A stretch of DNA of 64,000 nucleotides from Chiloscyllium plagiosum (GCF_004010195.1 NC_057712.1:39865470-39929469), one strand, 5' to 3'. Counted from the stretch's first letter, positions 1 to 64,000 are shown. Numbers and translations: made by a program. The notes: a model not told the origin generated them from the letters alone.

Positions 1-111
1 CACCTCCTTGATATCCTGGTTCCCACCCCACAAGCAAAATATCTTGAACTTGACCTCCACCCCAAAATCCCAACCTCACTCCTCACCCCCTGATATCCCA
101 AACCTCACCCC

Positions 112-754
112 TATTTGGACCAGGCCAGACCCCCTCAAAACATTTCAAGAAGGAAGCCCAGACCTTAACTTTGCTAATTATTTTAAGCAGGTGTACAGTG
201 GACATACCAGGAGTGATGCAGCTGGTCAAAACCCCTCAGTTTTAAACAAAACAGAATTTATTTACTGAGTACTGAATGAAATACAAAGAAGAGACCAGAG
301 TACAGAATAACTTAACATATCTGAAAACCCAATAGACTACCCCAGCTTCATGATGCTGTTCCAAATGTCACCATTCCCCCTTTGGCAAAAAGGTGATAAT
401 CAGACACAGGTTCTTACAGGAGAGAGAGAGATGGCAGAGAATTTAGCATGGAACTTCCTTCTACTATAGCTGTTTCAGTGGAATCCCCAATTTAGCAGCT
501 CTGAATAACCAAACTGCTAAAACCAAAACAAACCAGAGAAAAACTGAGCTGGGAGAACTGGCCACTCCCCTTTCATTGTACAAGTGTTTGTTTTAAAACT
601 TGAAAGCATTTTTCTGAGACAGTATCTGTTAGCTATAATAAAATTGGCCCTGAAACTCATACAAACCAGACACAGCGGAACCTATGCATTTATGAGCCCT
701 CTCAAAAAAAACCAAAAGACCGAATAACATTGTCAAAGGAGCAGCATTGTCACA
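112..754 (-). mobile_element. Solo LTR related to the LTRs of the Gmr1-type Gypsy element at 53347-61187
   Basis: Collinear with 53347-53936 and 60753-61187 (ggaccagg..gaccccctcaaaacattt..aagaagg; ggagtgatgcagctggtcaaa; ctgggagaactggccactcccct; ends gcagcattgtcaca); flanked by CCCC at 108-111 and 755-758 (4-bp TSD). Confidence 0.85.
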
Positions 755-1270
755 CCCCTACAACCCAATATCCTGACCCCTTCTCCTATTCTCCATCATG
801 CCATCCTTGATGGCCTGCCTCTGAGCCCCATCCTTTGCAGTCTCACTGAAAACCTCCCTTGTCCCTGTCCCATTCAGCAGGCCCATCAGCATTGGCGCCA
901 GAAACTGCACCCAGTTAAACCAAACATGTTATCTCATTGCTCTTCCAATCAAGGTTGGCCTCCTTCCTGCATTTGTTGCTGATAGGCTGAGAAATCGTGG
1001 GAGGGAAACAGCCTCTCATCGAGCCATGATTATAATCAGGAATGGGGCAGAACTGGGGCTCACAGGAGGTTACTGTGAATGGGAGGGCAGGATCATGGAG
1101 AGAGATTTGAAAACAGGTTGAGGATACATGTTAGCGAAATCCTCAGTCACACTGTGTAAAAAGGAAAGGTATGGGATGCCAGATTAGTGAGGAAAATCAC
1201 AGACAAAAAGGGGGGAAATAAATAAACAATTCCTATCACCAGACTGTCGTTTACACTGGAAGGGTCTTAC

Positions 1271-1332
1271 TTTGAAAAGGGAGTCCTATCCTCATCTGCC
1301 ATCAACAAAGAGTTATCCCAGCTCAGTTTGAC
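1271..1332 (-). CDS. EIF2AK2: EIF2AK2/PKR candidate linker exon (VKLSWDNSLLMADEDRTPFS)
   Basis: cag acceptor and gtaaga donor; open in phase 0 after the 1454-1523 exon; weak polypyrimidine tract and no recognisable motif. Confidence 0.45.
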
Positions 1333-1453
1333 CTGTAACGATAATGGATCACTCACTCATGGAAGCCTGAAAAACTGTAAATATTTATCCTGAAGGAAGT
1401 GGGCTGCCCTGAAACAGCTTTACCATTCTGAAAGTGAAGTTTGCTACACTTAC

Positions 1454-1523
1454 ATCCATACTGACTGTGGAAATGAACTCGTCATCACTCTTCTCGAGCT
1501 CACTACTGTGATCTTCCATGAAC
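1454..1523 (-). CDS. EIF2AK2: EIF2AK2/PKR linker exon (RFMEDHSSELEKSDDEFISTVSMD)
   Basis: ttcttttatag acceptor, gtaagt donor; phase-compatible with the 5255-5334 exon; open frame. Confidence 0.7.
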
Positions 1524-1539
1524 CTATAAAAGAACAGAA

Positions 1540-1930
1540 CTTGCATTTACATAGCACCTTTCACCACCTCAGGATGTCCCCTGTTCTTTACAGCCAAGTA
1601 AATTTACAACACTGCAATGTCGAGAATAAAGCAGCAGCCAGTTTGTGAAAGGTGCTACCCAGAAGCAGTGCTCCTTAAATGACCAGACCATAGGGACTCT
1701 TGTTATTGGCTGAGGGATAGACTCTGTCCAAGAGAGCTAACAGAGGGTCCTCTGAGAAACAGTTGCTGGTCTCGCTTATGCCCATGCAGGAGGACAAATG
1801 CAAGCTTGTTTTAACATCTCATCAGAAAGATGATACTCCAAGACAGCAGCACTTCCTCAGTACTGCACCGGATTATCTGCACAAGTCAATTCCAGACTGA
1901 ATTTGACAGTCAAATACTCGTGATTAATAC
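1540..1930. mobile_element. Ancient degenerate SINE/L2-like repeat (related copies ~7090-7590, ~34060-34420, ~63790-64000)
   Basis: Recurrent motifs (ttgcattt..atagcacctttca; cagcagccaatttgcacacagc; tctcatgtgaaagacagca) shared between the copies. Confidence 0.5.
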
Positions 1931-2013
1931 TGACCAGTGCACAGGGTCATCTCTGCTCTTAGAGCAATGGATGGATGGCAGGGTAGCAAACAAAAAGGCA
2001 TTTACTTCGAGTT

Positions 2014-2623
2014 TTAGAGTCATAGAGATGTACAGCACGGAAGCAACCCTTCAGTCCAACCCGTCCATGCCGACCAGATATCCCAACCCAATCTAGTCCC
2101 ACCTGCCAGCACCTAACCCATATCCCTCCAAACCCTTCCTATTCATATACCCATCCAAATGCCTCTTAAATGTTGCAATTGTACCAGCTTCCACCACATC
2201 CTCTGGCAGCTCATTCCATACCTGTACCACCTTCTGTGTGAAAATGTTGCCCCTCGGGTCTCTTTTATATCTTTCCCCTCTTACCCTAAACCTATGCCCT
2301 CTAGTTCTGGACTCCCAGACTCCAGGGAAAAGACTTTGTCTATTTAATTTTGTAAACCTCAGCCTGTTCAGCCTCTCCCTATAGCTCAAATCCTCCAACC
2401 CTGGCAACATCCTTGTAAATCTTTTCTGAACCCTTTCAAGTTTCACAATATCTTTCCGATAGGAAGGAGACCAGAATTGCATGTAATATTCTAACAGTGG
2501 CCTAACCAATGTCCTGTACAGCCACAACATGACCTCCCAACTCCTGTACTCAATACGCTGACCAATAAAGGAAAGCATACCAAACGCCTTCTTCATTATC
2601 CTATCTACCTGTGACTCCACTTT
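2014..2623 (-). mobile_element. CR1 LINE 3' fragment (RT C-terminus and 3' UTR)
   Basis: ORF 2093-2620 (LYRTLVRPLLEY..QFWSPSYRKD..LERVQKRFTRMLPGL) is typical CR1 ORF2 C-terminus; short ctatgact tail. Confidence 0.92.
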
Positions 2624-3049
2624 CTTTCAAGAACTATCTGGGTTAACTTGTCACAGCAACTGTTGCACCAGCTCACAGTGAAATCCTACTCAGTCCACTT
2701 GGCTACAGGTGCCTGCACCTGGAGTAGGTGCACGCAAGGGCTCTTGCTCCGCACTCCAGGGACTATAGCAGGGAGTGATCTAACGCAGTGGACAATTAAA
2801 GGCTAATCTCAGAATTCTATCCTCAGCAGAGGCAGGGCCTCTGAGAGTGAAGAGAACAAGCTGATGATACAAATAGAAACTGCAAGATTTTGTTTTAAGT
2901 TTCATTCAGCTTCATGGAGAAGTGGACCAGGTAATGGGTATTCTCTGTTGCAGCACACAGGAGCATAGCTGGAGAACACTCAGAGCTCCACTTGCTATCC
3001 TTGCCTCTTCCAGACAAGAGATGAATGCATCAGATTAAACCAAGTAGCC

Positions 3050-3265
3050 CAAAGGAGGGAAGAGAGGTCGGAAGGACGGCGAGATCGCAAGAGAAATGGG
3101 AGAGAAGGAGAGTGAGAGAGGAAGAGAAGACAAGGGGATAAAAGAGAGAGGAGGAGAGGGAAGAGCAAGGGAGGAAAAAGAGAGAAGAAAGAGCTAAGAG
3201 ACACAGAATGAGGAGATTAAGATGGAGAGGTAAGGGTTGTTAGAGGGAGACAAATACGAAGGGAC
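3050..3265. repeat. Purine-rich (GA) low-complexity tract
   Basis: Almost exclusively G/A on the plus strand. Confidence 0.8.
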
Positions 3266-3269
3266 AAGG

Positions 3270-3634
3270 AGACTGTTTGATGGCTTAGAAAGGGTGGTCG
3301 CTGGGAATTTGTTTCCATTAGGTGGGGAGACTAGGACCCATGGGCACAGCCTTAGAATTAGAGGGGATCAATTTGGAATGAAAATGAGGAGACATTTCTT
3401 CAGCCAGAGAATAGTGGGCCTGTGGAATTCATTACCACGGAGTACAGTGGAGGCTGGAACGTTAAATGTCTTCACGGCAGAGATTGATAAATTCTTGATC
3501 TCGCAAGGAATCAAGGACTACAGGGAGAGTGCGGGTAAGTGGCGTTGAAACGCCCATCAGCCATGATTGAGTGGCAGAGTGGATCTGATGGGCCGAATGG
3601 CCTTACTTCCACTCCTATGTCTTATGGTCTTATG
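3270..3634 (+). mobile_element. CR1 LINE 3' fragment
   Basis: ORF 3237-3548 (LFPLGGETRTHGHSLRIRG..FFSQRIVGLWNSLP); ttatggtcttatg tail. Confidence 0.88.
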
Positions 3635-3784
3635 TTTGGAGTGACAGAGAAAGAGAGACAGTGTGCTGGAAACAGAGAGAGAGAGAAAGAGAACACAATA
3701 TTTCTCACGTTGTGCTGAAAGGAATTAGATATTAAGTTACAGTGAATCAGGTTTTTCAGATGCAGTTTCACCGACAGACAGACA

Positions 3785-5200
3785 TACCAACAAGGAGCAG
3801 GAGTAGGATATTCGAGTCTCTCCACCATCCAATAAATTCATGGATTATGTGACTGCAAACTCAAACCCTCACTCCCACCTACTCTGATAACCTTTCACCT
3901 CCTTGCTTACCTAGAATTTATCCACCTCTTCCTTAAAAATATCCAAAGACTCTGCTTAAGTCTCCTTTTCAGGAAGGGTTCCAATGACTCAAATTCCTCA
4001 CAGAAAAGGTTCACCTAATCTCTGTTTAAAATGTATGACTCCTCATAGAGTCATACAGCACGGAAACAGACCCTTTGGCCAAATTCGTCCAAGCTGACCA
4101 GGTTTCCTAAACCGAACGAGTCCCATTTGCCTGCATTTGGCCCATATCCTACTAAACCTTTCCTATCCATGTTTACCTGTCCAAATGCGAATCCTGATTT
4201 TTAAATAGTAATCCCTAGTTCTAGATTCTCCCATAACAGCAAACCTCCTTTCCAGCTTTCAACCTGTCACAACCCCTCAGGATTTTATGTGTTTCAATCA
4301 GGTTAACTCTTACTGCGCTAAACTCCTGTGAATACACACCGAGCTCGATGACCCACCCATTCCAGGTATCATTCTGGTGAACCTTTCCTGAACTGCCTCT
4401 AATATATTTGCACCCTTCCTTAAATAAGGTGACTAGTACTCCAGATGTGCTATCACCAGTGCTATATATAGCTAAAGCATCATCTCCTCCCTATTTCATT
4501 CAACTCCCTTCACAATTGATCATAATATTCTTTTAACTTGACTAATTAATAGCTATACCTGCATATTAACATTTTGCAATTCATGCACAAGGACACTCAG
4601 ATCCCTCTGCATCTCAGAGCTCTGTAATCTCTCAACATTTAGATAAATTGTTTTATCCTTCCAATCAAAATGGACTATTTCACATTTTCCCATACTAAAT
4701 CCAGTTACCATATCTTTGCATACTCACTTAACCTATCGGTGTCTTTTTGTAGTCTCCTTCACTCCTCTCTACAACTTACTTTCGGACTTATCTCCTGCAT
4801 ACAATTGTTTATATAAATTATAAAGAGTAGAGGCCATAGCACCAGCCCCAGTGACACACCCATCATGACATCATGCCAGCCTGAAAAAGACCCATTTATT
4901 CCTACTTTTGGCTTCCTGTTAGCTAGCCAATCTTCTATCCATTACAATGTTACCCCCCAATGCATGGACTTTTATTTTCTGCAATAACCTTTGATGTGGC
5001 ACTTTATCAAAAGCCTTCGGGTAATGTAAGTATGGTACAGTTTCCCCTTAACCACAGCACATGTTACCTCCTCAAAGAACACCAGCAGATTGGTCAAATA
5101 TGATTTCCCTTTCACAAAATCATGTTGACTCCGCCTAACAACCTGGATCCCAAGCTCTGTTATAATTTATTAAATAATAGGTTCTAATAATTTCCCTATC
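3785..5200 (-). mobile_element. Old degenerate CR1 LINE with a younger CR1 tail nested at ~4045-4190
   Basis: Reverse-strand RT motifs (AFDKVPH-like at ~4990-5015, GAM/L.PLLF at ~4810-4850) and 3' UTR signature. Confidence 0.75.
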
Positions 5201-5254
5201 ACTTAGAATAACACACAAGAAAAAGTTACCCATTAAAACAAAACCTAACCATAC

Positions 5255-5334
5255 CTTTTGAGATTCTGGTCGGTGGAGTCTTCTGCAGCGTTCTTGTGTT
5301 GTTCTTCATTTTCAACATTGAGTTTTCTCACATT
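5255..5334 (-). CDS. EIF2AK2: EIF2AK2/PKR linker exon (NVRKLNVENEEQHKNAAEDSTDQNLK)
   Basis: Pyrimidine tract plus aag acceptor, gtatgg donor; phase 0 in and phase 2 out, matching both neighbours. Confidence 0.75.
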
Positions 5335-6141
5335 CTTATTCACAAAGGGAGAAAACAGTAAGAATTTAGCAGTGTATGTGTGGTGTATTTTGTGTGTGTG
5401 TATTTGTCCGTCTGTCTGTCTGCCTGTGCATGAATCTGCACTTCCTCACGAGATGCACTTTTCATAAAATCATCAGTAAACAAATATCACCCCGTAAATA
5501 CAAATACAAAATTTCACTACAGTTGTAGAAAATCTAAAAAAAAAGGGAGTTCTGGAAATGCTCAACAAGTCTGAGAGCAACTACAAAAAGAAAACAGGAA
5601 TCTGTTGAAAGTTTATCAACCTGAATGTTTAACCCTGTTTCGCTCTTCGAAGACGCCTGAATTTTGAAGCAGTTTCATCATTTCCTGGTTTTAATAATTT
5701 CCTTTTCAAATATTCAATTAACTTTTATGACTTAACGCTTTTTAATTCCTTCTCGATGGTATGGGGTTAGTAAGTACCAAACATGAGGTTCAGTTTAAAT
5801 AATACTGCCCATTCAAAGTGGATCCGAAAACAAGTGGGAAACATGTACTGTGCAGAAGAATCACTCTTTCTACATAAGGATTACAGTACTGTAATAGCAT
5901 TAACACATTATATCAGTTATTTGCACTGTATTTTTCTTGTATTTCAATGTCACATTGAATTCTCATCCTCTCAAAACTAGAATGAGAAATCCCAAGTAAT
6001 GATCTTTAGAAAGTTGTAGGTGAACATTACCGGAAAACAGATTCTGTGATCAGTATAACCACTAGGGAAATAAATAGTTTTCTGGTAATGTACTTTTTCC
6101 CTCCCCACTTTCCTTGTTAGTGATATATCGGAATGCTGAAT

Positions 6142-6720
6142 TAGAGTGACAGAGACATAGAGATGTACAGCACAGAAACAGACTCTTCAGTTCAACCCGT
6201 CCATGCCGACCAGATATTCCAACCCAATCTAGTCCCACCTGCCAGCACCCAGCCCATATCCCTTCAAATCCTTTCTATTCATATACCCATCCAGATGCCT
6301 TTTAAATGCTGCAATTGTAACAGCCTCCACCACTTCCTCTGGCAGCCCATTCCACACACATACCACCCTCTGCGTGAAAAAGTTGCCCCTTAGGTCTCTT
6401 TTATATCTTTCCCCTCTCATCCTAAACCTATGCCCTCGAGTTCTGGATTCCCCCACCCCAGGGAAAAGACTTTGTCTATTTATCCTCATGATTTTATAAA
6501 CCTCTGTAATGTTATCCCTCAACCTCCGAAGCTCCAGGGAAAACAGCCCTAGTCTATTCAATTTCTCCCTTTAGCTCAAATCCTCCAATCTTGGCAACAT
6601 CCTTGTAAATCTTTTCTGAACCCTTTCAAGTTTCACAACATCCTTCCGATAGGAAGGAGACCAGAACTGCATCAATATTCCAAAAGTGGCCGCAACATCA
6701 CCTCCCAACTCCTGTAATCA
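6142..6720 (-). mobile_element. CR1 LINE 3' fragment
   Basis: ORF 6229-6561 CR1 ORF2 C-terminus; closely similar to 2014-2623. Confidence 0.92.
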
Positions 6721-6907
6721 AATTGGTGGAATGGACAGAGAGAGCTAGTGGCCTGTTTCTAGCACCAGGCCCATGGTCTCCTAGGCTGATTAGGGCAGCA
6801 GTTTAGTGAAGAATTCCTGTCTTATTTCTCATTGTTGTCCCGATTTTCCATCCTGTTTGCAATAGATGCTTGTGCATTTTCATTCTGTAATTATGCTGAT
6901 CCACTAC

Positions 6908-7037
6908 CTCAGAAAGTGACGGAAGTTCAGAAATTTCCTCATAGGCGAGTAGTGCAGCTTCATGCTTGGCTTCTTGTTTGTTTCGACCATAGCCTAATGG
7001 GTATTCTTTTTTGTCCATGAAAACATTGCATGCAAAC
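6908..7037 (-). CDS. EIF2AK2: EIF2AK2/PKR exon, dsRBM2 C-terminal half
   Basis: FACNVFMDKKEYPLGYGRNKQEAKHEAALLAYEEISELPSLSE (G.G..KQEAK..AA motif); ccag acceptor, gtagtg donor. Confidence 0.9.
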
Positions 7038-7639
7038 CTGGAACACAATGCAAGAACATCACGTATTGTCATTCTAAACCTGTGCAATAAAGGAACTGAC
7101 ATTTACGTACCACTTTTAATGTGGAAGAAAGTTTCAAAGTAATTCACACAGCCACCACAGAGCACAACAATGTCATGACAAAGAGAAAGTCGGAAAGGCT
7201 TGTGTTAATCTAGTGCCTTTCGTAATCTCAGTACCTCCCAAAGTATTTTACAACCAATGTGAAGTATAGTTACTATTGTAATGTCGGAACACAGCAGCCA
7301 ATTTGCACACAGCTCCCACAAATGTCATGGTAGCAATGTCCAAGATCACCTGATTTTGTGATGCTGGTGGAGGGCTACACATTGGTCAGAACATCCTGCC
7401 TTCCTTCAGGTGGTCTCATAGGTTCCTACATTAAGACCAAAGCGGCTGACAGGGCCTTGGTTTCAAGTCTCATGTGAAAGACAGCAACTTGACATTGCAG
7501 CAATCCCTCAGAACTGAATTGGACCATCAGCCTGGAGAACGTACTCAGTTTTCTGCATTTGGAACTTGAACCCATAAGCAACTAAGTCAGAAATGTATAA
7601 TCACTGATTTGCAGCTCACACTGTCATTAGCCAAAATAT

Positions 7640-8650
7640 AAAGTCATAAAGATGAACAACACAGAAACAGATCCTTTGGTCCAATTTGTCCATGCCAACC
7701 AGATGTCCCAATCTAATCCAGTCCCATTTGCCAGCACTTGGCCCATATCCCTCTAAACCCTTCCTATTCATATACCGATCCAAATGAATTTTAAATGTAG
7801 CAATTATACCAGCCTCCACCACTTCCTCTGGCAGCTCATTCCATACCCGTAACACCCTCTGTGTGGAAAAGTTGCCCCTTAGGTCTCTTTTATATCTTTC
7901 CCCTCTTTCCCCTAAACATATGCCCTCTAGTTCTGGACTCCCCTACCCCAGGGAAAAAACTGACTATTTATCCTATTCATGCCCCTCATGACTTTATAAA
8001 TTTCTATAAGGTCACCCCTCAGCCTCCGACGCTCCAGGGAAAATAGCCCCAACCTATTCAGCCTCTCCCTATAGCTCAAATCCTCCAACCCTGGCAACAT
8101 CTTTCTCTATCTTTTCTGAACCTTTTCAAGTTTCACAACATCCTTCCAATGGGAAAGAGACCAGAAGTGCATGCAATATTCCAAAAGTGGCCTAACCAAT
8201 GTCCTGTATAGCAACAACATGACCTCCCAACTCCTGTACTCAATACTCTGACCAATAAAAAAAAGCTTACCAATCGCCTCCTTCACTATCCTATCTACCT
8301 GCGATTCCACTTTCAAGGAACTATGAACCTGCACTCCAAGGTCTCTTTGTTCAGCAACACTCCCTAGGACCTTGCCATTAAGTGTATAAGTCCTGCTCTG
8401 ATTTGCTTCTCCAAAATGCAGCACCTCGCATTTATCTAAATTAAACTCCATCTGCCACTCCTCAGCCCACTGGCCCAACTGATCAAGATCCCATTGTAAT
8501 CCGAGGTAACCTTCCTCACTGTCCACTACACCTCCAATTTTGGTGTCATCTGCAAACTTACTAACTATACCTCCTATGTTCATATCCAAATCATTTATAT
8601 AAGTGACAAAAAGGCAGTGGATCCTTGTGGCACTCCACTGGTCACAGGCT
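7640..8650 (-). mobile_element. CR1 LINE 3' fragment (~1 kb)
   Basis: ORF 8107-8589 with SKFADDTKIGG RT motif and WQMEFNLDKCEVLHFG. Confidence 0.93.
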
Positions 8651-9000
8651 CTTAAAGCTTGGGAGGGAAGGGATAGTTAGGGGATTTCTTAGGACTGAAC
8701 GCCCGAAGGATTAGCTATCAATGGCTAGGAGACAGCAGTTGGTGATGTCAAGCCAACAGAATGCAAAATTCGAAGCGAGGAGGAGGCTGGGTTGAAGAAG
8801 CTTAGAGAAACAGAGGGAATATTGTCTTAGAAGAGTTTAAACTGAAGCATATAAATGTGAAATCAGGCATCAACATGAAAGAGGAATATCACCACAATTA
8901 AGTACCTAGAATGCAACTGATACTCAGAGGGCTTCAAATTCAGCTTAAAATCCAGCCTTAACACCCATTTGAACCTGGTTGTCTGGATGAAGCAGCTAAT

Positions 9001-9210
9001 CTGGGCTAATCCTGGATGACCATGCCCGATTAGTGCTGGTCTGGATTAATCCTGGATGACACTGCCTAGTTAGTCCCAGTCTGGGTTAATTCTGGGTGGT
9101 CCTGCCTGATTAGTGCTAGCCTGGGTTGATCCTGGATGACCCGGTCTGGTTAGTGCTAGCCTGAGTTAATCCTGGATGACCCGGTCTGGTTAGTGCTAGT
9201 CTGGCTAATG
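9001..9210. repeat. Minisatellite, 40-bp unit, about 5 copies
   Basis: Units begin at 9001, 9041, 9081, 9121, 9161 (ctgggttaatcctggatgac...tagtgctagc). Confidence 0.9.
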
Positions 9211-9887
9211 GATGGAACAATTCACAATGAAAGAGACCATGTTGTTTCATTGGTCAGCAGTGGAGTTTGCTTACCGAAACATCCCATTCAATTTTACAAT
9301 AACTTACATTAAAACAAACTTTAATATAGTAAAACATCCTATTCCATGTAATGCATTTGAAGTAAAATTTAATACTGAGCCAAACTCAAGAAGGTCAAAG
9401 AAGCAAGTTTTAAGAAGTGTCTTAAAGAGAGTGGAAGATAGAAAAAAGGGGAGGTTTACGGAAGAAGGTCCAGAACTTAGGACCATGGGAACTGAGACAG
9501 TGGAGAAATGGGAATGACAATATGAAAGAGACAAGACCTGGAGGACAGCAACTATAATAAAACCACATAGTACAGAAGGAGCTATTTGGCCCATCTGTAC
9601 CACTAAAAATACACTACTACCTACAATAGGACTACTCTCCTAGGCCCATAGCCTTGAATGTTATAACACTTCACATGCACATCCAAGTACTTTTTTAACA
9701 GTTGTGAGGTTACCCACCTCAACAGCCATCCCAGGCACTAGTAGCATGGGGAGATGCCAGTACACAGGTTGACTGGTCAAAGAAAGCGTGATAACAATGG
9801 ACACTTTGTTAGATTATAAGAACTCTTAGTAACGGATGGTGTACTAAGTGAGGTGACCATTCTTTCACCAAGAAAGGCAGAGTATAG

Positions 9888-10190
9888 ATTATTAACCTGG
9901 GAAATCTTGGGAAATTCACGGGCAGGTCCATTAACCAGGAGCATAGGGAAAGCCACAAACCAAGGATGTGGAGAATCCATTAACCATGAACAAGGGAGGA
10001 TCTATTAACCAGGAACGCAAGTAGCTTCATTAACTAGCAGTAATGGGGAGATCCATTAACCAGGAGCCAGAGGGGTTCCATTAGCCAGTGGTGTGGGAAG
10101 ATCCATTTACCAGGGGCACAGGGGGGATTCTTTTAACCTGGAGCCAGAGAGGATCCATTCACCAGAGCATGAGGGTAACTAGTAACAAGG
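9888..10190. repeat. Degenerate tandem repeat, ~25-bp period, core atccattaaccagg
   Basis: About ten spaced ccattaaccagg-like cores. Confidence 0.75.
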
Positions 10191-10754
10191 TACAATGAGA
10201 TCTTAGGATCTTAAAAATGTTTGCATGAACATAGGCATCACAGACTAGACCATTGCCCATCCCTAATTGTGATGGTGAGTTGCCTGCTTGAAGCTCTGTA
10301 GACTTTGGGACTAGGGACACCGCAGTGCTGTTAGGTAAGGGGCTAAAGGAATTTGACCCAATGACAATGAAGGGTTAGTTCAGTGTCTGATGGTCCAGTT
10401 TAATTCCTTCGATACATTTCAGTCTTTCGTATGATACAACTTGTTGGTTACTTCAGAGGACAGTTAAAATCAAATACATTGTTGTTGGTCTGGAATCCCT
10501 AATAGCTCTAAAGGACATCAGTAAACCAGGCGAGTTTTTATAAAAATCAACAACGCTACATGGTCACCATTAGGTTAGCCTTGTATTCCAGATCTTACTG
10601 AATTCAAATTTCACCATGTGCAGTGGTGGGCTTTGATCCCATGTCCATAGAATATTAACCTGGGGTTCTGGATTACTAGACTAGTGAAATTAATACGACA
10701 TCTGTCCACTCTTAGCAAGAATAGAAACCTGATTTATCTTTAAAAAAAACTAAC

Positions 10755-10894
10755 TTTTGTACGTGATCCATGCCTGTGTCCAGTTGCTTAAACCTGTACT
10801 CGAGATGTATGCCTTTCTTCTGCCCATACTCGTTGAGCTTGCTGATGTAGTTTCCCATGCTGGCAGGAGATATTCGAAGACTACCGCCATCAGT
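10755..10894 (-). CDS. EIF2AK2: EIF2AK2/PKR exon, inter-dsRBM linker and dsRBM2 N-terminal half
   Basis: TDGGSLRISPASMGNYISKLNEYGQKKGIHLEYRFKQLDTGMDHVQ (NYI..LNEY.QK motif); tgtag acceptor, gttagt donor; phases consistent. Confidence 0.9.
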
Positions 10895-11171
10895 CTACAT
10901 GAAAGACAAATCAGAAGGTACCGCCTTTGTTTTTACAAGCATACACAACCCACACTGAAGCTGCTTGAAAAGGTTATCATCTGTGTGCATCAAGTATCAG
11001 ATACGTTCAATGACCCATTGAAAGTGTTTTCATTCCTTGTGATCATTCTTCTGACCAGACAGTGACAGTAAATCAGTCACTTGTTTTTAATAAAGTCTCC
11101 CAATTCCACATGGATTTTAAACTAACTTCTAAACATTACCTAACAAAACAAAGTTACTTTTACATATTTGA

Positions 11172-11535
11172 GCATGTTGGCTCAGTGGTTAGCACTGCTG
11201 CCTCACAGCACTGTGGTCCTAGGTTTGATTCCACCCTTGGGTGACTGGGTAGAGTGTGCACATTCTCCTCATGTCTACATAGGTTTCATCTGGGTGCTCC
11301 AGTTTCCTCCCACAGTCCAAAAATGTGCAGGTTAGGTGGATCGGCCATGCTAAATTGCCCGTAGTATCCAGACATATTTAGGTTAGGCAAATTAGCTAAG
11401 GGCAAATGTGGTAGTACAGGGATAGGGTGTGGCGGGGGGGTGGGTCTAAGTGAGATGCTCTTTGGAGGGTCAGTATAGATTCAACGGACTGAGTAGCCTG
11501 CTTCCACACTGTAGGGATTCTATGGATTCTATTTA
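11172..11535 (+). mobile_element. tRNA-derived V-SINE (HE1-like)
   Basis: tggctcagtggttagcactgctgcctcacagc A-box head, V-domain (ttctcc..gtttcctcccacagtccaaa), CR1-like tail attctatg. Confidence 0.85.
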
Positions 11536-11634
11536 AGATAAACGGACCAGACTTTGAGAGAAATTGTTTGCCAAATCAGCAGCAAAAAGGGGCTTTTGAC
11601 CAGAATCTGTGAGATCCAGTTGGAGACTGAATTT

Positions 11635-12480
11635 TATTTATTCACCTTGTGAGTCACTTGCTGCACCAGCATTTATTGCCCGTCCCTAGTTGCCTTTGAG
11701 AAAGTAGTGGTGAGCTACCTTCTTGATTTGCTGCAGTCCATGTGTTGCAGATAGACCTATAATACCCTTAGGGAGAAAATTCTAGGATTTTGACCCAGCA
11801 ACAGTGAAGGAATGGCAGTATACTTCCAAGTCAGGATGGCGAGTGGCTTGGAAGGGAACTTGCAGGTGATGGTGTTTCCATGTAACTGCTGCCCTCGTTC
11901 TTCTAGATGGAAGTGGTTGTGGGTTTGGAAGGTGCTGTCTAAGGATCTTTGGTGAATTTCTGCAGTGCATCTTGTAGCTAGTACAGACTACTGCTACTGA
12001 GCGTCAGCTGTGAATGGAGTGAATGCTTGTGGATGTGATGCCAATTGAGTGGGTTGCTTTGTCCTGGATGTTATCAAGCTTCTTCAGTGTTAGTGGAGAT
12101 GTACTCATCCAACCAAGTGGGGCGTATTCCATCACCCTCCTGACTTGTGCCTTGTAGATGGTCGATAGGTTTTGGAGAGTCAGGGAGTGAGTTACTCGCT
12201 ACAGGATTCCTAGCCTCTGACCTGCACTTGTTGTCACAATATTGACATGATTAGTTCAGTTCAGTTTCTGGTCAATAGCAATGCCCAGGATGTTGATAGT
12301 TGGGGATTCCTTAATATCAATCAAGGTCATTGATGAAGCAGCTGAAGATGGTTTCATGCAGGATACTACCCTGAGGAACTCCTGCAGAGACGTCCTGGAG
12401 CTGAGATGACTGACCTCCTACAACCACAATCATCTTCCTATGTGCCAGGTATGACTCCAACCAGTGCAGAGCTATAATTG
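11635..12480 (-). mobile_element. LINE fragment (CR1/L2 group; related copies ~24770-24860, ~32170-32945, ~35530-35760)
   Basis: ORF 12317-12526 WLESYLAHRKMIVVVGGQSS..GVPQGS..FSCFINDL is an RT motif. Confidence 0.8.
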
Positions 12481-13043
12481 TGCCTCTGGAGTAGAGGATC
12501 TCTGTGCTCCCAGAACATCTGGTCAAATTCCAATGCAGTTAAGAGTGTGAGGGCAGTCTCTGGTTCCAACTGCATGTACTTGAGCTTTACAGGTAGTTAC
12601 TAACCAACATTTAACAGACCAGCAGGGGTGAAGGAAGTGCAAGAGTTTATGAGAATGGAGGGCATGACAGGGTGGGTGTTTATTCGTTACACTACGGCTG
12701 GGATTAGGGAACTGTGAGAAAAGCAAATGTGCAATTTGAAGGGGTTGATCAAGATGAAGAATAACAAGAATGTTGGGTTAGGCTAGACAAGGAGAGGAAG
12801 GCTGATATGAAGAGGAGTGAGGGGTGGGATAGGGTGGGGAAAAGAACACAGCCTGAAAATAATCAGAGAGAACAATTTGAAATGTATCCAATCTCCCTGT
12901 GCATTGACTTCTCGGAGACACAAAGTAATAACTTGTCTGGAATTGAATGAAAGTTCTCCCTAATTGAAGAAACCTTTAAAATGTAGAGAAAATAAAACCA
13001 TAATTGATTTTTTTTAAAACAAAATGCAACACAGACTACTCAC

Positions 13044-13161
13044 CAAGTCAATGTTCAATTTCTCCAGAGCAAGTTTGGCAGCATTGTGCTTAGCTTCCTT
13101 CTTGGTTTTCCCCTTGGCTTCTGGGAATGTTTCTTCATCAATCACTGCATTGAATATGAAC
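13044..13161 (-). CDS. EIF2AK2: EIF2AK2/PKR exon, dsRBM1 C-terminal half
   Basis: FIFNAVIDEETFPEAKGKTKKEAKHNAAKLALEKLNIDL (KKEAK.AAKLA motif of PKR dsRBM1); tgtag acceptor, gtgagt donor. Confidence 0.93.
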
Positions 13162-13254
13162 CTACATCAAAAGGAACATTGGAGTAAGGGCAGCATAGCA
13201 CAATTCTTTTATCCCGCCTGTACCTTTATTGATACGTAAGATAGTATGAAGATT

Positions 13255-15230
13255 ACTTGAGGGACCTCGGGATTCACAGAGATCCGCTCCACTTTGTGTT
13301 CCAAGTGCATTGGAACTAAAACTACTTCATCAGAAAGACTGAATAGAGTGGCGCTCATTGTCTTTCAAGAAAAGAGATACCTGCAACAGGGTCTTCAAAA
13401 CGGCTTGACAGGGTGGATCCACAAGATGTTTCCACTTGTGGGAGAGACTCAAATAATGCCCTAAATGTAAGATAGTCACTAATAATTTCAGCAGAGAATT
13501 CAAAATATTTTTTTTCATCCAGGAATGGTGAGAATGTGGAACGTGGGAGTGAAGAAGAATAGTAGAGATGCATTTAAGGGGAACTTGCGAAGGAGACAGA
13601 AAGGGAAAGCTGTCGATGGTGAAGAAGGTGGAGGAAGTTGATGGAACACCAGTACTGGCATACACCTGTTGAGTTGCAGTCACTGAGAGGAAGCATGCTG
13701 ATGTAGTACACAGCGAAGAAGGTAAATGATATGTTGGCCTTCATATTGAGAGGATGTGAGTACAAGAGCAGGGATTTTGTTTCTGAGGAGGTAACAAGTA
13801 GGATGTTACAAGGAATTATGTAATATATGTGAAGTTTTAGAAGGCTTTTGATAAGATACCACACTTAATAAGAGTCCACGGTGTTGAAGGTAGGACATTA
13901 GCATGGATAGTGGATTGGCCAACTAATAGACAGAGAATTGGGATAAGGGGAGAATTTTTAGGCAACTAATCTAAAACTATATTGGAATGCAATAGGGATC
14001 AGTGCTGGGACTACAACTATTTACAATACATATCAATGATTTGAATGAGGAAAATGAATATACTGTAGGCAAGTTTGTGGATAATACAAAAATAGGTTGG
14101 AAGGCAAGTGCTGAAGATGACTCGGTCTGCAGAGGGATGCAGAAATTTAAGGGGGAAGAAAAAAACTTGGTAGTTGGAATATAATGTGGGAAAATGTGAA
14201 GTTATGCACTTTGGCAGTAAGAATAGAGAAGCTGAATATTATTTAAATGGGAAAGACAGCAGAAAAAGCTACAGAACAGAGGGATTTGGGAATCCACATC
14301 CTTGAATCACAAAAAGCTGGCATCAATGGGGAAGGCAAAAAATATGCTGACTATTATTTTAAAGGGAAAGAAACATAAAAGTAGGGAGGTTTTGCAAAAA
14401 CTGTACAAGGCACTAGTATGCAGATGGAATATTGCAGACAGCGTTGGGCTCCTTATCTAATAAAGATGTCCTCTCATGGGAGGCAGGCCAGAAAAAGCTT
14501 GCTAGGTTGATACTAGGTTTGGAGGGACTTTCTTATGAAGATAGGTTGAGCAGATTGGGCCTGAAGTTGTTGAAATGCAGAAGGATAAGAGATAACCTTA
14601 TTGAAGTGTACAGGATTGTTATGGGACTTGAGAGGGTAGATGTGGAAAGGTTGTTTCCACTTTGGGCAGAGTTTGGGGACGAGAGGGCATAATCTCAAAA
14701 TAAGCAATCACACATTTAAGACAGAGATGAGGGGAATCTCTGCTCTTTAAGGGTAGTGAATCTATGGAATTCTTTACCACAGAGGACTGTTAAGATTGGG
14801 TCATTGAGTATATTGAAGCCTCAGGCAGACAGATTTTTAGACAGTAAAGGAATCAAGGGTTATGGAGAAGGTGCAAGAAGGTGGAGTTGAGGGTTTTCAT
14901 ATCAGCCATTACCTCTTTGAATGGTGGAGCACACTCAATGGGCTGACTGGCCTATTTTTGCTCATATGTCTTATGATCTTATAGATGCCTTGCTACAATT
15001 GTACAGGACTTTGCTGAGACCCTACCTGGAGTATTATGTGCATCTTTGGGCTCCTTATCTGAGGAATGATGTTCTTGAGAGAGTGCACTAATGGTTTACC
15101 ATGCTGATTACTGGAATGAGAGGACTGACATACGAAGGGAGACTGTTAGGGCTGTATTCACTGGAGTTCAGAAATAGTGAGGGGAGAATCGTGCAGAAAC
15201 TGATAAAATTCTAACAGGAATAGACAGATG
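13255..15230 (+). mobile_element. Cluster of degenerate CR1 fragments
   Basis: RT remnants (GSVLGLQLFTIHINDL, KFVDNTKIG, LSYEDRLSRLGL). Confidence 0.8.
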
Positions 15231-15679
15231 TGATACTATGGACTTCAGAACTTTAACAATTCTTTGAAGGGATCAACAATGACAAACAGTTGTACGCAGA
15301 AAGAATCAACAATAACTCTGTCTGAAATAAACTATTAAGGGACATGGATAACCTTATAGGGAAATTAGCCATGTCTGGGAGAAGAAGGAATCAAACTGAC
15401 ATGAATGAAACTGTTTTAACTGGCTGCCTTGTGCCACAAGGACAACTAATTACCTTGCAGAAGAATCAAAAGAGTTAATCACAGGAAAACTGTGTCTTCA
15501 AACAGGCAGTCAATCCCAAATGTAAGAAGGAACACAAAAGTTATTTCAGATAAGAAGGCAAGCTGCAGGCTGATGTGTTCCATAGGAGTAATTGACTTTT
15601 TGGATGAATGGAATCTAAAGAATCATCAATCATATCACATTATGGACCTAAAGGATGAAAATTATTCTAGTGTATGACT

Positions 15680-16110
15680 CTATGGCTCCACTTTAATCTT
15701 TCTCAGGGACTGAGCCTCCACTGCCCTCTGGGACACAGATTTCCAAAGGTTCACAGCCCTCTGAGTCTCAGACCCAAAATGCATCCCTTTTACTCTTACG
15801 TTGTACCTCCTGATTCTGTACTTCCTACCTAGGGGAGACATCTTACTTGCATTTCCTGTCTATCCCTTGACATATTTTGTAGGCTTCAATGTGATCTCCT
15901 TCCATGCTTCAAAACTCTCGGGATTAAGACTCCAGTTTGCTCAATTTCTCTTCACAGGACAGGCCCACTATCCTGGAACAGCTCTGGTGAACCTTCAAAG
16001 CAAAATATCTTTCTGGATATAGGAGACCAAATCATACACAGCTGCAGTCTAACCAAGCTCTTTCAAATTAAAGCAAGACTTCACTACTTCTTTACTCAAA
16101 TCCTTGTCGA
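15680..16110 (-). mobile_element. Degenerate CR1 fragment
   Basis: Similarity to the CR1 3' end on the minus strand. Confidence 0.6.
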
Positions 16111-17596
16111 TTTTTGTCTAGTTATTCTTTTCTTTATTTCTTCATGGGATAAGGGTATCACTAGCAAGTCAGCGTTTGTTATTTATCACATATCACCCTT
16201 GAACTGAATGGCCTGCTGGGCCATTCATTGTTAAGGGTCAATTACATCACTGTATGTCTGGAGCATACGTAGATGAGACAAGGCAGGAACAGTTGACTTA
16301 CTTCCTAAAAGATATTAGTGAACCAAATGGACTTTGACAATACTTGATAACAGTTGACGTCTTCACCATTACTGAGAGTAGCTTTCAGTTCAAGATTGAT
16401 TAACTGAAATGAAATTTAACCAGTTGCCATGGTGGGATTTGAATTTCTCTCTCTTTGAGTTTGTTTCCGTTGATGAAGCCAAAACGTGGTGAGCAGTCCG
16501 CACAACCTTTCAATGTGGAGACTAGGAGTTTGTTATTTCTGTGTGACACTCACACAGCCAAGTGAAGGCATGGAGTGGCAATGGAAGCTAGCTTATTGCA
16601 AAGAGCATTTTTTGTCAATAAGAACTGAGTTCATCTTTAAAATGTATTCATTCTTGGAATACTGTCATTTCCAGCAAGGCCAGCATTTAATGTCCACTCC
16701 TTGTTAGCCTTTTCAAAGGAGTTGGTGTGTCTTCTTTGATCACTGCACCCATGATATCATCAGGATTCTCTGCAATCTTGATACGACAAAGTGGGCCATT
16801 TGTGAAAATAGTCAAGGGTCAGTCACATTGGTTTGGGGTGAGAGTTACCTATTAGCCAAACCAGATAAGGGAACCACATTTCTTCACTAGAAGGACAGCA
16901 GTGAGTGATTTAGATTCTTACAACTATTAACAGCTTTGTGGGCATGTTTACTGGTAACAGTTTCCTAAAAACTGAATTCATTTCTCAAACTGTTCAAGGA
17001 TTACCACAGCAGTATCAGCAGCACCCTACTATTGTACACAACACAATTAACAGGCAAGGTTTGCTGCTGCCACACAGAAAATGGTCACGTCACATACAGC
17101 ACATGCAAATTCCAAAACCAAAACGCATACTGGCCTCGGCTAGTTAGAAGCTCACGATTAATACTGAACTTCCAAAGAAGTTGCAAGAAGCATTCAACAG
17201 TCACTTGCATTGATATGGCACCTTTAATATTGTAAAATGCGCTATCAGTCAAGATTTGATATCAAGTCTCGTGAAGTATTAGAACAAGTGAGCAAAAGCT
17301 TGATCAAAGAGGAGTATTTTAAAAGGTCAAGTGAGAGTTAAATGGGTGAGAGGCTTACAGAGAGAATTTCAAAGATTACGGCTTCAGCAGCTGAAGACAT
17401 GTTTGCTAATGGCACAGTGATAAAAATCAGAAACTCACATGAGCTCAGAATTGGAAGAGCAGTTTGATCATAGCAGGTTGTAGAACTGGAGTAGGTTACA
17501 GAAATAGGGAGGAATGAGGCCACCTAATGTTTCTTGGTGTGGAATGATACAGCTTTGGATAACAAGGTTAAAGAAATGTATTTCTAAACCACTTAC

Positions 17597-17715
17597 ACAA
17601 TGTCGTGAGGGGGCCCAAACTGTTTGCATTCCCATTCCAAAGTCTTTCCAATTTTATTTGCGTGCAGCTGGAGTTGCTCCACAGCTTTGTATAAAGGAGG
17701 ACCTGAAGTTGCCAT
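17597..17715 (-). CDS. EIF2AK2: EIF2AK2/PKR first coding exon (exon begins at 17727), dsRBM1 N-terminal half
   Basis: MATSGPPLYKAVEQLQLHANKIGKTLEWECKQFGPPHDI (GPPHD loop of PKR dsRBM1); gaaATGg Kozak; tttttgcag acceptor, gtaagt donor; phase 2 joins 13161. Confidence 0.92.
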
Positions 17716-18944
17716 TTCTTCCAGAGGCTGCAAAAATTAATATTTTCAATCAAACCATACAGGATATGATGAAATAATAATCAATAGTTTGTTATGGTCT
17801 AATCATGAACCATAAACAACTACATGAAATCCAAACACCATAAAGAACTGCACTATGAAATTTCAATTTTTAAAATAATAGCAAATTTTAATGTATAACA
17901 TTGTCTTAAACAAACCAAGTGGTATTATCCAAGCAATATGCTTTCTAATGATAATACGCTATACGTGTAGTTTTATTTGTCCCAAGAACTCTCTTAAATT
18001 TTATGGTATCATATTTGCATCTATCAGCACCACCCAAAAGTATGCAACAGTCGTCTGGAACTTCACTTTAGGGTTTCTTAGTATTCCAACTATTGTCAGA
18101 GGTAAGACTTTCATTTATTACTTCCTTAACATGGATGCCTCAGTCCCTTGCTATTCTGACTTTCTCATTACCTCAGCTATTTCTGTTGATTGCTTGATTT
18201 TGCCCAAAAATCTGTGAGGATCTCTGTCAATTCTTCCAGTAGCTTCAATCCACACAATCATTCCAGCTTCTGTTCCCTCACAAAGTTCAAACTGAGGTGA
18301 AGCCTCACCCACATTCCACATGGTGAGTGATGAAGTTGTTACTTTCACCATTCAAACTGCAAACCTAACTATCATTGACTTTGATGATATCCTTTCAGTG
18401 AGCTGCTACTGCATATACTTGGTGCAAGCTGCAACTAACTCTTTCAGCAAACACTGAGATACACTAAAACCAGAGAAACATCCTAAGTTCCACCCATTTC
18501 CATGACAATATAGTATGATCTTGAACTGACCTTATGATTAAGTACCCCTAATGCAAGACCCCATCTTTGATCTGATTTTTAAAAAATTAATTTATAACCT
18601 CTTCAGTTTACTGAATGCTTTTAGGGTAATTTGCCTCTAACTTACAGATAGATCATACATTGTTGAAGTTGCTCCATCCTTATGATCTTACATTGCTAGC
18701 TGTTAACCTTTTAAGACAACAAGGCCAAACCTTTTAATGGCAATAGATTTTGAGTGTCTTTTAATTCGACATACCCCATTTTCCACAGTTAAACTTTAAA
18801 TTTCTAAAACAAAAAGTTCTTTATCGCCAAAAAAACCTCTCAAGCTGAAGTTAACAGAATATTTTATAAATGAGATTGGTAGATTTTGTTTGACAGTGAG
18901 TGGTATTAATATTAGAGAATCAAGATTCTGATCTAACAGAAGAC

Positions 18945-19235
18945 TTGGCTCAGTGGTTAGCACTGCTGCCTCACAGCATCAGAGTCCCAGGTTAGATTCC
19001 AGCCTCGGGTGACTGTCTGTGTGGCATTTGCATGTACTCCCCGTGTCTGTGTCAGTTTCCTCCCACAGTCCAAAGATATGCAGGGCAGGTGAATTGGTCA
19101 TGCTAAATTGCCCACAGTGCTAGGTGCATTAGTCAGAGGGAAATGGGTCTGGGTGGGTTACTCTCCGGAAGGTCGGTGTGGACTGGTTTGGGCCGAAGGG
19201 CCTGTTTCCGCACTGTAGGGAATCTAATCTAATCA
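18945..19235 (+). mobile_element. tRNA-derived V-SINE (HE1-like)
   Basis: Same head and V-domain as 11172 and 38675; aatct tail. Confidence 0.85.
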
Positions 19236-20384
19236 AGACTTAAGGACTAAACAGCCTCCTCCTTTTCCTACCCTTTCAGTGCTTTCTCTCAGTCTAAACA
19301 TAGAAATATAGGAAGCAGGAGTAGGCCATTTGGCCCTTCAAGTGTAATAACACATATATTGTCGTCCCAATGATTGTTGAGTTGTGTTAAAAATCACATC
19401 CCTTTGGCTGCCTGTAGTAGGCAGACTACTGGCCATGCTTGACTCACAAATGTTCAATAAACACATGTAATGTTCTAATGATAGATGTAATTCCCTGTTC
19501 TGATATCAGTTATTGAACAATCCTGTGTGTGACATGCATTATGCTAAAACCAATTTAAGACAATCCATTGGGCTCACAATCTGGCCAACCAATCAGCACA
19601 TGTTTTTCATGAGATATCAATTATTACTCTCCACCATTGCACTTTGGAATTCTTGTGACTGTCCTGATGAACGCAAGACAAAAGGCTTTGACGGGCTATC
19701 TTTTTCTCACCACTACAGAACTGTCATTGCAAGGGATTGAAGTGTTAATATCAGACCTCCTGGTGACTTTCACAGGGAATGAAACTAGGAGTCATGTAGA
19801 ACAGGCAGCAGATCCAATATTGCCTGATGTAAACTTTCATCCAAATCTAAATCATCTCCCCGACCCCCCACATAGATGGCAACAAGACAACTGCAAACTG
19901 GATGCACATTTTTCCAAACACTTCCTATAAAACTCATATTACAGCTGGTAGGAATCCCGGTAGGAACATCTGTTTGTCCTAGGTACACGGAAATGTATTT
20001 ACAGAAGCCTTGAATTGGAAAGCTGGAACAGTTCGTGTGCAACATTGTCTAAGATTCATTCACACAAGTCTAGCATCCTGCAAAGTAATTTCCTGGTCTG
20101 ACTTAGCTTTAGGGGAGTGCACAAGCTAAACATACATTTTAAACCCAGAGTTAAATTTATTCCAAAGGTTGTGTCTTCAATCCATATACTGAGATGTGAT
20201 CTTCAAGGCTGTCACATCCATTGAGTGCTGTCACAGTTCCTGTCTTTTCAATAAGGCCTTTAGGTGTCTAGCTGCTTGCGTGCACACAAAAGTTCCCAGT
20301 GACACAATGTAAAGAAGCTCAGGAAATTCTCTCTCATGTCCTGGCCAATATTTCACCATCAAACTCTCAGAGGGTTGACAGTCT

Positions 20385-20605
20385 TTGGAACTCCTTGCCA
20401 CACAGAGCTGTGTGGACAAAGTCTTTATGTATATATTTGAGTCTGAGATAGGGAGTTTCTTCATCAGCTGAAGAATCAAGGATTATAGGGAAAAAGCAGG
20501 AAAGTGGACATGAGGAATGTCGGATCAGCCAAGATCCTACTGAAGTGCAAAACAGCCTCAATGGGCAGAGTCATCTACTCTTGTTCCCATTGCTTATGGT
20601 CTTAG
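20385..20605 (+). mobile_element. CR1 3' end fragment
   Basis: tggaactccttgccacacagagctgtg...gcttatggtctta. Confidence 0.65.
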
Positions 20606-20999
20606 AAAGAGACACGTCAAATTTCAGTTTAAAAGAGAAAAATCAGATTTGAAGATTTTTATCGTCCCCCAATCCCTGCACACCCAAGGAAATGAGCTAT
20701 AAAATGGTGGTACTTCTGTCAGCTCCTGAACGAACCTAATTAGTGTTATATGGAATAGGAATGTGACTGGTTTAGGAGAAGGTCAGATGTCAGCAGAGAA
20801 ACATTGGCTGAATGTACACAATTCAGTCACTGACAGACTAATTAGTAAGGAATTTCCCTTCATCACAATCAAATGTCCCACTTAACACTCTGAAATGTCA
20901 AGATAATTTTGATAAAAACATGTTTAGTGTAGAAAATATATAGGCTTTTTCTCCAGTTATATCATTTCAATTTCCTTTCCTTCAATTCTCTATTAATTA

Positions 21000-22047
21000 G
21001 ATGTGAACATAGGAAGTATAGTTAGTAAGTTTGCTGATGACATCAAAATTGGAGGTGTAGTGGACAGCGAAGAAGGTTACCTCAGATTACAACAGGATCT
21101 TGATCAGATGAGCCAATGGGCTGAGGAGTAGCAGATGGAGTTTAATTTAGATAATTGTGAGTTGCTGTATTTTGGGAAAGCAAATCTTAGCAGGACTTAT
21201 ACACTTAATGGTAAGGTCCTAGGGAGTGTTGCTGAACAAAGGTACTTTGGAGTCCAGGTTCATAGCTCCTTGAAAGTGGAGTCGCAGGTAGATAGGATAG
21301 TGAAGAAGGCATTTAGGTATGCTTTCCTTTATTGGTCAGAGCATTGCGTACTGGAGTTGGAAAGACATGTTGCAGCTATACAGGACACTGGTTAAGCCAT
21401 GGATGTAAGTTTTCTCACTGAGCTGGAAGATTCATTTTCAGACATTTCGTAACCACACTAGGTGACATCATCAGTGAGCCTCTGCTGAAGAGCTGGTGTT
21501 ATGTTCAACCACTTTTGGAATACCATGTGCAGTTCTGGTCTCTTCCTATAGGAAGGATGTTGCGAAACTTGAAATGGTTCAGAAAAGATTTACAAGGATG
21601 TTGCCAGGGTTGAAGGGCTTGACCTACAGGGAGAGGCTGAATAGACTGGGGCTGTTTTCCCTGGAACATTGGAGGCTGAGCGGTGACCTTATAGAAGTTT
21701 ATAAAGTCATGAGGGCATGGATAGGATAAATAGACAAAGTCTTTTCCCTGAGGTTGGGGAGTCCAGAACTAGAGGGCATAGGTTTAGGATGAGAGGGGAA
21801 AGATTTAAAAGGGACCTAAGGGGCAACTTTTTCACACAGAGGGTGCTGCGAGTACGGAATAAGTTGCCAGAGGAAGTGGTGGAGGCTGGTACAATTGCAA
21901 CATTTAAAAGGCATCTCGATGGGTATATGAATAGGAAGGGTTTAGAGGGATATGGGCCAAGTGCTGGCAAATGGGACTAGATTAATTTAGAATATCTGGT
22001 TGTATGGATGAGTTGGACTGAAGGGCCTGTTTCTGTGCTGTACACCT
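21000..22047 (+). mobile_element. CR1 LINE 3' fragment interrupted by a Penelope-derived insert at ~21400-21508
   Basis: ORFs 21135-21395, 21496-21729, 21717-21980 CR1 ORF2; ctatgact tail. Confidence 0.92.
21400..21508 (-). mobile_element. Penelope pLTR fragment with hammerhead core (21441-21474)
   Basis: Interrupts CR1 between ggttaagcca and acttttgg; minus strand CTGATGA-T-GTCACC-TAGTGT-GGTTAC-GAAA-TGTC; similar to 28592-29046. Confidence 0.75.
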
Positions 22048-22129
22048 CTATGACTTTATGACTCTATTTAAGACTGCAATAAAGATGCGCTAATACAAAC
22101 AATATATAACAAATAATAGTAAGAAAAGA

Positions 22130-22320
22130 GGACTAAAGATGCTGGAAATGTGAAACAAGCAGAAAGTGCTGGAAAAACACAGCGGATCCGTCAGCATCTG
22201 TATAGAGAGAGAGAGAAGCAGTGAGTTTACTGACCACTTTCTGATCCTTCTGACAAAGGATCACTGGATTTGACTTTGCATTCTGTCTCTGCAGGCGACT
22301 CTCAGTCAGACTTTCAGCAG
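22130..22320. mobile_element. Degenerate Penelope-derived inverted-repeat element
   Basis: gatgctggaaatgtgaaacaa..gtgctggaaaaacacagc..cagcatctg resembles the pLTR at 43423-43520; similar decayed copies at ~5520-5690 and ~61390-61515. Confidence 0.55.
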
Positions 22321-22864
22321 TGAAATGAGGAAACCTTTCAACAAGGGTGTGGAAAAATCAAATTATCTTGAGCAACAGACAATCGAAATGATACAAACTG
22401 ATTTAAACATGCAGAGATTTATGGATCTTTGAGGAAGATGGGGGAAAGCATGGATATGGAGTAGGTCAGGCATCTCTCGGGATGGTGGAACAGGCTTGTG
22501 GGGGTAAGGTCTGGCCCTGTTCCTATGTAACACAGGCAACATTTGCAAAGCTGTCTAAGGCCAAGGGACCGATAGAGATCGGAGAAGGGGTTGTAAAAAG
22601 ATAGTAGTCTCCCAGATGTTCCAGGTGGATGAGAGGTCCTGACAGACTAACAGTGAGGGTGTTAAACCCCCAGCCTGCCACTCAGAGAGCGACCGTGTAG
22701 CTGACAGTGAAACATTAATTAAATAAGCTGTAAGGAGGGTTTTGGGCGGTGAGGCACTCGCTTCTCCCCTGCCCTGTTTACCATGCATTGCCCACCCTTT
22801 TAGACAGAGTCTAATCTAAGATTATTCTGTAATGTGTTCAGACCCCAAGATAATGTCAACTCAC

Positions 22865-22940
22865 AGTCAGTGTTCACAGACGCAACCTCCCGTCTCTCGC
22901 AGCGGAGATAGAGTCAACGCAATCTGCCTCCCCCTTCAGC
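22865..22940 (-). other. EIF2AK2: Putative non-coding first exon of EIF2AK2 (5' boundary uncertain)
   Basis: CpG-enriched segment just downstream of the ISRE/IRF motifs, ending in donor gact|gtgagt at 22865/22864. Confidence 0.6.
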
Positions 22941-22990
22941 CGGAAAGAGTTTCGTTTCTCGGCCTCTGCTCCTTTCACTTTCGCTTTCTT
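22940..22990 (-). promoter_or_regulatory. EIF2AK2: Interferon-responsive promoter: ISRE-like GAGAAACGAAACT (22948-22960), triple IRF element GAAAGCGAAAGTGAAAG (22972-22988), adjacent ETS-like CCGGAA
   Basis: Motifs read directly from sequence; close to the human PKR ISRE GGAAAACGAAACT; local CpG enrichment. Confidence 0.8.
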
Positions 22991-23627
22991 GCGGTGTTAC
23001 TGGAGGGGGACGCCCTTTGCAGCCGGGAGGCGCAGAACCCTCAGAGCTGGGAGCTGCTAGTGGGGCCCACACTGCAAACACACTATCATGTTTCAGGCAA
23101 TGAAACGGGGCTTGACGCGGCAGGGAAGGGTTGAAGGGTTTCAATACAGGCTGAGGTTTTGGGGCAGGGGGGTTGGAGTTCACAATGCTGGACCTGTTTG
23201 AAGGGACTGTCATATACATTGCTAAGCTGATAGGGGGTCAGGATGTCAAGAATCATCAATATCTCCGCCACCGGGTTTCTGTTCTGTGAGGTACAGCTGC
23301 ATCATGGTTATTATCGAATGCACACCCTTCGATGGAAGCCATGAAGTTTGCATTTCAAGGTCTCTTCGGTTCCACGTGTACCCCTTTCCAAAGGATGGAA
23401 ACCCAGCTCCAGCCTCGAGTTTTCTCTTCAGCTTGTTCCTCCTCTGAGCAGGAATGTATTGGCCCCCTTTATGACAACAGCTAAGTCAGATGTGGAGGAC
23501 TATTGACACAAGAAGCACCATCCCTGACTCATTGCAGATCGATACCCACCAGCTGGCAAGGCTGCTTGGAATGTCATCGTGAGAAACACAGGCAGACACT
23601 CCCAGTGTGGTCATGTGTAAATCCTTG

Positions 23628-24232
23628 GGTAACTGGGAGGTCATGTTGAGGCTGTACAGGACATTGGTTAGGCCACTGTTGGAATTTTGCGTGCAATTCT
23701 GGTCTCCTTCCTATCGGAAAGAGGTTGTGAAACTTGAAAGGGTTCAGAAAAGATTTACAAGGATGTTGCCAGGATTGGAGGATTTGAGCTACAGGGAGAG
23801 GCTGAACAGGCTGGGGCTGTTTTCCCTGGAGTGTCAGAGGCTGAGGGGTGACCTTATAGAGGTTTACAAAATTATGAGGGGCATGGATAGGATAAATAGA
23901 CAAAGTCTTTTCCCTGGGATCTGGGAGTCCAGAACCAGAGGGTATAGGTTTAGGGTGAGAGGGGAAAGATATAAAAGAGACCTAAGGGGCAACTTTTTCA
24001 CACAGAGGGTGGTACGGATATGGAATGAGCTGCCAGAGGATGTGGTGGAGGCTGGTACAATTGCAACATTTAAGAGGCATTTGGATGGGTATATGAATAG
24101 GAAGGGTTTGGAGGGATATGGGCCGGGTGCTGGCAGGTGGGACTAGATTGGGTTGGGATATCTGGTCAGCATAGATAGGTTGGACCGAAGGATCTGTTTC
24201 CATGCTGTGCATCTCTATGACTCTATGACTAT
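23628..24232 (+). mobile_element. Young CR1 LINE 3' fragment
   Basis: Uninterrupted ORF 23607-24146 CR1 ORF2 C-terminus; (ctatgact)n tail. Confidence 0.93.
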
Positions 24233-24924
24233 GACCAGAAGTTCTTCAAATCTATTATGTCCTGCAGTCTAAAGCACCTTAACAGAGCTCATTTCAATTA
24301 CAATTTCAAGCCCTGCATGTAACACGAACAATATTTGCAAAGCTGTCTAAGACCAAAGGACCGATAGAGATCGAGAAAGGGGTTGTAAAAACATACAAGT
24401 CTCCCAGTTGTTCCAGGTAGTATTTGGAGCTCAAAAAAAGTACACATGACAAATATCAAGTTAAACCGTGCTGTAAATAAATGTAATCCCTTAACAGCAT
24501 CTGTGCACTCCAGCCCTGACAGGGAGAGGCAGTTAATGCATAAGCTCACCATCATTTCCAGGTTTCTTTCCTCTGCACCATTCAGACCTGGCCCAATATC
24601 AGTTGTTTCTTCAGGATCGTTAGGTCAGGATCCTGATTCAGCAAGACTGAAGAAATAACTGTTTTTCATTTGACTTGGATGGGAGATTCGAAATGATGAT
24701 GTGTTCCTATACATTTGCTGCCTTTGTTTCTTGTTTTTGGAAATAAAAGTAGTGTTTGAGAATTATTTTTCATTCATTCATGGGATGTGGGTGTCACTGA
24801 CTGGGCCAGCATTTATTGCCCATCCCTAAGTTACCCTTGAGAAGGTGGTGTTAAACTGCGGCATCCAACTCTGACCAGTCATTTGTGGACAAATTTCCTC
24901 ATTGTCCAGTAGATGCAAGTGAAG

Positions 24925-25460
24925 AATCATAGAATCCCAACAGTGTAGAAACAGGACCTTCGGCCCAACAGGTCCACACTGACCCTCAGTAGAGTAAATG
25001 TGTTGCTGGAAAAGCGCAGCAGGTCAGGCAGCATCCAGGGAACAGAAGAATCGACGTTTCGGGCATAAGCCCTTCTTCAGGCTTAAGCCCGAAACGTCAA
25101 TTCTTCTGTTCCCTGGATGCTGCCTGACCTGCTGCGCTTTTCCAGCAACACCTTTTCAGCTCTGATCTCCAGCATCTGCAGTCCTCACTTTCTCCTCAGT
25201 AGAGTAACTCACTTAGACCCATTACCCTACATTTACCCTGACTAATGCACCCAACCTATTCATCCCTGAACACTATGGGCAATTTAGCATGGCCAATTCA
25301 CCTGACCTGCACACGTGGAAACCGGAGCACCCGGAGGAAACCCATACAGACATAGGGAGAATGTGCAAAATTTACACAGCTAGTTGCCTGAGGCTGGAAT
25401 CAAACCCAGGTCGCTGGCGCCGTGAGGCAGCAGTGCTAACCACTGACCTACCGTGCTGCC
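24925..25460 (-). mobile_element. HE1-like V-SINE carrying a nested Penelope-derived insertion
   Basis: Reverse complement of SINE head at 25400-25460 and tail at 24925-24990. Confidence 0.85.
24998..25193. mobile_element. Penelope-derived inverted-repeat element (family A) with hammerhead core at 25053-25080 (-)
   Basis: Inverted arms of ~70 bp; 14-bp direct repeat cctcagtagagtaa at 24984-24997 and 25194-25207; matches the pLTR of the Penelope at 43423-44125. Confidence 0.88.
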
Positions 25461-25609
25461 TCATAACCTCTGTAGGACCCAGTATCTCCACTAACTTGGT
25501 GATATCATGTGGAGTGATTCAAACTCTCTGGAGGTCCAGCACAGCCGGTCAGGCAGCATCCGAGGAGCAGGAGAATTGACGTTTCAAGCAGAAGCTCTTC
25601 TTTCCTGTT

Positions 25610-26535
25610 CATTCAAGTTTGAAAGTAGATTTAAAGAAACAGCTTCACTGAAAACCGGGTTGCTATTTATTTATCCGACCACCCCTCATGCGACCATAGG
25701 GGTAGCTCCAGCAGAGTTCCACATGGGGAAAACAGTTTGCACCATGTTAAACCTGATCTTCCCCAACATAGTGTGGGATGCAGTGGGGGAACTGCATCAG
25801 GAACACCAATGGGGACACAAAACTCCTTTAGGTGAGAGAGACAGTTTACCTCAGGGGAAGACATTTGGTGCTAAAACCACAGAAATAGGTAAGAGGCATG
25901 GTTAATGTAAGGTCAAGTGCCATGACATGTAAAGTTCAAATAGGTGAGGCGGTCCTGAACAAGCATGTGGACCACATGAAAACTGTAAACTTGCAAATGG
26001 ATTAGAAGCAAAATATACCCTGCCCCTTGGAACACGTGCAAAGACTGTTGGAACTGACGAGTTCTCCCCTTCCTTCTAGCATTGAAGGAACCTTGGAGTC
26101 TGAGATGGACATCTGAGGTGGATGTCACAACCTTGATGTTTTTACCGCCTGAAGAGAATGAATTTTTTCTGAGATGATCCAGGTGCACAAGGAGAGCTAC
26201 GGTCTGGTACACACTGTTTGTATGTAAGGCTGAGTAGGCGGAACCAGATTTGGTGCAAAACACCCAGGAGAGGCAACCAGGTAAAGAGCAGACTTATGTC
26301 CCTGAACTTAGGAGGGGAATGGATGTAGTGATTGTAACGAGGTCAGCCAGGTGGATCTCATAGAATGATGATTTCTGATTGGACCAGATGAACAGCCCCA
26401 ATCAGGGAGTGCTGGCTGACAGATATAAACAGGTGGACCAGAGATTCTGTTCAGTCAGATCAGTGTCAAGTAGTATGTGCATATGAATAAAGGGTGACTT
26501 GGGGATGGGGTATCAGCCTCTGCGGTGGTATTTCA
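25610..26535 (+). mobile_element. Gypsy LTR element 3' remnant (integrase C-terminus, PPT, 3' LTR 26324-26535)
   Basis: LLFIYPTTPHATIGVAPAEFHMGKTVCTMLNLIFP is a decayed integrase motif (YRTTPH..TG..PAEL); polypurine aggaggggaatgga then TG...CA LTR containing a TATA-like box and aataaa. Confidence 0.75.
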
Positions 26536-26951
26536 ATTATTGGCTAGTAAAGTTTGACCAAAACCTCCCTACTATAATGTGTTGTGTTAGATGAAATTGA
26601 ATTTAAATATCTGCTTTGAAATCTTTCGAACTGTTACATGCAACTTTATTTTCTATTTATTCTATTTCATCTTAACTTCATTTACATAATAATGAACATC
26701 GTTGAATATTAAAGCAAACCAGCATCATGTGCTTCTGTTTCAGTGAAAGACCATGTTACAGAAAGAAAAAACAAAATAGATCTGTCAAGCCAGATTTCAG
26801 TCTGGAATCGGACTTGTCCAGTAATTACATCAACTGGGATCATAAGTGTAATATGAAAAGTTTCAGCAAAATGTGCATTCTTTCAGTAATACTCAAGTTC
26901 TGACCCATCAAACATCATGTTCAGGCCTCTGATGAACAAATTTAGGAAATA

Positions 26952-26954
<3 letters not shown>

Positions 26955-26991
<37 letters not shown>
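26955..26991. repeat. (AC)18 microsatellite
   Basis: Direct read. Confidence 0.97.
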
Positions 26992-26994
<3 letters not shown>

Positions 26995-28591
26995 GATATT
27001 TGGAACTTTGTCCTACAAATGACATTTGGCACAAAGTCTAATTCTGAGATTGAAAGTTTTGTTAACCAAAGATATTAAGTGATATTGGACAAAGGTAGAT
27101 AACTTGGGCCATATCTTCTGATCAGTGGTGATGCCATGCACATCACTGCTGACTGCAGAAATCATTGTACCAATAAATGAAATGCACATTCAACCCAGCT
27201 GAAACTACAAAGTCTCATCACAATCTTGGAGAAGACTGGCAAAGAGGATTAGAGAGGGTGCATGGCACTTTTTGCAAATATTGAATGAGCTGTTGTATTA
27301 AGGTGTGATCTTAAAATTCTCAAATGATTCAATGGGACCAATAGTTTACATTGTGGATGGGAGAGTGATGGTGGTGAAAGAGGAGATGGGAATGGATAGT
27401 CAGATTTGGGATCAGGGAATGGATAGTCAGGACTTGACAGTGGTGGAGATGGTAATTTGTAGTGAGCTGAGTCACGTTATTTATCAGTTACACTAGAGCT
27501 AAAGTGGAAGTTAAATGTCTAACAAGTCAACTCTAGGGTTATTGGTTTAAAACAGGTGGAGACTTGATAGAAGATTCATCGATTCCAACCCTCTTCCCAG
27601 CTTTGCTTCAAAGTTAACTGGAGAACTGACAATCCTGACTTCAAACTCTGCTTCTGACTGCTGCATTTCTTCGTCACCAGAGACCACCTACTTCCCCCTT
27701 CTATGGCTTTGACCGCCTCTGTCTTGCCTATATTCATCTGCTGCTCAAACCCTCAAGCATGTCTTGGTTACCCACGGACTCAACAATCAACTGCTCCCTC
27801 GGCCAGTTCCCTATCACCTATAAATCACACCTCACCCAAAACTCTGCATTCCGTGCCCTATAAGACACCAGGTTCCATTCACCCAATGTCCATGTACTTG
27901 TTGATCTACACAGGCTCAAAATCTCCCCAATGCCTACAATTTAACACATTCATTCCTATGTTTAAATTCTTATCAACTCTTTCATTGTGCATCCTTCAAC
28001 CCACCACTTGAGGGCGAATGTTCAGCCTAATCCTCAATTTTGGTAATTTCCTCCTCCCCTCCTAATGCCCAGATAGGCAGGAGTGCACTACAGGAGTGAT
28101 GTTACTTTCCAGAACAGCACACTTTGTTAGAATGCGACATTTTGTCCGTTTATATACACAAATGATTCCAACCTTTAAATCACAGGGAAATGTCAAAAGT
28201 ATAGGCTGCTCCAAATACAGAAATAACTTGTGCCCTTTAATCTAGGAAATATCCCAAAGCAGAAATAAAGACACTTAGTGGAACAAATGTTGATCCATGA
28301 CGGGAAAGATTGGGAAGGACGACCAAGGGCTTGGTTGGAGATTATCTGGGGGAGAAATCAAGAACAAGGGCATAGAATCTTAAAATGGGCCACTCAGGAA
28401 ATCAGAAAGCATTTTTTTCACATAAAAACAAGCAGCAATCTGGAATTTCCTTTCCAAAAGATAAGGTAGTTATCTAGAAAGTAGACAGATATATACTAGT
28501 TAATGCTGAGGAAAGAGCTAGCCATTATAATGAAGATATGGTGGAGTTTGATATCCTGTAAGGATCAGATCCAATGGAAATGTCTTGACTC

Positions 28592-29046
28592 TGGATGTAG
28601 GTTTGCTCGCTGAGTTGGAAGGTTCATTTCCACCAACAAGCCACAAAAAGACATGATCCTCTCTTACTAGTATCCTCACATACGGACAAGGAAGGACAGC
28701 ACTTCGACTGGGACAACACATCCACCCTAGGACAAGCCAAACAAAGACATGCATGAGAATTCCTAGAAGCATGGCATTCCAACCGGAACACTATCAAAAA
28801 ACACATCGAGTTAGACCCCATCTACCACCCCATGAGAAAAATAATAGGAAGTGACTTCACCACAGGAAATGACATCACCAAGCAAACATAAATAGAACGC
28901 AGGAATGTTCAGCAGTGCTTCGCCTGAGGCCACTGAAGCTGTTACCTTGTAGGGTGACGAAACGTTGGAAATGAACCTTCCAGTTCAGCGAGCAAACCTA
29001 CATCCAAAACCTCAACCTTAGCTACAAATCTTCTCAAAACTCACTA
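28592..29046 (+). mobile_element. 5'-truncated Penelope-like element (GIY-YIG C-terminus, pLTR, short inverted pLTR at 5' end)
   Basis: HTDKEGQHFDWDNTSTLGQAKQRHA*EFLEAWHSNRNTIKKHIELDPIY is a Penelope endonuclease tail; 28592-28630 is inverted relative to 28967-29006; degenerate hammerhead at 28933-28966. Confidence 0.82.
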
Positions 29047-29089
29047 TGTCTTGGCTCTTCCCAGTTTGTGGATTCAATTTCTATATTAC

Positions 29090-30030
29090 ATAAAACAGCA
29101 CAGTACAGGCCCTTCGGTCCTAATCCAAGATCAGACTAACCTACATGCACTTCATTGTACTACCTTCCATGTCCAATCCGAGTCGCGTTATTGTCCCTAT
29201 TGTATCTGACTCTACATAGAGTGGTATGTGGAATGCACTGCCAGCATTGGTGGTAAAGAACTTCCCTCTGACACCTCTACTAAACCTTCCTCCAATTACC
29301 TGAAAATTATGTCCTATTGTGATAGACATTTCTGCCATGGGGAAAAAGTCTCTAGCTGTCCACTCTATCTATGCCTCTCATTATCTTGTACACCTCTATC
29401 AAGTCACCTCTCATCCTTCTTTGTTCCAATAAGAAAACCTGTAGCTCCCTCAACCTTTCTTCATAAGGCATGCCCTCCAGTCCAAGCAGCTTCCTGGTAA
29501 ATCTCCTCTGCACCCTTCCTAAAGCTTCCACATCTTTCCTATAATGTGGCGACCAGAACTGAACACAATATTCCAAGTATGGTCTAAGCAGGGCTCTACA
29601 GAACTTCAGCATAAGCTCATGGCTCTTAAACTCAATTCTCCCGCTAATGAAAGCCAATACACCAAATGCCTTAACAACCCTATTAACCGGATGGCAACTT
29701 TGAGTGATCCATGGACATGGACCGCAAGATTCCTCTGTTCCCCCACACTGCCAAGAATCCTGCCTTTAACCCTGCACACTATCCACAACTCCACCAACCT
29801 TCATGCCATCGACAAACTTACTAACCCATCCTTCCACTTCCTCATCTAAGTCATTTATAAAAATCACAAAGAGCAGAGATCCCAGAACAGATCCTTGTGG
29901 AACACACTGGTCACTGAGCTCCAAGCTGAAGACGTTTCATCTCCCACCACCCTCTGTCTTCTATGGGCCAACCAATTCTGTATCCAGACACAGGTTTGCC
30001 TGTATTCCATGCCTCCTTTCTTTCTGAATT
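29090..30030 (-). mobile_element. CR1 LINE 3' fragment
   Basis: ORF 29352-29657 LLRPYLEYCVQFWSPHYRKDVEAL. Confidence 0.9.
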
Positions 30031-30374
30031 ACAAGGGTCACTACTACACTTTAAAAGTACTTGATTAGCTGTGAAGCTCTTAAGACAGAGGTTATGGAAT
30101 GCACCATGTAAATACAGTTCCTTTCTTTATTTCAGTTAGCAGATATCAAATAAGGATGGGAGAATGATCTAAACACTAGAATACAAAGCAAGAAATAACG
30201 TGAATTTCTATAACACCTTTCACAACCCAAGCACATCCTATCATGCTTTATAGAAGTAATACTTTCAGAGTGTCATTGTTATAATATGAAGGCTAGGGTA
30301 TATTACATATATGTTATTTTTCTGTTACTATTCAATCTGATAATCATTGCACAAAAGACATGAAGCAAAAACAG

Positions 30375-30380
30375 TTTATT
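30375..30380 (-). terminator. GPATCH11: Candidate GPATCH11 polyadenylation signal AATAAA
   Basis: tttatt on plus strand ~800 nt downstream of the stop, after an AT-rich, repeat-free 3' UTR. Confidence 0.45.
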
Positions 30381-31177
30381 TTTAAATCTGTAATTTATAT
30401 ACAAACAGAAACAGAAGAGTAATAGGGAATAAAGAATCTAAAATGAAAAATCTGCAGTAGATTCAAAAACTGATGTTAATCATGTGTCCAGCACATATTT
30501 ACCACACACTAGGCTTTATCCTTTAACAAAGAGTACAGAACAAATCATCATTGATGAGGAATCTGAAATTTACAAGCAATTGCCCTCTGACTGATCTCGG
30601 GTATAGGGGAGGTAGATGAATATTATAACTACCTTCTAAGCACAAAACTGCCGATAAATGATTCCATAGTAAATTTGTGAGCAAGAATGAAAACATCTTA
30701 TCTTCTTAATCTTTCCACATCATCTACACATATCCATTTACCTTTGCACTCAGCTGTCTTCATTTCAGACCATGAAAATACCTTGCTGCACCTTGCCGGG
30801 ATTCAGACTTAACAGGCTTTGATCCACAAAGTGGAATTTCAAAGGACAAAGGCAGTATTCCCAGTGAATTGTTTTCAGGCAAATAAAGCCACACAATACA
30901 AGTCAATAAATACAGAGGTACTTTAAAATAAAGTAACAAAAACATGAATATTTTACATGTACTGTAGCCCATCTGTCAAAATGGCATCATTTAGTTCATC
31001 TTCTTCAAATACAAGTTAGAGCACACACTGTTGCCATCAGCATCCAGCCTGGAATTGACAACTGAGTTTTGGAAGTTTTTTTCATATTCAAAACACTCCA
31101 TTCCAGTTTCAGCACAGCAGTTCCAGAGCTGCCACCATCAGTGCTGTTTCTGTCTACTCTTTACTGTGCTTCATCAG

Positions 31178-31233
31178 TCAGCAGTGGTCAGCAGCACAAT
31201 CCCCAGGACAGTTATCACATAGGTCCTCCTCAT
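31178..31233 (-). CDS. GPATCH11: GPATCH11 exon 8 (last coding; DEEDLCDNCPGDCAADHC*)
   Basis: Matches human C-terminus DKEDLSSNCPGPTSADHD; gcag acceptor; TGA stop at 31180-31178. Confidence 0.92.
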
Positions 31234-31469
31234 CTGCCACAAATCATAAGCAACATTTTCAAAATGCTGGAAAGAAGCAAATGTGAAACAGCAGGATATT
31301 TTGAAAAGATTAACACAAACAGAGTCAACATGGTTTTGTGTATGGGGAGTATGTTTGACAAATTTTCTAGAGCTCGATGAGGACATATGCAGAGTTGAGA
31401 AAGGGGAACCAATAAACTTAATGCATTCAGATTTACGATAAGGCACAATAATTTAGCACAAGAGGGAGT

Positions 31470-32090
31470 TAAGTTTTGGGTGGTTCTGTATTGGCATGGA
31501 TTGAAGATTGGCTAACATACAAACAGTTTAGATCAATGGGTCTTTTTCAGATTGGAAAGACTGGTAGAATGACACAAGAATCAGTCCTCAGGTCTCAATT
31601 ATTTACTGTCTATATGAATGAATTGGAGGGGCAGAGCATAATGCATCCAAATATGCCTGTTATATAAAAACGTTGGAGGGCATGTTATGATGAGGACTTA
31701 AGGAATCTGTAAGGGGATTAGATATGTTGAGAGCATGGACAAAAGCTTGGCAGATGGAGTTTAATATAGAAAAATGAGGGGTTAGGCAGATATAGAAAGA
31801 ATCAAAAGGCAGACTTATTATTTAAAAGGAAGAACACTCCAAACCAGCACAGCAGAGGGATCTGGGAGTTCTTGGCCACAAAACAAGCAGTTAGCATACA
31901 AGTGCAACAAGTAATTAAACAGGCAAATGGAATTTTGGTCTTTATTGAGAATGAGTTAGAATTTAAAACTAGGGAAATCTTATTACTAGTGTACAGGGTA
32001 TTAATGGGGCTGCACCTGGAATACTGTGCACAGTTTTGATCTCTGTATTTAAAGAGGATGTAATGGCGTTGAAGGCAATTCATTTTGTTG
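31470..32090 (+). mobile_element. Degenerate CR1 fragment
   Basis: GSVLAWIEDWLT, WQMEFN, LEYCAQF remnants. Confidence 0.75.
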
Positions 32091-33595
32091 AATGAGTAAA
32101 GTGAAATATCACCTCTGGACAGGATAAAGAGTAGGGAGGAAACAGGATGTTTGATGATTGCATTTTAAAAACCTTCATTTGTGGGACCAGTGTGTTGCTG
32201 GCTGGGCCGCATTTATTGCCCAGTTGCCCTTAAGGTGGCAATGAGCTGCCTTCTTTAACCACTGCAGTCCATGTGTAGAGACAGACTCACAATATCTGGA
32301 ATTTGACACAAATGAACAGCAACATGTTGTCAAGTCAAGATGGTGAGTGGCTTGGAAGGGAATTCGCAATTAGTGGTGCTCCCACTTATCTGCTACCCTT
32401 GCTCTTCAAGATGGAGGTGGTCGTGGGTTTGGAAGATGTTGCTATAGGATGTATGGTGAATTTCCTCATTGTTATCTTATAGACTGTACACACTGTTGCT
32501 ACTGAGCATCAGTGGTGATGTTTGTGGATGCCAATCAAGTGGGCTGCTTTGTTCTGGATAGTGTCAAACTTGAGTGTTGTCAGAGTTGCGTTCATCCAGG
32601 CAAATGAGGAGCATTCCATCACACTCCTGACTTGTGCTTTACAGATGGTAGACAGACTTTGGGAAGTCAGGAGGGCATTTACTTGTTTCAGTATTCCTAG
32701 CCTCTGACCTGCTCTTGTAGCCATTATATTATTATAGGGAGTCCAATGAGTTTCTGGTCAGTAGTAACCGTCAAGATGTTAAGAGTGGGGGATTCAGTGA
32801 TGGTAGAGCCCTGAATGCCAAAGGTGGTTAGATTATAATTTATTGGAGATGGCCATTGCTTGGCACTTGTTTGCCTCTTTATAGCACAAGCCTGATATTG
32901 TCCCAATCTTATTGCATTTGGACATGGACTGCTCCCATCTGCCATTTCAAAGACCCCATGTAGGACCAGATGAGATGAATGGAAATTAAGAACTGGAATG
33001 CTGTGTTAATTGAGGGAAGATGAAGTGGGGGTGTCAGGGAAGAAGCTGTAGAAATCAGCACAAATTTTGCACTGCAATCCTCTGAGTTCTGTTTCCTCTA
33101 GCTCTGGTTTCTTGGGCATTTATCACTTCTTCCTCCCTAATACTGAGACAAGCTATTAGCTACTTAGGCCCTCAGCTCTATAAGAGTGTTGGCTGCAGTT
33201 CAAAAAAAAAGAAAACAGGCTACAAATGGTTTCAGGATATTGAGGTCATGTAAGATGCAAAATAAAAGCAGTCCACTCCAGTGGATTTAAAACATGTAGT
33301 AGGTAGCATACATCACCAAACAAGAAAACTACTTTACATTATTTGTCAAATACAAAAGAGGGATATTCAAAATACAGTTAGATACTGAACAGCCCAGTGT
33401 TTGGAATTTTAATGGGCTGAAGGACATTTATGCAACTGATTTAAAAAAAAGTTATAAAACATAATTTATGGGAAATCAACTCAACACTTAAAGTTAACCA
33501 TACAAACCAGAATACTTCACTTCTGTAGAATGGGAATAAAAGGAAGACTGCCACAATCTCACAACTTTCTAAAAATAGGTACAATGTATTTTTAC

Positions 33596-33677
33596 CTTGA
33601 TAAGAAATTGCACACCAGACACAGTAAAAGTATTTCCTCCTGAGATATCTGGTCAAAATCAGCAGTTTTTCCTCAGT
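33596..33677 (-). CDS. GPATCH11: GPATCH11 exon 7 (TEEKLLILTRYLRRKYFYCVWCAISYQ)
   Basis: C-terminal domain motif YLR...YC.WC; ttctcag acceptor, gtaaaa donor. Confidence 0.93.
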
Positions 33678-34555
33678 CTGAGAAAAGAAAACAATACTCC
33701 AATTAACAAGCTTATCTTCTACAAAGAAAATTACAACTCGACAACACATCACATTCCTGCAATCCACAAGTGGTAGTCCACTGTGCTCCTGTACTGCAGA
33801 CGTTCAAACCCATTCTAATTGTGTGATCCTGATGTGGTCACTCACTGTACTCCCACACACCAGATTAATAATGTGTTGCCTTCTCCTACATCAGATCCAC
33901 TGTGTTCCTATATGAGGTAAAGGGAGTAACTTTTGTCCAAATGGCTTCAGGCAATGTGGGAAGATGACAACAGCCAAATATCATGTAGTTTAAAAGAATT
34001 TCCATTTAAAAATCAGCTTTCACGAGTTAAATACTTTTCATAGCTTTTCACAGTCACTTTTTGAAATGCAATATTTTAATGAGAACACTTGTTAATGATA
34101 GAAGAGAGTGAACGCTGCAGTCAAATTGTGCACAGCATGACTTGACAAACAGCAATGTCATAAATATATAACCTGTTGTTGGATGAGGGATAAATATGGT
34201 CAGGTCACCAGGAGAATTTCTCCTGCTTGTTCTCAAATAATGCCACAAAATCATCTGCATTCACCTACGCAGGGAGACAGGGCCTTGTTTCAAGGTCTCA
34301 TCCAAAAAGTGCACCTTTGACACTGCAACAGTCCCTTGGTGTTGCACCAGAATATCACCCTTATTTTGCACTTAAGGAAATGAAGGAAGACTTGAATTCC
34401 CAACCCTCTGAGGTAAAAGTGCTACACATTAAAGTGTGGATGGGTGTTACTGATCGAGTCAAGGCCAGTAGGAACCAGGAAAACATTTCTCTTAATTATT
34501 GTACACAATCTTTAATGAAGCCTTTAATAAGTTCTGATAAAATAAAGACTTTTAC

Positions 34556-34669
34556 TGTGTGAAACATTTCATAATCTTGTCCACTTGATTCTTCATCTTC
34601 TTCCTTTCCACCATCATCATCAATGGAAGTGTGCAACCAATACCATGTTTCTTGTGGAACATCTATACC
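34556..34669 (-). CDS. GPATCH11: GPATCH11 exon 6 (GIDVPQETWYWLHTSIDDDGGKEEDEESSGQDYEMFHT)
   Basis: WYW motif and acidic tract as in human; 114 nt, phase 0/0. Confidence 0.9.
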
Positions 34670-36059
34670 CTGTACATGAAATAATGAAGGACATTTAATG
34701 TAGTATTAATAGCAGGTACATTTAAGTTCTGTATAATCGCATTCTATCTTATCACACTTATACAATTTTGTTAGCGTGTTTCTGTGAGGAATGTGTTGAA
34801 TAACTACAATCCCTCACATAGTGCTTGCACTAAAAGCAAACAGAGGCTCAAAGTGCTCAAGAATTTGTTACATCTTGGTCTCTGACAAACAGTTAGGTCT
34901 GGGTGTTCGACCCGAAGAGAATATCGGTTTTCATGTTTCTGGGGACTTCATAACATTCCCAGCACTCAGGGTGACAGTGAATGCCCACTATTAAATCTAC
35001 AGCTATACCTGCAGAGGTTACTTAAAGTAGGCATGAAACACATTCATATCCCAGTGTGAAAGGGTGAATCAAAGACAGATAAATTGAAGTATAGTACTTT
35101 CTAAATGCTTACAAACAAGGAACTGCAGAGAGATTTGAGAGTCCAAGTATTGAAATCATTAAAAGCTAGCAATCACATACCAAGCAAAATCAAAATAAGC
35201 TAATGGGTTTGGGGACCAGAGGCCTAAAGAAGCTGGTTTACCAAGAGAAGGAAGTTGCAATTCATTTGAGAGTTTTGGTCCCATTAGGTCTAGTGCATTC
35301 AATTCTGGGCACTGCATCTCAAATGATATAACTATAGCCTTCCAGTGTGGAAATCTATTGCTTGTACACACCAATTATCTAGAAATGCTGCAGCAATCCA
35401 AAGCAACCTACAGCATCCTTCTATGACTGTATTTTAGGAAATGGAACATAAATTCCATATTGGGATAAGTGAAATTATTTGTATTATTTATTATTGCTTT
35501 ATGACTAAGGATCAAATGACTACTTTTTTTTTCTTATTCGTGAGATGTGGGTATCATTGGCTAGGGCAGCATTTATTGCCCATCCCTCATTGCCCAGAGG
35601 GCAGTTAAAAGTCAACCACATTGCTTGGGTCTGAAGTCATAGGTAAAAATGGTAGTTTCCTTCCCTAAGGGACATTTGTAAACCAGATGGGTTTTTCCTC
35701 CAAAAATCAACAGTGGATTTGTGGTCATTGTTAGACTCTTAATTCCAGGTTTTTAAAAAAAAACTTAATTCTGCACAGTGGAGATAATACCACTAGGCAA
35801 TCATTTCACCCTATTTACAAATAAGAAGTCTCCCACTTAAGAGGAAAACAAGTGCTTTTTGGAATGAAAATATTTTGTGCAGAAGACCAAGATCAGTTGT
35901 TCTCCATGAAGAAATCTCTCTGCTAAAGTTACCAGTTTCCAGCAATTCATCAAGTGATAGGAAAAATCATGGGTGCCCATTATTCCACATTAGAAACATA
36001 AGTAAAATACCTCTTGCAAATGAACTATGGAAAGTAAAGGTTCAAAAACAGTTCTATTG

Positions 36060-36765
36060 AAAACTGCAGAACTGGTCAGGTAAGTTGCAGTGACAAAAGG
36101 AATTTAGCCTGGAGAAGCGCAAATTGATGCATTTTGGGAGGCCAAACATACCATAGGGACCCACAAGTGTGACATTGAAGGGAATGTCCATAAAACTCCA
36201 AATGTAGTTGGTAAAGTAGCTCAGGCAGCATACGAAATGTTTTCCTTAGTTAGTTTGGCCACAGCTTGAGAATTGTGCGTAATTCTGGCCAAATCATTAA
36301 TGAAAAGGCGTAACAGCATGAGCAAGGTTTTAAAGGAGATTTATGGAGGATGATGCTAGGACTGGAAAGTGCAGGAGTGAGGAATGATCAGATAGACTTG
36401 GATTACATGTGGTTGGGGAAAGTTAGTAAAGAGGTACAAAAGTGTGAGGGGCTCTGAATAGAATTGGTGGGAAATGCCTATTTACCTGAGCAGAGAGTTC
36501 AGCAATTAGGGGCATAGATTTAAATGAGATTGATAGAAAGATTAAAGGGTTGGTCAGGAAAGAGAAGGTGGTAGTGGTCTGTAACTCACTGCCCAAAAGA
36601 GAAAGAGAGGCAGAAACCTTCAACTAATTTAAAAGATGTCTGGATGTGAACCTTGAGTGCTGTAACATGTGGGATTAGGATAAGTGGTTTGTTTTTAAGA
36701 CATTATGACCAAATCAGGCATAGTGGCCTCTTTCTGTGCCTTAAGCTTTCTATGATTCTATATTA
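36060..36765 (+). mobile_element. Degenerate CR1 3' fragment
   Basis: Decayed ORF2 C-terminus and ttctatgattcta tail. Confidence 0.7.
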
Positions 36766-38073
36766 AGACAGGATTCACAGAGATAATATGCTGCATTGTC
36801 AGTGGAACAAAATTAAAGTCTACAATAATTTTTAGAAGTTTTTATCAAATATAAAAACATGCTAAAAATTAAGTTTGCTGCAGGAGTTTTTGTGCACAAT
36901 GGCTAGAAGGATGAGGGTGGAGTGAAGTTCTGCATCAAAATTGGGTGAAATGAGTGCTCCAGTTGCCTGCATAAAGGACACAGTGGCTTCGTGTGGGTCA
37001 TGTTCAGATTCCATATAACCGATGAGACCAAAAAGCACTGACTAAGAAATAAACAAGTGGATAAATGGAGAAGTCAAAAATCCACAGTTCAAGCTTCAGA
37101 TGTGTGCAACAAAAAGCCGTTCAAGGATGATGGCTGCACCAAACAAAATCATTAGATGGTTAATTAAAAAAAAAATTCACGAGGAATCCTGCTTGAATTT
37201 TTGTATGACTTTGTCATCAAATTGAGTTGTTAAGGTACAATCTAATATCAGATTGTTCAAAAACTGGACTACCAGACTCAATAGGAGAGGAAGATGATCT
37301 ATTGTTGAGAGATGATTTTGAAACCAAAAATACCAAATGTTACCATGGAATCCTCATGATGGCACCATAACCAAAATGACTCAATGAATTAAATGACCTA
37401 TTTCTTGTCAATACAAAAGACAATGATTTTTATAGTTTTGAAAATATTTTGATTGTGGTTAAAGATATACTTGCAAAACACATTCAATAAAACATGGCAC
37501 AGTGATTTAATTTGAATTACTGGATTTGTTTTCACATTTCAAACTTTGATCACCTATAGGTAATAGGTAATTAGCTGCAGGTCATATTTACACTAAGCCT
37601 GCAAGTGGATTCCCATTTTTGGAAGGATTCCTCGAGATTTCAAAGGCTTATTTTTGTGGTATATCCATGGTGTTGTTCAGTTCATTCTCTAAGCATTACA
37701 ACATCATTCTATAATTCAGAAAATTCCAAAATTCAGAAATGACTTGACCCCAACCTTCTGGATTGGAGAGACTGTAATATGTTGGATTTTGGGATTTATT
37801 TGGGGGAGGAGGGCAGTACAGATTCACCAGAACAATATCAGGACACAGGGAGTTAAATGACACTGTATGAATTTGGCTTGTAATTTCTCAAGTGGACAAC
37901 TCTGAAAGAGGGTCAAATTGAACTGCTTGTGCTACTAGGAACATGCAGCTAAGAAGGATAAATGAAATTGAGGCACAGATCAACCCTGATCTAACAGAAT
38001 GATTGAGCAGGCCTGAAAAGGCTGAATGGTCTCCACCTGTACCTACAGCCATGTTGAAAGTTATTTGGAATAC

Positions 38074-38164
38074 CTTCTGTAAATCCAGCTGTTGACAGGC
38101 AACTTGACTCTTTCTTAAATCTCCTTCCATCTGAAGTTGATCCTTTTTTTTCCGGACCTGTAGC
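38074..38164 (-). CDS. GPATCH11: GPATCH11 exon 5 (RLQVRKKKDQLQMEGDLRKSQVACQQLDLQK)
   Basis: Matches human EGDLRRSQRACQQLDVQK; tttcccag acceptor, gtattc donor. Confidence 0.93.
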
Positions 38165-38674
38165 CTGGGAAAGTTAGAAATTAGACAGCCATATTGAAAC
38201 TACTAGCTGATTTTTAAAAGCACCAAGTCTGGACAATATAATAATGAATAACAATCTATATTTAAAGAACATCTTTAACACAGAAAATATCCAAAGGAAA
38301 TTTCACAGGAGTATTAACAAACAATATTAGCTCTAAGCCACATCAAGATATTAGGATGGATGACCATACATTTGGTGAAATAGGCAGGTTTTAATAAAAG
38401 AATTAAAGATGGTGAGAGAGGTGGAGAGATTGAAGGATAGAATTCTAGAGCTTAAGGCCTCAACCACAAAGTATCGCTGCCATTGGCGGTGATTAAAAAA
38501 AAACACTTCTCAAAAGAAATTCATGTCTTTCCAAAGTACAATGCCTAGAATTGAACACAATACTTCAGTGGAGGCCAAATCATAGCTTTAAAAGGGCTCA
38601 TCAAAACTCTTATTTTTGTATTCCATATTTCTACTTATAAACCCCAGGATTCCAGATTCCTTTTCAACCACAAG

Positions 38675-39020
38675 GGCAGCACGGTGGCTCAGTGGTTAGC
38701 ACTGCTGCCTCACAGCGCCAGGGACATGGGTTCAATTCCAGCCTCGGGCAACTGTGCAAACACCACATTCTCCCCATGTCTGCATGGGTTTCCTCCAGGT
38801 GCTCCGGTTTCCTCCCACAATCCAAAGATGCGCAGGTTAGGTGAATTGGCCACGCTAAATTGTCCAAAGTGTTCAGGGATGCGTAGGTTAGCAGTATTAG
38901 TCAGGGGTAATTGTAGAGTAATAAGGTAGGGGAGTAGGTTTGGGTGGGATACGCTTTGGAGGGTCAGTGTGGACTTGTTGGGCCGAAGGGTCTGTTTCCA
39001 CACTGTAGGGAATCTAAATT
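38675..39020 (+). mobile_element. tRNA-derived V-SINE (HE1-like)
   Basis: ggcagcacggtggctcagtggttagcactgctgcctcacagcgccagggac head with B-box ggttcaattcc. Confidence 0.9.
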
Positions 39021-39786
39021 CACTTGCTCAATGCCCTATGTTTAGTAATTTGTGCACATACGCCACCAATACTCCATTACCGTTTTAGAATTGTACCTAT
39101 TCTTTCTCCAATTTTTTTTTGAATGCGCGGATCCCTGAGGTCTGTGCATCACAGTGACTTCTGAAATTGCTGACTGGGGCTGCGTGGAACCTTGGAGGAG
39201 CTTCACTGCAGCTGCATGGCTGTGCAGCTTAGAGGAAACAAGGACTGTATAAATTAGTTTGTTGCCTCTCATCTAAAATTTCTTACTTCACACTTCCCTG
39301 CATTAAATTTTATCTGCCATGTTTTGCCTTATCCCACCAGCCTGTCTGCCTTCCTAAAGTCTGTCACTATCCTCCTCACAGTTCACAATACTTCCTGCTT
39401 CAACTCTATAAATTTCCAAGATTTCTCCAAGTGAAGCCTCCTCCAATTCTGGCCTCTTGAGCATCCCTAATTTTCAGTGACCCATAAGTATTGTATCATC
39501 TGCAAATGTTGAAGTTGCATCCTGTAAACACATTATGCTGTGATTATATAATCATCAGAGATGACACTGTAGTGGCCCCACTATTGAGATAGCTTATGTG
39601 ACAGGTTCACATAGGCAGGTGAAATTATAAATATGTACAAAGGAATTTATATCAGAATAAATTGATAAACATTTTATGACTTTACATTAGGCTTAAGTTT
39701 TAAAATGGGTACGATTTACAAACTGTACTTTTTCTTTATTTTTAAAAAAAATGAAAATTCAGCTATCAGTCCAACATGCACTATAC

Positions 39787-39907
39787 CTATATTCATTAAG
39801 GGCAAATTCCTCTGCTCGTTTCTTCACTTGTGACATTTGTTTGCGATGTTCAGTCTTTTCCTCGGCTCTCCGTTTTTCTGCTGCCTCATGGCCAATTCCA
39901 CCGCGTC
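39787..39907 (-). CDS. GPATCH11: GPATCH11 exon 4 (GRGGIGHEAAEKRRAEEKTEHRKQMSQVKKRAEEFALNEY)
   Basis: End of G-patch GIG motif; ttgcag acceptor, gtatag donor; phases consistent. Confidence 0.93.
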
Positions 39908-39964
39908 CTGCAATGATGAAACATCATTTATCAACAGCTTGTACATCAAGTCAACCACGTACAA

Positions 39965-40190
39965 GATTAGACTAGATTCCCTAAAGTATGGAAACAGGCC
40001 ATTTGGCCCAACAAGTACACATTGACCAATTCCCCTACCCTATATTTATCCCTGGGTAATGCTCCTAACACTATGGACAATTTAGCATAACCAATCCACC
40101 TGTTCTGCACAGCTTTGTGACTGTGGGAGGAAACCAGAGCACCCAGAAGAAACCCACACAGACATGGGGAGAATGTGCAAACTCCATATC
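39965..40190 (-). mobile_element. HE1-like SINE fragment
   Basis: Reverse complement of V-domain and tail. Confidence 0.8.
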
Positions 40191-40421
40191 TGTTCTTATC
40201 AAAAACGCTGTTACGCTTTATAAAAAGGTTTGCAGCATTGCTGTTTATTATTAAAGTACATCTTCACATATGTATGTAAGTATTTATTTACAGTTATAAG
40301 TCCCAGCAATCATCGAACTAACCACACCTGCAGTTTGTCTAATTAGGAAAAGTCATTTTTAAAACAACCTGCCCAGAAACGTGATGACATACCTTAGGGG
40401 AAGGTGAGACTTTTACCCAGA

Positions 40422-40634
40422 CTGAAAATGTGTTGCTGGAAAAGTGCAGCAGGTCAGGCAGCATCCGAGGAACAGGAGAATCGACGTTTCGGGCATAAGC
40501 CCTTCTTCAGGAATCGGGCTTATGCCCGAAACGTCGATTCTCCTGTTCCTTGGATGCTGCCTGACCTACTGCGCTTTTCCAGCAACACATTTTCAGCTCT
40601 GGTCTCCAGCATCTGCAGTCCTCACTTTCTCCTC
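40422..40634. mobile_element. Penelope-derived inverted-repeat element (family A) with hammerhead core at 40483-40510 (-)
   Basis: Near-perfect inverted arms; flanking near-direct repeat ttttacccagactg / ttttaaccagactg. Confidence 0.88.
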
Positions 40635-40752
40635 CAAGATTTTAACCAGACTGTCTGGCTCAGAGATAGGCTACCAACTGTGTCGCAAGACCCTACTGAG
40701 AAAGGTCAATCAGGCAACAGCTCTTCACTGTGACAGAAACAAGTCATGATGA

Positions 40753-40825
40753 TGTGTGCATCTGGTTTCAAATCAGGAACCTTTTGTGTATGAAGCAAGT
40801 CTGTTAACCACTACATTACAGAAGC
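40753..40825 (-). pseudogene. Degenerate tRNA-Val-derived sequence
   Basis: Minus strand GCTTCTGTAATGTAGTGGTTAACAGACTTGCTTCATACACAAAAGGTTCCTGATTTGAAACCAGATGCACACA aligns without gaps to vertebrate tRNA-Val(CAC); many CpG-type transitions break the stems. Confidence 0.7.
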
Positions 40826-41843
40826 AATACTTATAAAAGGACAGAATCCACAGTTAATGCCAATAAGCTAAGTTAAAGATTACTAATATAAAATTAACAT
40901 CTAACAGTCATCCTCAACCACACAGAACTGCTTTATTCCTAATCTCTGAAGCTTTCCAAATATCATAACCTTGCCTCCTGCATTCTTACTTAAAGATGAT
41001 TAGCCCTAGTTCTCTCTCTCCTTCTCTTCTGTTTCAGTGCTACTGGAGATTTTGAGACAACAGAAATCTGAGGAAGATGCCAATCAAATGGACTACTTTA
41101 GAGAATTAATCAACTCTCTATCAGACTTGCCCCACAAGTTCTTTACTAGAAATAAACTGATCCTCACTACTCATGGAGCATCATTGTCTGGCCACACTGT
41201 TGCTCAGCCTAGTCATCTTCCACAGATGTGTTTCAATCACTGTACTACTGTTTCCCTTTCCATTGTGTCTGAGCTGATCTCATTAATTCACTTCTGCATC
41301 TCCCCCTATACAGATCAGCCTGCCCCTTCTCCATGTGTGTACAACAAACACATCATTGAAACATGGTTACAGTAGGAAACCAAAACAGTAAGGACAAGGA
41401 GATTCCCTGGCTTCAAAACACATTGATAAAGAAAACTTCTGGACAAAGAAGGATTCTTCATACTAAACCCAATCCAGAAGATAGACATACTTCAAATGAC
41501 TTGTATAGCTACCCCAATTCCTCATTACTTCCTTCGCCAATCTCCCAGATTCTTCACACCAAACGCATCACCTCTGTTTAGCCTATCTCCTGTTCCCACA
41601 ATGTCTTTCCCACTCAACTCTTAACAATTCGTTCTGTAATGCACTGACAATTTAAATGATGTCCCATAACATAACTGCATCACAATCTTTAGCATAGTGG
41701 TTTTGGATTGAACTGGATACGAATACTCCCAACACCTGTAGTTTTCTTTCAAAATCCATATCAACGCTGATTGAGTATAAAATTTGTTGCAATAAGAGAA
41801 TGGAGACACCTCTAAAAAATCATGGCGAACAGGATTAACTTAC

Positions 41844-41885
41844 CAGTTTTAATCTGTAGTGGAATAGGTTCAACAATTCCATTTC
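41844..41885 (-). CDS. GPATCH11: GPATCH11 exon 3 (GNGIVEPIPLQIKTG)
   Basis: G-patch motif GIVEPI; tttttcag acceptor, gtaagt donor; 42 nt. Confidence 0.95.
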
Positions 41886-43042
41886 CTGAAAAATGAAAGA
41901 TTGGACTTAAAAGATTTTAATGACACAAGCTTGAATTGTATAATTTACTAATCAATAATAATCCTGTGAGGAATTAAAGAGAAACATCTTGACCTGGATG
42001 ACTGGGACATGGAACTCCAGTGAGTGGTTGAGAAAAATAGTCAGGATGAATTTAAGAGGGAGTACTTTTGACAACATGTAAGAGAAAGGATAGAATACAT
42101 ATATGGTAAAATAGTAGTAACAGAGGCTCAACTGATTGGGCTTGGGAAGAGGGAGAGGGAGAGGGAGCATGTGTATCTGTGTAAGGCAAAATAAACATAA
42201 GGTTGAACTAGGTCATTCTGCAAGCAATTTCACACCAAGGCTGTTGGAAACCTTGGGCTCTCCCCCCGCCACAAAAAAACTTGCTGATGATAGGGTTATT
42301 TGGTATGAGTTTATTTTATTATATGCATTCACCATATAAACCCAGGCTGTGCACATACTGAATCTGGCCTCACTCCAGTGTTGTCACCGCTGGCCATTAT
42401 TTCAGTATCTTTAGAACATATTTGGTGGGTGGGGATATTAAACTAATGGCTCCCAAAGTATCTGGTACCTCCTTTGCAAATTTGAGCTCATTTCTGTCTC
42501 TTTTCTCCTTCAGCTTGATAACACTCCAGGATTTCTTCAACTGAAGGCTTTCTCCAATTCTGGCCACTTCAGCACCCCCAATTCTCCATGCCCCAAAAGC
42601 AGTGGTCATATAAGCAACTGCCTGGGCTATAAGCTTCAGAAATCCCTCCCAAATCTCTATGCCTTGTGACTTCTTTCCTCCGGTCAGACATTCCTTAATA
42701 TCTACCTGCTTGCCCAAGCTTCTGGTCACTTGTCTCCAATCTCCTGATGAAGCAATGGTGGTGAATTTTGATTTATGTTATGTTCTTGTGAAACACTTTG
42801 CAATGTTTTACCACATTTACAAATGTTGTTGCAATACCATGAAGTGATAGAACATATTGAAATCCTACAAAAGCAATATTTTGTTTCAAATGGAGTTACC
42901 TTTTGTTGTCATATTACATTTAAGACTTTATCATTGCAATTCACAAAAAAGTCCGTAAATACTGTGATTAAATGCAACTGTCTACACACACAAACACACA
43001 TCTCAAAACAGTGTCTTAGGTCTAAGATGATTGACAACGTAC

Positions 43043-43269
43043 CACTTTTGCCAAGACCATGACCTTCTTTATATCCCATCTTCTGAAGCAATGTGAAGCC
43101 CTTGTTTTCACTTCCTAACGAGCTTTGTAACATGGTCTCGCGTCTCTCTTTCTCCTCTTCCTTTTTGCTCTTCTGCTTGTTTTCCAGGATCAATTCCATT
43201 GCACGCTCTCTCTTAAGGATTTCTTCTTTCACTCTTCTGACCATAACCAGACCTGGTTTAACATCCTGC
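43043..43269 (-). CDS. GPATCH11: GPATCH11 exon 2 (QDVKPGLVMVRRVKEE...ENKGFTLLQKMGYKEGHGLGKSG)
   Basis: G-patch N-terminal half NKGF.LLQKMGYK.G.GLG; cctag acceptor, gtacgt donor. Confidence 0.95.
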
Positions 43270-43422
43270 CTAGGTGATCACAAATAGCAGTATTATCTTT
43301 AATTTTCTCTGAAAAGAAATTTGGCAAAGGCATTGGCTTTCCCTTGCTGGGACACAGTTTCAGGCCGCTCAATGAGTGGTTCCTCAAGGACCCCTTTTTT
43401 GTGTCCACATATTTGACCATAG

Positions 43423-44125
43423 TAGGAGAAAGTGAGGACTGCAGATGCTGGAGACCAGGGTTGAAAAATGTGGTGCTGGAAAAACACAGCAGGCCAGGCA
43501 GCATCTGAGGAGCAGGAGAATCGACTCTTCGGGCATAAGCCCTTCATTTCAGGAATGAGGCTGGTGTGCCAAGTGGGCTGAGATAAAGGGTAGGGGGGAG
43601 GGAATTTGGGAGAGGGGCGCTGGGAATACGATAGGTGGAAGGAGGTGAGGGTGAAGGTGATAGACCGGAGAGGGGGTGGGGGCGGAGGGGTTGNNNNNNN
43701 NNNNNNNNNNNNNNNNNNNNNNNNNNNNNNNNNNNNNNNNNNNNNNNNNNNNNNNNNNNNNNNNNNNNNNNNNNNNNNNNNNNNNNNNNNNNNNNNNNNN
43801 NNNNNNNNNNNNNNNNNNNNNNNNNNNNNNNNNNNNNNNNNNNNNNNNNNNNNNNNNNNNNNNNNNNNNNNNNNNNNNNNNNNNNNNNNNNNNNNNNNNN
43901 NGAGAGGGGAGGTGTGGGCGCAAGTCTTGCACCTCCTGCGGTTGCAGGGGAAGGTGCCGGGAGTAGAGGTGGGGTTGGTGGGGGGTGTGGACCTGACGAG
44001 GGAGTCGTGGAGGGAGTGGTCTCTCCGGAACTTGATAGGGGTGGGGAGGGAAAATATCCCTGGTGGTGGGGTCTGTTTGGAGGTGGTGGAAATGATGGTA
44101 GATGATACGATGTATCCGGAGGTTG
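43423..44125 (-). mobile_element. 5'-truncated Penelope-like element spanning an assembly gap; source family of the family A inverted-repeat elements
   Basis: FRRDHSLHDSLVRS...PGTFPCNRRRCKTCAH is the Cys-rich linker between RT and GIY-YIG; pLTR at 43423-43560 with a mutated hammerhead. Confidence 0.85.
43694..43901. other. Assembly gap (208 N)
   Basis: N run with G-rich flanks. Confidence 0.99.
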
Positions 44126-44703
44126 GTGTAGGGGGCATCAATCTTAATTTTCAACAGCATTGCCCACATCCAGGAAAACAAACAACAGTCAAGCAGAAGG
44201 TCTCTCCCCTCTGCTCTGGAAAACACTACCACCAGAACAACTTAATTTGTCACCTTTGCTACTTGTGGGAACATGGCTGTGCACAAACTGCAGTACCACA
44301 TTTGCCTATGAAATTCACTGCTATAACAATAGAGCAGACCATTCAGCCCCTCAAGTCTGCTTCGCCATTCAACTTTGTCAGAGCTAATCATCTACCTCAG
44401 TGCATTCTTCCCATACTACCTCCTGATCTTGACATCTTTAATATGTAGAAATGTATTAATGGCTGTCTTGAATGTTTGAGCCTCCAAAGGCCTGACAATT
44501 CACCGCCGAGTGAAGAATGCCTCATCCCTTGATTAATGGCCAGTACTTACTCTGAGAGTGTGTACCCTAGTTCTGGACTCCCTAGCAAGGGAAAACATCG
44601 TTCCTGCATCTAACTTGAGTCCTGTAAGAATTTCACGAAGTTCAATGAGATCATTTCTTAGTCTTCTAAATTTTTAAGAGTACAGGCCCTGTTTCCTTAA
44701 GTT

Positions 44704-44852
44704 AAAAATCACTCAACAAACACCAGGTTATATTGGAAGCACACTAGCTTTCGGAGCGACGCTTCCAGTTAAACCTGTTGGACTATAACCTGGTGTTGTG
44801 TGATTTTTAACTTTGTACAGCCCAGTCCAACACCGGCTCCTCCAAATCATGA
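44704..44852. mobile_element. Penelope-derived inverted-repeat element (family D), internally deleted, nested in an old CR1
   Basis: Similar to 46619-46817; flanked by direct repeat ctgtttccttaagtt at 44689-44703 and 44853-44867. Confidence 0.75.
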
Positions 44853-45038
44853 CTGTTTCCTTAAGTTCTCTTCGTAAGACAATCTGCTCTCTGACCTGCT
44901 GTGCTTCTCCTCATCCTCAGCTCTATAGTTTTTCTGTCCCTAGTCAACATGTTTAACATCAGCACTCTCTGCAACTAGCCCCAATCCCCGGCCGCTACTC
45001 CTTCTGAAAGGACCGTGACCACGGAGCCGAATCCTTAC

Positions 45039-45118
45039 TGCAAATCGACGAACACATCCGACATGTAATCATCTTTCTCCTCCTCGACTTCCTCCGGCCG
45101 CACACTCCCAGTCGCCAT
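45039..45118 (-). CDS. GPATCH11: GPATCH11 exon 1 coding part (MATGSVRPEEVEEEKDDYMSDVFVDL)
   Basis: DDYMSD motif of the GPATCH11 N-terminus; gagATGg Kozak; gtaagg donor; 8 exons total 813 nt = 270 aa plus stop. Confidence 0.93.
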
Positions 45119-45345
45119 CTCGCCAACCTCAGCCTCTGTCAGCGTCGAAGACTGGCGAACGCACATGCGCAGAGCTGCCAGGAGGCCTGCGGGCGATAGA
45201 TGCGCCTGCGCAATATGGAAACGGACCCTGTGCTGTACGTGCGCATGCCCAGAGCCGGTGGCCGGGCACCACGCTGCGACTGCGCGTGAGCGACTCTGTG
45301 TGTGTGTGTGTGTGGGGAGAATGCCGTGACTGCGCGTGCGTCCTG
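45110..45345. promoter_or_regulatory. Bidirectional CpG-island promoter GPATCH11/HEATR5B with NRF1-like and YY1-like motifs
   Basis: gcacatgcgca 45161-45171, tgcgcctgcgca 45201-45212, tgcgcatgccca 45240-45251; cgccatct over the GPATCH11 ATG; CpG-rich ~44985-45610. Confidence 0.85.
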
Positions 45346-45517
45346 TCGGTGACAGATCGTGGTTGTGGTGGTGGGGAGCTGCTGATGCTGGCGCTGGGGG
45401 CGGTTGCTGTCTCAGTCTCGGAATCGGAATCACTGACGGACTGAGCAGCAGTTCCTGCCCGCGGCGGAGTGAAGCCCTTACCGGATTCCCAAGCTCGGAT
45501 CTGGAAGCGGAGAGTAG
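45330..45517 (+). other. HEATR5B: HEATR5B non-coding first exon (5' boundary uncertain)
   Basis: Within the CpG island; strong donor ag|gtgagt at 45517/45518. Confidence 0.7.
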
Positions 45518-45748
45518 GTGAGTAGCTGGGCCGCAGGGTGAGGCGCTGTGGCCCCGGGGATTATTGACTCGGCGCATCGGCCTGTTGCCGGCCAGACGCC
45601 GGGAGCTGAGGGGGACAGGGCATTGTTCAGATTCCTCTCATCCCACCGTCCCAGTGACTCCCTCCCCACTCTCCCCCCTTCACACTCTTCCCCCCTACCC
45701 TCGCCCCCCTCATCCCCCCCTCATCCCCCTTCCCCCCATCCCTCCCTC

Positions 45749-45960
45749 NNNNNNNNNNNNNNNNNNNNNNNNNNNNNNNNNNNNNNNNNNNNNNNNNNNN
45801 NNNNNNNNNNNNNNNNNNNNNNNNNNNNNNNNNNNNNNNNNNNNNNNNNNNNNNNNNNNNNNNNNNNNNNNNNNNNNNNNNNNNNNNNNNNNNNNNNNNN
45901 NNNNNNNNNNNNNNNNNNNNNNNNNNNNNNNNNNNNNNNNNNNNNNNNNNNNNNNNNNNN
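45749..45960. other. Assembly gap (212 N) within a C-rich low-complexity tract (~45655-45995)
   Basis: N run. Confidence 0.99.
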
Positions 45961-46269
45961 CATCCCCCCCCCATCCATCCCGCCCCCATCCCTGATCTGG
46001 GCTGACAACTCATTCTTATTTAAAGTACGTATTGAGTAATACATTGGTAGGAGGAAATGTTTGAAGTATCCTCCTGTTTAAACTCATGAGCCAGTAGGGT
46101 TGAGTACAAATCCACATTTTTAGTTATAGGAGTCTAGGAGGGACATGAACATGCGTACAGAGTGAAACTGTTAATATTTCAGCTCAATTACGTTTATCTA
46201 AGTATTTATCAGGAATTCAGCTTCTCCGGTTTCTTCTGTCACCCACTAAGGTAATTACTGTGTATACAG

Positions 46270-47620
46270 GAGGACAAAGAAATTGAAAAGAGAGAATGTG
46301 AATGTAAAATAGCAAATATAAAAGCATGGTGTCAAAGCCTCTCTAAGTATGTAAACAGAAAATTAGCAAAAGCAAATGTGGGTTTGTTACAGCCAAAGCA
46401 GGAGATTTATAACAGGAAATAAGGAAAGTGGCAGATGTTAAATAAATACTTTGTGTGTGTATCTTCATAAATTAAGATACAAGCAGCGTCCCTGAAATAA
46501 TTAACATCCAAGTCTCTAGTGAGAGTGTGGAACTGAAAGAAGTTCCTGAAAGAAAAACTGAAAAATGTATTAATGGAGATATTCATGGGACTGAAAGTTG
46601 ACAAATCTGTGGGAAATCGTCCAACACCAGGTTATAGTCCAACAGGTTTGATTGGAAGCACTAGCTTTCGGTGTGCTGCTCCTTCATCAGCTGGTTGCCA
46701 ATCACCTGTTGAAGGACCGGTGCTTCGAAAGCTAGTGCTTCCAATTAGAACTGTTGGACTATAACCTGGTGTTGTGATTTTTAACTTTGTACATTCCAGT
46801 CCAACACCTCCAAATCATGGGAAATCATGATCTTCATCCTAGAGTGTTCAAAGAGCTGGCTACAGAGATAATGGATGCATCAGTCTTCAAATGTGAAATG
46901 TAGCATTTTGGTAAGGCAAATCAGGGCAGGACCTGTAGGATGAATGGTAGGATGAAGTTCCTTCAAGGTGGAGTCACAGGTAGACAGGGAAGTGAAGAAG
47001 GCATTTAGTACACTTGCCTTTATTGGTCAGTGCATTAAGTATAGGAGTTGGGATGTCATGTTGTGTTGTATAGGACATTGGTTAGGTCACTTTTGGAAAA
47101 CTGTGTTCAATTCTGGTGTCTCTGTTATAGAAAAGATGTTAAATATTTTCTGCACCCTTTCAAGTTTACAAGAAATTTGGGGGTTGAAGGGTTTAGCTGT
47201 GGGGAGAGGCTGAATAGACTGGGGCTATTTTCCATGCATTGTCAGAAGTTGAGGGGTGACCTTAATGAGATTTATAAGATCATGAGAGGCATGGATAGGG
47301 TGAATCTTTTTCCCAGGATAGGAGAGTTCAAAACTAGAAGACATAGTTTTAAGGTGAGAGAGGAAAGATATAAAAGGGATCTAAGGGGGCAACTTTTTCA
47401 CGGAGGTGGTACGTGTAGGGAATGAACTATCAGAGGAAGTGGTGGAGGCTGGTACAATTAGAACATTTAAAAGCATCTAGATGGTACATGAATCGAAAGG
47501 ATTTAGAGGGATATGAGCCAAATACTGGCAAATTGAAATAGATTAAGTTAGAATATCTGGTTAGCATGGACGAGTTGGACTGAAGGTTCTGTTTCCGTGC
47601 TGTACAACTCTGACTCTGAC
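46270..47620 (+). mobile_element. CR1 fragments with a nested Penelope-derived element
   Basis: ORFs 46968-47213 and 47048-47425 are CR1 ORF2. Confidence 0.85.
46619..46817. mobile_element. Penelope-derived inverted-repeat element (family D) with hammerhead cores at 46662-46690 (-) and 46706-46734 (+, mutated)
   Basis: Inverted arms caacaccaggttatagtccaacag / ctgttggactataacctggtgttg; direct repeat tgggaaatc on both sides. Confidence 0.85.
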
Positions 47621-47629
47621 TTGTTTTGA

Positions 47630-47750
47630 TGCCTCTAGTGGTACAGTAGTAGTGTCCCTACTGCTAGACCAGGGGATATGGGTTTAAGGCCCGCCTGCCC
47701 CAACAGTGTGTCATAGTTTACCTGCATAGGTTTGTTCGAAAATATCTAAT
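47630..47750 (+). mobile_element. tRNA-derived SINE head (second family; related copy at ~63083-63195)
   Basis: gtggtacagtagtagtgtccct..gggtttaagg versus gtggcacagtggtagtgtccc..gaattcaagt A/B-box layout. Confidence 0.6.
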
Positions 47751-47948
47751 CTGGTGACTCTTTGCACCACATGCTTAATTTTTGAAATTGTACTTCCTGA
47801 ATAAGCATAGTGTAATTTGTCATTTGTGTAATGCTGATCTAAATAAATGTTTTTTTTAAACAGAGCTGAATTGTAACCCTGGATTGTTATGTGAGGCTGA
47901 ATCCTCAGTCTGCTTATTTCTATTTACTTGTGGGCTCGCCCCAGATAA

Positions 47949-48137
<189 letters not shown>

Positions 48138-48204
48138 TAAAGAACAGGTTGAACTAGACGAAAACAGCATGAATTGTAAATGATTGACTCGTTGGTATTT
48201 TAGT

Positions 48205-48350
48205 GTACAGGAGAAAGTAAGGACTGCAATTCACGGAGATCAAAGTCAAGAGTGTGGTGCCCTTCATCAGTATGCCCGAAACATCAATTCTCCTGCTCCT
48301 CAGATGCTGTCTATCTTGCTGTGCTTTTCCAGCACCATACTCTCCACCCT
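48205..48350. mobile_element. Degenerate family A Penelope-derived inverted-repeat element
   Basis: aggagaaagtaaggactgca.. / tatgcccgaaacatcaattctcctgctcc..ttttccagcacca. Confidence 0.7.
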
Positions 48351-49405
48351 TTGTGTGCAACAGCATTTCTAGTAAAATAATTGATTACGATTTTTAAGTA
48401 GGTGTCACTCGAGAAGTATATTCCTACAAGTTCAAAGAGAATACAGAATTGTGTAATGGAAAGGAAGATATCAAGTCAAGTGCCAGGCCAATAAAAGTGA
48501 AGCCACTATACTATCATTTCCTGAATAGAGGATTGTTCGACTAGTTCCTTTATCCCTTCTCCACCATGCTCCAGAATACACACATGTCTGCCCAGCTGAA
48601 CGATCTTCTGTATTTTTTCTTCAGGCTGCAATGATATTGTCGTAGGCTTCTGGGATTGGAAGCTTCTTTGATAATAGTAAAGGGGAAAAAGCGGTTATTG
48701 CCCAAGAAGTCAGCATCAGATGACCAAAGGATCTGGAAGAGATGCATGGGTGAAGGGGTAAATGAGAGCTTAGAGGAGAAGGTGAAGGTTTTAAACATTG
48801 AGGTGCTTGGTGTGGTATAGGACAGGGGTGATGCATTTAAGAGACCAGTTCACACATGGAAGTGTTTGGGTAAGTTGGAGCATATGGGGAGAATTAGAAG
48901 TTAATTGAGACAACATTAAAGTAATGAGTTACTGTCGCAGAGTTTGATCAGCAGGGGCACTCAGGTAAAGGTGCTGACTGGCAATATTACCCCGAAAAGG
49001 GAAAACCTTCTTGCTCAATGACATAAGAGATTTGAAACTCTGCCCTACGTTAAATGGGCATCAAGAGTTTGCAGCCAAAGAAAGGATGTAGTCAGTAACA
49101 AGGGAGATGACTTAATGGCATGATCCAAATATCAGTCTTCCTGCGCTGTCAGAGAAAATTGTGACTTATCTATGGTCTGATGTCAGACAGACAGTCTTGA
49201 CATAAGTCTGAAGAAGAAGAATTGGGTATCAAGAATGTGTTTAGAAGTTGGCCTCATAATATTCTGAAAGATCAGCATAAGGAGGAAGATGAGGGAGATC
49301 CCTGGGTGACTCCATAAGTACAAGGATGGGAAGTGTCAGGTTGTTGTAAAATGAAACAGCTCAGCTGCATTTATCACCAAACAGGTCAATAATATAAGAA
49401 TTTAA

Positions 49406-49696
<291 letters not shown>

Positions 49697-50629
49697 TAAG
49701 TGCAAGTCAAGGAGAAAACATATGGTATAGCTGATGTGACTAATTTAAATTAAGTCGGTAGTCTGTGCAAGAGCTAACTGTGGAGATTGTATGAAATCTT
49801 ACATCACAGCTTAAGGCCAATTTGTCTGTACTGCCTATGCACTACTTTGAAAGATCACATGAATTGCCATTTGAAAATTGCTAGCGATGCCAGCAACCTG
49901 AGAAGTTTTGCCTCCATTAAACATATCGGCGTGAGACTCTTCGAATGAAAAATTGGCAAATAATTTGTCCTAAGAAAATAATAAATTTTCCACAATACTC
50001 CAATTAGGATTTATTTTATAATGTCTTCATAAAGTGCATTACGAAGACTTGGCATAACTACTTTGCTTCTGTACTGTGTCCCTATTTATAAAGTCAAGGA
50101 TTCTGTATGCTTTTTTTTTAACAACATTCTTACCTTCTGTCACTTTTGAAGATTTATTTACACATACCCATGTGGTCTGAACATGGATCTCTGTGGAATA
50201 CTGTTGTATTGTGCACTTACTTCCAGTCTAAAAAAATCACTCCCACTATTTGCTTTCTGTCCCTTAGCCAATTTTGTAACCAATCCCATTGGCTTCACTT
50301 TTTCTAATAAAAATGCTGAGGCTTAGGTGCATTCTGGGAGGAATTCCAGGAAATTCAGCAAGTTTTCCATCTGTTGACCCAAACTTAGTTTGATTTTATT
50401 TTTGTAAAATGGTGGAAGACATTTTTAAAGTGAGTGAGTAGAAGGCTTGGACATCTGGAGGGAAGCAGTGGTATAGATTTGATGGCCTGAATGCCTTTTA
50501 ATGGACAGAAACAAACCCACAGTAGCACCAAGCAGAATGTTTTCTAACTCTGAGCATAATTTTTAAAGACTTCTGCTAGCTTCTTTCTTGCTGTTTGCTC
50601 ACATTCCCCAAAAACCTTTGCAAGAGTTT

Positions 50630-51720
50630 AGAAATATGGAGATAGGGGTAGGCCACTTAGTCCTTGAGCCTGCTCTGCCACTCTGATTATGACTGATTAA
50701 GTACTTTTGAGTCTTTTTCCCCAAATTATACCCATATTACTTTACATCATTGGTCTGTTGAAATCTGTCAATCTCCACTTTTAAATATACTCAAAAAATT
50801 CAAGCTTCCACAACCTGCTAACATTGCAAATTCCAAAGATTCACAGCCTTTCTGAATAATACTCTCAGTCCAAAGTGACACCCTTATATTTTTAAATTGT
50901 ACCTCCTGATTTTAGATCCCATAACATGCAATAAAATCTCCCCCCTGCTTCATTTTGGTCTAGTCCCTGCCCACTCTCCCTAACCTCCCAGCATGTCCCA
51001 CCTGCCACCCCCACCTCATTCCTATCTTTGATGGTTTGCATTACCCATAATGCGCTTTGCTTGTAAATGCTTAATTGGCTACGTGGTATTTTTACTTGTG
51101 GTGGTTATTAGTTTTTTTTTAAAAACGTCAGTGGTTTTGGTGGTGGGAAGGTCACTGAGTTGTGTGTGATAACACATCTGGGTAGACAGCAAAAGGAAAA
51201 CAAAGTCTTGCCTCCATCTGCTCTTTCTATCCCGTTTAAGTATATTTCAATGAGATTACCTCTCATTCTTCAAAACTCTAGAGGACAACTCAGGAACAAG
51301 TCTGGTGAACTTTCATGGCATTATCTGGATGACAATAATATCTTTCCTGAGAGAAGGAGACCAAAACTGTATGCAGTACTCTAGGTGTGGTCTAACCAAG
51401 CTCCTGCCCAATTGAAACAAGACTTTGTGACTCCTGTACTCAACCCCTCTTACAATAAAAGTTAGCATTTCATTAGTCTTTCTAGTAGCTTGCCCACCTG
51501 CATGTTAGCCACCTTTGATTTTTGACGAGGCCACCCAGGTCCATCTGTACATCTCCACATTTTAAGAATAACTCTGCCTATTGGTTTTCCGTGCCATAGT
51601 TGATAACTTTACATTTTTCTTTGCTATATTACATCTGCTCACTCACAGTCTGTCCAAATTTTTTTGAAGTCACTTGGCATCTTCCTCACTGCACACATTC
51701 CCACTATTTTTGAAGGGTAA
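50630..51720 (-). mobile_element. Old degenerate CR1 fragments
   Basis: Decayed similarity to the CR1 3' region. Confidence 0.6.
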
Positions 51721-52009
51721 TGCAACCCATTCCCCATATTTATATTTTTTGGTTACCGTTGGTTTCCTCTCCCTGTTGTGTTTCCAACATAACTTTTCCT
51801 TGTCAATGTCTACGGTACTTCATTTCTCTCTCCTTTCCCAATTGTATATCTCCAGCTTCTTTCCCTTCCTTTCTCTGTCCTATTATTCGCATCTAGGGCT
51901 TGATGTAACCTTTTACTCTTAAGCTTCACCTTACATCATTTCAGCTGCTCTCAAAATTGTTTAGTTTTCATCTGTATGTTTCCTTTCACAGTTGCCATAT
52001 TAAATTATT

Positions 52010-52753
<744 letters not shown>

Positions 52754-53936
52754 TAGTTGGAATATTGAGTAGAAAGGAATTATACGTCTTCAGGAGTCGT
52801 CTGCTGCGTAAAATCCATCTGTGCTGATGTATAAACATTTTAAATCAAGCATAGGCAAGGATACAGTTAATGCAACTATAAGCAAAAATGTTAGCAATGT
52901 CATGTAGAGTTAGTGTTCCAAATTTTGGCAAGGTCACGATATTTTGGTGGACTTGTAGTCAGGCAATGTAATGTTGCAGAAGACTAACTGTGACCTGGAA
53001 TAAGTTGGTTGTATCAATGTTCCTTTTATCAGTGGGTTGCATCCAAGTGCCATAAAGTGCTTTGCTCTACAGCTGGCCAAATAGGATGACAGCCCTTACC
53101 CTGAGCATGGATAGGATCTGTAGCGTACAGACGAATGTAGCAGAGTTTTCTGAATTATTCACTCCCCTTTCCTCTTTTCAGTCATGCACACCAGCATGTT
53201 GCCCAAATGACACATTGCAATGTAGCCTGTAACTGAAGGAAGTTCAGTCCCATTAACAAAGGAGTTCAGTGCAGGAGCGTAGTCACATTTACTTTACAAC
53301 TACTGGTTAGTCTCAGCGTTAAAGATTGCTTTTGGCTTGTGACTGTTGTTATGGACCAGGAAAGACCCCCTCAAAACATTTTAAGAAGGTAGCCCATACC
53401 CTCACTTTTTTATTTAAAAAGGCAGATGTAAGGTGGATATTCCAGGAGTGATGCAGCTGGTCAAACCACTCACCTTTACACAAAACAGAATTTACTTAAA
53501 CACTGCAGTTGAAACACAAACAAAAGAAAACAGAATTTGGTATAACTCATTTGAAAACCCGACTGACTTAATATCACAACTTCATGAGGGAGCTATTTCA
53601 ATCCCTGCAATATCCCATAAACACACTCCTTGGCAAAAGGTAAATTCAAACACAGGTACTTACAGGCAGGAGAGATTTCAAAGAAAGTTCAGGCGAGGAA
53701 TATCCGGTGACGCATGGAACCTCTTTTCACTGTAGCAGCTTCTCTGCTATCCGCAGTTTCTGACTTCCTGCTAAAACAAACCAAACTAGGAAAAGACCTG
53801 AACTGGGAGAGCTGGCTACTCCCCTGCCATTGTTTAAAGTAGCCACGTCCAGCTATATCAGCACCCCTGTCTTTACTACCCTTCTTGAAAAACAGCAAGA
53901 TTAAAATAACCTTGTTAAAGGGGTAGCATCATCACA

Positions 53937-53949
53937 TCTCCCCTCTCCT
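53937..53949 (-). other. Polypurine tract of the LTR element
   Basis: aggagaggggaga abutting the 3' LTR. Confidence 0.8.
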
Positions 53950-56900
53950 ATAAAGAAGAACCATCAATAGACAAAGATGGCCTCATTTTGAAACTGCTTA
54001 GTCTTACTCTGCTAGTACATTACAATACATATACATTAACTATAACCTTACAAACACTCTATTTCAGTCTGTTTACTGCTGCCACCAAACGCCTCAGTTT
54101 TTCATCTTAATGGATCATGATCAATATATTTGATTGTTTCAGACAGATTACTGGCAACATAAATGTTGTAATGCCAACACCAAGCTCAAAGTCTCCCTCT
54201 CAATTGTCGAATATTTGTGTTGATGAATGTTCAATTTCCTGGAGAAATATCCAATAGGTCTTTCTATTTTCTCATCGTTGTCTTGTAAGAGTACAGCACC
54301 GACACCCACATCACTCGCATCGATAGCCACCTTGAAGGGCTTTGTATAATCAGGTATGGCCAATACTGGGCAGTGGTAAAGACAACTTACAGGCTGTCAA
54401 ATGCTTGTTGACAGTTTGCCGTCTAAAGAAATGCAAGTAGTTTCAGTAGTAATTCAGTGAGTGGAGCAGCCATACTGCTAAAATTCGAATTTCCAATAGA
54501 ATCCACTCAATCCCAGGAATTGTAGCACTGCTCTCTTTGCCGATGGTATGGGAAACTCCCCAATAACTGTTGTTTTTACATTCAATGGGGTCATTTGTCC
54601 ATGTCCGGTAACATGGCCCAGGAAGGTGACTTGCGCTTAGGTAAATTCACTGTTAGCGAGGTTTATCACCAAGTCTGCCTCCTGAAATCGATTGAATAAT
54701 TCTCATAAATGCTGCAAATATTCCTGTCATGTGTGACTAAAAATTACCAGGTCATCGATGTAAACCACACAATTGGGTAATCCGGAAATGACTTTATTGG
54801 TTAGTCTTTGAAATGTGGCTGGTGCATTTTTCATTGCAATTGGCATGACTCGAAATTGTGACAGTCCATTCAATGTTAGTAAACCCAAAATTGCATTTGC
54901 TGTATCGGATATAGGTACCTGCCAGTATTCTCTGAGTAAGTCCAGTTTAGAAATATAAGTTGCTTGTTCCACATTTTCAATGCACTCTTCCAAACATGGA
55001 ATCAGATATGAATCAGACTTTGTAACTGCAATAATCCGCACATAATCATTGGGTGCCATCTGGTTTTGGCACCATTACTATGGATGAGCTCCAGTCACTG
55101 CAACTCACTTTGATTATGTTGTCTAGAAGCATGCATTCAATCTCTTTTTGAACATGTACCAACTTTAAAGAGTTAGATCTATAAGGATGTTGTGTAATTG
55201 GAATAGCATTTCCCCTACATCTACATCATGGTTAGTTCCCAGAATATTTCCCAATGCGATAACAATAACTCTTTCACGTCATTTCAATTTTCCTCTAGAA
55301 GGTAACTCAATAACTTAACCAATTTTTGACAACTTCCTCCTTGTCCAATTTATTTTGAGGAATATATAATTACGAATCCTCTGAATTTTGTTCTTCCCTC
55401 TGTGTTGTCACCAGTAACGCATTCTCCTTTTGCTTTCCTTCCCTGCTAAAATCTTTCGAGCATATCCATGTGACACACTGAGATTTCTTTTATCTGGAGT
55501 CCTTATCAAATTTACACCTCACTCAATCTCCTTTTGATTTGATAAGGTTTGCTAAATCTTGCTTTTAAAGGTTCACCTATCACTGGAAGTAATACTACCA
55601 CTTTATCTTCAAGAGCAAGATTGTGAGATTTTGATTTCTTGTTTGGTTTCTGTTTCATCGTATTATGCTGTGATATTTTTAAATGCTGTCTAGCTAACTC
55701 CCCTGTTCTATTTTACCGTTTCCTAAAATTTGACACACAGTCCAAATATGTGGTCTTTGAATTCTGATTCACCAATTTCTTCTCCATTAAGTTTAGTGGT
55801 TCTCTCACTTCATGCCCAAACACTAATTCAAATGGACTGAATTTGGTCAATTCATTTGGTGCATCTCTAATGGAAAAAAGTACAAACTGAATTCTTTTAT
55901 CCCAATCATCTGGACAATCTTGACTGTAAGACCTCAACATGGTCTTTAATATCTGATGCCACCTTTCTAGCCCTCCCTGCGATTCTGGATGGTACACAGT
56001 GGATTTGAATTGTTTTATTCCTATGCTGTCCATAACCACCTTGAATAATTTTGATGTAACATTTGACCCTTGACCCTTGTATCTCTATGGGTAGTTCGTA
56101 TCTAGTGAAAGATTTGAGTAACTCTTCTATAATCCTTTTAGCTGTGATATTGTGTAAGGGAATGGCCTCTGGAAATCTAGTGGACACATCCAATATTGTT
56201 AACAAATTCTGATTCCCACCTTTCGTTTTAAGTAGGGATCCTACGCAAACAATTAAGACTCTTGTAAAAGGTTCCTCAAATGCAGGAATGGGTATTGAAG
56301 TGGGGGTTTTATTACTGCCTGTGGTTTTCCAATTACTTGACGTGTCTGTCAAAATTCAACTACATTCTTGTGCAGTCCAAGACAACAAAAATATTTTGTA
56401 TTATTAGCTTGCGTTTTTCTTGACCCTAAGTGAACTCCTACTGGGAGTTCTTGCCTTACCTGCAACACCACCTTTCTATTACCCACTGGTAATACTACTT
56501 AATGAATCTCTGCCCATTTATCATCTGCCTGAATATGTGATGGTCTCCATTTCCTCATTAAGACATCATTTTAAGATAGTAGCACTCAGGGATACATTCA
56601 GATTATTCTTCCTCGTATGCTTTGTGATACAATTGCTTCAATTTTTCATCTTTCTGTTGTAACTTAGTTAATTTGTCTGAACTAAAGATATCCACGTTGT
56701 TCTACACCTGTTCCTGTTTCGTCTCAATCATTTGATCAAGTATGGTGTCTGATAATTCTACTTCAACTTTCTTATTTGTACTCTGATTTCTCCTTCTGTT
56801 TAAACTGGTGGCTTTGTGACCTTGTTACCACGTTACTACACTGTCAGGAAAAATCCCAAAATATGTTCCCTGTAATACCTCAGTTGCCTAATTTTCCACT

Positions 56901-57974
56901 AGCTTTTCAACCACAGTAGGCAGCATTCCTACCTGTGACCCGGCTATATCAAAACAAAGGACATATTGTGTTCATGGAGCCAAGAGTTCTTCCAATACTC
57001 CTACCACTGCTTCTCCACCTTTCACTGCTCGCTCTAATCTCATTCTACATAATTGAGGACTTCTTGTCTCACCATCGATTCTGCATACAAGCACTTTTTA
57101 TGGCATATTCCTTCTGAATTACATGTCTCCTCATCTCTCAAGGATTGACATGATCCTATATGTCTCAATATTGTAACGTCTTTACCTGCTGCTCCTGGCC
57201 TATGCGAATAAACCTTACCATTGCAAGTAAATGATTTTAAAAGTTCTGGCACTTCCTCCTTAACCAACCTCTGACCAGGTTGTACATTCTGGTGCAGCTT
57301 TTTAGCCTCCACTGTGCTTTCCTTTACCACTCCAACAAAATTCACCGGCTTATCACGTTTACCTAAATCTGGCTTCCCAGTGCTTTTCCTAACCCATCAA
57401 CACTGATTTCATGCGGCCTACTTTATTGTTGTGAAAACACCAGAGCTTTTTAACTTCTCTTTCCACTTCATGGGTTTCCTTTTTACCTTGTGGTAAGTTA
57501 TCATTATGATCTTCACTGAGATCTACTTTTCCTTTAGCACATGAGGATTTTTCTTTTCCCGAATTTCCACCCTCATGGATTGAAATTGATGTTGGAAGCC
57601 AAACTTTGACTTATGGACCCACTCATAATCATCAGCCATTTCAGCTGCTAATGTTGCTGTCTTAACTCTCCTCTTCCACATATGTTTTCACTACCTCCCA
57701 GGGAGGGAAGTTTTGAACTCCAAAATAATCCAGTCTATAAGAGCATCATATCCAATGTCCTTATCCACCTGTCAAAATTATTTGGTTTTATGCTTTCAAA
57801 CTCAATTGTGGGTTTGACCAGAGTCCGTCCTTAGATTCCTGAAGCGTTGCCTGTAGGCTTCTGGTACAAGCTCACATGCACTTAAGATGACTTTCTTCAC
57901 CACTTCATAATCCCCAGATACCTCCTCTGAGAGTGATGCAAATATCTCACTTGCTGTACCTATCAGTTTTGTTT

Positions 57975-58295
57975 AAAGTTTGTGAGAAGATTTGTAGCTC
58001 GGGTGCTCGTTGTTGTGGTTCTGTTCGCCGAGCTGGGAATTTGTGTTGCAGACGTTTCGTCCCCTGCCTAGGTGACATCCTCAGTGCTTGGGAGCCTCCT
58101 GTGAAGCGCTTCTGTGGTGTTTCCTCCGGCATTTGTAGTTGTTTGAATCTGCCGCTTCCGGTTGTCAGTTCCAAATGCCGGAGGAAAGTTCACAGAAGCG
58201 CTTCACAGGAGGCTTCCAAGTACTGAGGATGTCACCTAGAGAGGGGATGAAACGTCTGCAACACAAATTCCCAGCTCGGAGAACAGAACCACAAT
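57975..58295. mobile_element. Penelope-derived inverted-repeat element (family B) nested in gag, with hammerhead cores on both strands (58051-58084 -, 58223-58256 +)
   Basis: Inverted arms of ~120 bp; CTGAGGA-T-GTCACCT-AGGC-AGGGGAC-GAAAC-GTC. Confidence 0.88.
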
Positions 58296-58708
58296 AGTTT
58301 GTTTGCATTAACAAAACTCATATGATCACTGGCCACTTCATTTGTTTAGCCATCTTCTCAAATTAGATGAAAAAGCCTTCTAAATGCTTCTCGTCAAGTT
58401 TAAGCAATGTTTGGACATATTTAAACAGAACCCCACTAAGCTTTTGACTGCAGTAGGTTTGCACATCCTCACTATCTTCCTCATTAAGCTTACCTTCTAC
58501 CTTCGCCTCCATTCTTTTAAGCCGATTTTCCTAAGTGCCAATTTCTGAAGTTCAATCTCCCTCTCTTTCTCCCTTTCCTCTGCTTTTAATCGTAATTCAA
58601 ATGCTTTATTTATTTTTGTCTTTCTTTTCCTTTTGCCTCTAACTGAAGCTGCTTCATTTTCAATTGAAGTTTAGCCATTTCCAAAGATTCTGGTGACATT
58701 TCCAGCAA

Positions 58709-60442
58709 AGAATGACTAGCTTGGGGCCAGTCAAGGACAGTTGTGGGAAGTTGTGCGTGGAGTCAGAGGAGTTAGGGGAAGCACTAAATGAAGATTTATC
58801 GTCAGTATTCATACAGGGAAAAGACAATGTTGTTGAGGAGAATACTGGGATACAGACTGAGGCTAGATGGGGTTGAGGATCATATGGAGGAAGTGTTAGC
58901 AATTCTGAAATATATGAAAATAGTTAAGTCCCCTAAACCAGATGGGATTTATCCTAGGATTCACTGGGAAACTAGGGGTTGCAGACCCTTTGGCTTTGAT
59001 CGATATATCATCATTCACGACAGGGATAGTGCCAGAAGACTGGAGGATAGCAAATGTTGTCCCTTCCTCGAGAAGGGGAGTAGAGACAACCCTGGAAATT
59101 ATAGACCAGTGAGCCTTATTTGTGTTGTGGGCAATGTTTTGGAAAGGATTGTAAGAGAGAGGATTTATTAGAATCTAGAAAGGAATAATTTGGTTTGGGA
59201 TAATCAACATGGTTTTGTGAAGGGTAGGTTATGCCTCATAAACCTTAGAGTTCTTTGAGATGGTGACCAAACAGGTGGATGAGGGTTAAGCAGTTGATGT
59301 GGTATAATGGATTTCAGTAAAGCATTTGATAAGGTTCCCCATGGTAGGCTATTGCAGAAAATAGAGGCATGGGATTGAGAGCAGTTTTGGGGTTTGGATC
59401 AGAAATTGGCTAGCTGAAAGAAGACAGTGTGGTGGTTGATGGGAAATGTTCATCCTGGAGTTCAGTTACTACTGGCGTACCGCAAGGATCTGTTTTGGGG
59501 CCACTGCTGTTTGTCTTTTTTATAAATGACCTGGATGTGGGCGTAGAAAGATGGGTTAATAAACTTGCAGATGACATTAAGGTCGGTGGAGTTGTGGACA
59601 ATGCGGAAGGTTGTTGTAGGTTACGCAGGGACGTAAATAAACTGCAGAGCTGGGCTGAGATGTGACAAATGGAGTTTAATGTGGAAAAGTGTGAGGTGAT
59701 TCACTTTGGAAGGAGAAACAGGAATACAGAGTACTGGGCTAATGGTAAGATTCTTGTTAGTGTGGATGAGCAGAGAGATCTCGATGTCCATGTGTGTAGA
59801 TCCTTGAAAGTTGCCACCCAGGTTGATAGGGTTGTTAAGAAGGCATATGGTGTGTTAGTTTTTATTGGTAGAGGGATTGAGTTTTTGGAGCCATGATGTC
59901 ATGCTGCAGCTGTACAAAACTCTGGTGCGGCTGCACTTGGACTATTGCATACAGTTCTGTTCTCCGCATTACAAGAAGAATGCGGAAGCATTGAAAGGGG
60001 TGCAGAGGAGATTTACTAGGATGTTGCCTGCTTTGAAGGGAAGGTCTAATGAGGAAAGGCTGAGGGACTTGAGGCTATTTTTGTTAGAGAGAAGAGGGTT
60101 AAGAGGTGACTTAACAGAGGCATACAAGATGATCAGAGGATTAGATAGGGTGGACAGTGATTTTTCTTGGATGGTGATGGCTGGCATGAGGGTACATAGC
60201 TTTAAATTGAGGGGTGATATTTTAGGACAAATGTCAAAAGTAGGTTCTTTACTCAGTAGTAATGCCCTGCTTGCAACAGTAGTGGACTCGCAAATTTTAA
60301 GGGCATTTAAATGGTCATTGGATAAACATATGCATGATACTGGTATAGTGGAGATTAGATGAGCTTTAGATTGGTTTCACAGTTTGTTGCAACATCGAGG
60401 GCCAAAGGGCTTGTACTGTGCTTTAATGTTCTATGTTCTATT
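58709..60442 (+). mobile_element. CR1 LINE (~1.7 kb, 5'-truncated) nested in the gag region of the LTR element
   Basis: KSPKPDGIYPR, GNYRPVSL, GVPQGSVLGPLLF, KLADDIKVGG; atgttct tail. Confidence 0.93.
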
Positions 60443-60731
60443 AAATGCCGAGTTATTGCTGTAATTATCTCTCCTTTTCTCACTGATGAAGGCTATTCCA
60501 ACTCCAGCTTATCTGTCAATTCCAGCAGTTTTGTCTTGTTCACATTTTGTAAAATCTCCAAAGTGACGTCTTCCACCCCCAGAAAATTCTTAGCGACTGA
60601 AAAAGCTATTAATACATCAAGCACTGTTTAAACCAATCCAATTCACAACCCAGAGCAAAAGACACTAAAACCTACCACTCACTGCCTTTGAGTACAACAA
60701 CCCTAATCCCAAATTGGAATATTAGAATAAA

Positions 60732-60749
60732 TTCCACCAAGAGCCCCCA
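60732..60749 (-). other. tRNA-Pro primer-binding site
   Basis: TGGGGGCTC just inside the 5' LTR; same start as the MLV tRNA-Pro PBS TGGGGGCTCGTCCGGGAT, with the distal half decayed. Confidence 0.75.
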
Positions 60750-63700
60750 ATCTGTTATGGACCAGGACAGACGCCCTCAAAACATTTTAAGAAGGTAGCC
60801 CAGTCGCTAACTTTTTTCTTATTTTAAAGGGAAATGTAAAGTGGATATTCCAGGAGTGATGCACCTGGTCAAACTACTTCACTTTAAGAAAGAGCAGGAT
60901 TTATTTAAATACTACAGTTGAAACAAGAGCAAAAGAAAACAATTTAGTATAACTTATTTTGAAAATCCAACCAACTCTATATCGCAACTTAACAAGCGAG
61001 CTACCAGCAGTTTCTGACTGCCTGCTGAAACAAACCAAACTAGAGAAAAACCGGACTGGGAGAACTGGCCACTCCCCTGCCATTGTTTAAACTAGCACAT
61101 CCAGATATGCTGACACTTCTGCCTTTAAAATCCTACTTGAAAAACCCAAGGACAAAATAACCTTGTTAAAGGGGCAGCATTGTCACATTGTGTTGGCATG
61201 GCAGCCTTTTCAAATGAGAGCTAGAGTTTTCAACTCAGGACTGCTCAATTGCTATGTCTTAAGTTCTGATTTTTTCACGGAAGTTAAAACAGTGTTCGTC
61301 CTTAGTTCAGTCATACATTAGTAACCTGATTCTTTAAAGTGTATTTGAATACTATTTTATGTTTGAATACTTCCAATATTTTAATAAAAGCAAAGTCCTG
61401 CAGATGTGGGAAATCTGAAACAAACAATGGTTAATGCTGGAGAAGCTCTGGTCTGGCAGCATAATTGGAAAGAGAAACGGTTAACATTTTGAGTCCAGTG
61501 TGAGTTGTCTTCAGAAATGCGAAAGATCAAAGACCACCATTGATAAGAAACTCCTATGTCAGATCAGCTGTGCCAGCTCAATGACAGTTTGACAACAAGT
61601 ACCTCTGCAATCCAACAATTGAGCTATTGCAGACCATACTCTTGAGCTGCGGCCAGACTTGATTTGTATCAGTGACATGTAGGAGCACTGGGGAAATTCC
61701 AATATTTACCCCTGAATCCTCTGGCTTTAATACAAGGACTGTCAAGCTGATACTGGTGTCCTCCAGCTATCGTTCTGGCAAACACCTGCAAAATTTATTT
61801 GATGGAGTGAACACTGTTTGAATGACCTAATAGCATCTGTCCCATGAGATCCTGCTTTCTTCGGTTTCAAATTCCAGCATTTCCAGAGGAGGACAAAAAA
61901 CACAAGGGGCACTTGGAACCTCTACTTGGGAAGAGCTTGCTACAAGTCATTTCAAACACTGACAGTTTGTCCAGTAAGCTGCATGGTGCCTTGTTACTAC
62001 ATCCTGCTGAGGCAATGTTGGCAGAGAAAGAGAAAAGTAATCAAGTCCCATGCTTTGGGTTCCATTACCTCATGTATTGCCACGCTCCGTGTTCCAAAAG
62101 ACCCTGAGTAGACGTCATCCTTGAATTGAAGAATAACAAACAACAGCAGCTTTTTAATGTAAACACCAGAGTGTGGTGTTTAACCCTGTCTGCTGTGAGC
62201 CTGTTTGCTTCCACCTCAGCTGTCAGCTGATCCAGAGTGAGAGAGCAATGCCCAGTAGCACTGAGGTAAAGTGCAGGCCCAAAATGTGGGGCCAAATAAC
62301 AGAGAGATGAGTGACAAAAGTACTTTGAAAGTGAGAGTTTTAAATAGCTGTTTAAGTTTGACTCTGTTTCACTGCATATGCCTAACTGATGCTGGTGTCC
62401 TGGCATCAGCTTCAAATTAGGCCTTTAAACTGTTTATATGCAAAAGAGACCAAACCAGCAGGCAAGAGATTAAACTCTGACATAGCAAATAATATCAAAG
62501 TTTATTTAAAAGATTAAAAGAAGATAAATTTACTAAAAATGTACAACAGACATTTATGATTTTGGTCAGCCTGGTCAGAGGTGTAAATCCATCCTAGTTT
62601 CCTGAGCTAACAGTAATTCTCTGAAATCCTGGGAAAACTACCAATAAAGGCCAGTCTCACTCTTACGACTGTCTTCACATTTAAATTAGCATTACCTCAG
62701 CCTGATTCAGGCACAGTATTACGAGGCAATTGGTTGTTGTTGGGTTAAATTAGCTTGTGACACACTTGCTATTTGGTAAGAATTCCTGGTGTCCCATCAC
62801 AAAATCTCAGGTAGTTGGAATATTGGTAGAGAAATTAGTTATTTATGCACAATGCTCCCTGGAGTGAACAGTGGAATTGTCTGTGAGATCTCTCTCAACT
62901 GATTTTATACAAGCCTTCATTCATTCTTTGGATACGTCATCCAGATGGTCAAGGTCAAATGGAACCTGTGTGTCATATACTATCTGAATACTTTGTTCCC
63001 ACAGAGAAAGCTTACAGCAGCAAATTAACACATTAAACTCCAAGCATTAAGAAATTATCCAGACTTCTAACTACATCACAGAGCTCTTGTGGCACAGTGG
63101 TAGTGTCCCGAACCCCGGGCCAGAGGATCTGAATTCAAGTTCCACATGCCCCAGACATGTCAAAACATATCCAAACGGGTTGAATTAAAATATGTGTAGT
63201 TACTTGGCAAGCCACTTATTGTTCAATTTCTATGTATTTAATATTCACTACCTATTAATTTTTTTTCATTCTTTACAAACTATATAGTAATTCTTGTTCA
63301 ATACGTATAGTATTCTGTACTTAAAATGATTCCTTTGACCTACTCTATTGAAATATTACCTTATTAGCTTACTACAGTGAATTCTGTCATATTACTTGTG
63401 TTATTTGTAAGTAACAGATTAAATAGCATGGATTCAGTTTACTTGAAAATCTCATACAGATTTATTTAACAGCTCTGACTGATCTAGAGTTACAGATAAC
63501 TAGGTATGCATCCAGACTTTAGCTTGTTTCTGCTCGGGCATGTAGTGGTTATTCCTGGTCCTTGGCCCATTAGCTGTTAAATTAATAACTTGGGAAATAT
63601 AAAACACAAACTTTGGTCAATTTGAGTTGAACTAAATTAACCTCTATTGCCCAAGCCTACGTGCAAGCACCTTAAGCTGGTAAGCCTCCATATTCTTGGA

Positions 63701-64000
63701 ATGTCTCTATAGAGTTGTTTATTTTCCCTGAGAACAGATAAACCTCCTTAATTGAAAGGCGAAAGCTCTGCTCTTGTCTTGATATCTCCGTTTTGCATTT
63801 AAATAGAACATTTCACAACCTCAGGAATTTGTGTAGTCACTGTTGTACAGTAATGTTGGAAACAGGTGCCAATATGCACATAGTAAGCTGCCACAAATAA
63901 TATTGTAATTATTATGTCTCGTATTAGTGATATTGATTGAAGGATTATTATTGGTCAGAATATGAGGATGTACTTCCTTGAAGTGTCAGCCTATGGTGTG

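Follow-up and report, generated by a model that had tools for sequence, protein, structure and literature searches.

Short inserts scattered through a 64,000-nt window of the Chiloscyllium plagiosum genome (GCF_004010195.1 NC_057712.1:39865470-39929469, the whole stretch of DNA analysed here) are end-pieces of Penelope-like retroelements (PLEs), and for the most part they follow an ordinary PLE pattern that has already been described. We consider it probable (about 0.8) that each of these end-pieces comes from a separate event and is unable to move again, the hammerhead ribozyme merely riding along, predicted to be locked wherever the copy forms a hairpin.

The inserts and their Penelope ancestry

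All eight inserts of the original prediction are present, and two further family-A copies that it lacked were found at 25538 and 43423 (Table 1). Seven of the eight are head-to-head inverted repeats, as had been claimed for most of them, the exception being the single-arm C21400. Direct repeats were scored against 295 random position pairs from the window: four of the eight inserts have target duplications above chance, which bears out the claim that several are so flanked, one has an exact repeat that is not above chance, and in three no duplication was found. At least four sequence families had been distinguished but, since the sequences of B and C agree to about 70%, we recognise three groups (A; B/C; D). 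The view that the inserts densely populate introns holds in part: judged from exon ORFs, five of the eight are likely intronic, within two genes, one likely sits in intron 1 of PKR, and two likely fall between genes. An exon of the HEAT gene gave no match in the PDB, only generic HEAT-repeat look-alikes.

Table 1. Inserts and related features of the window. 5' edges of arms are relative to the predicted cut; the last column gives the direct repeat, its score and, in brackets, the number of the 295 random pairs reaching that score.
Feature	Position	Strand	Layout	5' edge	Hammerhead core	Direct repeat
C21400	21400..21505	-	Poseidon-type pLTR end, single arm, no tail; in CR1-like LINE fragment	~-65	at 21474, helix III AUGU	none at boundaries
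A24998	24984..25209	.	head-to-head, arms 24996-25071 and 25080-25155 (76 nt, 96%); right-arm tail to 25197	-29/-19; junction with 2 shared nt	at 25080, - strand; helix I down to 1 bp beside core	14 bp at 24984 and 25194; 13 (1)
Decayed family-A fragment	25538..25602	-		~-26	broken	
C28592	28580..29058	+	inverted arm 28592-28632 (41 nt, 95%), PLE ORF 3' end, pLTR, 39-nt tail	+1 to +3 (inverted arm)	broken in pLTR	13 bp (12/13); 10 (5)
A40422	40411..40653	.	head-to-head, arms 40422-40502 and 40516-40596 (81 nt, 96%); tail on right arm	-33/-20	at 40510, - strand; predicted cut between 40483 and 40482; best preserved	14 bp (13/14); 11 (1)
Family-A pLTR, single arm	43423..43693	-	tail; pyrimidine-rich upstream region		disrupted by 2-nt insertion	
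Neptune-type ORF remnant	43902..44136	-	frameshifted; RT-EN linker with C-X4-C-xx-C; upstream of 43423 pLTR			
D44704	44689..44867	.	inverted (20 nt, 95%), internal deletion; full tail on right arm, part of tail on other	-14/+3	CUGANGA absent from both arms	exact 15 bp; 15 (0)
D46619	46610..46826	.	near-perfect palindrome (76 nt, 84%); right-arm tail	both ~-36	motifs on - strand, helices broken	exact 9 bp at both boundaries; 8 (38)
A48205	48205..48350	.	decayed, inverted; left-arm tail; deletion inside left arm	-28/-15	none intact	none at boundaries
B57975	57975..58296	.	head-to-head, Poseidon-type, arms 58013-58135 and 58172-58294 (123 nt, 93%); 38-nt tail on left arm	-121/-85	at 58084 (-) and 58223 (+)	7 (95), not above chance

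The Penelope origin and the inverted pLTR junctions that had been suspected are backed by ORF remnants in families A and C and by the head-to-head layout. The ORF piece of C28592, the C-terminal part of a GIY-YIG domain with one in-frame stop, matches the protein P0002 (58% over 137 aa, E 7e-40), and C21400 matches the read-through C-terminus of P0002 (69% over 35 aa); family B is tied to PLE proteins through its DNA likeness to C. The ORF remnant of the 43423 element matches P0008 (E 5e-23), and its cysteine motif, aligned to P0008, fits the CX2-5CxxC linker between RT and EN of the Neptune clade, while P0002 has no Zn-finger linker by eye. Family A appears to match a Neptune-type protein, and B and C a Poseidon-type one. 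A run of N separates the family-A pLTR from the ORF remnant, so that their link rests on the assembly. Pfam matches in the two proteins were weak and below curated cut-offs (GIY-YIG in P0002 and P0008, E 0.0027 and 0.0019; RVT_1 in P0002, E 0.0073), and Pfam did not recognise the window's own PLE remnants. Family D left no remnant of an ORF in the window and matched neither P0002 nor P0008; it is likely a PLE derivative by its layout only. Traits of EN+ PLE insertions recur among the inserts: a link to an ORF with RT and C-terminal GIY-YIG (families A, B and C), inversion, a one-sided tail and, in some copies, a target-site duplication (TSD), a trait that is optional in these elements. Pattern scans gave no match in viral or metagenome contigs for family A and none in viral, metagenome and prokaryote collections for family D; three family-A matches in prokaryote genomes were set aside, being about the chance number for a 20-mer. 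A protein search with P0009, the open frame through the A tail and a candidate start of the ORF, left none of 15 candidates significant.

Hammerhead cores and their predicted occlusion

A minimal-hammerhead descriptor (CUGANGA, helix II, GAAA, palindromic 15.2-16.2, UH and a short helix I) gave six matches in the window, all inside listed inserts (A24998, A40422, both arms of B57975, C21400 and D46619), against 0.06 expected (mean of 200 dinucleotide shuffles, 12 of which held one match and none two). Thus five of the eight inserts keep a minimal core, but A48205, C28592 and D44704 do not, and the idea that every insert carries a ribozyme has to be narrowed accordingly. The proposed type I minimal motif is supported; its palindromic helix III is imperfect in C21400. 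Only A40422 keeps all four helix II pairs together with three of the first four helix I pairs, both B57975 arms have three of four helix II pairs and a 3-bp helix I, and the D46619 match has broken pairs in both helices. An Rfam search of the window (E<=10) returned ten matches, none of them a hammerhead; matches to miRNAs at 58094 and 40460 were rejected as far under gathering scores and reflecting the hairpins. That Rfam misses these hammerheads points to an annotation gap, not to a new class. G12 is altered in 282 of the 1,202 RNA reads covering it. CpG decay touches core and flank alike, and subfamilies confound a core-versus-flank comparison. An A-to-G excess in RNA reads (39 places vs 19-21 in contigs) was discarded as a sign of editing because other change types rise equally.

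Four of the five motif-keeping inserts are hairpin copies. Constrained to the hammerhead fold, five hairpin transcripts pay 23-61 kcal/mol as opposed to 0-7 for six isolated arms, and GAA is never unpaired in the predicted folds of hairpin transcripts. Since the antisense arm is also transcribed first in these copies, their ribozymes are predicted to be inactive, the motif being locked in double-stranded RNA by the mirror-image arm. With their core predicted to lie inside the duplex, hairpin copies are unlikely to cleave as dimers.

Junctions, edges and the making of inverted copies

In all seven inverted copies the tail end is reached by one arm only (tails of 38-46 nt), and the tail arm reaches further 5' than the other arm in three, less far in three and about equally in one. 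To the single-arm family-A copy at 43423 we aligned 66,418 contigs of X1 and 57,675 of X8 (public). The top loose-end rows listed were 43423-43426 and 43469-43470, a pair of favoured 3' ends separated by about 46 nt, and 43545/43547 on the 5' side of the core. The listing gives 15 joint rows, with 49 more joint rows and 51 between-letters rows beyond it, and may under-report hairpins with arms over the same place; among the 15 are 11 opposite-strand joints, all different and with depths of at most 83. Since all junctions differ and no joint dominates among those listed, the inserts are likely independent insertion products and not self-propagating hairpins. The original prediction had left a choice between ribozyme-bearing non-autonomous elements and extreme 5'-truncation products, naming junctions unique to every copy as the mark of independent truncation. 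The latter is supported and the former is not: no two of the seven inverted copies share a junction, and no opposite-strand joint was listed in more than five contigs.

Such products could arise if the GIY-YIG endonuclease of the element nicked both target strands and each nick primed reverse transcription at one of two internal start sites, the pLTR end and the tail end; both cDNAs would stop early and be linked head to head, in many cases by scant microhomology or none. The outcome would be an inverted repeat, its tail on one arm or the other, and a duplication from the staggered cut. For the shark copies, the two-primer joining and the RNA 5' end are inferred. In vitro, the Poseidon element of Anolis cuts and extends both strands and has two RT start sites (PMC11167929). 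The PLE literature describes TSDs of 8-10 bp and, in the passages available, single and opposite-strand minimal hammerheads arising from truncated PLEs.

A single cDNA might instead stall near helix II, fold back and prime the second arm, the hammerhead hairpin setting the junction. A24998 would suit this, with its two shared junction letters, an 8-nt loop and arms that differ from each other at 2 of 72 positions vs 3-6 to A40422, sharing private differences; self-priming at palindromic junctions has been proposed for rotifer PLEs, and the three copies with the longer tail arm fit as well. However, private differences common to both arms are equally expected if one RNA is primed twice, D46619 is almost loopless, and most junctions have little or no complementarity. 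Moreover, A24998, A40422 and D44704 carry the tail on what would be the second arm to be made, which the first could not template, so that the three copies with the shorter tail arm cannot be produced by fold-back of one cDNA. We therefore regard fold-back as unlikely.

Most copies of family A have their 5' edge a little upstream of the hammerhead core and not at the cut site. Their inverted junctions are closely spaced, that of A24998 being derivable from that of A40422 by a 7-nt deletion; the B and C copies do not share this edge. In A40422, 6-14 letters extend past the usual tail end and may belong to the element or to the host. The clustered family-A edge is possibly the 5' terminus of the template RNA. 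It is tempting, though distinctly speculative, to see the stubs as a fossil read-out in which the reverse transcriptase starts from the tail of its own mRNA's first pLTR copy and continues to the RNA's 5' end, shortly before the hammerhead. A dimer of the protein would work from both nicked strands simultaneously and the run-off cDNAs would be joined head to head; the ribozyme would then mark the front of the RNA without cutting it. A transcription start right at the hammerhead finds no parallel in D. virilis, where 46 nt and a 75-bp intron lie upstream, which tempers the run-off idea. An intron does end at helix I in D. virilis, and a splice acceptor was considered as the cause of the edge; it was set aside because the loose-end letters, as far as the aligner lets them be read, agree too little to hint at a common upstream exon.

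The edge might also be an artefact, the pyrimidine-rich upstream region having diverged between subfamilies and simply failing to align. Alignments are clipped at the 2-nt core insertion of the 43423 reference, which makes the edge look sharper than it is, the depth of contigs recovers in part farther upstream (at 43614-43663, to 41% of the core bin in X1 and 17% in X8), and a Stegostoma read-through peptide has only a weak match to the upstream region. Yet raw-read depth upstream is 8% of the core bin or less, four of the five family-A copies in the window end at -26 to -33, and the loose-end letters in contigs are A/T-rich with 0.41-0.44 agreement, like host-flank rows, and not purine-rich. 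An artefact thus seems rather improbable.

Could the stubs be families re-copied as a unit by PLE proteins, in the manner of a SINE or retrozyme, either the entire hairpin or a short RNA headed by the hammerhead being transcribed? Most family-A copies seem to cover a single short stretch that starts at the core's 5' side and stops at either of two 3' ends, the junctions of inverted A copies group at -28 to -33 and -15 to -20, 12 contigs in X1 and 6 in X8 hold head-to-tail joints of a ~124-nt unit, and animal retrozymes have been proposed as non-autonomous PLE derivatives. Besides the differing junctions and the missing high-depth common joint among listed rows, however, the A copies do not all have the tail on the same side, no tandem array occurs among the ten copies in the window, and the stubs end at the tail, without the downstream ORF stretch required by the Anolis protein, whose minimal template reaches +172 of the ORF (PMC11167929). 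Propagation of this kind is very unlikely. That hammerheads cut the template RNA in vivo, the stubs recording cleavage products, is highly improbable: one arm each of C28592 (+1 to +3) and D44704 (+3) ends just past the cut, a between-letters row of depth 135 in X1 connects +1 with the end of the tail, and the Anolis hammerhead cleaves when the element protein is present (PMC11167929), but the other 13 arms of the eight listed copies begin upstream of the cut, neither a listed loose-end row nor a read-end pile-up falls at 43523/43522 (a weak test in a poly(A)-primed single-cell library), and none such were found in Anolis (PMC11167929).

Known elements and significance

As far as the available passages go, EN+ PLE insertion units consist of a pLTR, an inverted 5'-truncated copy, a one-sided 30-40 bp tail and a TSD (Arkhipova et al. 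2013, PMC3846280; Craig et al. 2021, PMC8557442, bioRxiv 2021.04.23.441226). The shark copies resemble them in head-to-head inversion, tail at one end, direct repeats of 9-15 bp and ORF 3' remnants, including the Neptune linker motif in family A; they differ in being mostly only the last 80-200 nt, nearly just inverted pLTR ends, and those passages do not describe clustered 5' edges like those of family A. Genomes of fish, coelacanth and frog contain thousands of truncated PLE ends with minimal hammerheads. Compared with published minimal hammerheads, again in the text available, the shark cores share the type I core with an extra base between A9 and helix II (six of six matches), G10.1-C11.1 (five of six, G-U in one) and the palindromic 15.2-16.2. 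In both, the motifs are mostly solitary, sometimes paired on opposite strands 100-700 bp apart; helix II is 4 bp in family A vs 7-8 bp in Schistosoma. That text neither names the shark families nor discusses occlusion by an antisense arm.

PAc, the Poseidon element of Anolis carolinensis (Frangieh et al. 2024, PMC11167929), has an ATG at the start of helix II, as does family B, where it opens a frame running through the tail; in B the cut site lies ~26-28 nt downstream of the ATG and the tail end at ~+104, vs RT starts at +111-118 in PAc. Two 3' ends bracket the tail in both. However, PAc is a full-length active element whereas the shark copies are probably dead stubs, and that work does not show two cDNAs being joined to form an inverted unit. 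Non-LTR retrozymes of animals also have a type I hammerhead, PLE-pLTR ancestry and a short non-coding unit (Cervera and De la Pena 2020, PMC7229834; Li et al. 2026, bioRxiv 2026.07.22.740005), but they form head-to-tail tandem arrays making circular RNA, whereas the window copies are solitary or head-to-head, TSD-flanked and with minimal cores; tandem joints were seen, rarely, only in contigs. Literature searches listed nothing on PLE stubs in sharks or on the joining of cDNAs from two primers in PLEs, though subscription papers, Repbase/Dfam entries or supplements may hold one.

Through the hairpins, host pre-mRNAs are predicted to gain double-stranded RNA of 40-120 bp. The mechanistic value of these inserts could lie in a shark family whose very numerous short copies stop at two fixed 3' ends and share a clustered 5' edge, for which junction counts in an assembly could test both the one-sided-tail inversion and hammerhead cutting in vivo. 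If the run-off idea were true, shark genomes would be a very large data set mapping the start of the template RNA and would settle the origin of PLE inverted repeats that have a one-sided tail.

Penelope kinship and genomic setting of the inserts

Families A, B and C are ordinary debris of EN+ Penelope-like element (PLE) insertion. C28592 (handles give family and window start) carries the C-terminal portion of a PLE endonuclease, which matches the Stegostoma protein P0002 at 58% over 137 aa. The annotated frame of P0002 continues through the same terminal repeat (pLTR), and C21400 and the two arms of B57975 match it as well; its RVT_1 and GIY-YIG matches are weak and lie under the Pfam cut-offs. 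At the DNA level, likeness between families B and C is about 70%. The ATG of family B is placed at the beginning of helix II, with the frame open through the tail (the extra 38-46 nt at one end of a copy), a position like that in PAc, the Anolis Poseidon element (PMC11167929). For family A the link is to P0008, a Neptune-type protein with a weak GIY-YIG match: beyond a run of N, the copy at 43423 leads into an ORF remnant that is frameshifted, matches P0008 and contains a C-X4-C-xx-C motif, the linker by which Neptune and Nematis elements are recognised (PMC8557442). The read-through C-terminus of P0008 resembles the hammerhead region of family A weakly (10/15 residues, E 0.7). Family D gave no protein link and has the same layout as the others.

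The original prediction listed eight inserts, all of which we found at the locus, together with two further family-A copies (25538 and 43423); the ten add up to about 2,580 nt, or 4% of the window. The inverted-repeat build ascribed to most of them was seen head to head in seven of the eight, C21400 having one arm only. Flanking direct repeats scored above chance in A24998, A40422, C28592 and D44704, the null being 295 random position pairs; against the same null, B57975, C21400 and A48205 have none above chance, and the exact 9-mer at both boundaries of D46619 has a score matched by 38 of the 295 pairs. In the stretch 24900-25470, A24998 is nested within another short interspersed repeat, and C21400 sits within a CR1-like fragment; the PLE stubs therefore postdate the repeats that hold them.

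Arm edges of the inverted copies and host-gene features in the window. Edges (tail arm / other arm) are 5' ends relative to the predicted cut.
Feature	Position	Strand	Arm edges	Evidence
A24998	from 24998		-19/-29	
A40422	from 40422		-20/-33	
A48205	from 48205		-28/-15	
B57975	from 57975		-121/-85	
C28592	from 28592		~-333/+1	
D44704	from 44704		+3/-14	
D46619	from 46619		~-36/-36	
PKR-matching dsRNA-binding exon	6803-7102	-		E 8e-11
G-patch gene	~45110 to 33600	-		Pfam G-patch E 2e-8, exons
HEAT-repeat gene	49406-62107	+		exon ORFs

The window has a GC content of about 41% and many LINE fragments; where its retroelement remnants match named proteins, these belong to Stegostoma, Hemiscyllium and Chiloscyllium, which points to a carpet-shark-like genome. 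The G-patch and HEAT-repeat genes, which we take to be GPATCH11 and HEATR5B, start head to head in a GC-rich stretch near 45000-45600, and the gene order presumably matches human EIF2AK2-GPATCH11-HEATR5B. Judging from exon positions, the G-patch gene likely holds A40422, D44704 and the additional copy A43423 in its introns, the HEAT gene likely holds D46619, A48205 and B57975 in its own, and C21400 likely falls in the first PKR intron, A24998 and C28592 being likely intergenic. Decayed LTR-retrotransposon-like pol fragments (54730-57400, minus strand; RVT_1 E 3e-11, integrase-like text) likely occupy a HEAT-gene intron, and at 8995-9244 and 9920-10165 there are degenerate tandem arrays whose repeat periods are about 40 and 25 nt. 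The annotated shark host-gene isoforms P0003, P0004 and P0005 share a C-terminal family-C endonuclease fragment, by exonisation or as an annotation artefact.

Hammerhead cores and hairpin folding

A minimal-hammerhead descriptor found six sites in the window, all within inserts (shuffle mean 0.06, n=200), and all six carry an extra base before helix II, which the descriptor permitted and did not require; this base is a reported trait of PLE hammerheads (PMC4209133). That each insert carries a ribozyme is too broad a statement: five of the eight have a core, none is intact in A48205, C28592 and D44704, and, among inserts with a core, usable helices I and II are confined to A40422 and both arms of B57975. 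Rfam gave no hammerhead among its ten weak matches in the window.

In a head-to-head copy the transcript always presents an antisense arm before the sense hammerhead. ViennaRNA put the unpaired probability of the GAA at 0.00 in all five core-bearing hairpin transcripts, and a fold constrained to form helix II with the core open cost 23-61 kcal/mol in these transcripts versus 0-7 in six isolated arms. Published minimal PLE hammerheads are weak cleavers that act as dimers or together with the element protein (PMC4209133, PMC11167929; review citing Lunse et al. 2017). The hairpin copies are therefore predicted to be inactive as ribozymes; solitary copies have no partner in cis. The arms of D46619 (46619-46774) differ mostly in the 30 nt beside the junction, around the core, their outer parts being nearly identical, possibly because they were copied from different templates or because the centre of the palindrome has decayed.

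Origin of the inverted copies

In all seven inverted copies one arm reaches the end of the tail and the other stops short, as in the published one-sided PLE insertion pattern (bioRxiv 2021.04.23.441226; PMC3846280). The tail arm is the longer in three copies, the shorter in three and about equal in one. Two cDNAs primed from both nicked target strands at two start sites would account for all seven; we infer this origin because PAc in vitro cuts and extends both strands, with reverse transcription starting at two sites that flank the tail (PMC11167929). Fold-back of a single cDNA would also build both arms, and is unlikely, since it cannot place a tail on the arm made second. A self-propagating hairpin family is less probable still: such a family is defined by a shared junction, and the seven inversion junctions all differ. 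The copies are not non-LTR retrozymes, whose defining tandem units are absent among those in the window. Stubs ending in the tail would be dead ends if the PAc template requirement, the ORF up to +172 and hence past the tail (PMC11167929), is valid in sharks, as they would not be re-copied.

The short arm of C28592 (28592-28632) stops at +1 to +3 past the predicted cut, where cDNA of cleaved RNA would be expected to run off; this is a single case, with two ambiguous letters.

Family A in public sequence runs and its 5' edge

We aligned 66,418 contigs of run X1 (organism A), 57,675 contigs of run X8 (organism B) and 3,036 raw RNA reads of run X21 (about 2% of that run) to 43394-43693, a single-arm copy, with a likeness threshold of 80%. 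Most of the loose-end rows listed fall in three places: 43423-43426, where the tail ends; 43469-43470, where the pLTR ends; and 43545/43547, on the 5' side of the core, the last with 439+1,204 contigs in X1 and 444+1,272 in X8, an edge to be read with caution as a 2-nt insertion in the reference core clips alignments. The consensus of loose-end contigs keeps about ten element letters and then turns A/T-rich (agreement 0.41-0.44). From bin 43534-43543 to bin 43554-43563 depth falls to 5% (raw reads), 8% (X1) and 10% (X8), and at 43634-43643 it rebounds to 8%, 41% and 17%, respectively, summed contig depth not being copy number. In the window, four of five family-A copies end at -26 to -33.

A hairpin junction fixed in many copies should rank first, and none does among the joint rows listed, although alignment may under-report symmetric hairpins: 11 of the 15 are opposite-strand joints, all different, each with at most 5 contigs and a depth of at most 83, against arm depths in millions. 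Head-to-tail joints of a ~124-nt unit (43547 to 43424; 12 contigs in X1, 6 in X8) could be rare dimers of retrozyme type, whose two cores might pair. In X1 contigs of summed depth 135, 43522, the first base past the predicted cut, is joined to the tail end 43423 via four extra letters, as would be expected of a circle, or of a tandem, with its boundary at the cut site. Starts and ends of the X21 RNA reads show no pile-up, at the predicted cut included, the library being a weak test. RNA comes from both strands, with the element sense about 1.3-3 times more abundant provided that second mates represent the RNA strand, and core G12 is altered in 282 of 1,202 covering reads.

Compared with the available parts of the PLE, hammerhead and retrozyme literature (PMC4209133, PMC11167929, PMC8557442, PMC3846280, PMC8969392, PMC6155905, PMC6765202, PMC7229834, PMC2377424, bioRxiv 2021.04.23.441226 and bioRxiv 2026.07.22.740005, which sampled one chondrichthyan genome), the clustered family-A 5' edge just ahead of the core is the single feature for which we found no counterpart, although these families may be listed in the supplements to PMC4209133 and to that 2026 preprint. 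Run-off is not established as its cause, since in D. virilis the start site is some 120 nt upstream of the hammerhead (PMC4209133). Overall, the inserts, family D included, work like ordinary insertion debris, with a family-A edge that may reflect reverse transcriptase running off the 5' end of its template RNA.
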